From IMG/VR virus record IMGVR_UViG_3300033076_001485, positions 1 to 64,000 of that record: a DNA stretch of 64,000 bases. The stretch is one strand, 5' to 3'. The notes under the pieces were generated by a model that ran no database searches, was not told where the DNA came from, and was given only the letters and a program-made list of their open reading frames with translations. Origin of the DNA: a virus. Taxonomy: Duplodnaviria; Caudoviricetes. The position numbers and the translations under genes were made by a program. Shown here piece after piece: positions 1-64,000 of this stretch (positions are counted from its first letter, which is position 1; each line of letters begins with the position of its first letter).

Positions 1-990
1 CACTCAGACTTCTTTAAGAACAACAGGACATTTAGAGACACAGATGCGATAAATGTATCACGTCGCTTTAGAAGCGCAAGACAGCGGATTCAGAGCTACA
101 TTGAAGATCCTACTATTGGAATTGATAAAGTTGAAGATTTAATTGATTCATGTCATGCAATCCAGTATCAAATTGATCGTCGTGGCAGAATGAGAAAGTC
201 TGAAAAAGATTTAAGACTTGACTATATCAATCGCATTAAGAATGATAAAGACGGAAAGTATAAGAATTTTAATATTGATAAACTGCCTCTTGAGCCAGAA
301 TTTGATGTCATGCTTTTTATTGCTGAAAATTGCAAAAATCTTGAAAATTGGGAAAGAGATATTATCAATATTGTGCATGAAGAATCTCTTTATTTCATGC
401 CTCAAATTCGTACAAAGATCATGAACGAGGGATGGGCAAGTTTCTGGCATTATAGAATCTGTCATGAACTAGAATTACCTGATAGTCTTCATATTCCTTT
501 TATGAAATCACATAATCAAGTTCTTCGTCCATGGGGTGGAAGAATTAATCCTTATCACCTAGGTTTTGAGATCTTTAAGAGAATTGAAGAAACAAAAGGT
601 ATTGAGGAATGCTTCTTTGCAAGAGAAATTCATAATGATGAATCATTTATCATGGAACATCTGAAAGAAGATCAAGCAAGAGAGCTTAATATGTTCACTT
701 ACAGTCCAAAGGGTAGAAAAAATCCTGATTGGTCTGTTGATGACGTAGTTGATGAAGAGGGATGGCCAGAAATTAGATCTGCACTCTTGAAATCAATTGG
801 TGGTAATGGAATACCCATTATTTATGTTGAAGAAGTTATCAAAGATACATTGATTTTGAGACACGAACATGATGGACGTGATCTTGAATTAAGTTATGCA
901 GAAAATTGTGTCAAACACATTGCCAAGATGTGGAAAGGCCCAGTAAAATTATTTACGCTACTCGAAGGCGATCATTTCGAAATTTCTTGA
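1..990 (+). CDS. spoVR: SpoVR/YcgB family protein (5'-truncated by window edge)
   Basis: Frame is open from base 1 (HSDFFKNNRTF...), not just from the ATG at 190. Contains SpoVR motifs HxDFFKNN, YFMPQIRTKIMNEGWASFWH, NPYHLGF and LRHEHDGRDL. Confidence 0.92.
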   Translation, partial: HSDFFKNNRTFRDTDAINVSRRFRSARQRIQSYIEDPTIGIDKVEDLIDSCHAIQYQIDRRGRMRKSEKDLRLDYINRIKNDKDGKYKNFNIDKLPLEPEFDVMLFIAENCKNLENWERDIINIVHEESLYFMPQIRTKIMNEGWASFWHYRICHELELPDSLHIPFMKSHNQVLRPWGGRINPYHLGFEIFKRIEETKGIEECFFAREIHNDESFIMEHLKEDQARELNMFTYSPKGRKNPDWSVDDVVDEEGWPEIRSALLKSIGGNGIPIIYVEEVIKDTLILRHEHDGRDLELSYAENCVKHIAKMWKGPVKLFTLLEGDHFEIS

Positions 991-1001
991 TAGGAGAGAA
1001 A

Positions 1002-2927
1002 ATGGACTTTCTAAAAATCATTCAAAAGCAGAGAGCAGGCGGTCAGAAAGAGTCATGGAATGGAACATTTCTCGACTATTTGGCTGTCATTAAAAAGAAT
1101 CCAGAGCATGTGAAGCTTGCTCACAAGCGCATCACAGATGCGATTGAGTCACATGGCGTTGCACCAATGGAGGATTCTGATCCTCGTTGCCGTAAACTCT
1201 TTGACGGTGACAAGCTAAAGACATACAATTATTTCAAAGATGAGTTCTATGGTCATGAGCGTGTCATTGCTAAGATTATGAGATTCTTAAAGTCAGCATC
1301 TTTGAAGGGCGAGGAGAGTCGCCAGGTTCTCCTACTTATGGGTCCTGTAGGATCGGGCAAGTCAGCACTTGCAGATGCAGTTAAGAAGTCACTTGAGAAA
1401 TCTGCAGAGGCAATTTATCATCTTGAAGGCTGCCCTGTTCGTGAAGAACCACTTCACCTTCTTCCACGCTCTCTTCGTGACCAATTTGAGAATCTTCTTG
1501 GCGTTCATATCGAAGGTGACCTCTGTCCAGTATGTCGTCACAGACTTCTCAATGAGTTCGGTGGTGAGTATGAGAAGTTCCCTGTAGTTCGAAGTGGATT
1601 CTCTCAGCGTGGTCGTCGCGGTATTGCTGTTGTCCCACCGATGGATGCAAACTCCCAGGACGTTTCAGCACTTATCGGCTCTGAGGACATCTCAAAGCTT
1701 GATAAGTACAGTGAGTCTGATCCTCGCGTTCTTAACCTAGATGGCGCATTCAATGTGGGTAACCGCGGCGTTGTAGAGTTTGTTGAGATCTTTAAGAACG
1801 AGATCGAGTTCCTTCACACAATTCTCACTGCAACACAGGAGAAGAACGTTCCTTCACCTGGTAAGAACGGAATGCTCTACTTCGATGGTGTCATTCTCTC
1901 TCACTGTAATGAGGCTGAGTGGAATCGCTTCAAGTCTGAGCACACCAACGAGGCAGTTCTTGACCGTATCGTAAAGATCGAGGTTCCATACGTTCTCGAG
2001 CTTAACCAGGAGATCAAGATCTACGAGAAGATGCTTCGTCGTTCTGATTTCAAGGCACATCTTGCACCTCACACCATCAAAGTTGCAGCAATGTTCTCAG
2101 TCATGAGCCGACTCAAGCCTTCACAGAAGGTCGATCTCATGACCAAGATGAAGATCTACAATGGTGAGGAAGTCATTGAGAAGGGTAAAGTTCGCAAGGT
2201 TGATATCAAGGACCTCCGTGAAGAAGTTCGTCACGAGGGCATGGACGGAATCTCAACCCGCTTTATTACAAAGGCTATTGACTCTGCATTGACTGACTCT
2301 GATAAGAGCTTTATCACACCCATGCGCGTGATTGATGCCCTTGTTAAGCAGGTCAAGGAGCAGGTTGTTGATGAAGAGAAGCGTAAGGCATATCTTGAGC
2401 TTCTCCAGAAGGTTATTCGCGAGGAGTACCTGAAGATGCTTGAGAGCGAGATTGCCAAGGCCTTCGTCACCGCATACGAGGAGCAGGCACAATCACTCTT
2501 TGATAACTACATGGACAATGCAGAAGCCTTCACAACCAAGCAGAAGATGAAGGATCGTGTTACTTCTGAGGAGCGTGAGCCCGATGAGAAGTTCATGAAG
2601 GCAATCGAGGAACAGATCGGCATTGTCGGCTCAGCTCGCGATGGATTCCGTTCAGACGTAACAGCATACATGTTTACCAAGATGCGCCGTGGCCAGAAGG
2701 TTGATTACAAGTCTTACGAGCCACTCAAGGAAGCAATCGAGAGCTACCTCATCGCTTCAGTGAAGGACATGGCACGCATCGTTACCAAGTCTAAGAGCCG
2801 TGATGGTGAGCAACAGAAGAAGTACTCTGACATGGTCGAGACAATGGTTCGTGATTACGGTTACACACCTGAGTCCGCTGAAGAGACAATTATGTTTGCT
2901 GCTAATAACTTGTGGCGTGACAGCTGA
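1002..2927 (+). CDS. prkA: PrkA/YeaG family AAA+ serine protein kinase
   Basis: Walker A GPVGSGKS, plus CPVREEPLHL, EGDLCPVC, NRGVVEFVEIFK, NEAVLDRI and EGMDGISTRF. Start moved from 906 to the ATG at 1002, which follows AGGAGAG. Confidence 0.93.
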   Translation: MDFLKIIQKQRAGGQKESWNGTFLDYLAVIKKNPEHVKLAHKRITDAIESHGVAPMEDSDPRCRKLFDGDKLKTYNYFKDEFYGHERVIAKIMRFLKSASLKGEESRQVLLLMGPVGSGKSALADAVKKSLEKSAEAIYHLEGCPVREEPLHLLPRSLRDQFENLLGVHIEGDLCPVCRHRLLNEFGGEYEKFPVVRSGFSQRGRRGIAVVPPMDANSQDVSALIGSEDISKLDKYSESDPRVLNLDGAFNVGNRGVVEFVEIFKNEIEFLHTILTATQEKNVPSPGKNGMLYFDGVILSHCNEAEWNRFKSEHTNEAVLDRIVKIEVPYVLELNQEIKIYEKMLRRSDFKAHLAPHTIKVAAMFSVMSRLKPSQKVDLMTKMKIYNGEEVIEKGKVRKVDIKDLREEVRHEGMDGISTRFITKAIDSALTDSDKSFITPMRVIDALVKQVKEQVVDEEKRKAYLELLQKVIREEYLKMLESEIAKAFVTAYEEQAQSLFDNYMDNAEAFTTKQKMKDRVTSEEREPDEKFMKAIEEQIGIVGSARDGFRSDVTAYMFTKMRRGQKVDYKSYEPLKEAIESYLIASVKDMARIVTKSKSRDGEQQKKYSDMVETMVRDYGYTPESAEETIMFAANNLWRDS

Positions 2928-2966
2928 TAGATAAACATTTGCATCTCTGTGTATAATCGCTAAGAG

Positions 2967-4250
2967 ATGCAAATTAGTCAACCAAGCATAATGCTTCGAG
3001 AAACAAGAAACTCGCTCGTGGAAGTATTTAACACCCACGACGCGGGTTCTCTTGTTATTGGAGATCAACAATTTGATGATCTTGTACAGAAATATTTCTT
3101 ATCTAAAACAGATAATGAGATCTATGAGCGCGTCATCAAGCCCATGATTTCAAGAAATATATACGAATCTGAGGCTAAAGCAGCCGGATCAGCTGAAATA
3201 TACCTGCGACTTTTGTTCGAATATTTTCAATTTAAAAATAATAAATTTACCAATATTGATTGGGATAAAACTAACTCTATTTTAAATTATCATGCAAAAA
3301 TAAAGCCATTAAGGACAGAAATAATGCGCTTTATTGATCAAAAATGTACAAGTGATATTTCAAGTATTGTTAAAGAAGCAATTGTTAAGTCACAAAGAGA
3401 CGATCAAATTGAAGTTATTAGAGGAAATGATCTTAAAACTTCTTTAAGATTGATACCAGGATGTAATTTTGATACTATTAAAGTAGATCCTGCTTACTAT
3501 CATTCTAAAAATTGGAAGAAATCTGAAGTAAATATTATTCTAATTGATGGAATTATTGAAAAGTCGGTTCATGTTGAGCATGTTTTAATGCTTTCTAATA
3601 AAGATAACGTACCATACGTTATTATTTGTAGAGAAGCAACGGATGAAGTTAAGAATGCATGCTTAACTAACTTTCTAAGGCAGACAACAGACGTTGTGCT
3701 TTGCACAGCACCTTATAGTGAAAAAACGGCTCATCTTTTTGAAGATCTTAAGCTTATCACAAGCGCAGATGTTATAACCCCAGAAATGGGAGACATTATA
3801 TCTGTTGCAATGTATAAAAAATCAAAATCCATTAAAAAGATAGAAATTGGCCCTAAGGGCATCTCTATTGAAAATGGTAAGGATGATGAGCTTAAAGAAG
3901 AAAGATTGAGATTGCTTAAAAGCATGCATGAGATAAATGATGAAAATGTTAGTGATCTAATTAGAAAAAGAATTAAAACACTATCAAGCAATAGATTGGT
4001 AATAAACATTGGTAGTGATGTACTGATGAAACAGAGAAATGCAATTGAACAAATTGACAAAGTTCTCAGAGAGACTAAAGATGTTATTTCAACAGGAATG
4101 ATAAATGTTCAAGAAGAAATACCTTACATCAAACACAGTAAAGCATACTGTTCAGTTAATAGTGTAAGAACGGGAATAAGCACGTTTCTGTCTTTTGTTA
4201 AAATATTAGATGACAATGGTTTAATTTTAATGAGACCATTTACTTTTTAA
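2967..4250 (+). CDS. Divergent GroEL/chaperonin-like protein lacking the canonical GDGTTT motif
   Basis: Apical-domain-like stretch IILIDGII...PYVIICREATDEV...NFLRQTTDVVLCTAP...FEDLKLITSADVITPEMG and LIRKRIKTLS...INIG parallel GroEL. At 427 aa it is short, and the ATP loop reads AAGSAE. Confidence 0.7.
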   Translation: MQISQPSIMLRETRNSLVEVFNTHDAGSLVIGDQQFDDLVQKYFLSKTDNEIYERVIKPMISRNIYESEAKAAGSAEIYLRLLFEYFQFKNNKFTNIDWDKTNSILNYHAKIKPLRTEIMRFIDQKCTSDISSIVKEAIVKSQRDDQIEVIRGNDLKTSLRLIPGCNFDTIKVDPAYYHSKNWKKSEVNIILIDGIIEKSVHVEHVLMLSNKDNVPYVIICREATDEVKNACLTNFLRQTTDVVLCTAPYSEKTAHLFEDLKLITSADVITPEMGDIISVAMYKKSKSIKKIEIGPKGISIENGKDDELKEERLRLLKSMHEINDENVSDLIRKRIKTLSSNRLVINIGSDVLMKQRNAIEQIDKVLRETKDVISTGMINVQEEIPYIKHSKAYCSVNSVRTGISTFLSFVKILDDNGLILMRPFTF

Positions 4251-4282
4251 TCGCAGAGTCAATGTTTACTAAAGGAGCACAA

Positions 4283-4507
4283 ATGGCCGATTCAGATAAG
4301 GAAGTTAATAACCTTGTAGTTACACTCTCATCTTTCATTAGAGACGTTGTAACAAACAATATTGCAGAAGCAAAACAGCGCGGTCTTGTCAAAATTGATG
4401 ATGCTGAGGCACGAAAGCTTATTAGCATTACTGCTTCTTCAATTGAGCAAGCTGTGTCTAAGGCACATTCACAAATTGAGAGAACAAAGAAGTCACTGAA
4501 GAACTGA
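4283..4507 (+). CDS. Hypothetical small helical protein
   Basis: ORF with AAGGAG RBS before the ATG at 4283. Confidence 0.6.
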   Translation: MADSDKEVNNLVVTLSSFIRDVVTNNIAEAKQRGLVKIDDAEARKLISITASSIEQAVSKAHSQIERTKKSLKN

Positions 4508-4509
4508 TT

Positions 4510-4986
4510 ATGGCTATCGAAGGCGTAAAGCACCTAATTGAATGTCATTGCGTACTACCACAGTATCGCAAGATGGAAAATCCTATTTTTCATAAATTTG
4601 TTGTTTTTTCTATAGTTGATGACGATGCTGTTGAACCTAAATTTGTTCAATGCAACAATTGTTCAATTGTTCATAAAATAACGGACATCTGCAAATCAGA
4701 AATTGTTGCAGGTTTAGAATTCTCAAATGCAGTTACACGCATAGATGAGGTCAAAGAGTCAATTCCCGATCAAATCGCTTCCTTTCTTGAGAAAGCAAAT
4801 GCAGATATGGCAACATGGGAAAATGTTGCATTTCTTCTAGAAAGTTCATTAGGCGGTTTTGAGGTTCCAATTGCAAAAGAAATCGTTGGTGGCATGACAC
4901 AAGTGAAAATGCTGTCTGTAGATGAAAAAGGCAAAGTAAAAATCAAAACAGTTACTAGGAACGATGATTTAGAGATTAAAAAATGA
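4510..4986 (+). CDS. Hypothetical protein with putative Zn ribbon
   Basis: ECHC...CNNC...H motifs; tightly packed in the operon. Confidence 0.6.
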   Translation: MAIEGVKHLIECHCVLPQYRKMENPIFHKFVVFSIVDDDAVEPKFVQCNNCSIVHKITDICKSEIVAGLEFSNAVTRIDEVKESIPDQIASFLEKANADMATWENVAFLLESSLGGFEVPIAKEIVGGMTQVKMLSVDEKGKVKIKTVTRNDDLEIKK

Positions 4987-5219
4987 AAATAGGTCAAACT
5001 AATTCTGAAAAACAGGCAAAATCATTGCAAAAATGTCGAGAGATCGTTGCAGAGATTAATAATTTTGGTGTTAACGACTTTGAAAGAATTCAAATAATTC
5101 ATTTAATATCTCTTGAACTTGAAGATAGAGATCTAATCACAGATTTTGCCGAAGTAATCAAAGGTTATAGAGGCGATCTCTTTGAAGTTAAACAAGAAAA
5201 TAACACACTACTACAGTAA
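4983..5219 (+). CDS. Hypothetical protein
   Basis: ATGA overlap with the upstream gene. Confidence 0.55.
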   Translation: MKIGQTNSEKQAKSLQKCREIVAEINNFGVNDFERIQIIHLISLELEDRDLITDFAEVIKGYRGDLFEVKQENNTLLQ

Positions 5220-5228
5220 GAGGATAAA

Positions 5229-5429
5229 ATGGCAAATTTTAGCGAGCAGTGGGATCAACTTAAGGTCCTAGTAGAGAGTCTTGAGGTTGATGTTAAGAAG
5301 AGTCTTCGTGGTAACAAATCAGCAGGTGTAAGAGCACGAAAGGGTCTTCGCCTTGTCAAGAATAGCGCAGCAGATCTAATTCGTGCTTCTCTTGAGCAGA
5401 CTTCTACTGATGATACTGCTACAGAGTAA
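5229..5429 (+). CDS. Histone H1-like (Hc1-type) nucleoid protein
   Basis: Signature GNKSAGVRARKGL matches the Hc1-family GNKAAGxRARK motif; GAGGA RBS. Confidence 0.75.
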   Translation: MANFSEQWDQLKVLVESLEVDVKKSLRGNKSAGVRARKGLRLVKNSAADLIRASLEQTSTDDTATE

Positions 5430-5449
5430 TAACATTCTCTTGATAGATT

Positions 5450-5473
5450 TCAACCCGCCTTTCGGCGGGTTGA
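5450..5473. terminator. Probable bidirectional intrinsic terminator
   Basis: Perfect 10-bp GC-rich stem TCAACCCGCC-TTTC-GGCGGGTTGA between convergent genes. Confidence 0.8.
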
Positions 5474-5476
5474 TTT

Positions 5477-5698
5477 CTAATAAATGTAACTAGATAGTTT
5501 TTCGATAACCTTTTTTTCTATTTGGCAAATTCTCATTCTAGTTACACCTAAAATATCGCCAATTTGCTGTAAAGACATTGGACCTTTCTTGGAAGCTATT
5601 AGAGTACAATTCTGATTTTCATTTGAGTCAATCCAGAGTTTACAGGACTTATTGTTGCATTCTTTTTTGCATGATTCGTGCAGATCAAAACATTTCAT
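5477..5698 (-). CDS. Small sigma-70 region-4-like HTH protein with Cys-rich N-terminus
   Basis: MSLQQIGDILGVTRMRICQIEKK matches the sigma-4 pattern TLEEIGxxxGVTRERIRQIE; five Cys precede the HTH; GAGG upstream on the minus strand. Confidence 0.75.
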   Translation of the reverse strand: MKCFDLHESCKKECNNKSCKLWIDSNENQNCTLIASKKGPMSLQQIGDILGVTRMRICQIEKKVIEKLSSYIY

Positions 5699-5763
5699 TG
5701 TTTTTTGATACCTCGTGGTATAATAGTATCAAAAACGCTGTTCTTTTACTATAGAGAGGAATA

Positions 5764-7065
5764 ATGACAAAATCAAATACGGGTAGAAAGACTTTTATCG
5801 TCGACACTTCAGTTCTTTTGTATGATAAGTGCTCTATTCATTCATTTCCCGGTAATGACGTTGTTATTCCATTGACAGTTCTGGATGAGCTTGATCGTTT
5901 TAAAGATAAACCTGGTCTGCTTGGTGAGTATGCTCGTTATGTTAATCGTTATCTAGACGATCTTAGAGCTGTTGGATCACTTCATGACGGCGTAGGCATC
6001 CAGCATGATCAAACCATTCGTGTTGATATTGATATTCACCCTATTCCTGATAGCTTGGATGGTAACACGGGTGATAACAGGATTATTGCAACTGCTCTTG
6101 CACTCAAAGGAACAACACCAAATCCTGTTGTAATGGTCACAAAGGACATTAACTTTAGAGTTAAATGTGATTCACTTGGAATTTATTCTGAAGATTATTA
6201 CAAAGATAGAATCGTTCATGATAAAAGTGAGATCTATACTGGTCAAGTAGAAGTTGAAGCAATATCTCCTGCTGTTATTAATCAATTCTATGATGATTCG
6301 TCTATCTCAGCAGAGCACTTTGAGGAGTATGAGCTGCATAGCAATCAGTATGTAACTGTTAAGTACGGAAATCAATCATTAATTGGTGTTCATAGAAAAG
6401 GCAACATTCAACCCCTCATTAATAATCTCAGTAAGACAATAGGCATTAATCCTCGAAACAAAGAGCAAAAATTTGCAATTGATGCTCTAACTAGAGAAGA
6501 TATTAAGCTTGTCTCCATGACAGGTCTTGCAGGATCTGGTAAAACTTTCCTTACGCTGATGGCGGGAATGTCTGGTCTTCAAGAAAAGAAATATGATAGA
6601 ATTGTTATTACAAGATCACTGCAGACTGTAGGTAAAGAGATCGGCTTTTTGCCCGGTGATATTGATGACAAGATGAGCCCGTGGTTGTCACCAATTCTCG
6701 ATAACTTCAGAGTTGCATTTAAGGATTCAACTTATTTCGAGATGATGCGTCAAAAAGGTCAAATCGAAGTTTCACCTCTTGCATTCATTCGTGGCAGAAC
6801 ATTTAATAACACTTACCTAATCGTTGACGAAGCACAAAATTCAACTATTCATGAACTAAAGACTATTATCACGAGAATTGGTGAAGGTTCTAAGATTGTT
6901 CTTCTTGGTGATACAGATCAAATTGACACTCCTTATCTTGACAGCCTCTCAAATGGTTTGACTGTAATTGTTGAGAAATTTAAACAACATGATATTGCTG
7001 CCCATATCACGCTTATGAAGGGTGAAAGATCTGAGCTTGCTACATTAGCATCGCAAGTATTGTAA
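5764..7065 (+). CDS. phoH: PIN domain-PhoH family ATPase (PhoH2/YlaK type)
   Basis: PIN motifs VDTSVLL, ELDRFK, DNRII, TKDINFR. PhoH motifs GLAGSGKT, GFLPGD, RGRTF, DEAQN and GDTDQID. Confidence 0.92.
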   Translation: MTKSNTGRKTFIVDTSVLLYDKCSIHSFPGNDVVIPLTVLDELDRFKDKPGLLGEYARYVNRYLDDLRAVGSLHDGVGIQHDQTIRVDIDIHPIPDSLDGNTGDNRIIATALALKGTTPNPVVMVTKDINFRVKCDSLGIYSEDYYKDRIVHDKSEIYTGQVEVEAISPAVINQFYDDSSISAEHFEEYELHSNQYVTVKYGNQSLIGVHRKGNIQPLINNLSKTIGINPRNKEQKFAIDALTREDIKLVSMTGLAGSGKTFLTLMAGMSGLQEKKYDRIVITRSLQTVGKEIGFLPGDIDDKMSPWLSPILDNFRVAFKDSTYFEMMRQKGQIEVSPLAFIRGRTFNNTYLIVDEAQNSTIHELKTIITRIGEGSKIVLLGDTDQIDTPYLDSLSNGLTVIVEKFKQHDIAAHITLMKGERSELATLASQVL

Positions 7066-7068
7066 GAG

Positions 7069-7075
7069 ATAGTTA
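7069..7075 (+). promoter_or_regulatory. Candidate late promoter ATANTTA (ATAGTTA)
   Basis: Intergenic, 19 nt before the first gene of the fibre block; one of seven intergenic copies. Confidence 0.5.
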
Positions 7076-7094
7076 TTCTTGCAGGATTTTTAAT

Positions 7095-7409
7095 ATGGGA
7101 AGAGTTAAACTAACAGCAAGAAATCTCAATAGATATAAAAAAGTGTATCCTTATGTTAGAGCTCAACCACGGTATGTGTATTTTACTAATGAAGAGTTTG
7201 ATCTAGAAAGTGCCGTTGTTAATTTTGATGGTAGTAATACAGTTACTTACACATTTAAAAATACCTACACAACGATACCCACAGTTATTGCCACAGCTTT
7301 AAACGACTCATTTAATGTATTCGTTAATTCTGTTTCAACTACGCAAGTTGTAATTGGCGCAAGCATACCAAATAACGAATCTGCATCAATTGTAGTGGTG
7401 ACAACATAA
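7095..7409 (+). CDS. Small beta-rich putative virion/fibre accessory protein
   Basis: YTFKNTYTTIPTVIATA resembles F..F...P.V strands of small lectin-like fibre domains; first gene of the fibre block. Confidence 0.5.
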   Translation: MGRVKLTARNLNRYKKVYPYVRAQPRYVYFTNEEFDLESAVVNFDGSNTVTYTFKNTYTTIPTVIATALNDSFNVFVNSVSTTQVVIGASIPNNESASIVVVTT

Positions 7410-7642
7410 TGTCTAGAGTAACAACAGTAGAAATGCAGTTTGGGACTGCTATACTTGATTCATCAGGAACTGGACCTATTCTGGTTACTGTTACAGGTTC
7501 TGATGAAAATATAGCAGTTATGCTTACACCAGATGAAAACGTGAATTTATCTTCCTATGTATTAGGGAATCCACTCTACGCTATTGCTTCAACAGAGCAA
7601 AAAGCAGTAGACTATAACTACCTCATAGTGAGCTCAACTTAA
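7409..7642 (+). CDS. Small putative virion accessory protein
   Basis: TAATG overlaps at both ends; beta-rich composition. Confidence 0.5.
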   Translation: MSRVTTVEMQFGTAILDSSGTGPILVTVTGSDENIAVMLTPDENVNLSSYVLGNPLYAIASTEQKAVDYNYLIVSST

Positions 7643-9081
7643 TGGCAACAAAACCTCCAGATTTTAAAGCCTCTGGCATTAGAGCTGAGCGTCTAATCTC
7701 GTCAGGCAGTGCAAAGAAACCACAGCTTCTTATGTATAATGAGACAGCTGCTGGGAACAATGGCGTAAATGTTGATACTGATAATATCAAATTAACAGGC
7801 ACAGGCTCCGACACCTGGTTATTCATATCGGGTGCATTAGGAGGAAATGATAGAGTCACATTTGGTGGTGACGTATATATTTCAGGATCTTTGTATGGTG
7901 TAACAGTATCAGCAACACCTGCATCTCCTGTAAATTCAATACAATTTAATAATGCAGGAATATTTGGTGGTTCTTCAAATTTAACTTTTGTAGGATCAAA
8001 TTCACTAGTAATTACTGGTTCTAGCATTGTTAAAGGCGCGCTAAACGTATCCGGTTCGGCAGGAATAACAGGATCACTTGTTATCAAAGATGATATAGCA
8101 GACACTTCACAGCTTACTTTGAGCTCAAGTGCAGGCAATACCATTTTCAACATGTACAGTGATGGTGTATTTTATTTAACAAATAATGCAGCAAGCGGCA
8201 AGATAGTAATTGGTGCTACTCAACCTGACTTAACACAAAGTCAAGTAATTAAAATATACCCACAAAATAATCAAAGAAGTCTTACAGTTTTTAATGAGAC
8301 ACTTGCGGGATCCACAGCAGCAAGTCCTATTACAGCAACAGATACGAATTTCTTTGTTAATGGTATTCCTTCATCAAAAGGTAGCTCACAAAGAGGAACA
8401 GCAGTTTTTGGTGGTGACTTACTCACTTCAGGCTCAATTTATTCGCTCAATGGAAATGCAACAGTTACATCTACAGCAGGTTCTTCAACAGTTACACTTA
8501 CATCACCAGGCGGAACAACAACTCTAACAGAAACCAATGCAGGTAACCTAGAAATTAGAAATACTGCCCTTGCAGGACAATTTTTAGCATCAGTTAAGAC
8601 TTCTAATGGCGTAACTTGTAACTTTCTTGACGTAAGACCCAATGGATCTCTAACAGGTTCTGTTGTTTCTATTTTCCCATCATCTATCTACGCTGGTGCA
8701 TCAAATCCATTTAATTCATCAGATACAACATTCTTTGTTGCAGGCAAGAGTGGCGCCAAAGATGGAAACACAAGAGGAACTGCCGTCTTTGGTGGAGATA
8801 CTGTCATCTCAGGATCATCTTACCTTGGCACATCAAATACAGATAAGCTTGTTGTGAATAGCTTGTTATCTTCTAATATCATACCTGATGGTAATCGTAC
8901 AAGAAACTTAGGATCTGATACATCTCGATTTGCGAATATCTACACCGGTGACTTACATCTAAAGAACGACCGTGGAGATTATACTCTAATTGAAGAAGAA
9001 GATTGTCTTACAATACGTTTTAATAAAACAGGTAAGAGATACAAATTTGTGCTCGAAAGAGCGCCCGAATATGATGAATAA
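7642..9081 (+). CDS. Fibre-like virion protein 1
   Basis: G/S/T-rich; three FF(V/I)xG...FGGDxxxSGS repeats; SIQFNNAGIFGG module; C-terminal IYTGDLHL...GKRYKFVLE domain. Confidence 0.7.
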   Translation: MATKPPDFKASGIRAERLISSGSAKKPQLLMYNETAAGNNGVNVDTDNIKLTGTGSDTWLFISGALGGNDRVTFGGDVYISGSLYGVTVSATPASPVNSIQFNNAGIFGGSSNLTFVGSNSLVITGSSIVKGALNVSGSAGITGSLVIKDDIADTSQLTLSSSAGNTIFNMYSDGVFYLTNNAASGKIVIGATQPDLTQSQVIKIYPQNNQRSLTVFNETLAGSTAASPITATDTNFFVNGIPSSKGSSQRGTAVFGGDLLTSGSIYSLNGNATVTSTAGSSTVTLTSPGGTTTLTETNAGNLEIRNTALAGQFLASVKTSNGVTCNFLDVRPNGSLTGSVVSIFPSSIYAGASNPFNSSDTTFFVAGKSGAKDGNTRGTAVFGGDTVISGSSYLGTSNTDKLVVNSLLSSNIIPDGNRTRNLGSDTSRFANIYTGDLHLKNDRGDYTLIEEEDCLTIRFNKTGKRYKFVLERAPEYDE

Positions 9082-9103
9082 AAAATAAATTAGTCATCTC
9101 AAG

Positions 9104-9110
9104 ATATTTA
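9104..9110 (+). promoter_or_regulatory. Candidate late promoter ATATTTA
   Basis: Intergenic, upstream of the AAGGAG RBS and ATG 9135. Confidence 0.55.
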
Positions 9111-9134
9111 CATATTGGGTTAAGGAGTTTCTAA

Positions 9135-11795
9135 ATGGCTTTTGTAGGTAGTCTCTCAGGATCAGGTGGTGCCAGTAACACAATAAATGTTACTGGTTCT
9201 ATGATTATTGCAAATCCGGGAACTGGTGGAGCATTTCCATCATTTCCAGGCACTGATGCAGTTTTTTTCGTCTCTGGTGCACTAGGTGGCAAGGCAGCAG
9301 GATCAAGAACAGTATCAGTTTTTGGCGGAGATGTTGTAGCTAGCGGATCGATAACAGTCGGTACAGGCTCAATCACAATTACTTCAAATGAGATCCAGTT
9401 CTTAGGTGGTATTGCTAAGATCTACAGCGGAACAAGTGGTTTAACATTTGCTGACTCAACTGGCACAAAGACACTTGCGTCACTTGCAACAGGTGGCGGA
9501 GATGTAACAGGACCAGCATCATCAACAGACAATGCGATTGCAAGATTTGATCTTACAACAGGAAAGATTATCCAGAATTCTGATGTAGCAATTGGAGATG
9601 CATCAGGTGGCGCAGTTTCAATAGACGCAGTCACATCAACTACTGTTAATCTTTTCAACACAAATGCAACAACTGCAGTTAATATCGGCGGTCAAGCACC
9701 TGCGGTGAGCATTGGTAAGACAGCAGGAATTGTAACAACAGCAGGAAAGCTTAAAGTTACAGGAAATGAGATCCAGTCTAGCACAGGCGAGCTTGCTTTA
9801 GCATTTACAGGCTCAAACGTCATCATCCCAGGTGATCTCACAGTTCTAGGAACGACAGTTACAGTTGATGCAACGACACTAACGATTGAAGATCCTGTCA
9901 TCGGACTCGGATTTACAAGTGGATCAACAGCTACGACAGCAGGCGATCGCGGATTTATTGGTGGAATGAGTACTGGCGGAAATGTTGCACTATTCTGGGA
10001 TAACACAGATAGCACATTCACAACAGTTAGAACAACAACTAGCGCTGGTAATGACCCAGTTGCAATTACGTCATACACACCATTTAGAGCGTCAAGTTAC
10101 CAAATTGGTGGCACTCCAGGGTCAGCAGTAGCAGCAGGATCAGCATATCTAAGCAGCTCAGATGCGCTAAATGTCCTTGTTAATCATACAGCAACAACAA
10201 CATTTACTAAGTCAGGAACGCCTACAATCCAGATTGGAGACTATCTAGGATCAACCGGAGAAGGTCAAATCAAAGGTGTTACAACAGGAAATGCTCTTGC
10301 ACCACTGTGGCTATCAGGATCGGTAGTCAAGGTTGGCGCAGGATCAATTTCAATTGCAGGTCTTGATGATATTGGTTCTGCAAGAATTACTCCTGTAACA
10401 TCTGGCGGCGGCGTAAGATTTGAAGGAAGAGACGGCGCAGGCATTTCGCTTGACATGGTTGTTTCTGGTAGCAAGACAACAATTGGCGCAAATACAGGCG
10501 TTGTAATCTTTGAAGGCGGTGGTGTCCCATATCTCACAGCTTCAGCAGCTGGCGGTGCAGTTAACCTAACAGCAGGTGCAGGAATTGGTACGGCAAGTGT
10601 ATTCAACTCTGTCTCAACAACAGTCAATTTTGCACAAGCAGCAACAACCATCAATATGGGCAATGTTGCAGGAACAAATAATGTTGCAGGCACAACAAAG
10701 TTCACACAAGGCTTAAGCGGTTCTCTCACTAAGCTCACAGATGGAACAAGCTATCTCATCGCAGGAACAAATATCTCTGTTACAACAGGCTCAAATGGCG
10801 CAGTCACAATTGCATCAATTGGCGGCGGCGATGTCACAGGACCAGGATCATCAACAGATACAGCAATTGCTCGCTTTAATGGGCTGACTGGAAAGATCAT
10901 CCAGAATACAGCCGGAGTAACGATTGATGGTTCAAATAACGTTGTAACATCAGGTTCATTTAGCACTAAAGACGGTGCTGGTACCGTAGTAGCTGTTATC
11001 AAGAACACCGGTGAGATCACTGGATCAAATATGCTGCTAAGCGGTGATCTTGCTGTGAACGGCGGTGATATTACCACAACTGCAACAACATTCAATCTAG
11101 TTACAGGATCTGCAACAACGGTCAATTTTGCACAATCAGCAAATGCTATTAATATAGGAAAATTGTCCGGTGGTGCAGTTGTTACAGTTAGCAGCATTCT
11201 TACCGGTTCAAATCCTGCATTCTTTGGTGATACTGTCTCAATTGGCGGTCCGGGTCAAACTAGCCTTATTACTACACAAACAACAGCTAATTTGTTTGAT
11301 ACAACAGCAACTACATTAAACTTTGCAAGAGCTGCAACAACAATTACAGCTGGAGCATCTGGTGGATCAACAACATTCCAGGGTAATCTAACTGGTTCCA
11401 ATGTTCTAGCCTCCTCACTTACAGTCACTAACGGTGCATCGTTTGGCGGCGGATTCGGCAGCACAGGTGTGTCAATTTCCACTACAGGAAATATCGCAGC
11501 AAATGGCACACTCCTGATCGAAGGTGCAACAACTTTAAGCGGATCAGTCATACTTGGTGATGCAACAGGCGATGATCTCATATTCAATGGTTATGCTGCA
11601 TCAAGCCTCATCCCTAAGACTACAAATTCATTTGACTTAGGAACACCCGACCTGCGTTGGCGAAATATGTACACAGGAGACTTGCACTTAAAGAATGAGC
11701 GCGGTGACTGGACAGTTATTGAAGAAGAAGATTATCTAACTCTTACAAACAATAAGAGCGGTAAGCGTTACAAGTTTGTTCTTGAAGAGATTTAA
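9135..11795 (+). CDS. Fibre-like virion protein 2
   Basis: G/S/T/A-rich; duplicated GGGDVTGPxSSTDxAIARFxxxTGKIIQN module; GDLTVLGTTVTVDATTLTIEDP module; same C-terminal YTGDLHLKN...GKRYKFVLE domain as fibre 1. Confidence 0.75.
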   Translation: MAFVGSLSGSGGASNTINVTGSMIIANPGTGGAFPSFPGTDAVFFVSGALGGKAAGSRTVSVFGGDVVASGSITVGTGSITITSNEIQFLGGIAKIYSGTSGLTFADSTGTKTLASLATGGGDVTGPASSTDNAIARFDLTTGKIIQNSDVAIGDASGGAVSIDAVTSTTVNLFNTNATTAVNIGGQAPAVSIGKTAGIVTTAGKLKVTGNEIQSSTGELALAFTGSNVIIPGDLTVLGTTVTVDATTLTIEDPVIGLGFTSGSTATTAGDRGFIGGMSTGGNVALFWDNTDSTFTTVRTTTSAGNDPVAITSYTPFRASSYQIGGTPGSAVAAGSAYLSSSDALNVLVNHTATTTFTKSGTPTIQIGDYLGSTGEGQIKGVTTGNALAPLWLSGSVVKVGAGSISIAGLDDIGSARITPVTSGGGVRFEGRDGAGISLDMVVSGSKTTIGANTGVVIFEGGGVPYLTASAAGGAVNLTAGAGIGTASVFNSVSTTVNFAQAATTINMGNVAGTNNVAGTTKFTQGLSGSLTKLTDGTSYLIAGTNISVTTGSNGAVTIASIGGGDVTGPGSSTDTAIARFNGLTGKIIQNTAGVTIDGSNNVVTSGSFSTKDGAGTVVAVIKNTGEITGSNMLLSGDLAVNGGDITTTATTFNLVTGSATTVNFAQSANAINIGKLSGGAVVTVSSILTGSNPAFFGDTVSIGGPGQTSLITTQTTANLFDTTATTLNFARAATTITAGASGGSTTFQGNLTGSNVLASSLTVTNGASFGGGFGSTGVSISTTGNIAANGTLLIEGATTLSGSVILGDATGDDLIFNGYAASSLIPKTTNSFDLGTPDLRWRNMYTGDLHLKNERGDWTVIEEEDYLTLTNNKSGKRYKFVLEEI
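9492..10910 (+). repeat. Two ~90-bp intragenic direct repeats (about 9492-9580 and 10821-10910)
   Basis: They encode GGGDVTGPASSTDNAIARFDLTTGKIIQNS and GGGDVTGPGSSTDTAIARFNGLTGKIIQNT. Confidence 0.8.
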
Positions 11796-11829
11796 AAAGA
11801 TTTTTAGGAATTTAGTTTAAGACAAACGT

Positions 11830-11865
11830 AATATCACTCCCATCTTCACCGTTGGGAGTGATATT
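11830..11865. repeat. Perfect 13-bp inverted repeat (possible terminator or operator)
   Basis: AATATCACTCCCA (11830-11842), 10-nt loop, TGGGAGTGATATT (11853-11865), followed by TATTT. Confidence 0.75.
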
Positions 11866-11867
11866 TA
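11861..11867 (+). promoter_or_regulatory. Candidate late promoter ATATTTA
   Basis: Intergenic, 16 nt before ATG 11884; overlaps the right arm of the inverted repeat. Confidence 0.5.
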
Positions 11868-11883
11868 TTTCAGAGAGTGTAAA

Positions 11884-14800
11884 ATGGCCCTTATAGGAAC
11901 AATTTCGGGAAGTGTCGGCACAGGAGGATCTTTAGTATCTTCTACGGCAATATCAGGTACCCTTATCATCGCAGATGCACCACCATCGAGCTTTCCAACT
12001 CTAGCATCTGGTGTCAAACTTTTCGTTTCAGGCGCAAAGAGTGCTATCGGTGCTGACGCTCCTGCCGCAATCTTTGGTGGTGACACATTTATCTCTGGAG
12101 CATTTGGTACCGACAGCTACATCCAGATGAAGCCCGTCAACACACTCCGGGTCCCGACGAACACGACTGCAAGCTACATCTACACCTCCGGAAGTACGAA
12201 TGACATGTACTTCACACAGTACGCAGGACCCTACACGAACACGACACGACTCCGTTGGCTGGAGTCTGTGGTCGGAACAGGTCTCCTTACCGGCGGTGTT
12301 CTCAGCACAGCACCAGGTTCTACTACGTTCAGTATGACTGCCGGTGAGGGTCTGGTCGTCACGCAGAACGCCTCCACATCTGAAGCTCCGTATCCGACGA
12401 TCTATCACGCCGTCTGGAATAGCGTTGTAAGCCGCTCCTTGGACTACATTAGCACTGCGCAGATCACCTACATCGGAATCGACGGATCTAGCCAGATCGT
12501 CCAGAGGACTACGCCCATCAGCCTCACCGAGGACTCGGCAATCATCCCGGTCGGAAGAATCCTCCACACCACGGGCTCCGTCACCTCTGCCGCCGTCATG
12601 AACCCGACGGTCTCATACGGTGCCTTCCAGTACCTCAATGACTTCGCAAGGGCAATCGGTCCCCTGAAGGTCACCGGTCACGTCCTCGCAGCATCTGGCT
12701 CAACTTTGGGCATCACGAGATCTGCGGGATCATCGTTCGTCCTTGGAAAGAACTACACACTCGATCCCAACAACCCGAACATTATCCCAGCCTCCAGCGA
12801 TCCTGCCACAGTCACCAGCAAGGTCTGGCGCCAGTACATCAACTCTTCAGGAAATCTCGTCATCGACTCTGGTGTCGGTGGCGCAGGTTACGTGGGAATC
12901 GATCCGAACAACTACGTCAATGCTGGTGTCCTGACTGCCGTCCCACCCAACAAGTACACTATCCAGCGTGCCTTCTGGTTCCCGAACTCGGTGACCAACG
13001 CTGTCAACGTTTGCTACGGTAGCACGATCTACAACTCCCTCAGCGCTGCTGTTTCTGCTGTTTCCACAGAATCATTCACGGAGGGTGCCAACACTCAGGA
13101 TGCCGCGATCTTCCTCGGTTACATCTGTGTGAAGGCGGGCACCACAGACCTCTCTAACACCTCGGACGCTGCTTTCATCCAGTCGGGCATCTTCAGGAAT
13201 GTGTCAGGTGGAGGAGGAGGCGGTGGGTCGACAGTTCCAGGAGATGGAGACACTTCTGTACAATTTAATGATGGCGGGTTCTTCAATGGAACGCAAGATT
13301 TTAGGTTTCTGAAGAGCACAGCTACAGCAATCGTCGGAAACATGGTCGTCACCGGGACGAACACATCGATGGTGAGCTCCGGTTCCATCCAGGTGAAGGA
13401 TGTCACAGGTAACGTTGTTGTCAACCTCACGAATACAGGAAACGTCACGGGTTCGAACCTTCTCCTGACCAGCGGATTCGTCGTCACCGGTAGCGGGATC
13501 ATCGAGTCGAACACATCAACATCGGCCCTCAGAGTGACGCAGCAAGGAACTGGAAATGCGATCCTGGTCGAGGATAGCGTGAATCCCGACTCGACACCGT
13601 TTGTGGTCGCTGCAGACGGAAAGGTTGGAATCGGTACGCTGGCATCATCCGCGAACCTCTTTGTGTCTGGTACCGATCCAAACATACCTGCTTTTGTCGC
13701 GAAAGGTGCCGACGTTACGGTGAACACGCTCACCGTTACAGGATCGGCCGGTGCCTCCACAGCGGTTGGTTTCGTCAACATCGATCAGGGTAACTACTCG
13801 AATAAGTACGGCCTCATGATCACGAACATCGGCGCCGGAACTGCGGGTCTTAAGCTTCGAGCTAATACAACTGGAGGCAGCTTCGCGATCGACAATATGA
13901 ACACGACGCCACAGATCACGATGACTCACAAGAACCTCTGGTTCAGATCTGACTCTACAGCAGCCGATACTTCACAGGTCACTTACAAGTTCATCGAGAA
14001 TAATAAAGTTGCAACATACCCGAACCAGAAAACTTTCCTCATCAGCGGTGAAATAACTGGACCTACGACCGGTAGTTACTTCGAGGTTGAGAAATCTGGA
14101 AGTGCAGGGTCTATCAAGCTTTTGGAGCTGCAGGGAGACACGACCGACAACGCGCTGTACGTCTCGGGTGCAATTCTAGCAACAGGAAGCATCTTTACCG
14201 CCGGAGATCTTGCTGTAAACGGCGGTGACATCACAACCACGTCGACGACTTTCAACCTGATCACAGGCTCGGCAACAACAGTCAATTTCGCCCAGACTGC
14301 GAATAGTCTGAACATTGGAAAGCTGACGGGTAATGTTGTCATTTCGAGCACAATCACAGGCTCATCTCCCGCCTTGTTCGGGGACACAGTCACTATCGGC
14401 GGCCCATCGCAGTCAACCCTCAACTCATCCCAGACGACTGCGAACATATTCAACACCACGGCCACAACAGTCAACATGGGTGGCGCAGCAACGACTATCA
14501 ACCTGGGGTCATCTCTAGGTCGAACGTTCATGAACGGAAATGCTTCTATCTCTGGAAGCCTTACGGTGACCGGCAGTGTCGCGGTCAACGGAGGTAATAT
14601 CACCTCTACAGCAGCATCGTTCAACATTGCAAACACGACACCGACAACAGTTACGATCGGAGATAATGCAGCGAACTTATATCTCGGTAAATCAGGTACG
14701 AACAGAGTTTTCATCCAAGGAAATCTTTTACTGAATAATAATGAGATTCAAGCATCTGGAGGTGGAACAGCACTAACATTCCCCGCAGGAAACACAAGTG

Positions 14801-15585
14801 CACTGTTTGCTGCAAATGTTACTGTGACAGGAGATGTTGCAGTCAACGGCGGAGATTTAACGACAACGTCAACATCTTTCAATCTTCTCAATGGAACTGC
14901 GACCTCTATAGCATTCGGAGGTGCAGCCGCCTCCATGAAGATTGCATCGGGCAGCGGGACAAACGTCGAGATAGGATCCTCATCAGGAAGAACTACCATC
15001 TACAACGATCTTGTTCTGGGAACAGGTAACATTCTCGTGACTAACGATGCTACTCCGATGTCGCTTATTTCAAGTGGAAATGTTGTCGCGAAGCTTGACG
15101 TCAATAACAACGGTACAGGACACAGGTTCGACATACAGGATTGGCGTGGAATCAGCCAGTTCTTCGTGGGCGAAGACGGTAATGCCGAGCTTTCTGGAAG
15201 TCTTGTCGTCAGCGGTACTACTAACATAGGGACGACCGTAGAACGCCTGTTAACAACCGTAAGCTCAACAGGCACTGTCACTTTTGATACAACATTCAGC
15301 AGCATCTTTTATGTCAACGGACCCGCAGGTGATATAACTGCTAACTTTACGAACGTGCCGACTACAAGTAATAACAGAGTAATTACACCTACGGTAATTC
15401 TGTCACAGAGCGCAACACCGCGAGTTATTAATGCCGTCCAAGTAAACAGTGCAGCGACCCCCATACTTTGGGCAAATAAGTTGACACCTGTCGGTACTGC
15501 AAATCAACAAGATGTGTATGGATTCAGTTTAATTCGTTCTGGTTCGATCTGGACAGTACTCGGCCAGATGAGTACTTACGGATGA
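11884..15585 (+). CDS. Long mosaic fibre / receptor-binding-type protein 3
   Basis: 1233 aa, G/S/T-rich; repeated GDxAVNGGDxTTT modules shared with fibre 2; SVQFNDGG module; C-terminal DVYGFSLIRSGSIWTVLG beta domain. Confidence 0.75.
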   Translation: MALIGTISGSVGTGGSLVSSTAISGTLIIADAPPSSFPTLASGVKLFVSGAKSAIGADAPAAIFGGDTFISGAFGTDSYIQMKPVNTLRVPTNTTASYIYTSGSTNDMYFTQYAGPYTNTTRLRWLESVVGTGLLTGGVLSTAPGSTTFSMTAGEGLVVTQNASTSEAPYPTIYHAVWNSVVSRSLDYISTAQITYIGIDGSSQIVQRTTPISLTEDSAIIPVGRILHTTGSVTSAAVMNPTVSYGAFQYLNDFARAIGPLKVTGHVLAASGSTLGITRSAGSSFVLGKNYTLDPNNPNIIPASSDPATVTSKVWRQYINSSGNLVIDSGVGGAGYVGIDPNNYVNAGVLTAVPPNKYTIQRAFWFPNSVTNAVNVCYGSTIYNSLSAAVSAVSTESFTEGANTQDAAIFLGYICVKAGTTDLSNTSDAAFIQSGIFRNVSGGGGGGGSTVPGDGDTSVQFNDGGFFNGTQDFRFLKSTATAIVGNMVVTGTNTSMVSSGSIQVKDVTGNVVVNLTNTGNVTGSNLLLTSGFVVTGSGIIESNTSTSALRVTQQGTGNAILVEDSVNPDSTPFVVAADGKVGIGTLASSANLFVSGTDPNIPAFVAKGADVTVNTLTVTGSAGASTAVGFVNIDQGNYSNKYGLMITNIGAGTAGLKLRANTTGGSFAIDNMNTTPQITMTHKNLWFRSDSTAADTSQVTYKFIENNKVATYPNQKTFLISGEITGPTTGSYFEVEKSGSAGSIKLLELQGDTTDNALYVSGAILATGSIFTAGDLAVNGGDITTTSTTFNLITGSATTVNFAQTANSLNIGKLTGNVVISSTITGSSPALFGDTVTIGGPSQSTLNSSQTTANIFNTTATTVNMGGAATTINLGSSLGRTFMNGNASISGSLTVTGSVAVNGGNITSTAASFNIANTTPTTVTIGDNAANLYLGKSGTNRVFIQGNLLLNNNEIQASGGGTALTFPAGNTSALFAANVTVTGDVAVNGGDLTTTSTSFNLLNGTATSIAFGGAAASMKIASGSGTNVEIGSSSGRTTIYNDLVLGTGNILVTNDATPMSLISSGNVVAKLDVNNNGTGHRFDIQDWRGISQFFVGEDGNAELSGSLVVSGTTNIGTTVERLLTTVSSTGTVTFDTTFSSIFYVNGPAGDITANFTNVPTTSNNRVITPTVILSQSATPRVINAVQVNSAATPILWANKLTPVGTANQQDVYGFSLIRSGSIWTVLGQMSTYG

Positions 15586-15589
15586 TAAA

Positions 15590-16642
15590 ATGCTAAGTAG
15601 AACTTCTTCATTTGCAGGCTCCCTTGCACCACGTAACGTGACCAACCAAACATTTCGATACTACAGATTTTCTGTCACAAAGGTCCGTGATAGTACAGCT
15701 GACGGTCCTAATTGGCCAGTTGGAATGATGCAGATGACTGAGTTCATTCTCACATTCATGGGAACAAGGGTTGATTACACGGGCGCCACGGCCACAAACC
15801 CGAACGGCTACAATCCTTCTGGACAGGGACCAAGCTCCGGGATCGACAACAACACATCAACTGTTTTTCTTGATCAATCAGGTAATGGTACGGTTTTAGG
15901 TGCGCCCACGGGCGCAATAAAATCCTGGGTTCTCAAGATTGATTTCGGGTCAAGACGTACTGTCGATGGATTTAGGTATACAACTGGAGCCGATGTCCAG
16001 GGCAGAGATCCTGTTCAGTGGGTCCTTGAAGGTAGCAATGATGATTCTTCATGGTCAACTATACATGTCCAGTCATCTGATGCATCAATTACAACTAGTA
16101 GAACTACACAGACACAAATTTTCTACATCACACGAGGACTTAAACCGTATATCGCTGGTCTCTTTAGGTCAACATACACAGGTTACATGGGTTCTCTTAC
16201 AGATGCAAATGATAATGTTAACTTTTTTGACGGAGCGACACCTATAGCCACAGATGTTCAGACTACTGTCATCCAGGATCCCGCAACTGATGATGGAACC
16301 GACTTTAGTCGTCAATGGTTAGGCTATTTTGTCCCGACAACAACAGAGACCTACACATTCTATTTGAAGTCTGACGATTGCTCTTGGATGTGGATAGGCA
16401 GTAACGCTGTCTCAGGTTACACACGCGCAAATGCCACGGTAAACAATGGTGGGCTCCACGGATTTGTCGAGACTTCGGGAACAGCGGCTCTTACAGCAGG
16501 TGTCTACTATCCCATCAGGATCCAATACGGAGAGCATCAGGTTGCTGACCAGATGGACTTCAACTACTCAACTGCGACAATCACGAAGACCACAGACGTC
16601 ACGGGTAAGGTCTTCTATCACCCAGCGACAAAGGGATTCTAA
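15590..16642 (+). CDS. Discoidin/F5-8-like plus PA14/GLEYA carbohydrate-binding virion protein
   Basis: FRYYRF...RDPVQWVLEGSNDDSSWS (discoidin-like) and WLGYFVPTTTETYTFYLKSDDCSWMWI...LTAGVYYPIRIQYGE (PA14). Confidence 0.75.
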   Translation: MLSRTSSFAGSLAPRNVTNQTFRYYRFSVTKVRDSTADGPNWPVGMMQMTEFILTFMGTRVDYTGATATNPNGYNPSGQGPSSGIDNNTSTVFLDQSGNGTVLGAPTGAIKSWVLKIDFGSRRTVDGFRYTTGADVQGRDPVQWVLEGSNDDSSWSTIHVQSSDASITTSRTTQTQIFYITRGLKPYIAGLFRSTYTGYMGSLTDANDNVNFFDGATPIATDVQTTVIQDPATDDGTDFSRQWLGYFVPTTTETYTFYLKSDDCSWMWIGSNAVSGYTRANATVNNGGLHGFVETSGTAALTAGVYYPIRIQYGEHQVADQMDFNYSTATITKTTDVTGKVFYHPATKGF

Positions 16643-16843
16643 ATGATCAAAGAGCTTCTAAAGGACGAAGAAGGCCAGTCCACTGTCGAGTACATGCTGC
16701 TGATCAGCGTCATTGTCATCGCCATCGTGGCTGCTGCCTACGTGTTCATCGAGCCCTTCAAGCAGGGCGTCCAGGACCTCGGGAAGGACGTGAAGAAGAT
16801 CCTCTCTGATGGTAAGATAGGAAGAGTAGGAACGACACGTTAA
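16643..16843 (+). CDS. Flp/Tad-type pilin-like protein with class III signal peptide
   Basis: KDEEG|QSTVEY (Glu+5, Tyr+6) followed by the hydrophobic helix MLLISVIVIAIVAAAYVFI and an amphipathic tail; 66 aa. Confidence 0.85.
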   Translation: MIKELLKDEEGQSTVEYMLLISVIVIAIVAAAYVFIEPFKQGVQDLGKDVKKILSDGKIGRVGTTR

Positions 16844-16873
16844 CTGTTTAATGCACAGAATTAAAATCTGTGT

Positions 16874-18742
16874 ATGAACAAACAAATTATCTTCGTTGCT
16901 GATCTTTTTGCTGAGCAGTATGCCGGTGGTGCAGAATTAACTTCTGAGGCACTGATTGAATCTTCTCCTGATCTTGTCAAGAAAGTTCATGCCAGAAATC
17001 TAACAATTGAATTTTTGCAAGAAAATGCAGATGCATTCTGGATTTTTGGAAATTTCTCAACAATTAATTGGTCACTAATACCAGTTATTGCGTCAAATCT
17101 TCGGTATGCTGTTCTTGAATATGATTATAAATTTTGTCTACATAGATCAATAGAGAAACACTTACACGAAACCGGGCAGGAATGCGATTGTCATAAAAGA
17201 CAATTAGGACAACTTGTTTCTGGATTTTATCAAGCAGCAGATGCAATTTTCTGGATGTCTGATGCACAACGTCTTCGGTATATTGAAAGATTTCCATCAT
17301 TACTAAATCATCGAAATTCAATTGTTTTAAGCTCTGTGTTCGACCAGCAATTCTTTAATAAAATTGACGCAGTTAAAGAAGAAAATAATGAGAGAACGGA
17401 CTGGGTTGTTCTAGGCTCACAGTCATGGATCAAAGGATTTGATGCCGCAGTTAAATGGTGTGAGGACAATGGTAAGAAATTCCAAAGTTACTGGGATGTG
17501 CCTTATGATGAGATGTTAAATACATTTGCAAGATCTGCGGGCTTTGTTTATCTTCCAAAAGGTGGGGATACATGCCCAAGGATGGTTATTGAAGCAAAAC
17601 TTTTGGGTTGCGAAGTCGTCACAAACGAAAATGTCCAGCATACCTCCGAAAAATGGTGGCAGGGAACACCAGACGAGGTCTGTGATTACTTGAAGGGACG
17701 TCCTGATGTGTTCTGGGACACAATAAATCGTGTGATCCAGCAGCAACCGACGCTGTCTGGTTACAGTACGACTTATAATTGTGTCGAACAAGAATATCCA
17801 TTTGTTGAATCAATTTGCTCATTACTTGATGTCTGTGATGAAGTAGTCGTTGTTGATGGTGGATCTTCTGACGGTACTTGGGATGTATTAACTGAGATGG
17901 CAGCAGACAACCCTAAATTAAAAATTAAGCAGATTGAGCGTGATTGGAATCACCCACGGCATGCTGTATTTGATGGTATGCAAAAAGCTGCTGCAAGAGA
18001 TCTTTGCACAGGTGACTTTTGCTGGCAGCAAGATGTGGATGAAATCATCCACGAAAATGATTACCAGAAGATTAGAAATTTACTTACAACAATTCCAAAA
18101 AGTGTCAATTTAGTTGCCCTACCCGTCACAGAATTCTGGGGTAATAAGGGAAAAATTAGAATTGATATTAATCCATGGAAGTGGCGTCTAAGCAGAAATC
18201 ACCCGTCGATTACACATGGAATACCTGCAAATCTTCGTCGACAAGATGAAAATGGAGACACTTACTCTCTACAGGGATCAGATGGATGTGACTATGTGAC
18301 AAGAGAAACAGGTGAATTTGTGCCATTTGTTAATTTTCATAATCAACAAACAGAGCAATTGCGCCAAATGTCAATGAGAGATCCTGCCGCAAGAAACCAG
18401 TATGTGAGCTGGCTTAGTTCTGTTACACAAAATTTACCAGGTGTTTACCACTATTCATGGTTTAATCTTCCTCGCAAGATTAAGACTTACAAAAATTATT
18501 GGACAAGGCACTGGCAAAGCATGTACAATATTAATCAAGAAGATACACCAGAAAATAATATGTTTTTTGATAAAAAATGGTCTGATGTATCTGATCAAGA
18601 AATTGATGAAATTTCATCTCGTCTAGAGCGAGAAATGGGTGGTTGGATCTTTCATAGAAAGATTGATTGGAACAATCCCACACCAAGTGTTACAATTGAG
18701 AATATAACTCATCCTGAGATTATGAGAGATTTCATTTTATGA
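16874..18742 (+). CDS. Two-domain glycosyltransferase (GT-B-like N-terminus, GT2/GT-A C-terminus)
   Basis: N-terminal half has FVYLPKGGDTCPRMVIEAKLLGC; C-terminal half has DEVVVVDGGSSDGT and QQDVDE. Confidence 0.8.
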   Translation: MNKQIIFVADLFAEQYAGGAELTSEALIESSPDLVKKVHARNLTIEFLQENADAFWIFGNFSTINWSLIPVIASNLRYAVLEYDYKFCLHRSIEKHLHETGQECDCHKRQLGQLVSGFYQAADAIFWMSDAQRLRYIERFPSLLNHRNSIVLSSVFDQQFFNKIDAVKEENNERTDWVVLGSQSWIKGFDAAVKWCEDNGKKFQSYWDVPYDEMLNTFARSAGFVYLPKGGDTCPRMVIEAKLLGCEVVTNENVQHTSEKWWQGTPDEVCDYLKGRPDVFWDTINRVIQQQPTLSGYSTTYNCVEQEYPFVESICSLLDVCDEVVVVDGGSSDGTWDVLTEMAADNPKLKIKQIERDWNHPRHAVFDGMQKAAARDLCTGDFCWQQDVDEIIHENDYQKIRNLLTTIPKSVNLVALPVTEFWGNKGKIRIDINPWKWRLSRNHPSITHGIPANLRRQDENGDTYSLQGSDGCDYVTRETGEFVPFVNFHNQQTEQLRQMSMRDPAARNQYVSWLSSVTQNLPGVYHYSWFNLPRKIKTYKNYWTRHWQSMYNINQEDTPENNMFFDKKWSDVSDQEIDEISSRLEREMGGWIFHRKIDWNNPTPSVTIENITHPEIMRDFIL

Positions 18743-19404
18743 AAATTGCTATTCTTACAACAGCAATAAATAGACCCGATCTTCATACCGTTGTTTTTGA
18801 AAAACTCTTTAAAAGTAATTTCTTAAAGAATATTGATGTTGACTGGTATATCAATATTGATGCTGTTCCTACTTTGAAAGATACATTTGAGTTGACACAA
18901 GAAAATTTTCTTTCTATCACTAAAAATAGCAATAGTCATCGTTCTATTAAAAATATTACATTTCTTAAGCAACAGACACCAGATTTTAGAAATGCTTGCC
19001 GGATCTTATTAACAAAAGCACTTGAAAAAGAATATGATGCATATTTTTGGCTTGAAGATGATTGGGATTTAACCGATGTTGATCTTTCTCTTAAAGATAT
19101 GTTACCCCAAAAAGAATGGGACACTATATCTTTAAAATTAAGAAGTGAACCTTGCAATTTTAATCCTATGCTAATGAATAGAAAAATTGCAAGTTATCTA
19201 CTCCTTGGTTTAAACATGAATGATAGCGGCGATCCAGAAATTATCTTTGAAAAGTCTTGCTTGCATCTAATAAGAAATCACTTTATTCTACCAAAACTAT
19301 TTGAAGATCTCGGTAGAGACTGGATGAAAGATAAAAAAATTGTCAAGTGGAGTCGAAGAAATATCAAAGATCAACCTGTGACATACACTATTAAAGAAGA
19401 TTAA
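18739..19404 (+). CDS. GT-A fold glycosyltransferase-like protein
   Basis: ILTTAINRPDL N-terminus and YFWLEDDW acidic motif. Confidence 0.6.
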   Translation: MKIAILTTAINRPDLHTVVFEKLFKSNFLKNIDVDWYINIDAVPTLKDTFELTQENFLSITKNSNSHRSIKNITFLKQQTPDFRNACRILLTKALEKEYDAYFWLEDDWDLTDVDLSLKDMLPQKEWDTISLKLRSEPCNFNPMLMNRKIASYLLLGLNMNDSGDPEIIFEKSCLHLIRNHFILPKLFEDLGRDWMKDKKIVKWSRRNIKDQPVTYTIKED

Positions 19405-19405
19405 A

Positions 19406-20128
19406 ATGTCAAATAAACTATCACGTTTTGTATTTGTAATACCTGCTTATAATGCTGAAAGTACAATTACACAAACTTTATTGTCAATTCTTTCACAAAC
19501 TCATAGAAACTGGAAAGTCATAATTCGTGACGATTTGTCAACAGACAATACAGTTAAAGTTGCGCAAGGTTTTAGAGATTACATGAATCTCGGTGAAAAA
19601 ATTGAAATACAAGTTAATCATGAGAAAAAGTGGGAAGTACAAAATGTCATAGAAATGATTCATCAATGCAACGATGATGACATCATCTGCAGATTAGATG
19701 CAGATGATTGGCTCACAGATACAGACATCTTGACTATTTTAAATCACAGATACAGTGTAGAAGGTTATGATGCTGTCTGGACAGCACACAGGTGGGGCTT
19801 CTCTTCAACAAATATTTCGGCCCATCTCCCAGACAATGCTGATGTCTATAAACATCCATGGGTCACATCACACTTTAAAACATTTAGAAAATCATTGATT
19901 AATTCCATTTCAGACAAGAATTTTAGAAACGATGAGGGATCTTATTTTAAGAGAATTGGTGATCAGGCAATCTATCTTCCTGTACTTCATCTTGCTAAGA
20001 AACGTCGATTTGAACCCATAGTTGCATATCACTATTCAATTGACATGAAGCCTGAGACTTTTCAATCAGATGATGCAAAATTTCAAAAGAATGAAGCAGA
20101 ATTTTTAAGGAATCGCGGATTTATTTAA
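19406..20128 (+). CDS. Glycosyltransferase family 2
   Basis: VIPAYNAE, DDLSTDNT and LDADDWL. Confidence 0.88.
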   Translation: MSNKLSRFVFVIPAYNAESTITQTLLSILSQTHRNWKVIIRDDLSTDNTVKVAQGFRDYMNLGEKIEIQVNHEKKWEVQNVIEMIHQCNDDDIICRLDADDWLTDTDILTILNHRYSVEGYDAVWTAHRWGFSSTNISAHLPDNADVYKHPWVTSHFKTFRKSLINSISDKNFRNDEGSYFKRIGDQAIYLPVLHLAKKRRFEPIVAYHYSIDMKPETFQSDDAKFQKNEAEFLRNRGFI

Positions 20129-20129
20129 T

Positions 20130-21038
20130 ATGAAAATTCTTATCAATAGAAGAGAAGTTGATGGACCATGGGGCGGTGGCAATCTTTTTGTCAAAGCTTT
20201 TGTTCAAGAAATGACAAAATTAGGACATCATGTTATTCATAAATTTGAGAAAGATATTGATCTAATTTTTGTGCAAGATCCAAGACCAGATGAACTAGGA
20301 ATTTCTATTAATGAAATTATTTCCTATAAGAAAAATCATCGTCCACAAACAAAAATTGTGCAAAGAATTAATGAGTGTGATGCCAGAAAAGGAACAAATG
20401 ACGTTGATTTTTTATTGAGAGAGTGCAGCAAATATATTGATCATACAATTTTTGTCTCCAAGTGGATGAAAGACTATCATATTTCACGTGGGTGGCATTG
20501 CAACAGTAATTCTATTTTAGTCAATGGCGTTGATGATTCTTTTATTTCAAGAGAAAAGATTAATAACGGAAAACTTAATATAGTCACACATCACTGGTCA
20601 AATAACTACATGAAAGGATTTGACGTCTATGATCTAATTGATGAAGAAGTTGGTAAACGTGACGATATAACTTTTTCTTACATTGGTCGCGAAAGAGGAA
20701 CATTTAAAAATACAAATGTTATTTCACCACTTTACGGAGAAGCTTTAGCTAAAGAACTAGGTAAATACGATCTTTATATCAGTGCATCAAAATTTGATCC
20801 AGGACCAAACCATGTTCTTGAAGCAATCGCATGCAACATACCAACATATGTTCACAAAGATGGTGGCGGTGCAGTTGAGTTTGCTGATAGCAAACATGTC
20901 TATGACACATGGCAAGAAGTTTTAAATTTAATCAATAAAAGACAGATCATTCCAAATGAATACAAAACAAAATCATGGTCACACTGTATCCTTGAATTAA
21001 GCACGATACTCAATGAGATTGCACTTCTCAAACGTTAA
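20130..21038 (+). CDS. Glycosyltransferase, GT-B (GT4-like)
   Basis: GPWGGG, NGVD, KGFD, SKFDPGPNHVLEAIACNIP. Confidence 0.8.
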   Translation: MKILINRREVDGPWGGGNLFVKAFVQEMTKLGHHVIHKFEKDIDLIFVQDPRPDELGISINEIISYKKNHRPQTKIVQRINECDARKGTNDVDFLLRECSKYIDHTIFVSKWMKDYHISRGWHCNSNSILVNGVDDSFISREKINNGKLNIVTHHWSNNYMKGFDVYDLIDEEVGKRDDITFSYIGRERGTFKNTNVISPLYGEALAKELGKYDLYISASKFDPGPNHVLEAIACNIPTYVHKDGGGAVEFADSKHVYDTWQEVLNLINKRQIIPNEYKTKSWSHCILELSTILNEIALLKR

Positions 21039-21912
21039 TTTTTCTTCCAACACAGGGCCCAATACATTTGCGTATCGTCTTGCTGATGGTTTGACAAGAC
21101 GTGGATATCAAATTGTCGATCATAATGATGAATATGATGTATTCCTATGTTTTATAGAGCCTGCATCACGTCCTAGAGGCGGATCAAAATTTATTCAAAG
21201 GCTTGATGGCATCTGGTTTAAACCAGACCAATATGAAACCCACAATAGAGGGATAAGGTGGGCATATGATAATTGTCACCACGTAGTCTGGCAATCAGAA
21301 TTTGATAAGAAGATGACTGAAAAATGGTGGGGGCAAAAGGCAGGCTCAGTTATTCATAATGGAATTTCTAATGAAAAAATTGATATTTCTCCAGAACTCT
21401 TAGATTTAAAGAGGCAGTCTGGAAGAATATTCACATGCTCTGCAAACTGGCATCGTCAAAAGCGTCTCAAAGAAAATATTGAATTATTTCAAAAAATTGC
21501 AGCTAATAACGATAGATTGATTGTCTTGGGTTCTAATCCAGATTATCTAGTCGAAGATTCAAGAATTATTTATGCGGGATCACAGCCACATAATATCTGT
21601 CTACAGATTTATGCAATATCTGACTGGTTTATACACCTTGCATGGATTGATCACTGCCCAAACGTCGTAGTAGAAGCTTTGTCTCAAGGATGCCCAGTTA
21701 TTTGCACTGACTCAGGTGGAACTCAAGAAATTGTTAAAAATAACGGTCATATCTTGAAAGAAGACAATCAATACCTGTTTCAGTTATGTGATTATGATAA
21801 ACCGCCAGATATTAATTTTGATAAATTTGTTATTTCTGAAAGAATAAAAGTAGAAAATTATTATCTTGATATTGAAAAGGTATGTGACAAATATGAAATC
21901 ATCTTTAAATAG
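21013..21912 (+). CDS. Glycosyltransferase, GT-B (GT4-like)
   Basis: VIHNG, DHCPNVVVEALSQGCPVICTDSGGTQE. Confidence 0.82.
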   Translation: MRLHFSNVNFSSNTGPNTFAYRLADGLTRRGYQIVDHNDEYDVFLCFIEPASRPRGGSKFIQRLDGIWFKPDQYETHNRGIRWAYDNCHHVVWQSEFDKKMTEKWWGQKAGSVIHNGISNEKIDISPELLDLKRQSGRIFTCSANWHRQKRLKENIELFQKIAANNDRLIVLGSNPDYLVEDSRIIYAGSQPHNICLQIYAISDWFIHLAWIDHCPNVVVEALSQGCPVICTDSGGTQEIVKNNGHILKEDNQYLFQLCDYDKPPDINFDKFVISERIKVENYYLDIEKVCDKYEIIFK

Positions 21913-22846
21913 CAAACAATTAAAGGTTTATGTCCTTGCGCCTAACGAAGACTGGATTGTCGATCGTTTTGTCCAAGAGTGGAATGAAAATTCTAAACTA
22001 CCTGTTTGTAGCAAACCAAGAGATGCTGATGTTATCTGGTTATTAGCCGACTGGGCATGGAAAAATTTACTTAATCAAATAAGTTTCGAAGAGTTACAGA
22101 AAAAAATTGTTGTAACAACAGTTCATCACATTGTTCCTGAAAAATTTGGACCAAATGAGCAGCATGATTTTGCTGTGAGAGATTACATCACAACTTGTTA
22201 TCATGTGTACAATGAGCATACAGCAAATTTTATTTCAAAATTTACTAGAAAGCCAATTAAGTTGATAAGATATTGGGCAAATGATAAATTTTGGAATTTA
22301 GATATGTCTAAAGAAGATGCTAGAAAATCATTGAATCTAAAAATAGATGATTATATCATAGGCTCATTCCAGCGTGACACAGAAGGACATGATCTTAGGA
22401 CACCTAAGCTTGAAAAAGGCCCTGATTTATTTTGTGACTACGTAGAGTCTATCGCAAAAACTAAAAATAACATACACATTTTGCTCGGCGGTTGGCGTAG
22501 ACAATTTGTTATTTCTAGACTAGCACAGGCAGGTATACCTTACACATACATGGAAAGACCTAATCTTGAAATAGTAAGACAAATGTATAGAGCACTAGAC
22601 ACCTATGTCGTCTCAGCCAGATGTGAAGGTGGGCCACAAGCGCTAATTGAAACAGGAATGATGAAAGTACCATGCGTCTCTAGAGATATTGGAATAGCTA
22701 GACAAGTGTTATCACCTATTTCAATAAATAATGATTTAACACAAACAAATCCATCTATTCCAAATATTGAATCAATGCATATGGAAAAAATTATTCCACT
22801 TTATGTTAATTTTTTTGAAGATATTGCATCTAGTATAGTACAATAA
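21893..22846 (+). CDS. Glycosyltransferase, GT-B (GT4-like)
   Basis: EKGPD, YVVSARCEGGPQALIE...PCVSRDIG; ATG 21893 preferred over TTG 21866. Confidence 0.8.
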   Translation: MKSSLNSKQLKVYVLAPNEDWIVDRFVQEWNENSKLPVCSKPRDADVIWLLADWAWKNLLNQISFEELQKKIVVTTVHHIVPEKFGPNEQHDFAVRDYITTCYHVYNEHTANFISKFTRKPIKLIRYWANDKFWNLDMSKEDARKSLNLKIDDYIIGSFQRDTEGHDLRTPKLEKGPDLFCDYVESIAKTKNNIHILLGGWRRQFVISRLAQAGIPYTYMERPNLEIVRQMYRALDTYVVSARCEGGPQALIETGMMKVPCVSRDIGIARQVLSPISINNDLTQTNPSIPNIESMHMEKIIPLYVNFFEDIASSIVQ

Positions 22847-22896
22847 TTTGTTGTCCATATTGATTATGAATATTGACAAGAAATATTAGAAAGCAA

Positions 22897-23751
22897 ATGA
22901 TAAAAAATAAAAAATTTGTTGTCTACACAACTGCGACGAATGCAGAAAGTCTAGGTTACATGACAACGCTTAAAGCATCAATTGAGTCCATAACAAAACA
23001 TAATTTTGTTGATGATTTCTACATTTTAGATGGACATTCAATAGATAATACGAATCTCCTCTTAAACAAAGAGAAGATTAATAATAATAAAATTTCAATT
23101 CTAACATCACCTGTCTGGAAAAAAGAAAGTTGGACATGGGAAACTTTGTTAGAGCAATATAATTTCTTTTACGAATTTATATCAAATGAATGTTCCAGCA
23201 TAAACAATGACATTATTGTTCTTTATCAATGCTCTGATCAAATCTGGACAGATGACTATGCTAATGAACTGCACAGTAATCTTGTCAATATGATCGATAA
23301 TAATTTTGATTACATCATTTCACCATTTAGAAAGATGATAAACAAGAATTATGTTACATCGATCTATGATTATGATCCTTTATTTTCTGTATATTGTTCT
23401 CTTAGATTTCGGCCAGGTCATAAGTACCAGGTCGCAGGTCGGGAAGATTCATTAAAATCTAGCTTCCCAACAAGAAAGATGATGACTAAATTTAAAAATT
23501 CATCTATTTCATATGACATGACATTTTTTACTCGACAAAATCTAAAAGATAAGATCGTTCACCACCAGTGTGGAATAGTTGAAAAAGAGATCGATGATTA
23601 TATTAAAAATGGATTTTTACGAAAATGCTTAAGAACTTCTCCAAGAAAAATTTTAATTGATAGCCACCCAATTGAAATAAGAGAACAAATAAGGCATATA
23701 AACAGTGATCTGTTTGGTTATGATTGTTTTGGACACTTTAAGGATTTGTAA
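22897..23751 (+). CDS. Divergent GT2-like protein
   Basis: SIESI...FYILDGHSIDNT resembles the GT2 half of 16874-18742; the DxD position reads CSDQ. Confidence 0.5.
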   Translation: MIKNKKFVVYTTATNAESLGYMTTLKASIESITKHNFVDDFYILDGHSIDNTNLLLNKEKINNNKISILTSPVWKKESWTWETLLEQYNFFYEFISNECSSINNDIIVLYQCSDQIWTDDYANELHSNLVNMIDNNFDYIISPFRKMINKNYVTSIYDYDPLFSVYCSLRFRPGHKYQVAGREDSLKSSFPTRKMMTKFKNSSISYDMTFFTRQNLKDKIVHHQCGIVEKEIDDYIKNGFLRKCLRTSPRKILIDSHPIEIREQIRHINSDLFGYDCFGHFKDL

Positions 23752-24344
23752 TGAGCTATAAATTTATTGCCGATGATTGGTTCTCTCAGAATATTAAGCT
23801 ATTTAAGAATTATTTTGACGTCTTTCGTAACAAAGATAATTGCGCATATCTTGAAATTGGTGTTTGGGAGGGCAGGTCTGCAACATGGATTTTAGATAAC
23901 ATTTTAACTGGAAAAAATTGTACTGGTTATTTTGTAGATCCATGGCTTCGTTACGATGAGCTAAATGATAAACAAGCATCATGGCACAGTGTTGCAGAAG
24001 AAAATTTTGATTACAATATGAAGATGTCATCTATCAAAAATAATGTCAATGTTGTAAAAATGAAGATGAAATCTGCTGATGCTGTTAGGCAGATAGAAAC
24101 AAGTTCTATTGATTTTGCGTATATTGATGGCTCTCACTCTGCACCCGACGTTCTTGAAGATATTGTAACAACATGGCGAGTCTTAAAGCCCGGCGGAATT
24201 GTTGTTGTAGATGACGTCATGTATGGAAAATTTAGAGGTACAAACAGAGATCCTGCACTTGCCGTAACAGCTTTTTGCAATTGTCACAAAGATGATGCAC
24301 TTATTAAGTTTAATCAACACTCTCTAGTCATGGAGAAGAAATGA
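23751..24344 (+). CDS. Class I SAM-dependent methyltransferase (Methyltransf_24-like)
   Basis: YLEIGVWEGRS, YIDGSH, LKPGGIVVVDD. Confidence 0.88.
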   Translation: MSYKFIADDWFSQNIKLFKNYFDVFRNKDNCAYLEIGVWEGRSATWILDNILTGKNCTGYFVDPWLRYDELNDKQASWHSVAEENFDYNMKMSSIKNNVNVVKMKMKSADAVRQIETSSIDFAYIDGSHSAPDVLEDIVTTWRVLKPGGIVVVDDVMYGKFRGTNRDPALAVTAFCNCHKDDALIKFNQHSLVMEKK

Positions 24345-24982
24345 ATTACGTTGATTTTCTAAAAAAATGCATTATTGATGCAACAAATCATGTTTCTAGC
24401 ATACCAAATAGTTCTGATATATTAAGAATAGAAGGTATGTCTAGTACCAAAGTTAGACACTTGCTCAATAATGTATGTTCATTACCTGATGCAAGGTACC
24501 TAGAAATTGGCACATGGAAAGGCTCAACTCTAATTTCTGCTTTATACAGCAACATGCACGTTGATGCGACCTGTATCGAAAACTTCTCAGACTTTAAAGG
24601 ACCAAAAGAAGAATTTAAGTCAAATACAGAGACTAGAATCGGTCAAGGTTTAATTCCAAAGTTCCAGTTTATTGAGAATGATTGCTTTCAAGTTAAATTG
24701 GATACAATTAAAAAGAAAAATATCTACTTCTTTGATGGCGGTCACACTGTAGAAGATCATATCAAGGCATTCACATATTATAATGATATTCTTGATGATG
24801 AATTTATTTGTATCGTCGATGACTGGAATCATAAGCATGATAATGTAAGAAAAGGCACTGAAGAGGCATTTAAGCAGTTATCTTACAAAGTCTTACACTC
24901 AGAAATTCTTCCTGCTAGATACAATGGTGACAAAGATCTCTGGTGGAATGGAATTTATGCTGCTGTAGTTAGAAAATCATAA
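24341..24982 (+). CDS. Class I SAM-dependent methyltransferase (Methyltransf_24-like)
   Basis: YLEIGTWKGST, FFDGGH, IVDDWN. Confidence 0.85.
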   Translation: MNYVDFLKKCIIDATNHVSSIPNSSDILRIEGMSSTKVRHLLNNVCSLPDARYLEIGTWKGSTLISALYSNMHVDATCIENFSDFKGPKEEFKSNTETRIGQGLIPKFQFIENDCFQVKLDTIKKKNIYFFDGGHTVEDHIKAFTYYNDILDDEFICIVDDWNHKHDNVRKGTEEAFKQLSYKVLHSEILPARYNGDKDLWWNGIYAAVVRKS

Positions 24983-24984
24983 AA

Positions 24985-26154
24985 ATGAAATCAGTAAGAA
25001 ACATCTTTATAGAAGATTATGGCAATCGTGCTCAATCTATGGGATTGCCATATCATTATTCACGACTTGGGCATAACGTGTTCATGCTCAAGCCTGGTGA
25101 ATTTAAAAGTGAATGGAATTGGAACAAAATTCCCATTTGGCCAAGGCTCTTACACAAGGAAGGGCGTGGATCAAATGTTAGAAATTTAAAAAATTATGAA
25201 AATATAGAAGTTCTTTTTGGTGAGGACAGCTTTTTACTCAAAGAACGTGATGAAATTTTAGAAACAACATACGATTGTGATTCACATGTCACACTTGTTT
25301 CTGAAGATGATCTAAAGACATTGGGTAAAGATATTGATGTTTTTCATACAACAGAATTTTGCATAGATGTCATCGACCATAGAATTGATTGGGCAAGAAA
25401 AACTTTACCAAACGCATCTTGGATATCATCTTGTTTCAATCCATCACATGTTAATAAGAGTCATCCTGGAAGTAATGATCCCGACAATGTTTGCATTTTA
25501 ATGCCTTCACCTTGCGAAGGTATGTTTCCTAATAAGAATCGTTTTCACATGTTTAGACATGAGTTTGAATTTGATCTATTGGGTGTTAATAGAAGAATTA
25601 GAAAAGAAAAAAGCAGACTTATATCTTCATTTATGAACAATTTTAGTGTAAGAGATCCAGAATATTATTCTATTTTTAAATTACTAGAGCCTGAGTTTAA
25701 TAAGAAGAATATTGAACTTGTGAATTTTGGTGCAAATATTAGAGCTGTTGGTGCAGATATACGATACTCGGGCGGTGGGCCAACAGGATCTAACTTCGAA
25801 ACACTAAGTGTTAGACAATCATGCTTCAAATATTATGAATCTAGAGCGGTCCTCCACATGAAGGGTCTAGATTGGGCTGGTGGTGTACCGGCTCATGCGC
25901 AGATGAGTTGTACACCATTTGTCACCATAACTCCCTTTATTTTAGCTTCAAATTATAATAAATTTTATAATATTAATACAGGCACTGTTGTGTGCAATAG
26001 CGTAGAAGAAATTTATTCCTCAATTATTCAAATAGTTGAAGATGATAATATTCACAAAGAGCTCTGCAACAGAATGTCTAGAATGCCAGAAATTTTATTT
26101 GACACAGATTATTGGAATAGATTTGATCAATTTGTTGAAAAATCAATAAAATAA
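24985..26154 (+). CDS. Putative GT-B-like protein
   Basis: LGHNVF N-terminus and VLHMKGLDWAGGVPAHAQMSCTPFV resembling the GT-B donor-binding region; cluster context. Confidence 0.45.
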   Translation: MKSVRNIFIEDYGNRAQSMGLPYHYSRLGHNVFMLKPGEFKSEWNWNKIPIWPRLLHKEGRGSNVRNLKNYENIEVLFGEDSFLLKERDEILETTYDCDSHVTLVSEDDLKTLGKDIDVFHTTEFCIDVIDHRIDWARKTLPNASWISSCFNPSHVNKSHPGSNDPDNVCILMPSPCEGMFPNKNRFHMFRHEFEFDLLGVNRRIRKEKSRLISSFMNNFSVRDPEYYSIFKLLEPEFNKKNIELVNFGANIRAVGADIRYSGGGPTGSNFETLSVRQSCFKYYESRAVLHMKGLDWAGGVPAHAQMSCTPFVTITPFILASNYNKFYNINTGTVVCNSVEEIYSSIIQIVEDDNIHKELCNRMSRMPEILFDTDYWNRFDQFVEKSIK

Positions 26155-26200
26155 TGACATTCATGAACTACATGTTATGATTATTAAAAGAGGTTGTTTA

Positions 26201-27175
26201 ATGTCAATCGGGGTTATTGGTCAAGGTTTTGTCGGTGGAAGTCTTACGACAGTCTTTTCTGAAAGAGGCGAAACTGTCTACACGTATGATAAAGCAGGTA
26301 AAAAAGCACCTGGAGGTATTAACTGTTTCAACCACACAAACTCTCGCGACGCAGATATTCCTGACTCAATTTCAAAATTTGTTCAAGAATGCGAGAGTAC
26401 AACCGGATTCTCTGGCGTGTTTTTCGTTTGCGTACCGACACCAATGTATGAGGACGGAACAGCAGATACTTCGATTGTTGAGGGAGTTTTGGCCGAGATC
26501 GCTAACACTTCTTATAGCTCAGATTCAACCGAGAGAGTTGCTGTGGTAAAGTCCACGGTTCCACCCGGTTCAACTGAGATCTGGAACAAGAAGTTCAACG
26601 ATAAGGGCCTTCATGTTGTCTTCAATCCAGAGTTTCTAACTGAGGCGAACGCTGTGAATGATATGCGAGAGCAGAATCGAATCGTTCTAGGCGGCCCACG
26701 TCCTTACATCAATACTGTTAAGAATGTATTCCAGCGAGCTTTTCCAAAAGTTCCGATTGTTAAGACTAGCTCTACAACAGCAGAGATGGTTAAGTACGTG
26801 ACTAATTGCATGCTAGCTGTTAAGGTATCATTTGCCAATGAGATCGCACAGATTTGTGAGGCTCTCGACGCCGATGGACTTAACATTGACTACGATAAGG
26901 TGGTTGAGTACGCCAAGTTTGATCGTCGTCTAGGTGATTCTCACTGGTCCGTTCCAGGTCCAGTTCCAACACACGATGGTCGTTACGTTCGTGGATTTGG
27001 TGGCCACTGTTTCCCGAAAGATATCAACGCATTGATGAGTGTCGCTCGTCATTATGACGTCAAGCCGACTGTGATGCAAGCAGCTTGGGCAAAGAATCTA
27101 GAGATTCGAGGACCGAACGATAGGGACTGGGAGAAACAGATTGGTCGCGCCGTCAGCAAGAGGAATAATCGTTGA
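26201..27175 (+). CDS. ugd: UDP-glucose/GDP-mannose 6-dehydrogenase family protein (no C-terminal domain)
   Basis: GVIGQGFVG, CVPTP, KSTVPPG, NPEFL, AEMVKY and catalytic GFGGHCFPKD; ATG 26201 follows AGAGG. Confidence 0.88.
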   Translation: MSIGVIGQGFVGGSLTTVFSERGETVYTYDKAGKKAPGGINCFNHTNSRDADIPDSISKFVQECESTTGFSGVFFVCVPTPMYEDGTADTSIVEGVLAEIANTSYSSDSTERVAVVKSTVPPGSTEIWNKKFNDKGLHVVFNPEFLTEANAVNDMREQNRIVLGGPRPYINTVKNVFQRAFPKVPIVKTSSTTAEMVKYVTNCMLAVKVSFANEIAQICEALDADGLNIDYDKVVEYAKFDRRLGDSHWSVPGPVPTHDGRYVRGFGGHCFPKDINALMSVARHYDVKPTVMQAAWAKNLEIRGPNDRDWEKQIGRAVSKRNNR

Positions 27176-28068
27176 GAGCACTTGTAACAGGTGGCGCTGG
27201 ATTTATCGGCTCCCATATCGTAGACGCGCTGATCGAGAGAGGAGAAGAAGTCATCTGCATCGATGATAAGTCTGCTCCACAGAACGGAGCGTTTTATTGG
27301 AACGATAAAGCTTCTAATTTTGTCGGTGATATCAGAAGCTCCGAGTTTCGAAAGCTTTATCAAGGAGTTGATTATGTATTTCATCTTGCGGCTAGATCAA
27401 GAATCCAGCCGACTGTAAACAGCCCGTCCGAGTGCTTCTCTGTCAACGTTCTGGGAACACAGGAGGTTCTTGAGGCAAGCAGGCTGGCAGGTGTCAAGAG
27501 AGTTGTGTACTCAGCATCTTCCTCTTACTACGGTCACGCTTCCAAACCACCTTTTATTGAAAGCGCTCCTAAGGGATGCGCGACCCCCTACTCTCTTTCC
27601 AAGTGGCAGGGTGAGGAGATTTGTGAGCTGTACACAAAGTTGTATGGTCTCTCGACAGTTTCTCTTCGATACTTCAATGTATACGGTCCTCGCGAACCCT
27701 TGAAGGGTGAGTACGCGCCAGTTATGGGCCTCTTCATGAGACAGAAAGCTGCAGGAGAGCCTATGACAATTGTTGGTGATGGAAATCAGCGCAGAGATTT
27801 CACGCACATCAGCGACGCTGTCAGAGCTAATCTGATTGCAGCTGAAAAGCCTTGGGTTGTGGGTCCCGTTAACATAGGGACTGGTAGAAACTACTCTATT
27901 AATGATCTGGCGAGAATGATTGGCGGCGATACGGTTCATGTTCCAGAGCGAGTTGGAGAAACTAGAGAAACTCTAGCATATGTCAATCGAGCAAAGGATT
28001 ATCTTGGATGGGAAGCAAAAGTCACATTAGAAGATTATTTGAATGAAAATATTCATTCTTTGTATTAA
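27172..28068 (+). CDS. NAD-dependent nucleotide-sugar epimerase/dehydratase (extended SDR)
   Basis: VTGGAGFIGSH, YSLSK (YxxxK), LRYFNVYGP, GDGNQRRDF. Confidence 0.92.
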   Translation: MRALVTGGAGFIGSHIVDALIERGEEVICIDDKSAPQNGAFYWNDKASNFVGDIRSSEFRKLYQGVDYVFHLAARSRIQPTVNSPSECFSVNVLGTQEVLEASRLAGVKRVVYSASSSYYGHASKPPFIESAPKGCATPYSLSKWQGEEICELYTKLYGLSTVSLRYFNVYGPREPLKGEYAPVMGLFMRQKAAGEPMTIVGDGNQRRDFTHISDAVRANLIAAEKPWVVGPVNIGTGRNYSINDLARMIGGDTVHVPERVGETRETLAYVNRAKDYLGWEAKVTLEDYLNENIHSLY

Positions 28069-28077
28069 AATGTTTAT

Positions 28078-28899
28078 GTGACTGTATCATTCCCAACTGG
28101 CAAACCACACGTATCATTCTCTGAAGTCAAGACATGGAAAGAGTGCGGCTGGCGACATAAACTTGTTCATATTGATAAGATTAGTGTATTCAAACCAAGC
28201 CACCATCTTGACTTTGGAAAAATAGTTCATGCCGAGCTTGAAGATTATCTCGAGCATAAAACATTTGATCTCGTTAGGATGAGAGACGCTCTTACCAAAG
28301 CATGGACAGAGAACGGTTTTGAGAATCTTGAAGCAGCGATCAAGGATGCTGAACAAATTCTTCAAGATATTCCTGCATTTCTTGATGAGACATTTCCTGA
28401 ATGGACATTCATGGCATCTGAGCATGAGCTATATGAAGAAATTCCAGGAAATGATATTAAATTCAAGGGTTTCGTCGACGGTATGATTCGTGCAAAGAAT
28501 TCTCGTGGAAAAGAAATTCTATGGATTGTTGACTGGAAGACAACTGCCTCACCTCGAGGCTGGTCAACTGACAAGAAGCGTGACTTTCTTATTCAAATGC
28601 AAGTCATGCTCTACAAGTTCTTCTGTGCCAAGAAGTTTGAGATTGATCCGAAAGATATTAAGTGCGGTTTCGTCTTGCTAAAGCGCGGAGCAAAACCAGG
28701 TAAAACATGTGAACTTGTAGAAGTCTCAGTTGGTCCCAAAGCCTTTGAAAAAGCAACTAAAGTTCTAAGTTCAATGATTTCTGCTGTAAGGGTAAACAAG
28801 CCTATCAAGAATAGGACATCATGCACATACTGTGAATTCAAAAATACTGAGCATTGCAGTGGCTCAAGTGAATATGCAGCGTTTACCAATTATAAATAG
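28078..28899 (+). CDS. PD-(D/E)XK nuclease, Cas4/AddB-like with probable Fe-S staple
   Basis: SFSE..W.EC N-terminus, GFVD...VDWKT, Q..LY, and C-terminal CTYC...C. Confidence 0.85.
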   Translation: MTVSFPTGKPHVSFSEVKTWKECGWRHKLVHIDKISVFKPSHHLDFGKIVHAELEDYLEHKTFDLVRMRDALTKAWTENGFENLEAAIKDAEQILQDIPAFLDETFPEWTFMASEHELYEEIPGNDIKFKGFVDGMIRAKNSRGKEILWIVDWKTTASPRGWSTDKKRDFLIQMQVMLYKFFCAKKFEIDPKDIKCGFVLLKRGAKPGKTCELVEVSVGPKAFEKATKVLSSMISAVRVNKPIKNRTSCTYCEFKNTEHCSGSSEYAAFTNYK

Positions 28900-28922
28900 G
28901 TCGTTATTATTCATTTATCCAC

Positions 28923-30167
28923 ATGCAAAAGAAAAAAGTATTAGTATTATCTGATCATGCTTTGTCTACATCAGGTGTAGGCACACAGACACGTCACCTT
29001 TTGACAGGATTGCTAAAGAAAGGTGAATGGACATTTAGGCAATTTGGTGCAGCAATGAAGCATGCTGACTATCGCACAATTGTTCTAAATGAAGACTTTA
29101 TTATCAAGCCAATTGATGGTTTTGGTAATCGTGATCTAATTAGAGTGACCATTGCAACTGAAAAGCCAGATGCAATCTTGATCTTTACAGATCCAAGATT
29201 CTTCATTTGGCTTTTTGAGATGGAAGATGAAATTCATCAAATGTGCCCAATTCTTTGGTGGCATGTTTGGGATAATCATCCATATCCACAATTTAATGAC
29301 ACACTCTATCAGTCGACAGATTTGATTAACTGTCACTCATATATGACATATGAGATGATTAAGGATAGATTTCCTGATAAGGTAAATTTTATTCCACATG
29401 CTTTACCAGATGATCTATTTTTCCCACTACCAGACGATCAAAGAGCAGCATATCGTAGAAATTTGTTAGGTACTGCAAGAGAAGATCATTTTGTTGCCAT
29501 CTGGGTCAATAGAAATGCCAGAAGAAAGCGTCCAAGTGATGTGCTTCTTTCATGGAAGCTTTTCCTTGATGAACTGCAAGCAAAAAATGGACATAAAAAA
29601 GCAACGCTGATTATGCACACTGATCCGCTTGATCAGGAAGGTCCAAATCTATTTGCTGTTTCTGAAAATTTAAATATTTCAGATAATGTCTTTTTCTCAA
29701 AAGATAGAATTGAATTTGATAAAATGAACATTCTGTATAATATTTCTGATTGCTGTATAAACATATCCTACGCAGAAGGATTTGGGCTAGGCACTCTTGA
29801 ATCTATGCAAGCAGGAACTCCGATTGTTGCAGTCAAGACAGGTGGTCTTACAAGGCAAGTTGTTGACCATCGTGACGGGTCTGAAAATGGTATTGCACTA
29901 CCCGTTGAATGTAAGACCTTGGTGGGTTCACAAATGGTACCCTACATTTATGAAGATTATGTAACTGTTGAGACAACTGCACAAGGTCTCTACAAACTTA
30001 GTCAACTTGATGTCAATGAAAAGAAAGCATTAAGGAATAAAGTTAGAAATTACGCACAATCAGAGTTTGCTTATCAAAAAACAATTGATGATTGGCACGA
30101 TACTATGAAAGATACAATTTCTAATTGGAAGTCAAAGCAAGTTAGCTGGGATGTGAAGGAGATCTAA
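28923..30167 (+). CDS. Glycosyltransferase family 4
   Basis: SGVG, NRNARRKR, SYAEGFGLGTLESMQAGTP. Confidence 0.88.
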   Translation: MQKKKVLVLSDHALSTSGVGTQTRHLLTGLLKKGEWTFRQFGAAMKHADYRTIVLNEDFIIKPIDGFGNRDLIRVTIATEKPDAILIFTDPRFFIWLFEMEDEIHQMCPILWWHVWDNHPYPQFNDTLYQSTDLINCHSYMTYEMIKDRFPDKVNFIPHALPDDLFFPLPDDQRAAYRRNLLGTAREDHFVAIWVNRNARRKRPSDVLLSWKLFLDELQAKNGHKKATLIMHTDPLDQEGPNLFAVSENLNISDNVFFSKDRIEFDKMNILYNISDCCINISYAEGFGLGTLESMQAGTPIVAVKTGGLTRQVVDHRDGSENGIALPVECKTLVGSQMVPYIYEDYVTVETTAQGLYKLSQLDVNEKKALRNKVRNYAQSEFAYQKTIDDWHDTMKDTISNWKSKQVSWDVKEI

Positions 30168-31327
30168 TGAAAAATGTTTTAGTCAGAGCACCACTTCTCA
30201 GCGTGTCAGGCTACGGTGTTCATTCACGTCAAGTGTTCGAGTGGGCAAAATCTATTGATACCTGGAATGTAAGTACACAAGTTTTAAACTGGGGCAATAC
30301 AACATGGTATCTTGATCCAGATGCAGAAAATGGTTTAATTGGTGACATTATGCGCCGATCAACAAACCAAACAAAAGATTTTGATATTTCCATTCAAGTT
30401 CAATTACCGAACGAGTGGGATGCAAGCGTTGCAAAATATAATATTGGTGTTACTGCTGCTGTTGAGACAGATAAGTGCAACCCAGCTTGGGTTGATGCAG
30501 TCAATAAAATGTCTGTTGTAATTGTCCCATCAGAACATGTTAAGCGTACTCTGATGACATCAGGTAATGTCACAACTCCAATACATGTTATTGGCGAATG
30601 GTTTATACCTGAGATTCTCACTCATAAAGAGCCTTTAGATCTTAAGTTTAAGACCAATTTTAATTTTTTGATTGTCTCACAAATGACATCACAAAATTCA
30701 GCTGATGATAGAAAAAATATTCTTGATACACTCAAGTGGATGCTTGAGGTGTTTAAAGATGATAAAGATGTTGGAATCATCTTAAAGACAAATTTTGGTC
30801 GTGGCACTAAGATTGATAAGAAATTTACTCAAGATAGCGTTGAGAAATTTATAAATCAAAATAGAAAAGGTGCATTTCCAAGAATTTATCTCATGCATGG
30901 CACTATGTCATCTGAAGAAATTGCACGATTATATCGACACCCAACAATTAAGTGCTATGTTAATTTGACAAGGGGCGAAGGATTTGGCCTCCCCATCCTA
31001 GAGGCGTCAGTCGCCGAATTACCTGTTATTGCGACAAATTGGTCCGCGCATCTTGATTTTATGAAACTAGGGAAATTCATCCCAGTTGACTATACGCTTA
31101 TTGACATCCCAGCATCAAAAATTGATGGAAACATATTTGTTGCTAACACAAAATGGGCTCAACCACTTGAGGCCGACTTTAAAAAGAGGCTACAGAAATT
31201 TAGAAGTAGTTATGATGCCCCAAAGCAGTGGGCACATGAACTTTCGAAAAAGTGCATAGAAAAATTTTCTAGAGAAGCAATACTTAAGCAGTACAATGAT
31301 CTTGTGATTGAATTGGAGATCAAGTAG
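30167..31327 (+). CDS. Glycosyltransferase family 4
   Basis: SGYG, DRKN, TRGEGFGLPILEA...PVIATNWSAHLDF. Confidence 0.88.
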   Translation: MKNVLVRAPLLSVSGYGVHSRQVFEWAKSIDTWNVSTQVLNWGNTTWYLDPDAENGLIGDIMRRSTNQTKDFDISIQVQLPNEWDASVAKYNIGVTAAVETDKCNPAWVDAVNKMSVVIVPSEHVKRTLMTSGNVTTPIHVIGEWFIPEILTHKEPLDLKFKTNFNFLIVSQMTSQNSADDRKNILDTLKWMLEVFKDDKDVGIILKTNFGRGTKIDKKFTQDSVEKFINQNRKGAFPRIYLMHGTMSSEEIARLYRHPTIKCYVNLTRGEGFGLPILEASVAELPVIATNWSAHLDFMKLGKFIPVDYTLIDIPASKIDGNIFVANTKWAQPLEADFKKRLQKFRSSYDAPKQWAHELSKKCIEKFSREAILKQYNDLVIELEIK

Positions 31328-31639
31328 ATGATAACTGCTTTATTAGCAATTACATGTTTAATTTTGCTAATCTTGTTAGGCTTCTCTGCATTTCTCAATT
31401 ATCGTCTAGGGAAAACAATTCTCAAAGTAGAAGATGCAATTGAAGAATCACTAGATGAGATAGATCAGATTTATGGAAGAATTAGTAAGATTCTAGAAAT
31501 CCCTGTCTTCTTCGACTCAGTTGAAGTTAGACAGGTTATTTCTGATATTGATGATACAAGACAGGTTATACTTAAGATTGCAAATAATATAACAAATGCA
31601 ACAAAGGATGAAGATGACACACAAGAAGAAAATCAGTAA
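31328..31639 (+). CDS. Hypothetical membrane-anchored coiled-coil protein
   Basis: N-terminal hydrophobic helix followed by an acidic helical region. Confidence 0.6.
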   Translation: MITALLAITCLILLILLGFSAFLNYRLGKTILKVEDAIEESLDEIDQIYGRISKILEIPVFFDSVEVRQVISDIDDTRQVILKIANNITNATKDEDDTQEENQ

Positions 31640-32342
31640 AACTTCATCCGGCGGTGGCATGAAGCTGTATTTTCATGCAGGAACACACGACGCTATTGTT
31701 AGATTTCAAGGAGAAAAAGATGACAATATTCGTGAGACAATCTACGTTCAAGAAATTTTACCAGCATTTGATAAACTTGTTGAAAACTTAATTTTTATAC
31801 AGGGATTTAATATTAGTCATGGTAATTTTGATGATTTAAAGTCTGATTGTGTCACATTTCTATTTGAAACTTTGAAGAAATTTGATGCATCACGTGGCAC
31901 GAAGGCATTTAGCTACTTTAATGTTGTTGCTAAAAATTGGCTAATTGTTAAGAATCGCCAACGTGCAAAGTCTGCTAAGAGAATGTGTAGCATAGATGAC
32001 AAGGATGCTATCAATGAGATTGAGCTTTTAGATCTCGAGAATTACACTGTTGATCAAAATCAAGACGCAAATCTCATCAAACAAGACGCAAATTTAAGCA
32101 TATTCATGTTGCTCGAAGATATTAGATGCGATATGCTTTGTGAAAATGAGATTAAATGCATAGAAGCAATTAAGAAGATTTTCAATGAAATTGAAGATAT
32201 TGAAATTCTTAATAAGCGGGCAATATTTGTCTACGTCAGAGACATCACAGGTTTAACACCCAAACAGCTATCAATTGCCATGTCAAGCATTAGAAAGAAA
32301 TATAAAGATTTGATGTTGACAGGTGATTATGATATTTTCTAA
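31614..32342 (+). CDS. Phage RNA polymerase sigma factor, T4 gp55-like (late)
   Basis: DLKSDCV.FL...KKFD...KAFSYFNVVAKNWL resembles sigma region 2 and the gp55 F(A/S)YF motif; C-terminal HTH-like VRDITGLTPKQL; immediately upstream of baseplate genes; AAGGA before ATG 31614. Confidence 0.7.
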   Translation: MTHKKKISKTSSGGGMKLYFHAGTHDAIVRFQGEKDDNIRETIYVQEILPAFDKLVENLIFIQGFNISHGNFDDLKSDCVTFLFETLKKFDASRGTKAFSYFNVVAKNWLIVKNRQRAKSAKRMCSIDDKDAINEIELLDLENYTVDQNQDANLIKQDANLSIFMLLEDIRCDMLCENEIKCIEAIKKIFNEIEDIEILNKRAIFVYVRDITGLTPKQLSIAMSSIRKKYKDLMLTGDYDIF

Positions 32343-32356
32343 AATAAGGAGCAAGA

Positions 32357-32716
32357 ATGGCTGATTTTAATAAAACACTTGATTCTCTTAATGAGAAAGA
32401 TAAGAAAATCAAGCAATTTTCTGACATTCTTGATACTTTAACTTCTACAGAAGATAAGAAAAAACTCTTGTGGAAGGAGATTTATGAGAATGCTGTCAAT
32501 GATCGAGAGAATGCAGGCATCCTATTCACTGACACATTGATGCAAGTTAAGGGAAATGCAGCAAATCACAATATCTTAGGGCCTGTTATTGTCAAATATA
32601 TTGAAAGAATGTCTCGTGCAAATGATCAAATTCTAAAACTTGCAGAGCTTATTGCTCAAGAAGAGTCAAAAGAAATGAGCATGGACGCAATTTATGACAA
32701 GATTGGTGACACCTAA
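32357..32716 (+). CDS. Hypothetical helical protein
   Basis: Strong AAGGAG RBS; lies between sigma and baseplate hub. Confidence 0.6.
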   Translation: MADFNKTLDSLNEKDKKIKQFSDILDTLTSTEDKKKLLWKEIYENAVNDRENAGILFTDTLMQVKGNAANHNILGPVIVKYIERMSRANDQILKLAELIAQEESKEMSMDAIYDKIGDT

Positions 32717-34107
32717 TGTCAATTTTTTCAAGAGTATCTGGACCATTTGTTATACCAAATGCAAACGCTGGAGATATGCAAACCTCTCAAAATTTAATGG
32801 GAGGACATGCAGCATTTATTACTGCTAAAGTCATAGATTTCATCTCAGATCCCAAAACTTTAAGCGAAAGCAAAATTAATGAAATCAAAAATTCAGTTAC
32901 AAATAGCTCTCTGATAAATTCCATGCCAGTTAATTCTATCTGGTGTCAGATAATTGAGGCAAATCGTCTTGACCAGCATATTGCATATCCATTCTTTCCT
33001 GCACATCTCTGTTTACCAATAAAGCCAGCAGAGCAAGTTTGGATTTTTTATTCTCCAACAGATCAAGTTTATTACTGGGTTTGTCGAAAACCCGGTGACT
33101 ATATTTCTGAGGATGTCAATTACACACATATAGATCGTATCGTAAATAAACCTATAACAATTGGTACAGCAGGTGTTGAGCCACAAGTTGGAGCAAAAGA
33201 TGCATTCAACGGCACACTACCAGATACAGTAAATTTTCCACAAGGAAAAACAGATAGTGTGTATGTAAAGACATCAGGCGTATTTTTTGATGATACACAA
33301 ATTATTGAACAGTCTCAAGAATATCAAGAAAAATTCATACAAGAAGCTGTTCCTAGGTTAGTTAGACAACCAGGCGATCTTGTAATGCAAGGATCCAATA
33401 ACTCAACAATAGTGTTAGGATCATCTGAAAATAAAGAAGGAAAAGGTGTCATTGACATCGTAACTGGAAGATTTCTAAGAACAAATCCAGTAACAAACAC
33501 ACGCGGCTATAAAGAAGTCGACAAAACAAGAACAGCAACATCTGATGGTCAAACTGACCTGGCGTATGATGATGCACGTGTGTATCTTGGAATGAATGAG
33601 GATGCCGACTCAGAATTTCGAGTTAATATTTCAGGCATACCAGGCAGCGGAACATCATCATGTGCTGTAGTCAAGGGAAATCATGTAAGACTTCTTGGAA
33701 GGGGAAATGTTAAGATCACATCGCAAGCGTCTGGAGCAAGTATTGTTCTACAAGAAACGGGTGATGTGATTATTGTTCCTGGCGATGATGGGAAAGTTTA
33801 TTTAGCAGGTGCTGAATCTAATCAATCTTATCTTAGATATGATGAGTTTAATGATATTATTAATCGCTTAATTGATATGATTGCAGCACTCCAAAGTTCT
33901 TTAGGTCCAGCGTCAATAGCAGCAGCAGCAGCAGCTGCATCTACAACGGCAGCTGGTAATCCTCCAGGCACACCTTTGGGCGATGCGTATGTAGAAAATG
34001 CAGTTATTATTGCAAATCCTGACACATTTGGTGCAATTGAAGCTTACACTAATCAAGTAAATAACCTTCTTCGAACCATTAAGTCTCAAAAGATATTGGG
34101 AACTTGA
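32716..34107 (+). CDS. Baseplate hub/central spike (gp5/VgrG-like)
   Basis: AYP...LPIKPAEQVW (OB-fold-like), PGDLVMQGSNNSTIVLG, beta-strand repeats; directly upstream of gp25- and gp6-like genes. Confidence 0.65.
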   Translation: MSIFSRVSGPFVIPNANAGDMQTSQNLMGGHAAFITAKVIDFISDPKTLSESKINEIKNSVTNSSLINSMPVNSIWCQIIEANRLDQHIAYPFFPAHLCLPIKPAEQVWIFYSPTDQVYYWVCRKPGDYISEDVNYTHIDRIVNKPITIGTAGVEPQVGAKDAFNGTLPDTVNFPQGKTDSVYVKTSGVFFDDTQIIEQSQEYQEKFIQEAVPRLVRQPGDLVMQGSNNSTIVLGSSENKEGKGVIDIVTGRFLRTNPVTNTRGYKEVDKTRTATSDGQTDLAYDDARVYLGMNEDADSEFRVNISGIPGSGTSSCAVVKGNHVRLLGRGNVKITSQASGASIVLQETGDVIIVPGDDGKVYLAGAESNQSYLRYDEFNDIINRLIDMIAALQSSLGPASIAAAAAAASTTAAGNPPGTPLGDAYVENAVIIANPDTFGAIEAYTNQVNNLLRTIKSQKILGT

Positions 34108-34114
34108 TGAGAAC

Positions 34115-34121
34115 ATACTTA
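34115..34121 (+). promoter_or_regulatory. Candidate late promoter ATACTTA
   Basis: Intergenic, 9 nt before ATG 34131. Confidence 0.5.
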
Positions 34122-34130
34122 TAGCATGAG

Positions 34131-34601
34131 ATGGCAGAAAGAAGCTTTAAAAATATCGGCACAACGACCGCGCAATTGCAGGCAGCACGTCCTGTTGCGC
34201 AAACTTTTCCTATTGGAATAAAAACACCAATAGAATTTGGGGGAAATGGCAATCCCTACAAAATGCACACCTCGGTGCCTGAACAGATTAATGATAATCT
34301 TCGAAACATGATTTTAACTAATCGTGGAGAAAGGTTGGGAAAATATGACTATGGTGCCAACCTTAGACAAATTCTAGCAGATTTTGCAACCAACACTGAT
34401 GTTGAGACAATTGCAATGCAGTCTATCATGTCAACTGTTGAAAAATACATGCCGTTTATTTCACTTGACACATTTGACATGCAAAATTTGCCATCAACAA
34501 GAAATGCTCAAGCAAAATTTCAAATTAATATAGGATACAGTGTTCCAAAAATTGGAGCAAACAATCAAAAGCTTAAAATAATTCTCGAGGTAATGGGATA
34601 A
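34131..34601 (+). CDS. Baseplate wedge subunit, gp25/GpW-like
   Basis: QINDNLRNMILTNRGER...YGANL...KYMPFI. Confidence 0.85.
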   Translation: MAERSFKNIGTTTAQLQAARPVAQTFPIGIKTPIEFGGNGNPYKMHTSVPEQINDNLRNMILTNRGERLGKYDYGANLRQILADFATNTDVETIAMQSIMSTVEKYMPFISLDTFDMQNLPSTRNAQAKFQINIGYSVPKIGANNQKLKIILEVMG

Positions 34602-36448
34602 TGGCATCAACACTGCAACAAAAGTTAAAGCAACGCCGTCAGAGATCATATCTTGGAAAAGATTTTGATAGTTTGCGTGATAACCTCGCGACATACGCCA
34701 AGAATTACTATTCAGATCAAATTAAAGACGTCTCAGAAGCATCAGTTGCAGGTATGTTTATCGACATGGCCGCTTACACAGGCGACATGTTAACATATTA
34801 TCTTGATTATCAGTTTAATGAGTTAAGTCTTGAAACAGCTACAGATCCCAACAACGTAGATCGTCTAATTAGACGAGCAGGCGTCAAATATGGCGGTGCA
34901 TCACCTGCGATAGTAACAGTAAATTTTTATGCCATAATACCTGCCACTTCGTCAAATGGTGTATACTCACCTAATACACAGTATATGCCTGTAATACAGT
35001 CAGGAACGCAGGTTAAATCAAACTCAGGCATAATATTTGAACTAACAAATGATTTGGATTTTGCTGCTGTAGATTCAAATAGAAATTTGATCGCATCTTA
35101 TAAAATCTTTTCGCAAGATGCAAGCGGAAACCCAACTAAATTTGTTGTAAAGGCATCTGGCATTTGTTCATCAGGAAGAGTTATAACTGAGAGATTTACT
35201 ATTGATGATAGTTTTGTCCCGTTCAGAACAGTTACACTTTCAAATCAAAATGTTAATGAAATTATCAGCATAACTGATTCTGATGGAAACATCTATTATG
35301 AAGTTGAATCTTTGACACATGATGTCGTCTTTAAGGCACGCACAAATACATCATCTGATTCTGGTATTGTTGAAGACGCATTGACAGTTATTCCTGCACC
35401 TAGAAGATTTATTTCTGAAACAAGCCGTGTATCAGGTAAGACTACAATAACGTTCGGATCGGGCGATGCCGATTCACTTGACGATGATATTATACCAGAC
35501 CCATCAGAGATTGCTTTGCCCTTGTACGGATCAAATAAGACATTTAGAAAAGTCTCAATTGATCCTAATTCATTGTTGAAAACAAGAAGTCTAGGTATAA
35601 CTCCTGTCAATACGACATTGACTATATCATATCGATATGGCGGTGGTCTAAATAACAATGTCGGATCAGGAACAATTAATGCAATATCTCGCCTAGTGCA
35701 TCGTTTCCCACCATCAACCCCGCTAAGCATTGCTTCTACTATTAGAGCAACATTTGAAGTTGACAATACAGAGACAGCAGTCGGTGGAGAAGATTCTTTG
35801 TCACTCGAAGATCTTCGTGCAATTGCACTAAATTATGCAAATTCTCAAAATAGAATCGTTACTAAGCAAGATGCAGCTGCTAGAGTCTATACGATGCCAT
35901 CAAATTTTGGTAGAGTGTATCGTGTGGGTTTTAGACCCAATCCTGTCAATCCTCTTGCAACTCTTATGTACGTTGTAAGCAGAAATAGTGACGGTATGCT
36001 TGTTCTTTCAAGCGACACACTAAAACTAAATCTTAGTAAGTACCTAAATGAATTTAGGCTAATAACAGATGCAATTGACATTGTTGATGCACCTATTGTT
36101 AATTTAAAACTAAATTATAATGTTGTTTTGTACTCAACTGCGGTAAAGAATACAACACTACAGACGATTAATCAATCGCTTAAAGACTACTTTAATATTA
36201 AAAATTTCCAAATAGACCAGCCAATTCTACTATCAGACGTTACCAATATTTTGCTTAATACAGACGGTGTGATGTCAATATCAAATATTACTTTCACAGG
36301 TGCAAGTGGTGTGATTAATGGTGTGGAATACAGTGATGTATTGTTTAATGTTGATCAAAACATAACAAATGGATTACTTGTTCCCCCACCGGGCGGTATA
36401 TTTGAAATTAGATATCCAGATTACGACATTGTCGGAAATGCTACGTAG
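34601..36448 (+). CDS. Baseplate wedge subunit, T4 gp6/baseplate J-like
   Basis: KDFDSLR, MAAYTGDMLTYYLD, ITFGSG, YRYGGG, GGED, QNRIVTKQD. Confidence 0.88.
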   Translation: MASTLQQKLKQRRQRSYLGKDFDSLRDNLATYAKNYYSDQIKDVSEASVAGMFIDMAAYTGDMLTYYLDYQFNELSLETATDPNNVDRLIRRAGVKYGGASPAIVTVNFYAIIPATSSNGVYSPNTQYMPVIQSGTQVKSNSGIIFELTNDLDFAAVDSNRNLIASYKIFSQDASGNPTKFVVKASGICSSGRVITERFTIDDSFVPFRTVTLSNQNVNEIISITDSDGNIYYEVESLTHDVVFKARTNTSSDSGIVEDALTVIPAPRRFISETSRVSGKTTITFGSGDADSLDDDIIPDPSEIALPLYGSNKTFRKVSIDPNSLLKTRSLGITPVNTTLTISYRYGGGLNNNVGSGTINAISRLVHRFPPSTPLSIASTIRATFEVDNTETAVGGEDSLSLEDLRAIALNYANSQNRIVTKQDAAARVYTMPSNFGRVYRVGFRPNPVNPLATLMYVVSRNSDGMLVLSSDTLKLNLSKYLNEFRLITDAIDIVDAPIVNLKLNYNVVLYSTAVKNTTLQTINQSLKDYFNIKNFQIDQPILLSDVTNILLNTDGVMSISNITFTGASGVINGVEYSDVLFNVDQNITNGLLVPPPGGIFEIRYPDYDIVGNAT

Positions 36449-36456
36449 GAGCTAAG

Positions 36457-37968
36457 ATGTATCTAACACTTTCAGCAAGCAAAGACGCATATATTACAAA
36501 TAAGATTGTTGGATCATCGTTTCGTGCAACTGATGCAAATCTTGGACAAGCGGGAACTCTTGATCTATTCAAGCTCTATGACGAGAATAGGATTGTGGGT
36601 GAAACAAATCCCATAGAGCTTTCAAGAGCACTAATTAAATTTGATTACAGCGCGCTGTCAAGCATGATGAGATCTAAGCTGGATATCAACGATTCATCAT
36701 TCAAGTGCACACTTGTTCTGAGTGATGTCTATGGCGGCCAGCCGACACCCACTAATTTTAAATTAATTGTATTTCCTCTATCTAGAAGTTTTGATGAAGG
36801 TGTTGGACGAGATGTTGTAGGTTTTAGAGATATTGACGTATGCAATTATTTGACTGCGTCTGTTTCAACAGGTAATGTTGAGAAATGGTTTACAACAGGC
36901 GCAGATAAGCAGGGCTTATTAGGATCAAATGATATTGACATAATATCAAGTGGCAACTTGTACGATGGAAATGGAATCGTAAATCTATGGAGAGAACAGC
37001 TTTTCACGTCAGGTGAAGAAGATCTTACAGTTGATGTAACAAGCATTGTCTCAGGAACATTAGCAGGTTTAATTCCTGATCATGGATTTAGAATTTCTTT
37101 TTCTGGATCGATGGAAACAGATGAATTTACAAGATTTGTTAAGAGATTTACTTCTAGAAACGCAACAAACGTTGGTAAACGACCAAAAATTATTGTTACA
37201 TACAATGATCTAGTTAGAGACAATCATGAAAACTTTTTCTTTAATGAGCAAGGAAATTTATTTCTATCTAACAATATAAGAGGAAATCCTAGAAACATCC
37301 TGTCTGGTACATCTTTGACTGAGGTTAAAGGTGATAATTGCATGATTTTGACTTTGTCAACAGGCTCGTATACAAAGCAATTCAATGTCTCCCAATTTAA
37401 GTGGGGTAACAATTACGTTACAGGAACTTATTATGCCTCATTTACATTAAATAGCTACGAAAATAGCAATATTCTTAATAATCTAATGGCATCTGGATCT
37501 GTCGAGTTTAAAGAGATCTGGGGATCAAATGATGGATCTGTCGCATATTTGTCAAGTTCATTAACAGTTTACCGTCCAGATATAGCACAATTTGATATTG
37601 ACCTAGAACGAATTACTGTTAGCATGACTAACATGCGCACTTCATATGAGCAAAATGAGCAGTATCGATTTAGAGTTTTCATAGAAGATATTACAAGAGA
37701 ATTTATTGCAAAAAAGCTACCAATTGAAAATAAGGGTATCTTTGTAGAAGAGATTTACTATCAAGTTAGAGATACAGATCTAAATGAGGTTTTAGTACCA
37801 TTCCACAATCCAGGTACAGCCGTGTCTAATGACACCGTTAGTCATTATTTTGATTTTAATATGATTTCTCTGCCAAGGGGAAGAACCTATACGTTCGATT
37901 TTAAGATATTACGAGAAAATTCTGAAATTATATTTAGAGACATAGCAGCAAAATTTAGAGTGAATTAA
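36457..37968 (+). CDS. Putative virion structural protein
   Basis: ASKDAYI...SRALIKFD...RPKIIVTY pattern; baseplate operon context. Confidence 0.55.
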   Translation: MYLTLSASKDAYITNKIVGSSFRATDANLGQAGTLDLFKLYDENRIVGETNPIELSRALIKFDYSALSSMMRSKLDINDSSFKCTLVLSDVYGGQPTPTNFKLIVFPLSRSFDEGVGRDVVGFRDIDVCNYLTASVSTGNVEKWFTTGADKQGLLGSNDIDIISSGNLYDGNGIVNLWREQLFTSGEEDLTVDVTSIVSGTLAGLIPDHGFRISFSGSMETDEFTRFVKRFTSRNATNVGKRPKIIVTYNDLVRDNHENFFFNEQGNLFLSNNIRGNPRNILSGTSLTEVKGDNCMILTLSTGSYTKQFNVSQFKWGNNYVTGTYYASFTLNSYENSNILNNLMASGSVEFKEIWGSNDGSVAYLSSSLTVYRPDIAQFDIDLERITVSMTNMRTSYEQNEQYRFRVFIEDITREFIAKKLPIENKGIFVEEIYYQVRDTDLNEVLVPFHNPGTAVSNDTVSHYFDFNMISLPRGRTYTFDFKILRENSEIIFRDIAAKFRVN

Positions 37969-37970
37969 AA

Positions 37971-40900
37971 ATGCCATCAAACGTTGTTAGAACAAATCGA
38001 CCCACAGTCTTCACAACAAATTTGAAAGCGGCATCACTGTCTAATAGAATAGACGGAATAACGATCCAAAACCAAGAAGAAAGCAATATTGGCAACCCAA
38101 ATTCTTTTAGGTATGACCAGATTGGCGCAGCATTAAAATCAACACAAGAACTCAATATTGATTATACAAAATTTGAGAATCACACATTCTTTAATTCTGC
38201 TGTAGCAAAAGTAAATGTGGCATTTGATCGAATAATAAACAACTACCCATTTGATTCCTCTTTAACAGAGATACAAGACTACGAAGATAGTTTGACAGGT
38301 TATGAGCGCTACTTACTCTCGCAGTTTTCAAAAAATAAGAATTTCCTGTTATTTGACGGGACTTCATACATTAATGTAATTGACGCAGCAGGTGCAAACT
38401 TTCCAGCTTCATCTAAAGATGACACAGGAATTGGAGTTCTAGATCCAAATACAAATAATTTTTCATTTCAAATGTTTTTTTATGCTTCTCAAGAACAAAA
38501 TGACAATCAAGTCATCTTACAAAAGAGAAGAGATGAAAATAATGCAATAACAATTGCTTTATCGCAGTCATTTTCAACCGATGATTGCAAAGCAATCTTT
38601 GCAATTTCTAATGGAATTTATTATTCAACAGCATCTGCAACTATTCAAAAAGGCACATTTAATCATTTATATTTTGAATATCGTGCTGAAGATTCGACAG
38701 GATCATTAAAAATTTTTAATAATCTAGAAAGAGTTTCATCTGAATCTGATTTTATCAATTTTGGTGGAATTGCTCTCAATTGTGCACCAATCACAATTGG
38801 AACAGGCTCGTCACACACGATTGGCGGTTACAGCTTTATTCCTAAAAATGTCCTTTCAGGAGCAATTGACGAATTAAGATTTTATCATGATGTAGTTGAT
38901 CAAGAAACTTTAGAATATAACTGGAAAAAAGAGATCTATGCAACACAAGGATTAAAGTTATATTTCAAGTTTAATGAACCAACAGGATCATACGGTGCAA
39001 ATGATGTTGTTCTAGACTACTCGGGTAATTCACTACACTCCTATATTGAAAACTTTTCACCTAGTTTAAGATTAGGAAGCGGAATTAAAAATCCGATGTC
39101 AGCAGAAGATATCGATCGCTGCCCTGTCTTATTCGCTGATTATCCTACAACTTTAGCAATGAACCAAACATTGCTGGAAGAAGCTAGAGCATATGATGCT
39201 GACAATCCTAATCTTATTACTAAACTAATTCCTGCACATTACCTTCGTGAAGGTTACACATCGCAAGGTTTTGTTGATGAAGATGGGACTATCGGCGACA
39301 ATTTAAAAGGTGACTCAATGCCAGGTACAGGTGTTATAGGATCACCCCAGATTATCACATCTATACTTTTAATTTATGCAAAATTCTTTGACGAATTGAA
39401 GCTATTTGTTGATCACTTCTCAAATCTTGTTCATATCGAATATGATCAAGATCTTTCAATTACGGATAAATTTTTACCATTTTTGGCAAATTACTATGGA
39501 TTTGAAGTTCCTTCCATGTTTAAAACAGCACTTGAAGAGCAGTTTTATGATGGAAGAAATATTACACAAAATGATGAAAAACTTGCTAATAATCTAGACT
39601 ATGTGAGAAAGCAGCTATGGCGAAGGATGCTTGTCAATATGTCAAGCATCATGAGAGAAAAGGGCACAAATGCATCTGTTCGTTCGCTATTTCATGCTGC
39701 TGGAATAATTCCAGAAAATTTCTTTACAATAAGAGAATTTGGCGGACCAAAGAAAAATTTCTTAATTGGGCGAAGAGAAACAAAGACAGAAGTTGCAACA
39801 ATGCTTGATTTTTCAGGTAGCTTAACAACTTCACTAGGCACTAATAACGCACAAGGGTTTTCAACAACAAAACCCCATATTGTGGGAAGTTATCTGTCGG
39901 GATCGAGAACAGAACCCGGCTACCCATTCATATCAGGAAATCCATCAGACGGTCTCCTGACGTCGGGGTCGTTTACGCTAGAAGGAATGTATAAGTTTTC
40001 TCCAAGACAACCTACCTTTGTCACAGAAAGCTTAATGAGATTGCATGTAACTGGAACACTTGCACCGTCAGATGCACACGGTGTAGTTCTAAACGTTATT
40101 GCAACGTCAGGATCGACACAAGAAGAAAAAACTTTATCACTTTACGTAAGGCCAAATCCTTCATCATTGTCAAGCATATTAGCGCTCCAGATGACAGGAA
40201 CAGACTTATTTGATGGAGATAAATGGAAAATATCTGTAGGAAGGTATAGGAATGATGAAATAGGAAAATTATCATCTCTCTATTACCTTAGAGCAGGAAA
40301 AAACATAGATACAGATTCTTATCTTACATTCACGACATCCTCATACTTTAATGATGTGTCTGCGACTAATGTATTACAATCATTAAGCACATTCAATACG
40401 TCGGGATCGTTTATCGTAATTGGATCACAAAGCCTAGCAAATAGTTCAATATTTTTGAATGGCGTCACAGCTGCAGCGAATACAAACTTCTCAGGAAAAG
40501 TTGCTCAACTAAGAATGTGGTCAAAATCACAAACAGAAAATGAATTTATTGAGCATGTTCGAAACTATAAGTCATTTGGCGTTGATAATCCATTAATCAA
40601 TTATTCGTTTGATACAGAATCAACAGGAACATTTGAGAGATTGAGGTTTGACTTAAGCACAGATCAGATTGTCACATCATCAGACACATTAGGACAAATT
40701 CAGTTATTTGACTTTAGTCAAAATAATTTGCTGGGTTTAGGCAATTCTTTTGAAGCGAACACACGTGTCATTAAACCGGAAACATTTTATTACTCACATT
40801 TAGCACCCAATTTTGATCAAAGCACAACTGATAACAAAGTCAGAATAAGAAGCTTGAAATATCCTGAAAATCATCCTGAATTAGGCGCAAGACTTGCACC

Positions 40901-41351
40901 TGTATACGATGTCATTAGAAGTGAAGAGCCCGATGACGATCGAAGATTCTTGATTGAGTATTCTGTTGTTAAAGCACTCAACGAAGATATAGTACGATTA
41001 CTATCAGACTTAGATTTCTTTAACGGCGCTCTTGGAAAGCCATCATACATGTACGACGAATATTATCCTGAAATAGATCAATTAAGAAAGATCTATTTCA
41101 ATAGATTGACAGATAAATTAAATTATCGTGTCTTTTTTGACCTATTTAAGTGGTTTGACACATCATATGAATCTTTAATTTCATCATTAATGCCCAAGAA
41201 AACACAGTTTTTGGGTATCAACTACACGATAGAGTCACACATGCTTGAGCGTCACAGAATGAGATACTTGTATGATCAGCAATATACACTAGGAACGGTC
41301 ACCACAGAAAATGCGTCTGGCATTAATCTTGAAACCGGAATAATCAGATAA
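37971..41351 (+). CDS. Large baseplate wedge protein with LamG-like domains
   Basis: LamG motifs GAIDELRFY, LKLYFKFNE and FSGKVAQLRMWS; wedge-like FLPFLANYYGF...REKGT. Confidence 0.65.
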   Translation: MPSNVVRTNRPTVFTTNLKAASLSNRIDGITIQNQEESNIGNPNSFRYDQIGAALKSTQELNIDYTKFENHTFFNSAVAKVNVAFDRIINNYPFDSSLTEIQDYEDSLTGYERYLLSQFSKNKNFLLFDGTSYINVIDAAGANFPASSKDDTGIGVLDPNTNNFSFQMFFYASQEQNDNQVILQKRRDENNAITIALSQSFSTDDCKAIFAISNGIYYSTASATIQKGTFNHLYFEYRAEDSTGSLKIFNNLERVSSESDFINFGGIALNCAPITIGTGSSHTIGGYSFIPKNVLSGAIDELRFYHDVVDQETLEYNWKKEIYATQGLKLYFKFNEPTGSYGANDVVLDYSGNSLHSYIENFSPSLRLGSGIKNPMSAEDIDRCPVLFADYPTTLAMNQTLLEEARAYDADNPNLITKLIPAHYLREGYTSQGFVDEDGTIGDNLKGDSMPGTGVIGSPQIITSILLIYAKFFDELKLFVDHFSNLVHIEYDQDLSITDKFLPFLANYYGFEVPSMFKTALEEQFYDGRNITQNDEKLANNLDYVRKQLWRRMLVNMSSIMREKGTNASVRSLFHAAGIIPENFFTIREFGGPKKNFLIGRRETKTEVATMLDFSGSLTTSLGTNNAQGFSTTKPHIVGSYLSGSRTEPGYPFISGNPSDGLLTSGSFTLEGMYKFSPRQPTFVTESLMRLHVTGTLAPSDAHGVVLNVIATSGSTQEEKTLSLYVRPNPSSLSSILALQMTGTDLFDGDKWKISVGRYRNDEIGKLSSLYYLRAGKNIDTDSYLTFTTSSYFNDVSATNVLQSLSTFNTSGSFIVIGSQSLANSSIFLNGVTAAANTNFSGKVAQLRMWSKSQTENEFIEHVRNYKSFGVDNPLINYSFDTESTGTFERLRFDLSTDQIVTSSDTLGQIQLFDFSQNNLLGLGNSFEANTRVIKPETFYYSHLAPNFDQSTTDNKVRIRSLKYPENHPELGARLAPVYDVIRSEEPDDDRRFLIEYSVVKALNEDIVRLLSDLDFFNGALGKPSYMYDEYYPEIDQLRKIYFNRLTDKLNYRVFFDLFKWFDTSYESLISSLMPKKTQFLGINYTIESHMLERHRMRYLYDQQYTLGTVTTENASGINLETGIIR

Positions 41352-41359
41352 GTATAAGC

Positions 41360-42088
41360 ATGTCATATACACCATTCAACGAAAGTGCACATCTTGTTAG
41401 AGGTAATTCTTCTCAAGATGGAATAGACATCTTGTCTATACGACAGCTTTTGCAAGGAAATGAGATTAGAGATCCAATGCGTCTTCGTGCAGGTGTTTTA
41501 CCTTACATGAGCATGAGATCAATACGCGTTAATGATCAAGGTCTTATAGAGAAATCAATAGAAATTAACGATCTTGGGCAAGAAATTAAAGCATCAACAA
41601 GCGCATTTGTTGATACGACAGAGCGTTGGACACCTACACAAATTATTCAAAGTGACCTATCAGAAGGTTTTCTTAAAGAGTTAGTGACGCAGCAAGTAAT
41701 TGATGAAGAAAAATACAATTCTTTAAGTGTTTTTGAGCCTGATGGATTGGAGGTGCCTTATACAGCTAGAGGCACAAAAGCAAGCTTAAATTCATCTAAC
41801 CCATTTATAGGAAGTCAATTACTCTCACCAAGATATCATGATGCTCTAGGGCAATGCGATTTTCTTGATGGACAAGAGACAATTTTGGGAATTGCAGTTC
41901 CTGCTATACAATCAGCTGACGCTTTAAAAATATTACCTTATAATGATTCAAATTCTGATGACACAGACCGTTTTGGAATTAACATTTTAAACGATGACGT
42001 GGATCTGTATGATCGTTATGCATCACAAGGCTTTGTTTACGCAAATAATGTGCGTGATTCGATAGCATTTGGCGGATTAAAGGATTAA
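41360..42088 (+). CDS. Putative virion structural protein
   Basis: Long ORF in the structural operon; no family recognised. Confidence 0.5.
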   Translation: MSYTPFNESAHLVRGNSSQDGIDILSIRQLLQGNEIRDPMRLRAGVLPYMSMRSIRVNDQGLIEKSIEINDLGQEIKASTSAFVDTTERWTPTQIIQSDLSEGFLKELVTQQVIDEEKYNSLSVFEPDGLEVPYTARGTKASLNSSNPFIGSQLLSPRYHDALGQCDFLDGQETILGIAVPAIQSADALKILPYNDSNSDDTDRFGINILNDDVDLYDRYASQGFVYANNVRDSIAFGGLKD

Positions 42089-42089
42089 A

Positions 42090-44444
42090 ATGTCATCAAA
42101 GTTTTTAAGAAAAACAGCTCGAAGGCTAATAAGAGATTTTGATCAATTTCAGCAAACTTATCCAGCACTTGTAAGATCAGAAGATCCTCTTAATAACGGC
42201 ATAAATTTAAAAACAAGCTTTAATGATGTCAAGACATTAGTATTTTCTGATCAAAATATTCAATTTCCGTCAATGCTACCTTTAGGCATGTCAAATTTAC
42301 CTAGCAGTTCAATTAATGCTATTGTAAATTTTAGTGCTGCTGCAATTGAGCAACGCCCGAGTTTGCCAGGAAGTACCGAGGGTCTTTCACCTTTTAATGA
42401 AACAATTTTTAATCTACCTGCAACATATGAGAACACATCGTCAATAGCAATTGCACCAGGATTTTCTACACCTGCACGCAATAAGATTGCAATACCGATT
42501 GATATAACTGCCAAACAAGAAAAATACATGTTTAGGCTTGGTTATTCTCTTACAAACTCCGACCCAGCAGGTCTTTTTTACGGACAAGCAGGTACAGGTT
42601 TTTGTTATTATAACTTTGATGAAAAGAGATGGGAAGATATTGGTCTAGATTTGAATTTTTACACAGGGCACATGGGCAACGGATCAGTTGCCAATCCAGA
42701 GACAGTTAATGGACAAGATTATTTCATGTCACAGTTTGTTGGAACTCCAAACGTCTCTTTTCCAGGAACTCCTGCGATTGCAGGACAGACAACAAATTAC
42801 ATAAAATACTTTGGTTATGATAAAATTGGAAGTCCGACAGAGTTTTTTGACGCTCCACTGGCACCACGTTACCACGCAACTGGAAGTCAAGGCTTACTCA
42901 TGTCTAACTACATTGCACAACCTTTTGCACTTGAAAGAATAGATGTAAAAATTCCTTTTGTTGCAAGAAGAAAACACGGACCAATTATAACAGGTGCAAG
43001 AGCAGAGTCGTCGTTAAGAGATATTGACAATCTTGTATTTTTCATATATCGTCAATCTGGCAATGTCAATGATCAGAAAGAAACCGTTAGATCACTAATA
43101 GCACATGAATCTTTGTCTTTTTTTAATAGCAAAATTAATTCAAACGTAAATTACACTTTACATGACCCCGTTTTTTCATACGACTATGATGAGAGTTTAT
43201 CATCAACAACAGAAAGACTTTTCACTGGATCTGTAACATTTACGACATATCCTAAAGTAACTTCCAAGAATTTTGCGGGGACAACAGCAAACACATTTTA
43301 CGATACAGTTGCAGGAACTTTTAAGCGTGCCGGTATCATAAATTTTTGGTCTGGTCCACTAGAAGCCGTTGTTTCAAGTAGCACAAACACGGTCAGTGGA
43401 GATGTAGGACCATCGGGAAACAATGATTTTTGGAGAATAAAGAATTCTACAAGAGGATCGGGCGCCGGCCTTAACATAACATTTGAGTCTACTCTTAATT
43501 CCGATCCTAGATTTTTAACTAATTACGCGACCGGGTCTCTGCAGCCACTAAATAGCTATTCGTTACCGACATCATTTTATAGCAGCAAAAATTGGTCACA
43601 ATATAACACAGCATACACACTACTCCCGCAAGATAGACTAGTTTTTGGTCTTGAATCAGATATATGCGCAAGAATCTCTGCTAATGGTTCATATATAGCA
43701 GGCATTGATTCATCGCCGCTTGGGGTCACAAGTTCATTTTTTAAGATTCTAACAGATCAAGCACAAGTAACTTTGTACGGGTCGCTTATACAAAATGGCA
43801 TTGCAAAAACAACGAATAGTATTAATCAAAATCTAGTTTCTCCAGCAGTTCATGAAATTATTGCTAACACACAAGATGATACTGATCAATTTGATAATGC
43901 TGAAAGATCACTTTATGTGGGTACTTATCTAGATAACTTTATGACAGGTTCTATGATTCTAGGTAATAGAGCAATAGCACAAAGTATTATTAACGGTCCA
44001 CAGATTGCATCGGGATCATTTATAAGATGTTTACCTTTGACGGATGGAGAAAAAACTTACTTCCAGAAAGGAATATCAACCATATTTGTAGTAACTGTCC
44101 CCTATTCAGAACCTAGAAATCCTAAAAATTATTTTAGATTTAATAAATACGGTAATTTTAGAGACATGCTTGAACAAGCACGTGACTACAGAATTTTCAA
44201 TAAATCACTCTATAAGAAGTCGGGTGGATTTGAAGAGCAGGGACCCGTTTATGCACAATTTGTTTTGTCATCATCAGAAATACCTGTCTCTGCATCTTTG
44301 ACACAATGTAATAATCTTAGCCCGTATATGACAGGAACATTTCCTTTTGATGATAGCATTACCGGATCCTTGTCGAGAGGCCCATATCCAGCGCCCAAGC
44401 AAAACAATCCATTTATACCCATAACTAACATTTTCAAGACATGA
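42090..44444 (+). CDS. Putative virion structural protein
   Basis: 784 aa with many TGS/SGS motifs; structural operon context. Confidence 0.55.
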   Translation: MSSKFLRKTARRLIRDFDQFQQTYPALVRSEDPLNNGINLKTSFNDVKTLVFSDQNIQFPSMLPLGMSNLPSSSINAIVNFSAAAIEQRPSLPGSTEGLSPFNETIFNLPATYENTSSIAIAPGFSTPARNKIAIPIDITAKQEKYMFRLGYSLTNSDPAGLFYGQAGTGFCYYNFDEKRWEDIGLDLNFYTGHMGNGSVANPETVNGQDYFMSQFVGTPNVSFPGTPAIAGQTTNYIKYFGYDKIGSPTEFFDAPLAPRYHATGSQGLLMSNYIAQPFALERIDVKIPFVARRKHGPIITGARAESSLRDIDNLVFFIYRQSGNVNDQKETVRSLIAHESLSFFNSKINSNVNYTLHDPVFSYDYDESLSSTTERLFTGSVTFTTYPKVTSKNFAGTTANTFYDTVAGTFKRAGIINFWSGPLEAVVSSSTNTVSGDVGPSGNNDFWRIKNSTRGSGAGLNITFESTLNSDPRFLTNYATGSLQPLNSYSLPTSFYSSKNWSQYNTAYTLLPQDRLVFGLESDICARISANGSYIAGIDSSPLGVTSSFFKILTDQAQVTLYGSLIQNGIAKTTNSINQNLVSPAVHEIIANTQDDTDQFDNAERSLYVGTYLDNFMTGSMILGNRAIAQSIINGPQIASGSFIRCLPLTDGEKTYFQKGISTIFVVTVPYSEPRNPKNYFRFNKYGNFRDMLEQARDYRIFNKSLYKKSGGFEEQGPVYAQFVLSSSEIPVSASLTQCNNLSPYMTGTFPFDDSITGSLSRGPYPAPKQNNPFIPITNIFKT

Positions 44445-44454
44445 TGCTATTGTT

Positions 44455-44461
44455 ATAATTA
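44455..44461 (+). promoter_or_regulatory. Candidate late promoter ATAATTA
   Basis: Intergenic, 8 nt before ATG 44470. Confidence 0.45.
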
Positions 44462-44469
44462 GCAATATC

Positions 44470-45477
44470 ATGTCAGGCATACTAGACTCTAAAACTCGCA
44501 TAATGGATGTTGTTCTTACAGCTGAGGGACGACGCCAGCTTGCAGCAGGAAAATTTGTACCCCAGTTCGCATCTTTTACAGATCGTCATGTTTTCTATGC
44601 AAAAGATGCTGCGAGCGGTTCTGATGATGCTTCTGCATATCTTTACTTTGAAGCAGGTAGCAGAAGCCAAGATCAAATTGTCATTGAAAATGATGATAGC
44701 GGTATGCTTATCCCATATAATGGTAATTCTGTGAGTGTCGCTCCTGACGGCAGAGTATATTCTGCGTCTCTAGAAACAATTACATCACCCACAGGACCAG
44801 GTACTTATAATCGTGTTAATTACACGCCTACAACGGGAACATTTGGCTCAATGTTTGAGCTTGTAAGCGGTTCAATATTGAATAGCTTGACTGACCAGTA
44901 TTTGATTAGAACAACTTATCCTTATGAAAAATATGATCAATTTTCTCTAACAACAGGCTCAATTGTTTTTAGAAGAAATAATTTTACACCATTCCGAGGT
45001 GCTCAACCATCAAGTCAAATTGGTGCGCTTGATCCATTCATTATTGATAGACAGCTATCACATCTTGATAATTTTAAGTTTTTATCGCCTGTGTACGTTG
45101 ATCAATCAAATGTTACTAAAAATTTAGGATCATATGATCCAATTGAGCCAATAGAGCAACTAACGTACGATGAACTCATGAGTAGCTTGTTAGGTAATGA
45201 TCCTCAATCTCCTCTCAAAGAAAAGCAAGTTGTTGATTTTGCACAAACTTCAATTCAAAGCAATGTCTTCATGCAAATTTTTGAAGGAACAACAACAAAT
45301 AGCGACGGAATTGCAATGCTTAAGAAGCTTGACTGTATTGATTTTGGTGAGTTCAAAGATGAGAATGATAAGCAGCGCCCGTACAAGCGAGTATTTTTTG
45401 TTGGAAAAGTTTATGCTGATGAGAGCGCAAGTCAAGCTCCTGCTTTTGTCAATCTCTTTACAATTGTGGCGGAATAA
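44470..45477 (+). CDS. Putative baseplate/structural protein (paralog of 53174-53878)
   Basis: N-terminus GILD...MDVVLTAEGRRQLA...F.D..V.Y is shared with 53174. Confidence 0.6.
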   Translation: MSGILDSKTRIMDVVLTAEGRRQLAAGKFVPQFASFTDRHVFYAKDAASGSDDASAYLYFEAGSRSQDQIVIENDDSGMLIPYNGNSVSVAPDGRVYSASLETITSPTGPGTYNRVNYTPTTGTFGSMFELVSGSILNSLTDQYLIRTTYPYEKYDQFSLTTGSIVFRRNNFTPFRGAQPSSQIGALDPFIIDRQLSHLDNFKFLSPVYVDQSNVTKNLGSYDPIEPIEQLTYDELMSSLLGNDPQSPLKEKQVVDFAQTSIQSNVFMQIFEGTTTNSDGIAMLKKLDCIDFGEFKDENDKQRPYKRVFFVGKVYADESASQAPAFVNLFTIVAE

Positions 45478-47895
45478 ATGAACACAGTCAATAGCGATGT
45501 GATCACAATCATTAAAGATATGCCACAAGACGACGTTAGCATAAATGTCGTCACTGTGGGTAATAGACAGTTTTATGAATATAAGGTCAATTTTTTAATT
45601 GACCAAGTGGCAGCATATTCAGCTGATGTTAGAACAATGAAGGTTGACATTGCTTATAAAAGAGTGGGCAAGACTTTTTCTTTGTTAGGTGGTAAGATTT
45701 TTGCATCCCCTAGCGATTTCAATAATCAAATTCTCAATGGAAGAAAGAATAAGATTAATTTCATTGAGGAGACTGACAAAGAACAAGAAAATAATAATAT
45801 TATTTCTCAAAAAATTGATATTTTTTCTAGATCAAGAAAAGTTAGTAAATTTCGTTTAAAAAATTCTAAATATATTGATCTTGCCACTATTGTCTCTACG
45901 TTTGAAACAACGACAAATTTGCAACCAGGACAAATTACAAAGCTAACAGCTAGTGATCTTGTTAAAAATTCAACTCAACAAGATGTGCAAGAGAGCGGAA
46001 TTTCTTTGTATTCTAATCTCACATTGCGTGGTAAAGATCCAGCTCATCAAATTAATGGAATGAGTTTAATAGAAGATGCTACATTGGTAAGACGCGGTCT
46101 TGCTTCTGTGACACCAGCTAAGAAAAGTATTGCAGGTGCTTTTACCCCCGCAAATTTTCAAGGGAATAGAAATAGTTTGCTAGCACCACAGCTAACCGTC
46201 CAGAAAAGACAAAATCTTACTACAAACGTTTTGCTACCATACACATTTAGATTTCCAATTTCTATTAATTTTCCAAATGGAAAATTTTCTGTAATTTGTG
46301 CTATTAGAAAGGCAGATGGTTCGCTTATCCAAAAAATAGACTTTATCATCAATCACGCAAGACAAATCATTAAATATAGCATTCCAAAACAGCTACCGAC
46401 AACCGGTATACAATTCGTTTCTAAAACATCAGCACAGATTAATGTCTTCAATAGAGATCCAAGAGTTGCTAATGTTAGAATTTATAAACGTGATATACAC
46501 CCTTATCAAACTATAGATAGTCAATCAACCTTTAATAAGGTTTCAATAGTTTCTGCTGATTGGAAGCAACAGGTAAATTCTTCAAGAATACAAATAAAAT
46601 CATCAACTAATGTCTTGATAAGAACCGTTCCTATACTGACAACAGGTGTTATTTTAGGAAATTTTGAAAGCAAGACACACACAGTTAAATCTGACCTTGT
46701 GGGTGGTTCTGTTATTGCAACAGCAAACAAGGGAAGTATTACAATTGAATTGTATGGCGCACCTTCGAGCTACAAATATGTGCAATTTGTAAAAAGAACG
46801 ATCGATTTAAAGCAAAAATCTTGGATCAACATAGGAAATCCAATAAAAATGGGTGAAGGAATTCCTAGTATTGAAGACAGCAACATCTTAAAAGAAAGAA
46901 CATACGAATATTCTGCATTTTTACAAGACACACATGGCAATATTAAACGTGCAAGGACAACATCACTTGCAAGGGCCACGGACTACACGTCAGGTACAGA
47001 GATTACTGTAACACAAAAAAGAGTAACTACGCAGCTTAATTCAACAACAGTAACCTTTAATGTTGCCGTTACACTGACTAAAGACAGTGATACAACAGCA
47101 ATTTTATTAGCCACTAAGGCACAAGGTATCGATAATTATTTTGAACAAGAAACGTTAAAGCTATCGGGTGATTTGTCATCTATTACTAAAGTCAACATTA
47201 GAAGACAATCACTTGAGACAGGCGAGATTAAAGATCTAGGTGTTATCGATCCTGGTGATTTTACTGATACTGTAACAGAGAGTGTTGTTTACATCTTTGA
47301 GGGTTTGCTAAGAGGTCAATCCGATCTTTTTGAAGAAATTGCATCAGACAAGACATCAAAACGCACATTAGACCCTAAAGACGCGTTACAGAGAAGTCAG
47401 ATAGTATCATCTACGCTAACTTCAACTCCTAGAATATCAAAAATTAACTTTACACAAAAATTCTTATCAAAGAAATCCTTACTTAAGGGAACACTTTCGT
47501 ATGGTAATACTAAATCTTCTGACATCGATGCCTCAGGATTCTTGCAAGGGCGTTTAGGAATTACAGAGACATTTTCAGTAACAAAAGATTACAATAACAC
47601 AAGTATTACAAATTTTGATCTTATTGTTGCTGATGAAAATCATAGAATGTTGTCATTTGATGTAAGAAATTCAACTAATCAAAAATTTATTGATTTTTTC
47701 ATTATTTCTACAATACGAGGTAACATTAGATCTGTAATTGGAAGTTGCCATTACATCGATGATACTGTTCGTCAGCATTTTCTTGATAACAAAACAAGAT
47801 TAAAAAATGGCAGTATAACATATGTTATTACACCTGTTAAGTATGATGGGACAACTTTGAGCGAAATAACAACACAGCAGTTTGAGGTGATGTAA
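45478..47895 (+). CDS. Putative structural protein with Ig/FN3-like segments
   Basis: IEDSNILKERTYEY and FLDNK...ITYVITPV FN3-like strands. Confidence 0.5.
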   Translation: MNTVNSDVITIIKDMPQDDVSINVVTVGNRQFYEYKVNFLIDQVAAYSADVRTMKVDIAYKRVGKTFSLLGGKIFASPSDFNNQILNGRKNKINFIEETDKEQENNNIISQKIDIFSRSRKVSKFRLKNSKYIDLATIVSTFETTTNLQPGQITKLTASDLVKNSTQQDVQESGISLYSNLTLRGKDPAHQINGMSLIEDATLVRRGLASVTPAKKSIAGAFTPANFQGNRNSLLAPQLTVQKRQNLTTNVLLPYTFRFPISINFPNGKFSVICAIRKADGSLIQKIDFIINHARQIIKYSIPKQLPTTGIQFVSKTSAQINVFNRDPRVANVRIYKRDIHPYQTIDSQSTFNKVSIVSADWKQQVNSSRIQIKSSTNVLIRTVPILTTGVILGNFESKTHTVKSDLVGGSVIATANKGSITIELYGAPSSYKYVQFVKRTIDLKQKSWINIGNPIKMGEGIPSIEDSNILKERTYEYSAFLQDTHGNIKRARTTSLARATDYTSGTEITVTQKRVTTQLNSTTVTFNVAVTLTKDSDTTAILLATKAQGIDNYFEQETLKLSGDLSSITKVNIRRQSLETGEIKDLGVIDPGDFTDTVTESVVYIFEGLLRGQSDLFEEIASDKTSKRTLDPKDALQRSQIVSSTLTSTPRISKINFTQKFLSKKSLLKGTLSYGNTKSSDIDASGFLQGRLGITETFSVTKDYNNTSITNFDLIVADENHRMLSFDVRNSTNQKFIDFFIISTIRGNIRSVIGSCHYIDDTVRQHFLDNKTRLKNGSITYVITPVKYDGTTLSEITTQQFEVM

Positions 47896-50800
47896 TGGGT
47901 TATAATTTCAGGTCCTCTCTAAATCTGCAAGTTCAAACAAAGCCGAGCATTAGAGAAATATCAGCATCTAGGTTTGCGATTACAACAGGCTCAAATGGAG
48001 CCGTGACTGTTACTACGACACGTGCAGCCACGTTAGAAGAGCAAGCAGCAAGAAGACAGTCTGCAAGAGAATCTGGCGGTCTACCTCGTCAAATTGAGGA
48101 AGTTGGTGATTATGCAAGTTTACCTTCCTCAAAAAGAGATGTATTCCTTACAGGATCACATGGATTAACTTCTCTCTACCCAGCAATTCTTTTAACATCA
48201 CCAAGAACTTCAAAAATTGTTGACCTTAACTCAGGATTGACTGCAACACCTTTTATTATTGATCTTAATAACCAGGTTAAAAAAACAGTTGAGACAAGTG
48301 TCAAAAGTGCGATAGATGTGTACACACCTATTTTGTCTTTAACTAATAACGATTATAATCAATCTCTTAATGTTGCCAATAAATACGCAGATTTTTGCTT
48401 ACAAGCTGCTTTGCAAAAAGATCGTATTATTGAGTTGACTAATATTATTAATGCTAAAGTTACATCAAGTCCTAACCAATCACAAAACATTGTGATTGAC
48501 GGCAGAGAATATCAATTTTTGAATAATTTTCCCGATGTAATTTCTTTTATGAAGAATATCGATGATAGACTAAAATTAGAAACTTTCACCGAGGGCAATC
48601 AAGATAGTGTCAATACAAAGTCTTTTGTGCAAGTATTAAAAATTCTGTATAATCAATTTCTTATAGGAAATTTAGAGATTGGCTTGTCGTCAACAAGTAA
48701 CACGTATCTCTTGGGGAGCGTTGATTATTACATCAATAACACATTAAAAAGTGTAATTTCTGTTGGAAATGACTTTAGCATAGAAAATATCGACAGTATA
48801 TCACATGATGAGTTTAAAAATACTGACAGATTAATTGATCTAGTTAGAATTGTTCAAAGAGATCTTATCATTCAAAGTTCTCAAACGCAAATGACTACAA
48901 TTGCTGGTCAAGGTGTCACGGGTCAAGATGTTTTAAGTAATTTTATTGGAAAATACAAAGATCAATACCAGAGAAGCAACACATTTTTAAGTACAGGATC
49001 ACTGGAAATTAGTGACTTTACTCAAAATGAAACAGCGCCAATAAGATCAATTCTCGTTAAAGATGATATGAATTCATCATTTAATGTTTTAGATGTTGTT
49101 AAAGGGCACGATTATTTGCTCTACGAAGAGCTTGCTAAAGAGACAAATAGCGTTAATTTAGATAACTTAATAAGTTTCTCAAATAGCTATGCGCAATTTT
49201 CATTAAAGCTTCACCAACTTTACCAGGCAATTTTTAGAGATGACCAGACAAGACAAAAATGCTTAAGCATAATAGCATCTAACTTTTTGTCATTTTTTAC
49301 GTCAACACAGGTGACACAGACTGAATTTACATCAAAATCTAGTGCTGCAAGAACTGCAGCACTCATGGCAGCAGCCATGGATCAGTCAGTGTCAACATTT
49401 TTATTTAATCTAATATGTAAGCAAGCAAGAAATGAAGATAATGATGATCTTAGAGAAACTTTTGCGTTTAATGTTTTTTATGGATGGGGTGATGGTCTTA
49501 ATAATGACAACTTGCGCGTCAATGGATCTACAGCTGATGGCGGCGGGTATTATAGAATAAGATCAGATTATTTTAAAGGCGGCCCAGGAACGTCATTCGG
49601 CATGTTTCATGCTATTGCACAAGAAATTGAAAATGCGCTAGCAAGTGAAAATCTACAAAATAATGATGAAAGAAATACTACATTTTCTTTAAATTTAACC
49701 AGAGATGCCCGCGCATTTGTTTTCTATCAGCTATTCTTAGATATCATCAGAAATTTTTACTTTGACATTGATATAAGAGATATCACTTACAAAGAATTTA
49801 GAATTAGATACAAACCTGAGCAGTATAAATCAATAAAATTTGCATTAGAGAACTTTAGTAAAGGCACTGAAGAATTCAATAATGCAGTTAATTCTTATGT
49901 TTTTTCTGATTCAAATAATGAAAGTTATCAAGAAGATGCAAGATTATTTTATTCTAAGTACCTTGCAGCAATAACAAGAAAGATAAACGATCAAGAGCAA
50001 AATTGCCTTGATATTGTCAACTTATTTATAAATCATTCTGCGCAGTTTTCACAAGCAACAACGATATTGAAATCAAGCATCGATAGCATTAAGAGAATAC
50101 TTGCAGATAATGCAATGCTTGACAAAGAAAGCGTGCTGAATGCAATTCAAACTGAGCAGGCAAGTTTAAAAAAGAATATTGTCAATAGATACTCAAATGT
50201 GCTTCGTGGCGCAACTTATCTCCCGTCAGCAATTGATCACAATTACAATCAAGCATTAAACACGAAGACAGTTGTGTCAACATTGCCTGTCTTAAATGAT
50301 CCAATTGATGAATCTTTGACAAGAAAATTTTTGATTGCTGTAGGAATGCCATCAGGTCTACTAGAAAGTTTGAGATATCAAAATTCAATTTCAACATCTG
50401 AGCATTTGTATAGCATTGATCTTGTTTTTAAGAATCTACAGATCGATCAATCTACAGAAAGATTTTTTAGTAGATCTAATCTTGACAATTATTACGTTAC
50501 TAAATCTTATACTTTTTCATCTCGTATTTTTGTCAATGAGGGATACCAGCTTGCTGATGGTGCTGATGTAAAAGCAAATCAATTATCTAATTATGAGCAA
50601 ATTTATGCTGCAACAAAATACAAGGTTATTGACGATGATGGTCTCTATAGAGATGCAACACCTGATGATCTTGCTTTCATCTTGGGCGGTAGAACTGTTT
50701 TAGATAATCATCTTACAAGTCACTATTCAAAACTTTTATTAAAAACTACAACAGGCATAACACTTGATGAGGAGGCATTTGATTTAGTGCCTCAAACTAG

Positions 50801-51272
50801 ACAATATCCAGATACAGCTCAAGAAGCAAATTATACGACAATTGTTGATAGAATTTCTATTAATTACCCTGATACAGCAGAGGGTAATCTTAATAAAGAA
50901 CGTGCTCTGCGTGATCTATCGAGGGCAATCGTCCTCGCACCCCAGCAACATAAAACATCAATGATGATCTCTAAAACATTTGAAAGAATACACGTCATTC
51001 CAATTGATATTAGTAGCGTATTAGAAGAGTTGCAAATTTCAAATAGCGATATATGTTTTATTGATGTTGTAGCAAAAATACGCCTTGAAGATAATCAACC
51101 ACCAATTAGCTTCAACCAATCACCTACACGTCGCAGTTATTCACAAGCTTCTAATGATGTCTTTACGACAATTGGTCAAACTGACGCTAGATCACAAAGC
51201 GCAAGTAGTGTTGGTTTAAACGCATTTGTTGAAACTAGTAAAAAATTTAGCGGCATGTTAGGAGGCAGATAA
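47895..51272 (+). CDS. Large putative virion protein
   Basis: 1125 aa ORF, TAATG-coupled within the structural operon. Confidence 0.5.
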   Translation: MGYNFRSSLNLQVQTKPSIREISASRFAITTGSNGAVTVTTTRAATLEEQAARRQSARESGGLPRQIEEVGDYASLPSSKRDVFLTGSHGLTSLYPAILLTSPRTSKIVDLNSGLTATPFIIDLNNQVKKTVETSVKSAIDVYTPILSLTNNDYNQSLNVANKYADFCLQAALQKDRIIELTNIINAKVTSSPNQSQNIVIDGREYQFLNNFPDVISFMKNIDDRLKLETFTEGNQDSVNTKSFVQVLKILYNQFLIGNLEIGLSSTSNTYLLGSVDYYINNTLKSVISVGNDFSIENIDSISHDEFKNTDRLIDLVRIVQRDLIIQSSQTQMTTIAGQGVTGQDVLSNFIGKYKDQYQRSNTFLSTGSLEISDFTQNETAPIRSILVKDDMNSSFNVLDVVKGHDYLLYEELAKETNSVNLDNLISFSNSYAQFSLKLHQLYQAIFRDDQTRQKCLSIIASNFLSFFTSTQVTQTEFTSKSSAARTAALMAAAMDQSVSTFLFNLICKQARNEDNDDLRETFAFNVFYGWGDGLNNDNLRVNGSTADGGGYYRIRSDYFKGGPGTSFGMFHAIAQEIENALASENLQNNDERNTTFSLNLTRDARAFVFYQLFLDIIRNFYFDIDIRDITYKEFRIRYKPEQYKSIKFALENFSKGTEEFNNAVNSYVFSDSNNESYQEDARLFYSKYLAAITRKINDQEQNCLDIVNLFINHSAQFSQATTILKSSIDSIKRILADNAMLDKESVLNAIQTEQASLKKNIVNRYSNVLRGATYLPSAIDHNYNQALNTKTVVSTLPVLNDPIDESLTRKFLIAVGMPSGLLESLRYQNSISTSEHLYSIDLVFKNLQIDQSTERFFSRSNLDNYYVTKSYTFSSRIFVNEGYQLADGADVKANQLSNYEQIYAATKYKVIDDDGLYRDATPDDLAFILGGRTVLDNHLTSHYSKLLLKTTTGITLDEEAFDLVPQTRQYPDTAQEANYTTIVDRISINYPDTAEGNLNKERALRDLSRAIVLAPQQHKTSMMISKTFERIHVIPIDISSVLEELQISNSDICFIDVVAKIRLEDNQPPISFNQSPTRRSYSQASNDVFTTIGQTDARSQSASSVGLNAFVETSKKFSGMLGGR

Positions 51273-51273
51273 A

Positions 51274-53124
51274 ATGACAGAAACTTACTTTTCAAAGCCA
51301 AGTCTCCTCGTTGACTTGCCAGAAGTTAGAGAATTAAAATCTGAATTTGTGTATAATTTTTTCTCTGCTGATGAGAGAGTAAATGAATCATCAAATTCTT
51401 ATGATTCTAATAGTGTTTACGGGAGAGTTGGATTTACATCAACGAACATAGATTTAACAACAGCGACATACACAGAAAATGTTGCTACGTCAAATATTAC
51501 TGATCAAGATCTTAGAGCCTTCTACGGAAGGAAGGCCATCTATCCAAGATTTGTTAAAATAACATTTAAGAACCCTGAAGCAAATATTGACAATAGCTTA
51601 AGAGTTAAAACAACAGACATAAAAAATATTGCTAGAGAGGCAGCACTAAATGTCTTTGGTAGAACAGGCGTCAGCGTTATAGACACTTCACTTGACCAGA
51701 CTGTCTACAATATTTTATCAGGTTCGGTGTTAGATTCAACAAATGAAGAAAATACCAGCGTATCAATAAGAATTCTCAATGCAATACAGAACGGTCTGCA
51801 GCCTGATGGATATCGATATGCCACAACAGACACACGTCAGAGTCAGATAAATCATATTGAAGAAGCACTACAGGGTCTTGATTATGGTTTTTCATATTAT
51901 TCTAGCATTGCAGGCACAATAACCGCAGCAAGTCTAAATTCATCAAAAAATATCTACACTGATGAAATTTCAAGTACTCAAGATTCATTAAAAAGAATTG
52001 AAGAGCAAGCAATTGCTGCAAGTAATCCATATATTTTAAGAACATCTGATTATGAGGCAGAATTTAATTTTGCCAACATCGATGTCAATATACCTTCTTC
52101 TTCTAGATTGCCTGTAATAAAGAATTATTTAATAGGTTATATTCTTCAAAAATTTTCTACTAATGCTGATGGAACAACAAAAATCTTCAGTGAAAAGGTT
52201 GTCTTAAATCCCAAGATCACATCATTACTTGATCCAGATATAGCTTATGGAAGAAAATACAAGTATAGAGTAATTGCTCTTTACGCATGCTTATTTCAAA
52301 TGAGTCAGCGTGTAGTTAACGGTCGAGGTCTAGAAGAAGATAGAACTGTAACAAAATATGTCCTTTTCTCGTCAAGAGGAATGGAAACATCTACTATCTG
52401 TGAAGAATACATCGCGCCGCCGCCACCTGTTGATCTAAGATTTAGATATCGTGCTGATAATACCGGTTTAAACATAACATGGAATTTTCCAGTGAACCCA
52501 CAGCGTGATATCAAAAAATTTCAAGTTTTTAGAAGAAAAACAATATCTGAGCCATTCCAGCTCATTCGTGTATACGACTTTGATGACTCAGCATCTAAGT
52601 CGCTAGATCCAGAAAATGTTCCCGAGAGCCTTATTAGCCGAAATCTTTTACCAGTAACAATTCATCATGATCTAGCATTTACAAAAAATAGTAAGTTTAT
52701 CTATGCCGTGTGCGCAATAGATGCACACGGGTATACGTCAAACTATTCTGTTCAACTTGAAGCAAGCTATGACAGATATAGAAATAGAATAAATACACGT
52801 GTGATATCAAGATCAGATGCACCTAAACCGTATCCTAATATCTTTCTTAATCAAGATACCTTTGTTGACACAATGAAAATGTCTGGATACACAAGAGTCA
52901 ATATTTATTTCGATCCCGAATATGTCAAGATAGCAGATCAAAGCGGTGTTGACCAAAATCATATTGTTTTTAATAACAATAGAGGAGATGACAATTCATA
53001 TAAGCTTATGATAGTCAATACTGATTTTCAACAGAGTCAAACTCTTGATATTAAAATCAATGATAGTTATGTTCAACCACCGGTTATTACGCCATCCACG
53101 GCTCGTGTTTTTAGTCCCACATAA
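51274..53124 (+). CDS. Putative structural protein with FN3-like domains
   Basis: DPDIAYGRKYKYRV, PPPPVDL...LNITWNFP and FIYAVCAIDAHGYTSNYS. Confidence 0.6.
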   Translation: MTETYFSKPSLLVDLPEVRELKSEFVYNFFSADERVNESSNSYDSNSVYGRVGFTSTNIDLTTATYTENVATSNITDQDLRAFYGRKAIYPRFVKITFKNPEANIDNSLRVKTTDIKNIAREAALNVFGRTGVSVIDTSLDQTVYNILSGSVLDSTNEENTSVSIRILNAIQNGLQPDGYRYATTDTRQSQINHIEEALQGLDYGFSYYSSIAGTITAASLNSSKNIYTDEISSTQDSLKRIEEQAIAASNPYILRTSDYEAEFNFANIDVNIPSSSRLPVIKNYLIGYILQKFSTNADGTTKIFSEKVVLNPKITSLLDPDIAYGRKYKYRVIALYACLFQMSQRVVNGRGLEEDRTVTKYVLFSSRGMETSTICEEYIAPPPPVDLRFRYRADNTGLNITWNFPVNPQRDIKKFQVFRRKTISEPFQLIRVYDFDDSASKSLDPENVPESLISRNLLPVTIHHDLAFTKNSKFIYAVCAIDAHGYTSNYSVQLEASYDRYRNRINTRVISRSDAPKPYPNIFLNQDTFVDTMKMSGYTRVNIYFDPEYVKIADQSGVDQNHIVFNNNRGDDNSYKLMIVNTDFQQSQTLDIKINDSYVQPPVITPSTARVFSPT

Positions 53125-53151
53125 GATTTAACTTGTAACTTCACGCAAAGA

Positions 53152-53158
53152 ATATTTA
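53152..53158 (+). promoter_or_regulatory. Candidate late promoter ATATTTA
   Basis: Intergenic, 15 nt before ATG 53174. Confidence 0.55.
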
Positions 53159-53173
53159 GAAACAGGTGTACAA

Positions 53174-53878
53174 ATGGGTTTTCTTAATCAAACAACAAAT
53201 AACATAATTGTCGATGCAGTCTTGACAGACTTGGGTCGTCAATTTCTTGCAAGAAACGATGGCAGCTTTAATATTGTCAAATTTGCGCTAGCAGATAATG
53301 AAGTAGATTACACAATCATTCAACAATACGGGCGTCTTGTTGGTAAAGATAAGATTGAGAAAAATACTCCCGTATTTGAGGCATCGACAAATGCTAATAT
53401 TGCTCTCAAATATAAGCTTGTAAGCATCTCAAATCCTGCACTGACTATTTTACCATCACTTACACTTGATTATGGTTCAGCAGTGGTAAGTTCGAATGTT
53501 ATGTCTATATCAAGATTGACACAAAACCCAAGCGCAACTATCACAGTTAAGCAAGCAATTACACAAGGTAATTTTGTTTCACCTGAGCTGATTGATAATG
53601 CATTCGAAGTGCGTGTTAATGATCTATTTTTGGGTCTACAAAACCTAGTCCCAGATTCAGTTGATGCAAGTAATAACGCAACATACCTTATCGATCGATC
53701 ATCTGCGCTCTCAAGTGCAAGTGAATCATCTGGACAGTTCACATTGCGCCTTAAGACATTTTCACAAACACTCTTTGATGCATACAAGTCAAGCGGCCTA
53801 AACGTCATAAGAACCTATGTTAGGATCACAGGCATTAATTCGGGCGCTGTCAAAGAATTTGAAATAAGGATTAGCTAG
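53174..53878 (+). CDS. Putative baseplate/structural protein
   Basis: MGFL...IVDAVLTDLGRQFLA...KFALADNEVDY; paralog of 44470. Confidence 0.65.
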   Translation: MGFLNQTTNNIIVDAVLTDLGRQFLARNDGSFNIVKFALADNEVDYTIIQQYGRLVGKDKIEKNTPVFEASTNANIALKYKLVSISNPALTILPSLTLDYGSAVVSSNVMSISRLTQNPSATITVKQAITQGNFVSPELIDNAFEVRVNDLFLGLQNLVPDSVDASNNATYLIDRSSALSSASESSGQFTLRLKTFSQTLFDAYKSSGLNVIRTYVRITGINSGAVKEFEIRIS

Positions 53879-53886
53879 GATAAAAA

Positions 53887-55074
53887 ATGCCCACATTTAA
53901 AGAAATAACAGCTGCTGATATTAAAACTAGCAGGTCAGCACTCAATCAGTTGGTCGATGTCATTCAAAATGACATCTCTGGTTCTAGCACAAGAAAGACT
54001 TATCAAGTCTTCGTTACGGGCGGGATCGGTCCAGGCGTCACATCATCACTTTTCCAGACAGTATTTGATCAAGATTACACACTCCAGACATCAAATGAAG
54101 TTCTAGACCTGACAGTGGGACTTTTCTCTGGAAGCGCCACAGTCGCCGCAGCAGTCACTGACATAGATTCAGCTGGAAAATTACTATTCCCATCACAGTC
54201 TCTTATGATGAGAGAGAAGATTAACATATATCGCCAATATGCACAAACACTTTTAGGTGATGCTGATTCTCAATTTTCTGCACCTTTTAGTGATCCAGGA
54301 ACATCAGACTATATTGATGAGGCAATTTTTATTAACTTTAAACGTTTGTTTGCTCGTGACAAGATTAAGCCACAAACATTTGCAATGAATTTTTACACAG
54401 CAAGCCTTGAATCAAACACGGCAGGCCCTAACTATACAAATGTTGATAAAACGTCAACACTTGCATCAGCAATTTTCACTGATGCAGGCAAGGGAACACA
54501 GTTTGGATTCGGTGGTCAAGTTGGTGATTTAGCTTTATCAACAGACTCAAATACAATTGTTGGCAATATCTTTTATGATCAAGGAATTCTTGTTCTTGAT
54601 GCGAAGAAAGCTATGTCAGGATCACAGCACGTTTCTGGCACTATAGACGCAATATCATCTACAGGCACAGCAGTTATTGGTAGCGCAGCTGGAAATCCAA
54701 ATGCTAAATTTATTCCCGATTTCTTCGTTTCCAGTTCAATCGATGACATTGTTGATCACTTGGCATCTTGTAGATTCCAGAGTGGTTCTCTTACAGCAAT
54801 GACTTTCCAGAATGTCACAAATATCAATTCAACACTTGTTTTCTGTCGTGCGACAGCAGACGAATTCAACTACTCAGCAAATCCAACATTCACTGATGCT
54901 GATGGGAACATTATTGTGATTGATGATCCAACAACAGATCGAACATTTAGTTACATCACAACAGTTGGTCTTTATGATGCAAATGATAATTTGCTTGCAG
55001 TCGCAAAGATGAGCAGGCCAATTGAGAAAAATGATGAAAAGGATTTGACATTTAGAGTTCGACTCGATTTCTAA
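53887..55074 (+). CDS. Putative baseplate/fibre-attachment structural protein
   Basis: C-terminal YITTVGLYDANDNLLAVAKMSRPIEK...FRVRLDF resembles tail-collar/fibre-attachment domains. Confidence 0.65.
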   Translation: MPTFKEITAADIKTSRSALNQLVDVIQNDISGSSTRKTYQVFVTGGIGPGVTSSLFQTVFDQDYTLQTSNEVLDLTVGLFSGSATVAAAVTDIDSAGKLLFPSQSLMMREKINIYRQYAQTLLGDADSQFSAPFSDPGTSDYIDEAIFINFKRLFARDKIKPQTFAMNFYTASLESNTAGPNYTNVDKTSTLASAIFTDAGKGTQFGFGGQVGDLALSTDSNTIVGNIFYDQGILVLDAKKAMSGSQHVSGTIDAISSTGTAVIGSAAGNPNAKFIPDFFVSSSIDDIVDHLASCRFQSGSLTAMTFQNVTNINSTLVFCRATADEFNYSANPTFTDADGNIIVIDDPTTDRTFSYITTVGLYDANDNLLAVAKMSRPIEKNDEKDLTFRVRLDF

Positions 55075-55088
55075 TATGTGGGAGAACG

Positions 55089-57440
55089 ATGTCATTCATC
55101 AAGCTACAGCCTGAGAACTTTGACACGTTCTCTCTTACTTTGCGCCCGAGAGCTGAATTTGTATCTTCATCATCTGGAGTAACAGGTTCAGTCCGTCTAA
55201 TCGAGCGTCCAAGCACTTATCTTAAAGAAGAAATTGCGATAGGTGAAAGAGGGACGTCAACATTTTATGAGACACCCGGTGTGCCAGGTTTTATTGAATT
55301 CATTCGTTCAAAAATGAATACAGACAGCGTTAAGCGTGATGATTACACGCGTTTTTATCTTAACGCTGTTAATTCGCTGGCAGAAAACCAGAAAAATAAT
55401 TTAGTAATACCAGCACAGCGCATCACACAATCAATTGATTTCGACACAAACTCATTCATAAAATCAACTGTTAAAAACATTTTAATACCACAGTATCGAT
55501 CTTCATATACTGACAGTGACTTTTCTTACAAGAATTATCATACAATTAATTTTTTTACATCATCAATGGTGTCTAACGATGCCGCAATCATGTATCCAAA
55601 TATTGATGATGTTTACACATTAACTGATAAATTTTCTATTGATTTGTACTTAAATCCAAGATATTTGGCAGATGCAAATGCGCATTTTAACGCGGGCGCA
55701 ATTTTGCATATGTCATCATCAATATGCTTGTCTTTGTTGACAGGATCACATAAAAATGAAAATGATCAAGTAGATAGATTTCGTCTTGCTGTCGCGTTTG
55801 GCCATAGCGCAAATGTGCCACCGTCAAGCATAGACGTAAATGCTGTTAATGGCACACGCTCATTTCCGCAAGATCTAATCTATGTTAGTGACGACAACAT
55901 GTTGAAACACAACCACTGGCACCATGTCACTGTAAGATGGGGGTCAACGGTCAACAATCGCACAGGAAGCATTCAAGTTGACAACATAACGTCATCTTTT
56001 TATTACCCGAGCTCATCAATAATTGACTTGTCTTATCCTAAAGTCTTATTTTTAGGAAATCAATACGTGGGTGCAGATGACACACAAAAGTTCTTTAATG
56101 CATCGGCGGCTTCAGATTTCGGTTTAGAGCAGATGAATCCGGGTGCTGTTGATCCTACAGGATTTACTTTTAGTAGCCCGCTTAATGCAGAAATACATGA
56201 TGTTAAGTTGTATAAACGATACATCACTACACAAGAAGCATTTCAAAATGCAATTCAAGCACCTAAAAAAGATGTTATTGGGCTTGCATTTTATGTTCCA
56301 CCATTTTTTACTAATAGCACAATTGATAACCAGTTCACTTTTCAGACACCTACAAGTTTACATAAAGTTATTCCAAGAGTTCCATTTAATACTAACCTTG
56401 CAACGCAAGCACAAGTTTTTTATCCACACCTACAAAACTTTTTAGTTGACTTAAAAAATCCTGATATAGGACGCCCACGCCTATACGGCTTTGAACCTAC
56501 AGTTGATACAGCAAAAGTTGACACATATGCATCAGAGCACATGTTTAGAAGCAGCTCGTATGCAAAGCGTGTCTACACAATTTTGCCCAACGATAATGGT
56601 CTTTTTTCTCCTAACTTTGAGTTCATATTGACTGCATCATCAGGTCTCGGTGTGATGTACCAACCCTATAAGACGCGGTTGGGTGAGGATATAACTTCAA
56701 TTAGCTTAGAAGAAATGGATCACACAACAGCACCAGGCTCATTAGGTGAAGCGACAGTCAATAGCATAGGTAGATCATATTTTATGTCACCAACGAACTA
56801 TCTCTTTGGTGGCACACCTGAAGAATATTTGGCATTAACGCAGGGAAATCTAACTACACTTCTATCATTTTCAGGTTCATCAGGATCTTTTGCAGATAGA
56901 ACAAGTAATTTATCTACAATCTATCAGATTAGTAATCTTTATTATGGTAATCAGATATTTCCAGAATCTTTTACAATTTCATCAACAGAATTGACAGGAT
57001 CTGGTGGAAAGATAAACATTACCTTGAAGGACAACGGACAAGGTGGACTTTACCGAGCCGACGCTGTTACACCAGCGCCTCGATGGGCAACCGTAGGCAA
57101 TCTCTTTTACGATGAGGGTCTTGCAATCATCAAGTCACCGCATCTCTATTACTTTGGTAAGGATAATTTTTCTGTCTCGTTTAATGGACACCAAAACATC
57201 CACACATATACCATAGATGCTATCTGTCCAGCTGGAGAGATCAATTCGTCATCTAATCCGAGTTACCTATCATTCCCACCAACAAATGAACAGAATGAAA
57301 CGGCAGATAACTTCGTGTACATCACGGGAATTAATATTCACGATGACAATTTCAATGTTATTATGAGAGCAAACCTGGCACAACCTGTGCTCAAGAGGCC
57401 CGATGAAGAATTTCTCTTTCGTCTCCGCTACGATATGTGA
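55089..57440 (+). CDS. Structural protein with LamG-like domain; C-terminus paralogous to 53887-55074
   Basis: WHHVTVRW and AEIHDVKLY; VGNLFYDEG and YITGINIHDDNFNVIMRANLAQPVLK. Confidence 0.62.
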   Translation: MSFIKLQPENFDTFSLTLRPRAEFVSSSSGVTGSVRLIERPSTYLKEEIAIGERGTSTFYETPGVPGFIEFIRSKMNTDSVKRDDYTRFYLNAVNSLAENQKNNLVIPAQRITQSIDFDTNSFIKSTVKNILIPQYRSSYTDSDFSYKNYHTINFFTSSMVSNDAAIMYPNIDDVYTLTDKFSIDLYLNPRYLADANAHFNAGAILHMSSSICLSLLTGSHKNENDQVDRFRLAVAFGHSANVPPSSIDVNAVNGTRSFPQDLIYVSDDNMLKHNHWHHVTVRWGSTVNNRTGSIQVDNITSSFYYPSSSIIDLSYPKVLFLGNQYVGADDTQKFFNASAASDFGLEQMNPGAVDPTGFTFSSPLNAEIHDVKLYKRYITTQEAFQNAIQAPKKDVIGLAFYVPPFFTNSTIDNQFTFQTPTSLHKVIPRVPFNTNLATQAQVFYPHLQNFLVDLKNPDIGRPRLYGFEPTVDTAKVDTYASEHMFRSSSYAKRVYTILPNDNGLFSPNFEFILTASSGLGVMYQPYKTRLGEDITSISLEEMDHTTAPGSLGEATVNSIGRSYFMSPTNYLFGGTPEEYLALTQGNLTTLLSFSGSSGSFADRTSNLSTIYQISNLYYGNQIFPESFTISSTELTGSGGKINITLKDNGQGGLYRADAVTPAPRWATVGNLFYDEGLAIIKSPHLYYFGKDNFSVSFNGHQNIHTYTIDAICPAGEINSSSNPSYLSFPPTNEQNETADNFVYITGINIHDDNFNVIMRANLAQPVLKRPDEEFLFRLRYDM

Positions 57441-57960
57441 CACTATACTTGGGCTTGATATCTCAACATCTTGCACGGGATACGCATTAGTGACAGCAGA
57501 TCAAGGCACATTTATTGAGATTGGATATTTTAAGCTCGATAAGTTTGATGATTTTTTCGACAAATGCGACGTATTTAGAAGCGCGCTGGCTGATGTCCAA
57601 AAGCGCCATCCTGGTATCAAGAAGATTTGCATTGAAGAAAACTTGCAAGCATTCCGACCAGGATTGTCGTCTGCAAAAACAATCAACACACTTGCAAGAT
57701 TTAATGGTGCTGCGTCTTTGATCTCTTACGAAGTCTGCAAGACAAAACCCACATTTCTGAATGCAACATCAGCACGCTCGAAGTTAGGCATCAAGCTTGA
57801 TCGAAAATCAGATGTGACGACAAAGCAGCAAATTTTCGAATTTGTCAGACCTCAAGTTGATATTGAGTGGCCATCAACAAAGACAGGTAAACTCAACACG
57901 GCATGCTATGACATGGCAGATGCTTATGTTCTTGCTAGGGCAGGTTGGTTGAACAAGTAG
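57403..57960 (+). CDS. ruvC: RuvC-like Holliday junction resolvase
   Basis: ILGLDISTSCTG, IEE, LARFNG and DMADA catalytic acidic residues. Confidence 0.85.
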   Translation: MKNFSFVSATICDTILGLDISTSCTGYALVTADQGTFIEIGYFKLDKFDDFFDKCDVFRSALADVQKRHPGIKKICIEENLQAFRPGLSSAKTINTLARFNGAASLISYEVCKTKPTFLNATSARSKLGIKLDRKSDVTTKQQIFEFVRPQVDIEWPSTKTGKLNTACYDMADAYVLARAGWLNK

Positions 57961-57983
57961 AAGACGCATCTTACTATTAAGAT

Positions 57984-58949
57984 ATGTCAACTGTCACATC
58001 AACCGACAAGATTCGGTTCTTACGCGGAATTTTTCGTGACATCCAGGTATCACGTGACGGAAATGACGCTGCGGTACCATGCCCAAATTGCAAGACACAA
58101 GATAAAAAGAAACTGTCAGTCAATATTGACACGTGGAAATATCATTGTTGGGTTTGCGGAATAAAAGGTAATAATCTTAGATCCGTATTTAAGCAATATT
58201 ACTCACCCGAAGTTCTTGCATCGTTTAGAGCTCAATTCGGCGGTAATGATGACGACGCATTAGAGGTAGAAAAACCTGTTGAAGTTGTTACTCTACCCAG
58301 CGGAATTTGTCCAGTACCGCTCGTCAAGACTTCAAGAGATCCAAACCAGCGGGCTTGTTACACTTACCTCACAAAAAGAGGTATTACTGAGCGTGACATG
58401 TGGTACTGGAAGATGTGCACTAGTAAAGAGGGAAGATTTGATCGTCGCGTAATCATACCATCGTTTGACTCAACAGGTGATCTCAATTACTATGTGTCGA
58501 GATCAATTGATGATGATACACGTCCTCGTTACGTTAATTCAAAAGCCAATAAGACAGAAATCATTTTCAATGACTTGATGGTTGACTGGACACAACCCGT
58601 TGTTCTTGTTGAAGGTGTGTTTGATGCAGTCAGAATAGGGCAAAATGCAATTCCTATTCTTGGGTCCTATCTTCCACAATCAGCAGCACTATTTAGTAAA
58701 ATAGTTGCTCATGAGCTGCAAGTGACTCTTGCACTTGATCCTGACGCAATTGACAAGTCGCACAAGATTGCGCAAGATTTTTTCTCATTTGGCATTGATG
58801 TTAGACAAGCAGATATTAGCGGATACAAAGATATTGGTGAAATGCCGCGAGAAGTTGCACGTCAAAGAATTGCAGAAGCAAAACCTTGGTTAAAAAAGAC
58901 AGGAATGCTTCACAAGATAAGCAAAATCTCTAGCGGATCGATCTTGTAG
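57984..58949 (+). CDS. DNA primase (Zn finger plus TOPRIM)
   Basis: CPNC...HCWVC, YLTKRGI, RVIIP, VEGVFD, LDPD, KDIGE. Confidence 0.88.
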   Translation: MSTVTSTDKIRFLRGIFRDIQVSRDGNDAAVPCPNCKTQDKKKLSVNIDTWKYHCWVCGIKGNNLRSVFKQYYSPEVLASFRAQFGGNDDDALEVEKPVEVVTLPSGICPVPLVKTSRDPNQRACYTYLTKRGITERDMWYWKMCTSKEGRFDRRVIIPSFDSTGDLNYYVSRSIDDDTRPRYVNSKANKTEIIFNDLMVDWTQPVVLVEGVFDAVRIGQNAIPILGSYLPQSAALFSKIVAHELQVTLALDPDAIDKSHKIAQDFFSFGIDVRQADISGYKDIGEMPREVARQRIAEAKPWLKKTGMLHKISKISSGSIL

Positions 58950-58952
58950 CTG

Positions 58953-58959
58953 ATATTTA
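58953..58959 (+). promoter_or_regulatory. Candidate late promoter ATATTTA
   Basis: Intergenic, 5 nt before ATG 58965, with no RBS. Confidence 0.5.
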
Positions 58960-58964
58960 ATTAC

Positions 58965-59327
58965 ATGTCTAATAGAAATAATCTTCGCAGAATGATTTTA
59001 AGAGAGATGATGGATGTCATTAATGACGATGCTCTCTTTACACAGAGAAGCCATGTTGATGACACACCTGTCGGATCTGCCTCGGACGACGAAAGTGTTG
59101 ACGAGTCAGATGTCTGTGGTTGCGGTTGCGGAGGCGCGCCAGGTGGCTGCGGTAAGGGAAAGTCTGGAACCGTAACAGCAACTGTCTTGTTCAAACGCGG
59201 TCTATATGAAATCATCGAAGATGCAATCAGCGTTTATGATCAATATGACGACGCAGATGAAATTAGCGACGAAATGGTCGCCGAGATCGAGCACTTTAAT
59301 AAAGCACTCAAGGCGTTTCGACAATAA
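58965..59327 (+). CDS. Acidic hypothetical protein with CGCGC...C motif
   Basis: LRRMILRE N-terminus, D/E-rich body, CGCGCGGAPGGC. Confidence 0.6.
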   Translation: MSNRNNLRRMILREMMDVINDDALFTQRSHVDDTPVGSASDDESVDESDVCGCGCGGAPGGCGKGKSGTVTATVLFKRGLYEIIEDAISVYDQYDDADEISDEMVAEIEHFNKALKAFRQ

Positions 59328-59363
59328 TATAAAAAGCACATTACCTGTCTAAGATAAGAACAT

Positions 59364-62300
59364 ATGAAAGCGTTCCATATCTCAGACATTCACTTTAGGG
59401 GCCTAACTCGTCACGACGAGTATAGGAAGTGCTTCAATAGACTGTTTGATATTGCACGAAAGGAAAAGCCTGACGTCTTTTTCATTGGTGGAGATATCGT
59501 TCACTCGAAAACACAGGGAATTACTCCTGAGTTGATCGATATTTTAACGTGGTGCTTTGAGACCATGTCAGAAATTGCTCCTGTTCATATGATCCTGGGC
59601 AATCATGACGGTTTGATGCACAACAAGAGTCGCCAAGACGCTATCTCACCAATCATTAATGCGATCGGTAATGATCGTATTAAGCTCTACAAGAAGTCAG
59701 GAGTTTATCCTGTAGGCATTCCAGGAATTAACTGGTGTGTCTTTTCGTGCTTTGATGAAGATGGCTGGGATGAAGTCAAGCCTGTTCCTGGTGACATTAA
59801 TATTGCTTGCTTTCACGGATCAGTTCGTGGTTCATCAACTGATTCAGACTGGAAAGTTGACGGAGAAGTAACAGCAGATTTCTTCGATGGATTTGACTAC
59901 GTCTTCTTGGGTGATATTCACAAGCGTCAAAATGTAACAGGTGATGGCGTCATTGCGTATCCTGGATCATTTATCCAGCAGGATTACGGTGAAGATGTCA
60001 TCAAGGGATGTCTTCTTTGGGACATCAAGACCAAAACTTCATATGATAGCAAATTCATTCATATTGTCAATGATTCACCATTTGTAACAATTGGTTATCG
60101 TGGTAATGTTGATGAAACATTTACTATGATTGATGATATGCCGTCTGGTGCACGTGTTAGGATCGCGTCAGATGTACCAGTTCCACCGACTACACTGCAT
60201 TTGATCGAAACTCGTCTACAAACCACCAAGACGCCGAAAGAAATCGTCTACAAAATCACTGAGTTTAATGGTGGTAGAAATATTGCAGGAGACAATGCGT
60301 CCACAGCAACTGATCTTCGTCAACCAAAAGTTATAAAAGATCTCATTCGTGATTATTACGCAGACGCTGCTCTCCCAGCAGATAAGCTTACACGAATTGA
60401 TGAAATCGTAGACAGATATATGAAGTCGCTAGATATAAGCAGTGACGAAGATCGAAATTACAATTGGTCACTAGACAAGCTGACTTTCAAAAATACATTT
60501 GCATTCCGAAATGACAATGTCATCGATTTTTCCAAGTCGTCAGGAATTACAGGTATCTTTGGAAAAAATCGAGCAGGCAAGTCATCCATTATTGGCAGCC
60601 TTGTTTACTGCTTGTTTAACACATCAGATCGTGGGTCACTCAAGAATCTACACATTATCAATGATAAGGAGAATTCTTGCGAGGCAGAGGCCGATATTAC
60701 AGTAAAGGGCGACAAGTATAAGATTACTCGTCGTACCAAGAAGACGTCAAACAAGAAGGGTGACATCAATGTCAATACATCACTAAGCATTAGCAAGCTT
60801 GACACAGACTTGCAACTCAGTGATGTTTCAGATGAACAGCGACGTGAGACAGAAAAAGTTCTGCGACAGCTTATCGGCACAGCAGATGATTTTTTCATGA
60901 CATCTCTTGCTGCACAGGGCAATCTCAATAAGTTTTTTGATGAGAAGTCGACAGCACGTAAGCAGATTATTGGAAAGTTTCTTAATCTTGATATTTTTGA
61001 CGCGCTGTATGAACGATCACGTGAAGATCTTGTTCCGTTACGTTCTTCTTTCAAGGGGCGCAGAGATAAGCAGCAGATTGATGCCAAGATTGAAGATGCA
61101 ACCCGTTCGCTTCACGATGAGAAAAAAAGATTTGAAGAGTTGTCTACAGAATATGACAGCCTAACAAAGAAAATTACGGGTCTACGTGAAATCATTAGCG
61201 GAGATGCTTCTGGAGAAGCAGCACTTAAGCTTCGTGATCTCGAAAAAAAGGAAGTCGCAATTGAAAGCAAGCTAACTGAGGCTAGCACAGCTCATTCTTT
61301 GGCATGTGTATCACGTGATAAACACCAGGCCCGTCTTGATAAATTTAAGAAAGTTCGTGATGCATTCTCTATCGACGAGCTTCGACAGACACTTAATCAA
61401 CAGCGTGATCTTGAAACTCGACTTGAGTCTGCAAATCGAGAACTCCAACAGCACATCAAAGCATTTTCTAGACTTAATGAAGATGTAGGTATCCTATCAA
61501 CTGTTCCTTGCGGAGACGAGTATCCAACTTGCCCATTCATCAAAAAAGCATTTGAAAGCAAGTCAAAAGTTGCACAGGAAAAAGAAGAAATTGAGCAGCA
61601 AAAGTTGCTGATAAGCAATATGCTAGATACACTTGCAAACTATGTTTCTCAAGATGTAGCAGGGAAGATCAGCAAATATGAGCAAATGCTCAATGAGGAG
61701 CGCAGCCTCCAGATCGAAGTTAGTAAGCTTGATTTGAAGATTGAGCACAACGAGAAAATAATCACAGAACAAAGTCATAATAAACAAGAAGTTGGAAGAG
61801 AAATTGATAGACTTCGTGCCGTTGTCAGTGATTCAACAGCACTTTGTGGTGTCTATGACACAATCAAAGAAGTCGAGGCTAAGATCGAGAAAGTTCGCAA
61901 AGATCAGCTCACAAATGCTAAGAATATTGGCTCATTTGAGTCGTCTATCGAATCTCTTGCAGCAGAAAAAGAGACACTTGAAAAAGATCTTGTTGATCTT
62001 GAGATTTATGAGCTTTTCAATGTTTCCATGTCAAAGAAGGGTCTACCATCTCGTCTAATTTCTAAACTTCTTCCACTTGTTAACGCAGAAATCCAGAATA
62101 TTCTTCTAGGCGTTTGTAATTTCACAGTTGAGCTGGAAGTTGATGATGAGTCTAATTCACTTGAAGTTTACATTAACTACGGTGATAAACGACGGATAAT
62201 TGAGCTAGGATCTGGCATGGAGAAGATGATCTCAGCAATTGCAACTCGCGTCGCGCTCATCAACATGTCTTCACTTCCAAAGTCAAATGTGCTTATTATT

Positions 62301-62483
62301 GATGAAGGCTTTGGCGCGCTTGATGACGCAAATCTTGAAGCATGCACTAGACTCTTGAAGTCTCTGAAGAAATACTTTGGTCAGATCATGATTATCTCAC
62401 ATGTTGATGCAATCAAAGATGCCGTTGACAATTTTGTTGAGATTAATTGGATCGATGGCGGTGCAAATGTTAGATACGAATAA
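59364..62483 (+). CDS. Fused SbcD-SbcC (Mre11-Rad50, T4 gp47-gp46) recombination nuclease
   Basis: Phosphoesterase motifs SDIH, GGDIVH, GNHD, FHG, LGDIH, YPGS; Walker A GKNRAGKS; coiled coil; signature SGME; Walker B and D-loop IIDEGFGALD; ISH switch. Confidence 0.92.
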   Translation: MKAFHISDIHFRGLTRHDEYRKCFNRLFDIARKEKPDVFFIGGDIVHSKTQGITPELIDILTWCFETMSEIAPVHMILGNHDGLMHNKSRQDAISPIINAIGNDRIKLYKKSGVYPVGIPGINWCVFSCFDEDGWDEVKPVPGDINIACFHGSVRGSSTDSDWKVDGEVTADFFDGFDYVFLGDIHKRQNVTGDGVIAYPGSFIQQDYGEDVIKGCLLWDIKTKTSYDSKFIHIVNDSPFVTIGYRGNVDETFTMIDDMPSGARVRIASDVPVPPTTLHLIETRLQTTKTPKEIVYKITEFNGGRNIAGDNASTATDLRQPKVIKDLIRDYYADAALPADKLTRIDEIVDRYMKSLDISSDEDRNYNWSLDKLTFKNTFAFRNDNVIDFSKSSGITGIFGKNRAGKSSIIGSLVYCLFNTSDRGSLKNLHIINDKENSCEAEADITVKGDKYKITRRTKKTSNKKGDINVNTSLSISKLDTDLQLSDVSDEQRRETEKVLRQLIGTADDFFMTSLAAQGNLNKFFDEKSTARKQIIGKFLNLDIFDALYERSREDLVPLRSSFKGRRDKQQIDAKIEDATRSLHDEKKRFEELSTEYDSLTKKITGLREIISGDASGEAALKLRDLEKKEVAIESKLTEASTAHSLACVSRDKHQARLDKFKKVRDAFSIDELRQTLNQQRDLETRLESANRELQQHIKAFSRLNEDVGILSTVPCGDEYPTCPFIKKAFESKSKVAQEKEEIEQQKLLISNMLDTLANYVSQDVAGKISKYEQMLNEERSLQIEVSKLDLKIEHNEKIITEQSHNKQEVGREIDRLRAVVSDSTALCGVYDTIKEVEAKIEKVRKDQLTNAKNIGSFESSIESLAAEKETLEKDLVDLEIYELFNVSMSKKGLPSRLISKLLPLVNAEIQNILLGVCNFTVELEVDDESNSLEVYINYGDKRRIIELGSGMEKMISAIATRVALINMSSLPKSNVLIIDEGFGALDDANLEACTRLLKSLKKYFGQIMIISHVDAIKDAVDNFVEINWIDGGANVRYE

Positions 62484-62712
62484 AGGTACACCCTTGTTTT
62501 GTCAAATCTGTGAAACAGTTATGACAGGAATACGCGATGCTGAATATCATCGTCTTCACGGCTGTTGTGAAGAGTGCGGTATTAATTGGGCAGAGCGTAG
62601 ACGCAAAGAGTGGAGCGCTGGCTGGCGTCCCAGTAGTGAAGAAGTGTCTGATTCTATAAAGGATCGAAGAAGACGTATATTTATTGAAATAGATAGACTA
62701 AGAGGATCATAG
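62467..62712 (+). CDS. Small Zn-finger protein
   Basis: CQIC...CCEEC; ATG 62467 preferred over 62401. Confidence 0.6.
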   Translation: MLDTNKGTPLFCQICETVMTGIRDAEYHRLHGCCEECGINWAERRRKEWSAGWRPSSEEVSDSIKDRRRRIFIEIDRLRGS

Positions 62713-62713
62713 T

Positions 62714-63097
62714 ATGCTTTCAATGCAACAAATCAATACACTGGGTCAGCTGATTGATACAACTTTTGGAAAAAGTTCAACTACAGCATCACCAACCATG
62801 TCAATCAAGATGTCTTTACAAGGCAATGCATTGATTGTCAAGTACACAACAATCGTTCATTATGCATCAGAACATTCTATGCGTGAGCAGAGCAAAGAGC
62901 ATGAACGTGCTGCAAATCAACTAACTAAGAAGTCTGTTGATGAAGTTGAAAAAGAATTCAAGAAAATTGAAGGCAAAAGCCTAAAGCTTACAAAGAAAGG
63001 TTCTGATAGCGGAATTGAGCTAATCAGCATGTCACCTTATAATCCACGTAAAGTTGCTTATTTTAGACTGAACACAACATTTGAAATCGATGTATGA
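62714..63097 (+). CDS. Hypothetical protein
   Basis: AGAGGA RBS; ATGA-coupled to the terminase gene. Confidence 0.6.
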   Translation: MLSMQQINTLGQLIDTTFGKSSTTASPTMSIKMSLQGNALIVKYTTIVHYASEHSMREQSKEHERAANQLTKKSVDEVEKEFKKIEGKSLKLTKKGSDSGIELISMSPYNPRKVAYFRLNTTFEIDV

Positions 63098-64000
63098 ACA
63101 CAAGCAACAAGTCAAGACAAGTATCTGAAATAATACGATGTGGCAAAGATCCCACGTATTTTTTCAACAATTATGTTAAGATACAGCATCCTACTAAGGG
63201 AACAATTCCATTTAAGACTTTTCCCTTCCAAGATAACTGTGTTCAAGATTTTATCGAAAATCGTTTCACAGTTATAGTCAAGAGTCGTCAGCTTGGTTTG
63301 TCGACTCTAGTTGCTGCATACTCAGTTTGGCTTGCTCTTTTCCAAAAAGATAAAAATATTCTGATTATTGCAACAAAATTGGGTGTTGCACAGAACTTTA
63401 TTAAAAAAGTCAAGACGATGGTGAGTAATCTCCCGTCGTGGATGGTCCTACCACAAATTACTCTAAACAATCGTCAAATGATTGAATTTAGTCATGGATC
63501 ATCTATTAAAGCCGTACCAACATCAGAAGATGCAGGACGTTCTGAATCTCTTTCGTTGCTTATCATCGACGAGGCAGCATTCGTTAGAAACTTTGATGAG
63601 CTCTGGACAGGTCTTTACCCGACAATTTCAACCGGTGGTCGCGCTATTGTTCTTTCAACGCCTAACGGTGTTGGTGGTCAATACTATAAGCTCTTCACAG
63701 AAGCAGAAGCTGGCTTAAATGAATTCAAGTCAATTCGTTTAAATTGGGATGTCCACCCAGAACGTGATCAATCGTGGTTTGAAAAAGAAACACGAAATTT
63801 GTCTGCTAAAGAAATTGCACAAGAATACTTGTGTGACTTCGCCGCATCAGGTGAGACATTTCTTAATGATGATGACATCAAGTGGATCAGTAAGATCATA
63901 CGCCCACCCGCTGACCGTGGTGGTCCTGATCGCAATGTGTGGATCTGGAAGCAACCGCTAACAGAGCACAAGTATATTATTTCAGCAGACGTAGCTCGCG
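63094..64000 (+). CDS. terL: Terminase large subunit, T4 gp17-like (3'-truncated; absent from ORF track)
   Basis: Manual translation from ATG 63094: CGKDPTYFFNNYVKIQHP, FPFQ, KSRQLGLST, LLIIDEAAF, LSTPNG, QEYLCDF and YIISADVAR at the window edge. Confidence 0.93.
   Translation, partial: MNTSNKSRQVSEIIRCGKDPTYFFNNYVKIQHPTKGTIPFKTFPFQDNCVQDFIENRFTVIVKSRQLGLSTLVAAYSVWLALFQKDKNILIIATKLGVAQNFIKKVKTMVSNLPSWMVLPQITLNNRQMIEFSHGSSIKAVPTSEDAGRSESLSLLIIDEAAFVRNFDELWTGLYPTISTGGRAIVLSTPNGVGGQYYKLFTEAEAGLNEFKSIRLNWDVHPERDQSWFEKETRNLSAKEIAQEYLCDFAASGETFLNDDDIKWISKIIRPPADRGGPDRNVWIWKQPLTEHKYIISADVAR

Follow-up and report, generated by a model that had tools for sequence, protein, structure and literature searches.

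Serine-rich repeat adhesins of streptococci and staphylococci are glycosylated by GtfA/GtfB, an O-GlcNAc transferase pair; Ser in short S-[A/G/S]-S-like contexts is modified in the cytoplasm before assembly/export, and further glycosyltransferases (GTs) extend the glycan. The bacterial autotransporter heptosyltransferases TibC/Aah, soluble and cytoplasmic, modify TibA and AIDA-I; in T-even phages, alpha- and beta-glucosyltransferases act on hmC in DNA. Virion glycosylation was described for mycobacteriophages of the Che8 type (Freeman et al. 2023, as cited in PMC12619734); the phage GTs, whose genes lie within or next to the structural gene blocks, are proposed to decorate the phage's own virion proteins, and the glycans are on C-terminal tails of capsid and tail-tube subunits. 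PMC12619734 presents the 'Moraphages', large aquatic Bacteroidota phages (predicted hosts Flavobacteriia) with four core GT orthogroups, for which its authors consider DNA, the host serotype or the virion as GT targets; no acceptor motif is proposed in its passages on GTs and glycosylation.

The phage studied here is an uncultured T4-like jumbo phage, of which a 123-kb contig (39% of the genome) was analysed; positions are those of the window, the 64,000-nucleotide stretch of DNA presented here, and the features given below with coordinates joined by two dots lie on the + strand. As in the mycobacteriophages, GT genes lie beside structural genes: a glycan island (16874-31327) sits between the fibre genes and the baseplate genes. 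It is much larger than its mycobacteriophage counterpart, as it encodes 7 GT-like proteins, 2 methyltransferases and enzymes of sugar-nucleotide metabolism. Its conserved 5' flank is a 622-aa protein (16874..18742) with a GT2 domain (residues 300-419), 82% identical in the relative G002 and with virus-only look-alike clusters in the ESM Atlas. The variable middle (18739..26154) encodes a GT2 (19406), GT4-like proteins (20130, 21013, 21866), two Methyltransf_24 proteins (23751, 24341) and the products of three ORFs that match no family; G002 has an unrelated cassette of 13 kb and 16 genes in its place. Next (26177..28068) come a 332-aa protein that resembles UDP-Glc/GDP-Man dehydrogenases, with no match for a C-terminal domain, and an SDR closest to UDP-hexose/uronate 4-epimerases. 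Pfam cut-offs were passed by six ORFs (GT2: 16874, 19406; GT4: 21013, 21866, 28923, 30167); the GT match of ORF 20130 is sub-threshold. An earlier reading of the letters (the sequence-only reading) had placed about ten GT-like genes, two methyltransferases and sugar-nucleotide enzymes between the fibre and baseplate blocks; the methyltransferases and sugar-nucleotide enzymes were recovered, and the GT-like genes are somewhat fewer. No TM segment was found in any protein encoded at 16874-31327 (Kyte-Doolittle, 19-residue window, threshold 1.6), and the island holds none of the polytopic membrane proteins of a Wzx/Wzy or ABC-type surface polysaccharide locus (initiating phosphoglycosyl transferase, flippase, polymerase or exporter).

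The 3' part of the island is a conserved triad: a PD-(D/E)XK nuclease (28078..28899), GT4a (28923..30167; 414 aa, E-x7-E motif of retaining GT-B enzymes; Glycos_transf_1, 50.4 bits) and its paralogue GT4b (30167..31327; 386 aa; 28.5 bits; gathering cut-off 26.4 bits). Both GTs match phrog_2170. In GT4a, E285 and E293 are invariant in 16 sequences; in GT4b, E271 is invariant, and the second Glu belongs to the consensus EGFGLPILE but is not invariant. GT4a and GT4b are adjacent in this phage, immuto, Mel-JY01, RM378, G005 and G023, and altogether in all complete members of the clade and in most of 78 IMG/VR loci; the nuclease lies almost always directly upstream of the pair, and GT4a is nearly always found within the triad. 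Among 50,697 phage records, GT4a is confined to the clade with the motif excess described below, and its Atlas look-alike clusters are viral. Just 12 immuto genes, GT4a among them, have BLAST homologues in Mel-JY01 as well as in RM378; of the few genes common to these three, GT4a is the only one outside the structural and replicative sets. As with GtfA/GtfB, two paralogous GT-B genes lie side by side, but Pfam and PDB sequence searches with the GT4 pair showed no sequence similarity to GtfA/GtfB and no DUF1975 insertion or other domain known from protein O-GTs; its PDB sequence matches are generic GT4 enzymes (SPS, PBCV-1 B736L, MshA, BshA). TibC/Aah belong to a GT family other than GT4. With the T-even phages the locus has in common core phage GTs with a target, here putative, in the phage itself, and the enzymes here are GT4 and GT2 (Pfam), not the T4 GT folds. 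The 'Moraphages' are similar as large aquatic phages with core-genome GTs; immuto, Mel-JY01, RM378 and LR756508 are not mentioned in PMC12619734. Three ORFs (together 31328..32716) bridge the GT pair to the baseplate genes: 31328, whose small product has a single TM segment, and the conserved 31596 and 32357.

The tripeptide [ST]-G-S is in excess in the virion proteins. After per-protein composition correction, TGS (z 8.0) and SGS (z 6.4) rank 1 and 3 among all observed tripeptides. Against 2000 within-protein shuffles, fibres hold 43 motifs (9.6 expected, z 10.9) and non-fibre virion blocks 48 (16.7 expected, z 7.8, Poisson p 3e-10), as against 2 in glycan island proteins (1.8 expected) and 9 in the remaining proteins of the contig (10.3 expected). 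None occurs in PrkA (906-2927), the GTs or the 1039-aa SbcC-like protein. The sequence-only reading had counted about nine motifs by eye in the 479-aa fibre, named FSGS, STGS and ASGS in 36457, ATGS, FTGS, MTGS and ITGS in 42090, and FSGS, LSGS and TSGS in 37971, and judged the motif rare in PrkA, the GTs and SbcCD; all of this agrees with the counts, and the excess persists under the composition correction that it had called for. The motif is strict (clade baseplate proteins, 96 kaa): in x-G-S, enrichment is confined to S (5.65) and T (5.28) at x; [ST]-x-S is enriched for G (5.5), A (2.9) and S (2.1), and [ST]-G-x for S (5.5) and T (1.7). It is typically preceded by one or two hydrophobic residues and followed by Leu, Trp, Ile or Val; Pro is excluded after it in the same proteins. 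Orthologues retain it at 46 of 68 sites, permuted tripeptides at 40 of 91 (p 0.004).

The carriers are fibres, peripheral beta-sandwich baseplate proteins and outer sheath domains; the inner parts of the particle are spared. Of the fibre proteins, those of 479 aa (7642..9081; 9 motifs, 1.7 expected) and 886 aa (9135..11795; 16, 3.8 expected; weak match to phrog_4527, short tail fibre) have C-terminal and repeat segments in common, and that of 1233 aa (11884..15585; 18, 4.1 expected) is encoded by a gene of GC 0.51 vs 0.33-0.42 elsewhere; the adjoining PA14/GLEYA and F5/8 type C lectin-like protein (15590..16642) is without the motif. In the baseplate block, the gp25-like and gp6-like inner wedge proteins (34131..36448) have none (0.7 expected). 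A 503-aa protein that combines a CBM-like domain with Ig-like beta-sandwiches (36457..37968) has 3, its family averaging 5.5 vs 0.94 expected; in this family about 12 hot columns, up to 7 of them in one domain of ~100 aa, are each filled in just 25-70% of the sequences, i.e., the motifs turn over within a conserved density. The 1126-aa baseplate protein with a LamG domain (37971..41351) has 8 (1.3 expected). Virion-block proteins of no known family of 784 aa (6 motifs) and 335 aa (3) lie at 42090..45477; the 805-aa protein that follows (45478..47895) has none (0.8 expected), likewise in both relatives. Further virion-block proteins, of 1125 aa (3) and 616 aa (1), lie at 47895..53124, and proteins of 395 aa (4) and 783 aa (6, LamG-like), with a C-terminus in common, at 53887..57440; the family of the latter two is clade-specific and kept in immuto, Mel-JY01 and RM378. 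In the sheath, the motifs map to the region aligned with the outer domains of T4 gp18. No [ST]GS enrichment was found in MCP (1 vs 1.05 expected), tube (0), hub, gp6 or gp25. Unlike in the mycobacteriophages, the candidate sites are spread over fibres, outer baseplate proteins and sheath inserts, and Che8 and Corndog have no [ST]GS excess. That MCP, the largest exposed surface, is without enrichment counts against a glycosylation reading.

The excess is a property of a deep clade of T4-like, mostly jumbo phages with hosts in Bacteroidota, Rhodothermota and Cyanobacteria; the GT pair is kept across all three host phyla. It was found also in Flavobacterium phage immuto, Microcystis phage Mel-JY01 and Rhodothermus phage RM378; observed/expected ratios of the virion blocks are 3.0-4.1 in these and the present phage vs 0.7-1.4 in T4, LR756511 and LR756508, the pooled excess in about 160 IMG/VR loci of the clade is 5.5-fold and 5.05-fold, and whole-proteome ratios in ten other, unrelated phages are 0.7-1.7. 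The sequence-only reading had asked whether relatives without the GTs show the same enrichment. Every sufficiently complete relative with the excess has the pair, and outgroups without the pair (T4, LR756511, the ten others) are without the excess; but LR756508, nested in the clade (99% support) and lacking GT4b, has a virion-block ratio of 1.39 and retains 9 motifs vs 3.6 expected in 12 BLAST-identified virion orthologues. The co-variation of excess and GT pair is therefore partial and largely confounded by shared descent; it amounts essentially to one origin and this one partial contrast within the clade.

Since the motif excess is clade-wide and the GT pair is virus-specific, soluble and kept by the clade, the tripeptide is a plausible, if unproven, sugar-attachment tag. 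Our preferred reading, held tentatively and at slightly less than an even chance, is that [ST]GS is a selected motif on the outer tail proteins of the clade, most likely the acceptor tag of a soluble, cytoplasmic phage system for protein O-glycosylation. We infer that the GTs act on proteins and read the motif, and likewise the modified residue and a glycan role in shielding, stability or adhesion. GT4a/GT4b (28923, 30167) would act on virion proteins that are folded or still folding, putting the first sugar(s) on Ser/Thr of [ST]GS at exposed strand ends; the neighbouring GTs, methyltransferases and nucleotide-sugar enzymes would extend the glycan, and this extension cassette would be exchanged between relatives much like an O-antigen locus. 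The complete scheme, a sequon-directed O-glycosylation of the clade's own, primed by GT4a/GT4b at [ST]-G-S on outer-tail strand ends and diversified by an exchangeable GT/methyltransferase cassette into a viral 'O-antigen' on the tail, is possible but distinctly doubtful. The 'methylated glycan coat' of the sequence-only reading and the motif Ser/Thr as its acceptor are purely conjectural; its phage O-glycosylation has so far withstood the results on composition, on GT-less relatives and on DNA or LPS as targets, none of which proves it. The candidate acceptors are folded beta-rich domains, those of GtfA/GtfB long disordered repeats; TibC/Aah offer the likeness of a soluble cytoplasmic GT that modifies many Ser of a beta-rich surface protein, at positions that recur in its structure, with the difference that these acceptors are beta-helix repeats of one protein and not a proteome-wide tag. 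If the preferred reading is true, phage virion glycosylation would with [ST]GS have a defined acceptor sequon for the first time, and immuto, RM378 and Mel-JY01 are cultured relatives in which the tag is testable.

An origin of the excess in chance, in S/T/G-rich composition or in a DNA-level word has practically no probability left. The carriers are indeed rich in S, T and G, and the dipeptide model absorbs part of the signal (first-order Markov correction: z 3.3 for TGS, 2.5 for SGS), the lower z resulting from the inflation of TG, SG and GS counts by the motif itself; but the z values against shuffles and the tripeptide ranks given above, the lack of enrichment of permuted tripeptides in the clade baseplate proteins and the recurrence in the IMG/VR loci refute such an artefact. 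The motif is written in over 25 distinct 9-mers, and there are no recent paralogues among the non-fibre carriers, which places the signal at the protein level. A serious rival, although rather unlikely, is structural: [ST]-G-S would be a clade-specific beta-strand cap, kink or tight turn inherited with the sandwich and fibrous folds, and the GT island would be unrelated to it, serving, e.g., host envelope glycan remodelling or a soluble glycan. Consistent with this, 7 of 11 motifs adjoin beta-strand ends vs 35% background (DSSP, two AF2 models) and many sites keep their position down to 22-50% identity, for both of which a structural cap would look identical; the hydrophobic residues on both sides, the exclusion of Pro, the partial excess kept by LR756508 baseplate orthologues without GT4b and the unenriched MCP point the same way. 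Against it, T4 homologues of sheath, baseplate and fibres are below expectation (9 vs 12.3), and S/T/G-rich fibres of other phages have no such excess; the carriers are of unrelated folds (fibres, CBM/Ig-like and LamG sandwiches, sheath inserts) and the local contexts varied (strand end, hairpin, helix C-cap, strand start). The hot columns, up to 7 per domain and each only partly filled, speak against it too, and where a whole lineage prefers one ordered tripeptide in proteins that are not homologous, a trans-acting reader is usually implied.

Such a reader need not be a GT: phosphorylation, assembly chaperone recognition or host glycan binding, as some other clade-specific function of the motif, would also fit an excess that is clade-specific and at protein level; a putative PrkA-like protein is encoded at 906-2927, relatives encode chaperonins, and the folds of several carriers are CBM-like or of the LamG lectin type. 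This is improbable, as BLAST finds no PrkA homologue in immuto, Mel-JY01 or RM378, all with the excess, GT4a is the sole non-structural, non-replicative gene among the few that these three share, and one binding function common to fibres, sheath inserts and sandwiches is unlikely. Still less probable is a role of the triad and the island in glycosylating the phage's DNA, in the manner of T-even phages, in which case the tripeptide excess would have nothing to do with them. DNA-hypermodifying GTs of phages are on record (Pyle et al. 2024, cited in PMC12619734), and the tight linkage of GT4a/GT4b to the nuclease hints at a nucleic-acid-related role; but only dA, dC, dT and fdPreQ1, and no glycosylated nucleoside, are reported in the published LC-UV-MS data for immuto DNA (bioRxiv 10.1101/2023.04.13.536721). 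PF00303 (ThyA/hydroxymethylase family), present in immuto and G023, is absent from complete Mel-JY01 and RM378 and from this contig (39% of the genome), a further difference from the T-even phages. With the lack of island membrane proteins and the retention of the pair over three host phyla, these data leave the sequence-only reading standing against a DNA or host LPS target, short of proof. The DNA alternative leaves the motif excess without explanation, and known DNA glycosylation needs far less than 7 GT-like genes, 2 methyltransferases and a cassette that can be swapped.

The Ser/Thr-Gly-Ser tripeptide ([ST]GS) is in robust, lineage-specific excess at the protein level in this phage; the recount agreed with the numbers given in the sequence-only reading. 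Relative to per-protein composition, TGS was observed 53 times in the proteome (18.6 expected, z 8.0) and SGS 49 times (20.1 expected, z 6.4); TGS was ranked first and SGS third among all observed tripeptides, the second being VTG, which overlaps V-TGS. Within-protein shuffles gave the following [ST]GS counts: fibres (three genes, 7642–15585, + strand, 5' of the glycan island) – 43 vs 9.6 expected (z 10.9); non-fibre virion blocks – 48 vs 16.7 (z 7.8); glycan island (16874–31327) – 2 vs 1.8; all remaining proteins – 9 vs 10.3. The major capsid protein carries one motif (1.05 expected); the tube, hub, gp6-like, gp25-like, 805-aa (ORF starting at 45478) and tape-measure-like proteins stand at or below expectation. 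The motif is spelled by over 25 distinct 9-mers, which ruled out a DNA-level word as the cause of the excess. BLAST all-against-all returned paralogue pairs only of the fibre–fibre and sheath–sheath kind and between the C-terminal parts of ORFs 53887 and 55089, and recent duplication of a motif-bearing domain was thereby ruled out for the non-fibre carriers.

This phage is a myovirus distantly related to T4; the window makes up the first 64 kb of its 123,469-bp contig (39% complete, CheckV), with all large ORFs on the + strand. The phage has two sheath paralogues, a tube, a hub and wedge proteins resembling gp6 and gp25. In its major capsid protein, the ~60% that aligns shares 47–51% identity with the homologues from the cultured Flavobacterium phage immuto and Microcystis phage Mel-JY01 and from the uncultured 484-kb LR756508; identity to the homologues from Rhodothermus phage RM378 and LR756511 is ~40%. 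Megablast of 24 kb of sequence against the phage collection gave zero matches, and PHROGs and Pfam gave scarcely any match on 36457–57440 except LamG. Whole-proteome [ST]GS observed/expected ratios were: this phage 2.63, immuto 2.43, Mel-JY01 2.42, RM378 2.68; other large T4-like phages, T4 0.68, LR756511 1.34, LR756508 1.43; unrelated phages, S-PM2 1.47, A511 1.44, Che8 1.49, phiKZ 0.80, Corndog 1.22, Mu 1.74, Ma-LMM01 0.92, crAss001 0.72, lambda 1.64, 11b 1.41. TGS and SGS are ranked 1–31 in the first four and from tens to thousands in all other phages compared (best 69 and 70). The T4 baseplate, sheath and fibre proteins contain 9 [ST]GS vs 12.3 expected. A generic trait of fibres or of S/T/G-rich proteins was ruled out by T4, S-PM2, A511, phiKZ, Ma-LMM01 and crAss001, and likewise by lambda, Mu, 11b, Che8 and Corndog; a T4 gp6 query for a broad T4-like baseline returned seven near-T4 loci only and was left out of the comparison.

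For 80 relatives in IMG/VR, the products of genes lying 3' of the gp6-like gene were pooled (175 proteins, 96 kaa) and contained 765 [ST]GS vs 139 expected, and a second set of 80 loci contained 678 vs 134, the loci of both sets being mutually related and the counts therefore not independent. In the pooled proteins, x-G-S was enriched solely at x = S (5.65) and T (5.28); enrichment of [ST]-x-S fell in the order G (5.5), A (2.9), S (2.1), that of [ST]-G-x in the order S (5.5), T (1.7), A (1.5), and permuted tripeptides gave a ratio of ~1. The residue directly after the motif was preferentially W, L or I and in no case Pro. At positions −1 and −2, V, F, L, I and W, F, Y were favoured, and acidic residues were depleted upstream. 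When the window was compared with two relatives of 65–80% identity (G001 and G002), 12 of 31 sites were strictly kept in all three and the remainder varied to SGT, SSS, TSS, TAS and similar; retention as [ST]GS was 46/68, and tripeptides with S/T, G and S in permuted order were retained at 40/91 (p 0.004). The family of ORF 36457 (35 sequences, 22–53% identity) has a mean of 5.5 motifs vs 0.94 expected, with ~12 hot columns, each filled in 25–70% of members, and 23 singleton or doubleton columns; motif density is better conserved than motif position. The first two large proteins of Mel-JY01 locus L050 (635–4591) are full of SGT/TSG/GTS repeats (z 12–15), a low-complexity variant unlike the dispersed [ST]GS pattern. 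PHROGs gave a single weak 'virion structural protein' match for the motif-rich RM378 proteins.

The glycan island (14.5 kb) lies between the fibre genes and the baseplate block. Of its glycosyltransferase genes, two are GT2 and four or five GT4-like; it further contains two genes of the Methyltransf_24 family, genes for a UDP-Glc/GDP-Man dehydrogenase-like protein, for an SDR (27172, nearest to 4-epimerases) and for a PD-(D/E)XK nuclease, and three ORFs without family. Membrane segments were predicted in none of its proteins, so that the island is without initiating phosphoglycosyl transferase, flippase, polymerase or exporter. Two of the glycosyltransferases, GT4a (28923–30167, 414 aa, E-x7-E motif invariant) and GT4b (30167–31327, 386 aa), are paralogues of the same PHROG. 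In tblastn over 50,697 phage records, GT4a matched immuto (four records), LR756508, Mel-JY01 and RM378 only; BLAST homologues in Mel-JY01 as well as RM378 exist for just 12 immuto genes, of which GT4a is one and 11 serve replication and morphogenesis. GT4a and GT4b are adjacent in immuto, Mel-JY01 and RM378, in G005 (309 kb, 91% complete), in G023 (181 kb, 100% complete) and in most other long contigs; among 78 IMG/VR loci with GT4a at their centre (L355–L432), the order nuclease–GT4a–GT4b is near-universal. The nuclease (triad at 28078–31327 in the window) is nearly always directly upstream of the pair, even in otherwise differing neighbourhoods, and in the closer subclade the triad is followed by a small membrane protein, a homologue of ORF 31596 and the gp6-like baseplate gene. 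In ESM-Atlas, the look-alike clusters are almost wholly viral both for GT4a and for the GT2 protein of 622 aa (16874–18742). In G002 the island flanks are 72–82% identical, and an unrelated cassette of 13 kb and 16 genes (L016, G002 2716–15732) takes the place of the middle (window 18739–26154); the exchange is cassette-like diversification, as in O-antigen loci.

No close relatives without the glycosyltransferases were found, G001 and G002 both having the island; distant IMG/VR contigs without a match are 9–45% fragments and uninformative on absence. In a four-protein tree LR756508 was placed inside the clade as sister to immuto and Mel-JY01 (99% support), this phage branching off next; the tree gave RM378 and LR756511 no firm relative order. 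LR756508 has the nuclease and GT4a and lacks GT4b (BLAST and profile search). Observed/expected [ST]GS in virion blocks was: with GT4a and GT4b, this phage 3.47, immuto 3.30, Mel-JY01 3.00, RM378 4.14; with GT4a only, LR756508 1.39; with neither GT4 gene, LR756511 1.35, T4 0.73. The LR756508 value, for which the block limits are rough in a 484-kb genome, is far under those of its sisters (Poisson P 2e-9); its 12 BLAST-identified virion orthologues nevertheless contain 9 [ST]GS vs 3.6 expected despite the absence of GT4b. The low block value is the pattern sought by the covariation check that the sequence-only reading proposed; as a single contrast with rough limits and a residual orthologue excess, it is suggestive.

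That non-homologous proteins of the outer virion favour one ordered tripeptide throughout the lineage speaks for a reader acting in trans. Among the clade-conserved genes found, GT4a alone falls outside structure and replication, and complete genomes with the excess have GT4b alongside it; for this reason a sequon read by the GT pair is the single most likely reading of [ST]GS, at somewhat under an even chance. The terms "methylated" and "coat", applied to the glycan in the sequence-only reading, are guesses. The hosts of cultured members (Flavobacterium, Rhodothermus, Microcystis) span three phyla, and the conserved core pair therefore more probably acts on something the phage itself brings. 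Recognition by a reader other than the GTs is improbable; PrkA, absent from immuto, Mel-JY01 and RM378, was dropped for this role. Proteoglycan-like Ser-Gly xylosylation from UDP-xylose was also dropped, the 27172 SDR being nearer 4-epimerases than UDP-glucuronate decarboxylase, and is opposed by the acidic-residue depletion around the motif as well.

A structural motif capping strands is the strongest rival, somewhat less probable than the sequon. In the models of ORFs 36457 and 37971, 7 of 11 motifs adjoin a strand terminus (background 35%, p 0.05); the local settings vary (strand end into helix, hairpin, helix C-cap into strand, strand start). The 36457 model is good (pLDDT 84.9, pTM 0.84; CBM-like sandwich, then Ig-like sandwiches), that of 37971 moderate (pLDDT 62.8), its LamG and sandwich regions being usable. 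In six sheath proteins, 21 of 22 motifs fall in the region aligned with T4 gp18 residues 60–318, the outward-facing domains of gp18, or in its insertions. DNA as the GT target, at which the tight linkage to the nuclease hints, is disfavoured: immuto DNA gave solely dA, dC, dT and fdPreQ1 by LC-UV-MS (bioRxiv 10.1101/2023.04.13.536721), Mel-JY01, RM378 and this contig (39% complete) are without a ThyA-family gene, and the island is much more complex than known DNA glycosylation requires.

If the motif is a sugar-attachment tag, aquatic jumbo phages of a large group with global distribution would coat their adsorption apparatus with self-made, strain-variable glycans; this would bear on how hosts are recognised, on the stability of the particle and on its escape from antibodies or grazing. 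Glycosylation sites would then be predictable from sequence alone. To our knowledge, virion glycosylation by phage-encoded enzymes has been shown to date for some mycobacteriophages only. The tag idea is testable now, because the cultured immuto, RM378 and Mel-JY01 have both motif excess and GT pair. If the motif is structural, the finding is still useful, since a family of tail-protein folds would then have a tripeptide signature that is unusually sharp and specific to the lineage.

The largest fibre gene (11884–15585) has 51% GC (rest of the window 33–42%), suggesting that the distal fibre gene was imported recently or follows another codon regime. Directly 3' of the fibres (15590–16642) is encoded a PA14/GLEYA and F5/8 type C (discoidin) lectin-like protein with zero [ST]GS, likely a carbohydrate-binding receptor-recognition protein; the short ORF just 3' of it (16643–16843) translates to MIKELLKDEEGQSTVEYMLLISVIVIAIVAAAYVF... 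and resembles a Flp/Tad-type prepilin. A PIN domain–PhoH fusion (433 aa) is encoded at 5764–7065; immuto and Mel-JY01 have the PhoH portion alone. The major capsid protein gene (L001:8756–10690, genome 71756–73690) encodes 644 aa, ~100–120 aa above the length of relatives, and is taken to have an inserted domain because BLAST aligns it in two pieces. The tail-sheath paralogues (1039 and 989 aa) stand in tandem (L001:14630–17749 and L002:780–3749, genome 77630–83749), are 30% identical and have very large N-terminal insertions.

What the first reader, a model, noticed from the sequence alone, without database searches (positions are those of the whole stretch)
16643..16843. Phage-encoded Flp/Tad pilin directly after the receptor-binding genes
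Seen: a complete prepilin (G|QSTVEY plus hydrophobic helix) starting at the base after the PA14 gene stop, GC-rich, with no other tad genes or prepilin peptidase in the window. Established: Tad/type IV pili are phage receptors, and known phage pilus inhibitors mostly target the assembly ATPase. Inference: a decoy pilin processed by the host peptidase that poisons or re-coats the pilus (superinfection exclusion, or preventing progeny adsorbing to lysed-cell pili), or alters host adhesion or predation. Pili built from it could also be substrates for the adjacent GT cluster.
Basis: partly seen in the sequence, partly recalled or inferred. Interest (0 to 1): 0.8.

Follow-up and report, generated by a model that had tools for sequence, protein, structure and literature searches.

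The report
Giant phage carries host-type Flp pilin
A large uncultured phage carries an intact, very strongly conserved copy of the small Tad-pilus subunit (Flp pilin) of freshwater myxobacteria but none of the assembly machinery, which points to its likely host and suggests that it feeds its own subunit into the host's pilus machine.

Summary
Its GC3 is 0.70, against 0.21-0.30 for native genes. No prepilin peptidase or Tad ATPase was found in the 123-kb record.

- **Family:** it belongs to a divergent Flp subfamily, below Pfam thresholds. Cellular members head canonical tad operons. The closest ones (73-86% identity) are orphan genes, mostly sigma-54-driven, at one syntenic chromosomal site in about 70%-GC freshwater Myxococcota MAGs.
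- **Origin:** all phage copies form one clade nested among these orphans, so the gene passed from host to phage.
- **Spread and selection:** copies occur in many uncultured phage contigs (33-57% GC) in at least four gene contexts. In some they sit beside a CglF/GltF-like gliding gene. Synonymous sites are saturated but proteins stay 85-98% identical (dN/dS 0.01-0.05), tighter than among host orthologues.
- **Likely function:** every processing and assembly determinant is intact. An assembly-competent subunit expressed under phage control is therefore more likely than a crippled "poison". The biological payoff is untested.
- **GT cluster:** the link to the adjacent glycosyltransferases is not supported.

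No paper describing this was found. This scan has already met the same gene family on other phage DNA.

The parts
16643..16843 (+). Flp-type prepilin gene (66 aa plus stop). Codons 1-11 are the leader, and the mature pilin is 55 aa.
   Evidence: ORF and translation; homologues; invariant G11, Q12, E16, Y17; purifying selection; AF2 all-helical model, H14-34 and H36-55, pLDDT 81.
16673..16693 (+). Predicted prepilin-peptidase processing motif G11|QSTVEY17, with cleavage after Gly11.
   Evidence: Sequence. G11, Q12, E16 and Y17 are invariant across family alignment A2. All seven positions are 100% conserved in 14 phage and 14 host orphan copies. Cleavage itself is inferred, not shown.
16631..16636 (+). 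Shine-Dalgarno-like AAGGGA, 6 nt before the ATG and inside the end of the PA14 gene.
   Evidence: Read from the sequence. No promoter-like or terminator-like site lies between the PA14 gene and the pilin, so co-transcription with the fibre genes is inferred.
15590..16642 (+). Upstream receptor-binding-type gene (350 aa) with F5/8 type C and PA14/GLEYA lectin domains. Its stop abuts the pilin ATG.
   Evidence: Pfam GLEYA 7e-20, PA14 5e-14. The same PA14-pilin junction is found in L101, L105-L108 and L006.
11884..15585 (+). Tail-fibre gene (1233 aa). Its body carries the start of the GC3-rich imported cassette, from about 12,100.
   Evidence: phrog_4527 short tail fibre. GC3 is 0.55-0.72 from about 12,184, against 0.21-0.36 in the preceding fibre gene. 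The island ends at the pilin stop.
16840..16873 (+). Promoter-like site (TTAACT-16-TAAAAT) inside a stable hairpin just before the GT622 start. It probably starts the next transcription unit.
   Evidence: promoter-like site at 16840-16867. (hairpin at 16845-16880, -14 kcal/mol, z = -3.9).
16874..18742 (+). First gene of the glycosyltransferase cluster (622 aa, GT2 domain). It is a neighbour, not shown to be functionally linked to the pilin.
   Evidence: Pfam Glycos_transf_2. It is adjacent to the pilin only in the five closest relatives. 24 more distant phage loci have the GT without the pilin.

Best explanation
The gene encodes an authentic, assembly-competent Flp (Tad, type IVc) prepilin.

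**Origin.** Phages captured it once from the stand-alone flp gene of planktonic freshwater Myxococcota, which in the host is mostly sigma-54-regulated. It has since moved among large uncultured phages.

**Position in this phage.** It is the last gene of a GC3-rich, imported host-recognition cassette (fibre body, PA14 lectin protein, pilin). It is probably transcribed late with the fibre genes and is uncoupled from the host's sigma-54 control.

**Inferred steps.** The 66-aa product inserts into the inner membrane. A host A24 prepilin peptidase cleaves it after Gly11. The host's own Tad machine, probably the homologue of the myxobacterial Kil apparatus, takes it up. Its filament-core helix is identical to the host's, so it can co-polymerise with host pilin or replace it. 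Pili then carry the phage's fixed surface variant, or the pilin supply continues after host shut-off.

**Likely payoff.** The probable benefit is control of the pilus as a receptor or adhesion/predation organelle during infection, through receptor alteration, superinfection exclusion or sustained attachment.

**Shown:** the identity, origin, spread and selection of the gene. **Inferred:** processing, assembly and payoff.
For: **Pilin anatomy.** The leader, G|QSTVEY motif, hydrophobic helix and all-helical model match an Flp pilin.

**Family context.**
- A 57%-identical cellular member heads an operon of pilin, Peptidase_A24, pilin paralogue, RcpC, secretin, T2SSE ATPase and T2SSF.
- About 20 other loci show the same arrangement.

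**Closest cellular relatives.**
- They are 73-86% identical and lie at one syntenic site (aldehyde dehydrogenase, pilin, metallophosphoesterase, near ligA and rho) in 64-73% GC Myxococcota/'Deltaproteobacteria' lake MAGs.
- Five such genomes were tested, and each has at least two A24 peptidases.

**Tree.** 15 phage copies plus cellular L029 form one clade (support 96/97). This clade sits inside the orphan group (96/86).

**Selection.**
- dN/dS is 0.014-0.045 where dS is finite.
- Phage-phage median pS is 0.83 with pN 0.067. Host-host pS is 0.34 with pN 0.139.
- Positions 11-27 and 29-32 are identical in phage and host copies.

**Regulation.** 14 of 18 host orphans have TGGCAC-N5-TTGC 43-72 nt upstream. 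None of the 8 phage copies examined has it.

**Second host-type gene.** In related phages the pilin sits beside a CglF/GltF-like gene (NF033764, E 7e-17). The same MAG genomes hold 56-66%-identical copies of it.

**Precedent.** In Myxococcus xanthus the major pilin KilP of the predatory Kil Tad pilus is likewise an orphan gene away from the machinery (PMC12075869).
Against: - No experiment bears on processing, assembly or phenotype.
- The host is inferred only from gene ancestry. The phage is 38% GC (relatives 33-57%) and the donor lineage about 70% GC, an unusually large gap.
- No tRNA genes were found in the 123 kb held, so tRNAs there do not offset the codon mismatch.
- Pfam Flp_Fap and related models score below threshold. 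There is no PDB match by sequence or fold.
- Intact assembly determinants do not exclude a dominant-negative effect from the fixed C-terminal differences at positions 36-38, 47-48, 56 and 61-62.
- The record is only about 39% complete, so machinery genes could lie in the missing part.
Confidence: 0.55

Rival explanations
1. Dominant-negative ('poison') pilin. The phage subunit is processed and enters the platform, but its fixed C-terminal variant stalls or caps polymerisation. Tad pili are removed from infected cells, which gives superinfection exclusion and stops progeny adsorbing to debris.
For: - The phage clade has fixed differences from the host majority at exposed positions: I-E/D-P at 36-38, G47, K48, D56, R61 and V62.
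- The gene sits with receptor-binding genes.
- From general knowledge, known phage strategies against type IV pili are inhibitory (Tip, Aqs1, PfsE).
Against: - The 'phage-type' residues also occur in cellular pilins. L029 and L031 sit at the syntenic site, and the pilin that heads the tad operon has I-D-P-F.
- All residues known to be needed for processing and assembly are kept.
- Known inhibitors target the ATPase or platform, and none of them is a pilin.
Confidence: 0.2
2. Signal mimic. The inner-membrane pool of phage pilin is read by the host's pilin-sensing regulatory circuit. The host gene is sigma-54/enhancer-binding-protein dependent. The phage pilin thereby reprogrammes host pilin expression, surface behaviour or the cell cycle, and its assembly into filaments is irrelevant.
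For: - Host orphan pilins carry textbook sigma-54 promoters, and the phage copies have lost them.
- From general knowledge, membrane pilin pools act as signals in other bacteria (PilS-PilR in Pseudomonas, PilA in Caulobacter).
- Conservation of the whole mature sequence fits recognition by a host sensor.
Against: - No sensor has been identified here.
- The idea rests on analogy only.
- It does not explain the repeated linkage to fibre genes.
Confidence: 0.1
3. The small membrane protein has been co-opted for a phage-intrinsic role, such as a holin/antiholin-like lysis timer or a membrane anchor or assembly factor for the adjacent fibre/PA14 protein. It has nothing to do with pili.
For: - It has one transmembrane helix and a basic C-terminal tail, as in class III holins.
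- Its start abuts the stop of the PA14 gene, which suggests translational coupling.
- It ends a late structural operon.
Against: - The G|Q..EY motif and the leader's acidic EEG are strictly kept, as in host orphans.
- The gene also occurs far from structural genes, among small early-type genes (L002).
- There is no PHROG match.
- The pairing with a second host envelope gene (CglF-like) points to host machines.
Confidence: 0.07
4. Passenger DNA. The gene is neutral cargo that hitch-hikes with a mobile fibre cassette or with the HNH endonuclease gene next to it in some phages.
For: - GC3 0.70 marks it as part of an imported cassette.
- An HNH gene is adjacent in L002, L103 and L109.
Against: - Synonymous sites are saturated while proteins stay 85-98% identical.
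- In AT-rich phages the gene has been recoded to 34-38% GC with the protein preserved.
- No disrupted copies were seen in 17 viral contigs.
Confidence: 0.03

Closest known systems
Flp/Fap major pilins of Tad (type IVc) pili (Pfam PF04964; e.g. Caulobacter PilA, Aggregatibacter Flp1)
   Same: - A short prepilin with a short leader, a G/XXXXEY processing motif and a hydrophobic N-terminal helix.
- An all-helical predicted fold.
- Cellular homologues encoded at the head of tad operons with an A24 peptidase, RcpC/CpaB, a secretin, a CpaF-type ATPase and TadB/C.
   Different: - It scores below the Pfam gathering threshold (13.9 against 32.2 bits).
- It belongs to a distinct Myxococcota subfamily with a conserved GKIG..GT.R tail.
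- It is encoded by a lytic-type giant phage with no assembly genes.
KilP (mxan_5121), the orphan major pilin of the Myxococcus xanthus Kil (Tad-like) predation pilus (PMC12075869)
   Same: - Both belong to the same phylum-level setting, and both are orphan Flp genes far from the machinery genes.
- According to the paper, KilP is conserved among the Myxococcales and is not processed by the Tad-linked peptidase KilA.
- The MAG Tad ATPase has its best Myxococcus match (60% identity) directly after a secretin gene, as expected for kil cluster I.
   Different: - There is no real sequence similarity beyond the processing motif (BLASTP E 0.022 over 15 residues).
- KilP is longer (85-97 aa) and has a different C-terminal half.
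- Orthology of the host orphan pilin with KilP is therefore not shown.
Phage-encoded inhibitors of type IV pili used for superinfection exclusion (Tip of D3112, Aqs1 of DMS3, PfsE of Pf4; recalled from general knowledge, not tested here)
   Same: A phage gene that acts on a host pilus system, which may be the phage receptor.
   Different: Those inhibitors are unrelated small proteins that bind the ATPase PilB or the platform protein PilC. Here the phage carries the structural subunit itself, apparently intact.
Host-derived 'auxiliary' genes for high-turnover host components, such as cyanophage psbA (general knowledge)
   Same: A host gene captured by lytic phages, recoded to phage composition, kept under strong purifying selection and expressed under phage control.
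   Different: The product is a surface-organelle subunit, not a metabolic enzyme. The benefit to the phage is unknown.

Membership tests
Flp/Fap pilin (Tad, type IVc major pilin) | Short prepilin of about 50-80 residues | tested here: met
   66 aa, with a predicted mature form of 55 aa.
Flp/Fap pilin (Tad, type IVc major pilin) | Leader followed by the G/XXXXEY processing motif | tested here: met
   G11|QSTVEY17. G11, Q12, E16 and Y17 are invariant in family alignment A2 and 100% conserved in phage and host copies.
Flp/Fap pilin (Tad, type IVc major pilin) | Hydrophobic alpha-1N helix and an all-alpha fold | tested here: met
   AF2 model with helices 14-34 and 36-55, mean pLDDT 81 and 96-98 over residues 21-50. 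This is a prediction only. There is no PDB match by Foldseek or sequence.
Flp/Fap pilin (Tad, type IVc major pilin) | Match to the curated family model above threshold (PF04964) | tested here: not met
   13.9 bits against a cut-off of 32.2. PF16982 scores 17.5 against 33.5, PF04021 17.1 against 23.7 and PF14029 16.1 against 27. NCBIfam gives no hit.
Flp/Fap pilin (Tad, type IVc major pilin) | Homologues encoded with Tad machinery (A24 peptidase, CpaB/RcpC, secretin, CpaF/TadA, TadB/C) | tested here: met
   Met for cellular relatives. P0130 (57% identity) heads such an operon in L092/L093, and about 20 further loci are similar. Not met for the phage itself.
Flp/Fap pilin (Tad, type IVc major pilin) | Cleavage by a prepilin peptidase and polymerisation into a pilus | not testable with these tools
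   This needs expression, mass spectrometry and pilus labelling.
KilP-type major pilin of the myxobacterial Kil system | Sequence homology to KilP (mxan_5121) | tested here: not met
   The KilP orthologue was fetched through the published primer (L153:2355-2609). BLASTP gives E 0.022 over 15 residues of the motif only.
KilP-type major pilin of the myxobacterial Kil system | Orphan flp gene away from the Tad/Kil machinery in a Myxococcota genome | tested here: met
   The closest cellular relatives are orphans at a conserved core-chromosome site. This shows likeness of arrangement, not membership.

The most novel reading that the evidence does not exclude
Lytic giant phages of planktonic, possibly predatory, Myxococcota take over two host surface machines by supplying their own structural subunits. 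One is the major-type Flp pilin of a Kil-like Tad pilus. The other, in sister phages, is the GltF/CglF subunit of the gliding motor. Infected cells would then keep or change their pilus-dependent behaviour (prey contact, adhesion, receptor display) under phage control. That would be a 'structural-subunit hijack' distinct from all known pilus-inhibitor strategies.
Probability: 0.3. Interest if true: 0.8.

Novelty: new variant of a known kind. Interest (0 to 1): 0.62.

Why it matters
- **Host prediction.** The gene gives a concrete, testable host (Tad-piliated freshwater Myxococcota) for a widespread group of uncultured large phages. Their base composition (33-57% GC) would never have suggested a host of about 70% GC.
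- **A different way to manipulate pili.** Phages are known to manipulate type IV pili with small inhibitors. A phage that carries the pilus subunit itself, kept more tightly than the host keeps its own copy, would be a different mode of surface-organelle manipulation.
- **Possible ecological reach.** If the host's Tad system is the counterpart of the myxobacterial Kil predation pilus, these phages could change predator-prey interactions in lakes.
- **Reference marker.** The family is also a clean marker for finding such phages in metagenomes.

Tried and rejected
- tblastn of the pilin and megablast of 9-21 kb against 50,697 deposited phage genomes found nothing. PHROGs has no family for it.
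- PDB sequence search with the family profile and Foldseek with the model found nothing. A two-helix protein is a poor fold query.
- The search for related loci with the alignment failed because no stretch was conserved enough. It was rerun with the single protein. That scan uses exact peptide patterns, so it favours close relatives.
- PrkA was tried as a second host marker and was uninformative. It is 55-59% identical to many phyla. The one 81% hit lies on a 14-kb 'Luteolibacter' MAG contig that is probably a mis-binned phage.
- KilP orthology was rejected on sequence.
- GTDB family and genus names are not reported for genomes reached through loci. The taxonomy here therefore rests on NCBI record titles, several of which are plainly wrong (65-73% GC 'Klebsiella/Enterobacterales' bins).
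- A holin or virion role, and neutral hitch-hiking, were considered and given low weight (see rivals).
- Literature searches for phage-encoded Flp pilins found no description.

Full report
**1. The observation**

window:16643-16843(+) is an intact ORF of 66 codons. The product has an 11-residue leader ending in acidic D-E-E-G. It continues with Q-S-T-V-E-Y, a 19-residue hydrophobic stretch and a charged tail.

The ATG follows the TAA of the upstream gene (15590-16642) without a gap. An AAGGGA motif lies 6 nt upstream of the ATG. The upstream gene carries F5/8-type-C and PA14/GLEYA lectin domains. Before it lie two fibre genes with weak short-tail-fibre matches, and after it a cluster of glycosyltransferases.

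No promoter-like or terminator-like site separates the PA14 gene from the pilin. A promoter-like site inside a stable hairpin (z = -3.9) follows the pilin stop, just before the first GT gene. The pilin therefore looks like the last gene of the fibre transcription unit. This is an inference.

The window is part of an IMG/VR virus record of 123,469 bp, which CheckV estimates to be 39% complete. Its baseplate wedge protein is only about 31% identical to those of Flavobacterium phage immuto, Microcystis phage Mel-JY01 and a 484-kb uncultured phage. The record has no Peptidase_A24 match, no real T2SSE match and no second pilin. No tRNA gene was found in it.

**2. Composition**

The pilin has 52% GC and GC3 0.70, while native genes of the window have GC3 0.21-0.30. 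GC3 rises inside the 1233-aa fibre gene at about 12.1-12.2 kb, to 0.55-0.72. It is lower through most of the PA14 gene, rises again in that gene's last 150 nt (0.61) and in the pilin (0.70), and drops to 0.23 at the first GT gene. The pilin is thus the terminal gene of an imported, mosaic host-recognition cassette. This agrees with an earlier first-reader note on this window (e1-5841312), which I re-measured.

**3. What family it is**

- **Curated models miss it.** Pfam gives only sub-threshold hits (Flp1_like, Class_IIIsignal, DUF4244, Flp_Fap). NCBIfam and PHROGs give none.
- **A full-database phmmer search finds a family.** It finds 278 clusters at 50% identity with E <= 1e-3. G11, Q12, E16 and Y17 are invariant in a 16-member alignment.
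- **The model is all-helical.** AF2 on that alignment gives helices 14-34 and 36-55, with pLDDT 96-98 over residues 21-50. This is what is expected of Flp pilins (PMC12075869).
- **Genomic context is the decisive evidence.** A 57%-identical cellular member (P0130) is the first gene of an operon: pilin, small ORF, Peptidase_A24, pilin paralogue, RcpC, secretin, T2SSE ATPase, T2SSF. About 20 other cellular loci have the same arrangement.

By anatomy and by the company its cellular relatives keep, this is a divergent Flp subfamily.

**4. Where it came from**

A scan of 185,579 species genomes found 77 loci. All lie in MAGs of 49-75% GC (most 64-73%). They are titled Myxococcota, Deltaproteobacteria or unclassified proteobacteria, and the isolate names point to lakes and rivers. 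Some are obviously mislabelled 'Klebsiella/Enterobacterales' bins.

The closest loci (73-86% identical) are not in tad operons. They are stand-alone genes at one conserved chromosomal site: aldehyde dehydrogenase, pilin, metallophosphoesterase, with ligA, rho and murJ nearby. Fourteen of 18 such genes have a textbook sigma-54 promoter (TGGCAC-N5-TTGC) 43-72 nt upstream. None of eight phage copies examined has one. The lead for this check came from earlier notes e1-3577419 and e1-4762087.

The five donor-type genomes tested each hold at least two A24 peptidases.

In a maximum-likelihood tree, the 15 distinct phage proteins plus one cellular sequence (L029) form one clade with support 96/97. Its sister is cellular L031, and next comes a clade of 16 orphan cellular pilins (98/95). 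L029 and L031 both sit at the syntenic chromosomal site. The direction of transfer is therefore host to phage, from this orthologue group. The protein is short, so deeper branches are unresolved.

**5. Spread and selection in phages**

- **Many near-identical copies.** The 5.8-billion-protein collection gave 580 hits, and the best 120 are 91-98% identical. JGI names some of them 'Flp pilus assembly pilin Flp'.
- **Long phage-like contigs carry it.** These include a 310-kb contig (35% GC) and 53-89-kb contigs (56% GC). They have T4-type RNA ligase, DNA ligase, topoisomerase II, ClpP and an aminoacyl-tRNA synthetase.
- **IMG/VR holds 17 further contigs** of 37-57% GC.
- **There are four contexts**:
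  - (a) fibre, PA14, pilin, GT622 (this window, L101, L106-L108; L104 and L114 are variants of this arrangement);
  - (b) fibre, LamG, PA14, pilin, CglF-like (L006/L102);
  - (c) CglF-like, pilin, HNH (L002, L103, L109);
  - (d) CglF-like upstream in other backgrounds (L112, L115-L117).
- **It is an accessory gene.** Among phages related through GT622, only the five closest (at least 79% identical) have the pilin at the junction, and 24 more distant loci do not. The gene travels with the host-recognition module and is not a core gene.
- **Selection is very strong.** dN/dS is 0.014-0.045 where dS is finite. Synonymous sites are saturated between AT-rich and GC-richer versions (gene GC 34-56%) while proteins stay 85-98% identical.
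- **Phage copies are kept more tightly than host copies.** Median pN/pS is 0.086 among 14 phage genes and 0.43 among 14 host orthologues. Compositional shifts inflate pS, so the contrast is qualitative.
- **The filament-core region is unchanged.** Positions 11-27 and 29-32 (motif and filament-core helix) are identical in phage and host. The phage clade is fixed at positions that vary among hosts (36-38, 47-48, 56, 61-62). The 'phage' states also occur in cellular pilins (L029, L031, the operon-heading P0130).

**6. A second host-type gene**

In many related phages the pilin's neighbour is a 78-82-aa secreted protein. It matches NCBIfam NF033764, 'adventurous gliding motility protein CglF' (E 7e-17, below the equivalog cut-off). 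The same five MAG genomes hold 56-66%-identical copies. The 123 kb of this record has none.

Two small envelope-machine subunits of myxobacterial type in one phage group strengthen the host inference. Earlier reports of this scan on other DNA (e1-5410907, e1-5939783, e1-5726898, e1-5406819) reached the same reading. I derived it here before consulting them.

**7. Relation to the Kil system**

In M. xanthus the major pilin KilP of the predatory Kil Tad pilus is an orphan Flp gene. It is not processed by the Tad-linked peptidase KilA (PMC12075869).

I fetched a KilP orthologue through the published primer. It shares only the processing motif with the phage pilin (E 0.022). The phage pilin is therefore not a KilP family member.

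The MAG-type Tad ATPase has its best Myxococcus match (60% identity) directly downstream of a secretin gene, as expected for kil cluster I. It is plausible, but not shown, that the host's Tad system is the Kil counterpart.

**8. Mechanism**

Best supported (0.55): an assembly-competent subunit is expressed under phage control. Late expression is inferred for this window. A host A24 peptidase processes it at Gly11, and the host Tad machine takes it up, where it co-polymerises with host pilin or replaces it. Identity, origin, spread and selection are shown. Processing, assembly and benefit are inferred.

Rivals:
- dominant-negative pilin for superinfection exclusion (0.2);
- mimic of the membrane pilin pool acting on a sigma-54-linked sensing circuit (0.1);
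- phage-intrinsic membrane role (0.07);
- neutral passenger (0.03, effectively refuted by selection).

**9. Caveats**

- Host assignment rests on gene ancestry alone, and the GC gap (38% against about 70%) is large. A recent preprint links phages of 46-60% GC to Myxococcota by CRISPR (10.64898/2026.09.14.751636), so some discordance has precedent.
- MAG taxonomy rests on record titles.
- The source habitat of this particular record was not established. The cellular relatives come from MAGs whose isolate names point to lakes and rivers.

**10. Novelty**

No paper describing phage-borne Flp pilins was found. Deposited phage genomes and PHROGs lack the family. The protein is a new member of the Flp kind. 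A lytic-type phage carrying the pilus subunit itself, without machinery, is a new variant among phage strategies aimed at type IV filaments.

Noticed in passing
L002:9753-10001 (+); L006:10219-10455 (+); also L103, L109, L112, L115-L117: A 78-82-aa secreted protein adjacent to the pilin in many related phages matches NCBIfam NF033764 (gliding motility protein CglF/GltF, E 7e-17, below the cut-off). It is 56-66% identical to genes in the same Myxococcota MAGs. It was not found in the 123 kb of this record.
   Followed up: partly
L014, L015, L016, L017, L019-L022, L024, L027, L028, L033, L036, L041 (upstream of the pilin start): 14 of 18 cellular orphan pilin genes have a textbook sigma-54 promoter (TGGCAC-N5-TTGC) 43-72 nt upstream of the start codon. 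None of the phage copies examined has one.
   Followed up: yes
window 12100-16843: A GC3-rich island (0.55-0.72, against 0.21-0.30 in native genes) begins inside the 1233-aa fibre gene and ends exactly at the pilin stop. It looks like an imported, mosaic host-recognition cassette.
   Followed up: yes
window 16840-16880: A promoter-like TTAACT-16-TAAAAT lies inside a stable hairpin (-14 kcal/mol, z = -3.9) immediately before the GT622 start codon. It recalls the 'promoter in a hairpin' pattern noted elsewhere in this genome.
   Followed up: partly
L002:10233-10601; L103:7341-7700; L109:6226-6585: An HNH endonuclease gene lies directly or closely downstream of the pilin in the AT-rich phage lineage. 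It may be a mobility element for the CglF-pilin pair.
   Followed up: no
P0187, P0220, P0223, P0253, P0266 (cellular proteins of 285-373 aa): Some cellular family members fuse the Flp-like N-terminus, through a Gly/Pro-rich linker, to a C-terminal globular domain. By eye this domain resembles a C39-like cysteine peptidase. These could be pilin-anchored enzymes. This was not scanned against any domain library.
   Followed up: no
L092:10921-11160 and equivalents in about 20 tad loci: The tad operons carry a second pilin paralogue after the A24 peptidase gene. Operon-linked pilins have basic leaders (R-R/K/S-G|Q). Orphan and phage pilins have acidic ones (D/E-E-E-G|Q), which hints at different peptidase specificities.
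   Followed up: partly
L020, L021, L027, L030, L032 and many 'binchicken' TPA assemblies: MAGs titled Klebsiella pneumoniae, Enterobacteriaceae or Enterobacterales have 64-73% GC and carry myxobacterial-type pilin and tad genes. The record taxonomy is evidently wrong.
   Followed up: no
L136 (CAZMUK010000072.1, 14-kb contig in a 'Luteolibacter' MAG): It holds a PrkA gene 81% identical to the phage's PrkA (window 906-2927). All other cellular hits are 55-59% identical. It is probably a phage contig binned into a bacterial MAG.
   Followed up: no
G000, whole 123,469-bp record: ARAGORN finds no tRNA or tmRNA gene. This is notable for a large phage whose codon usage differs so much from that of its putative host.
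   Followed up: partly
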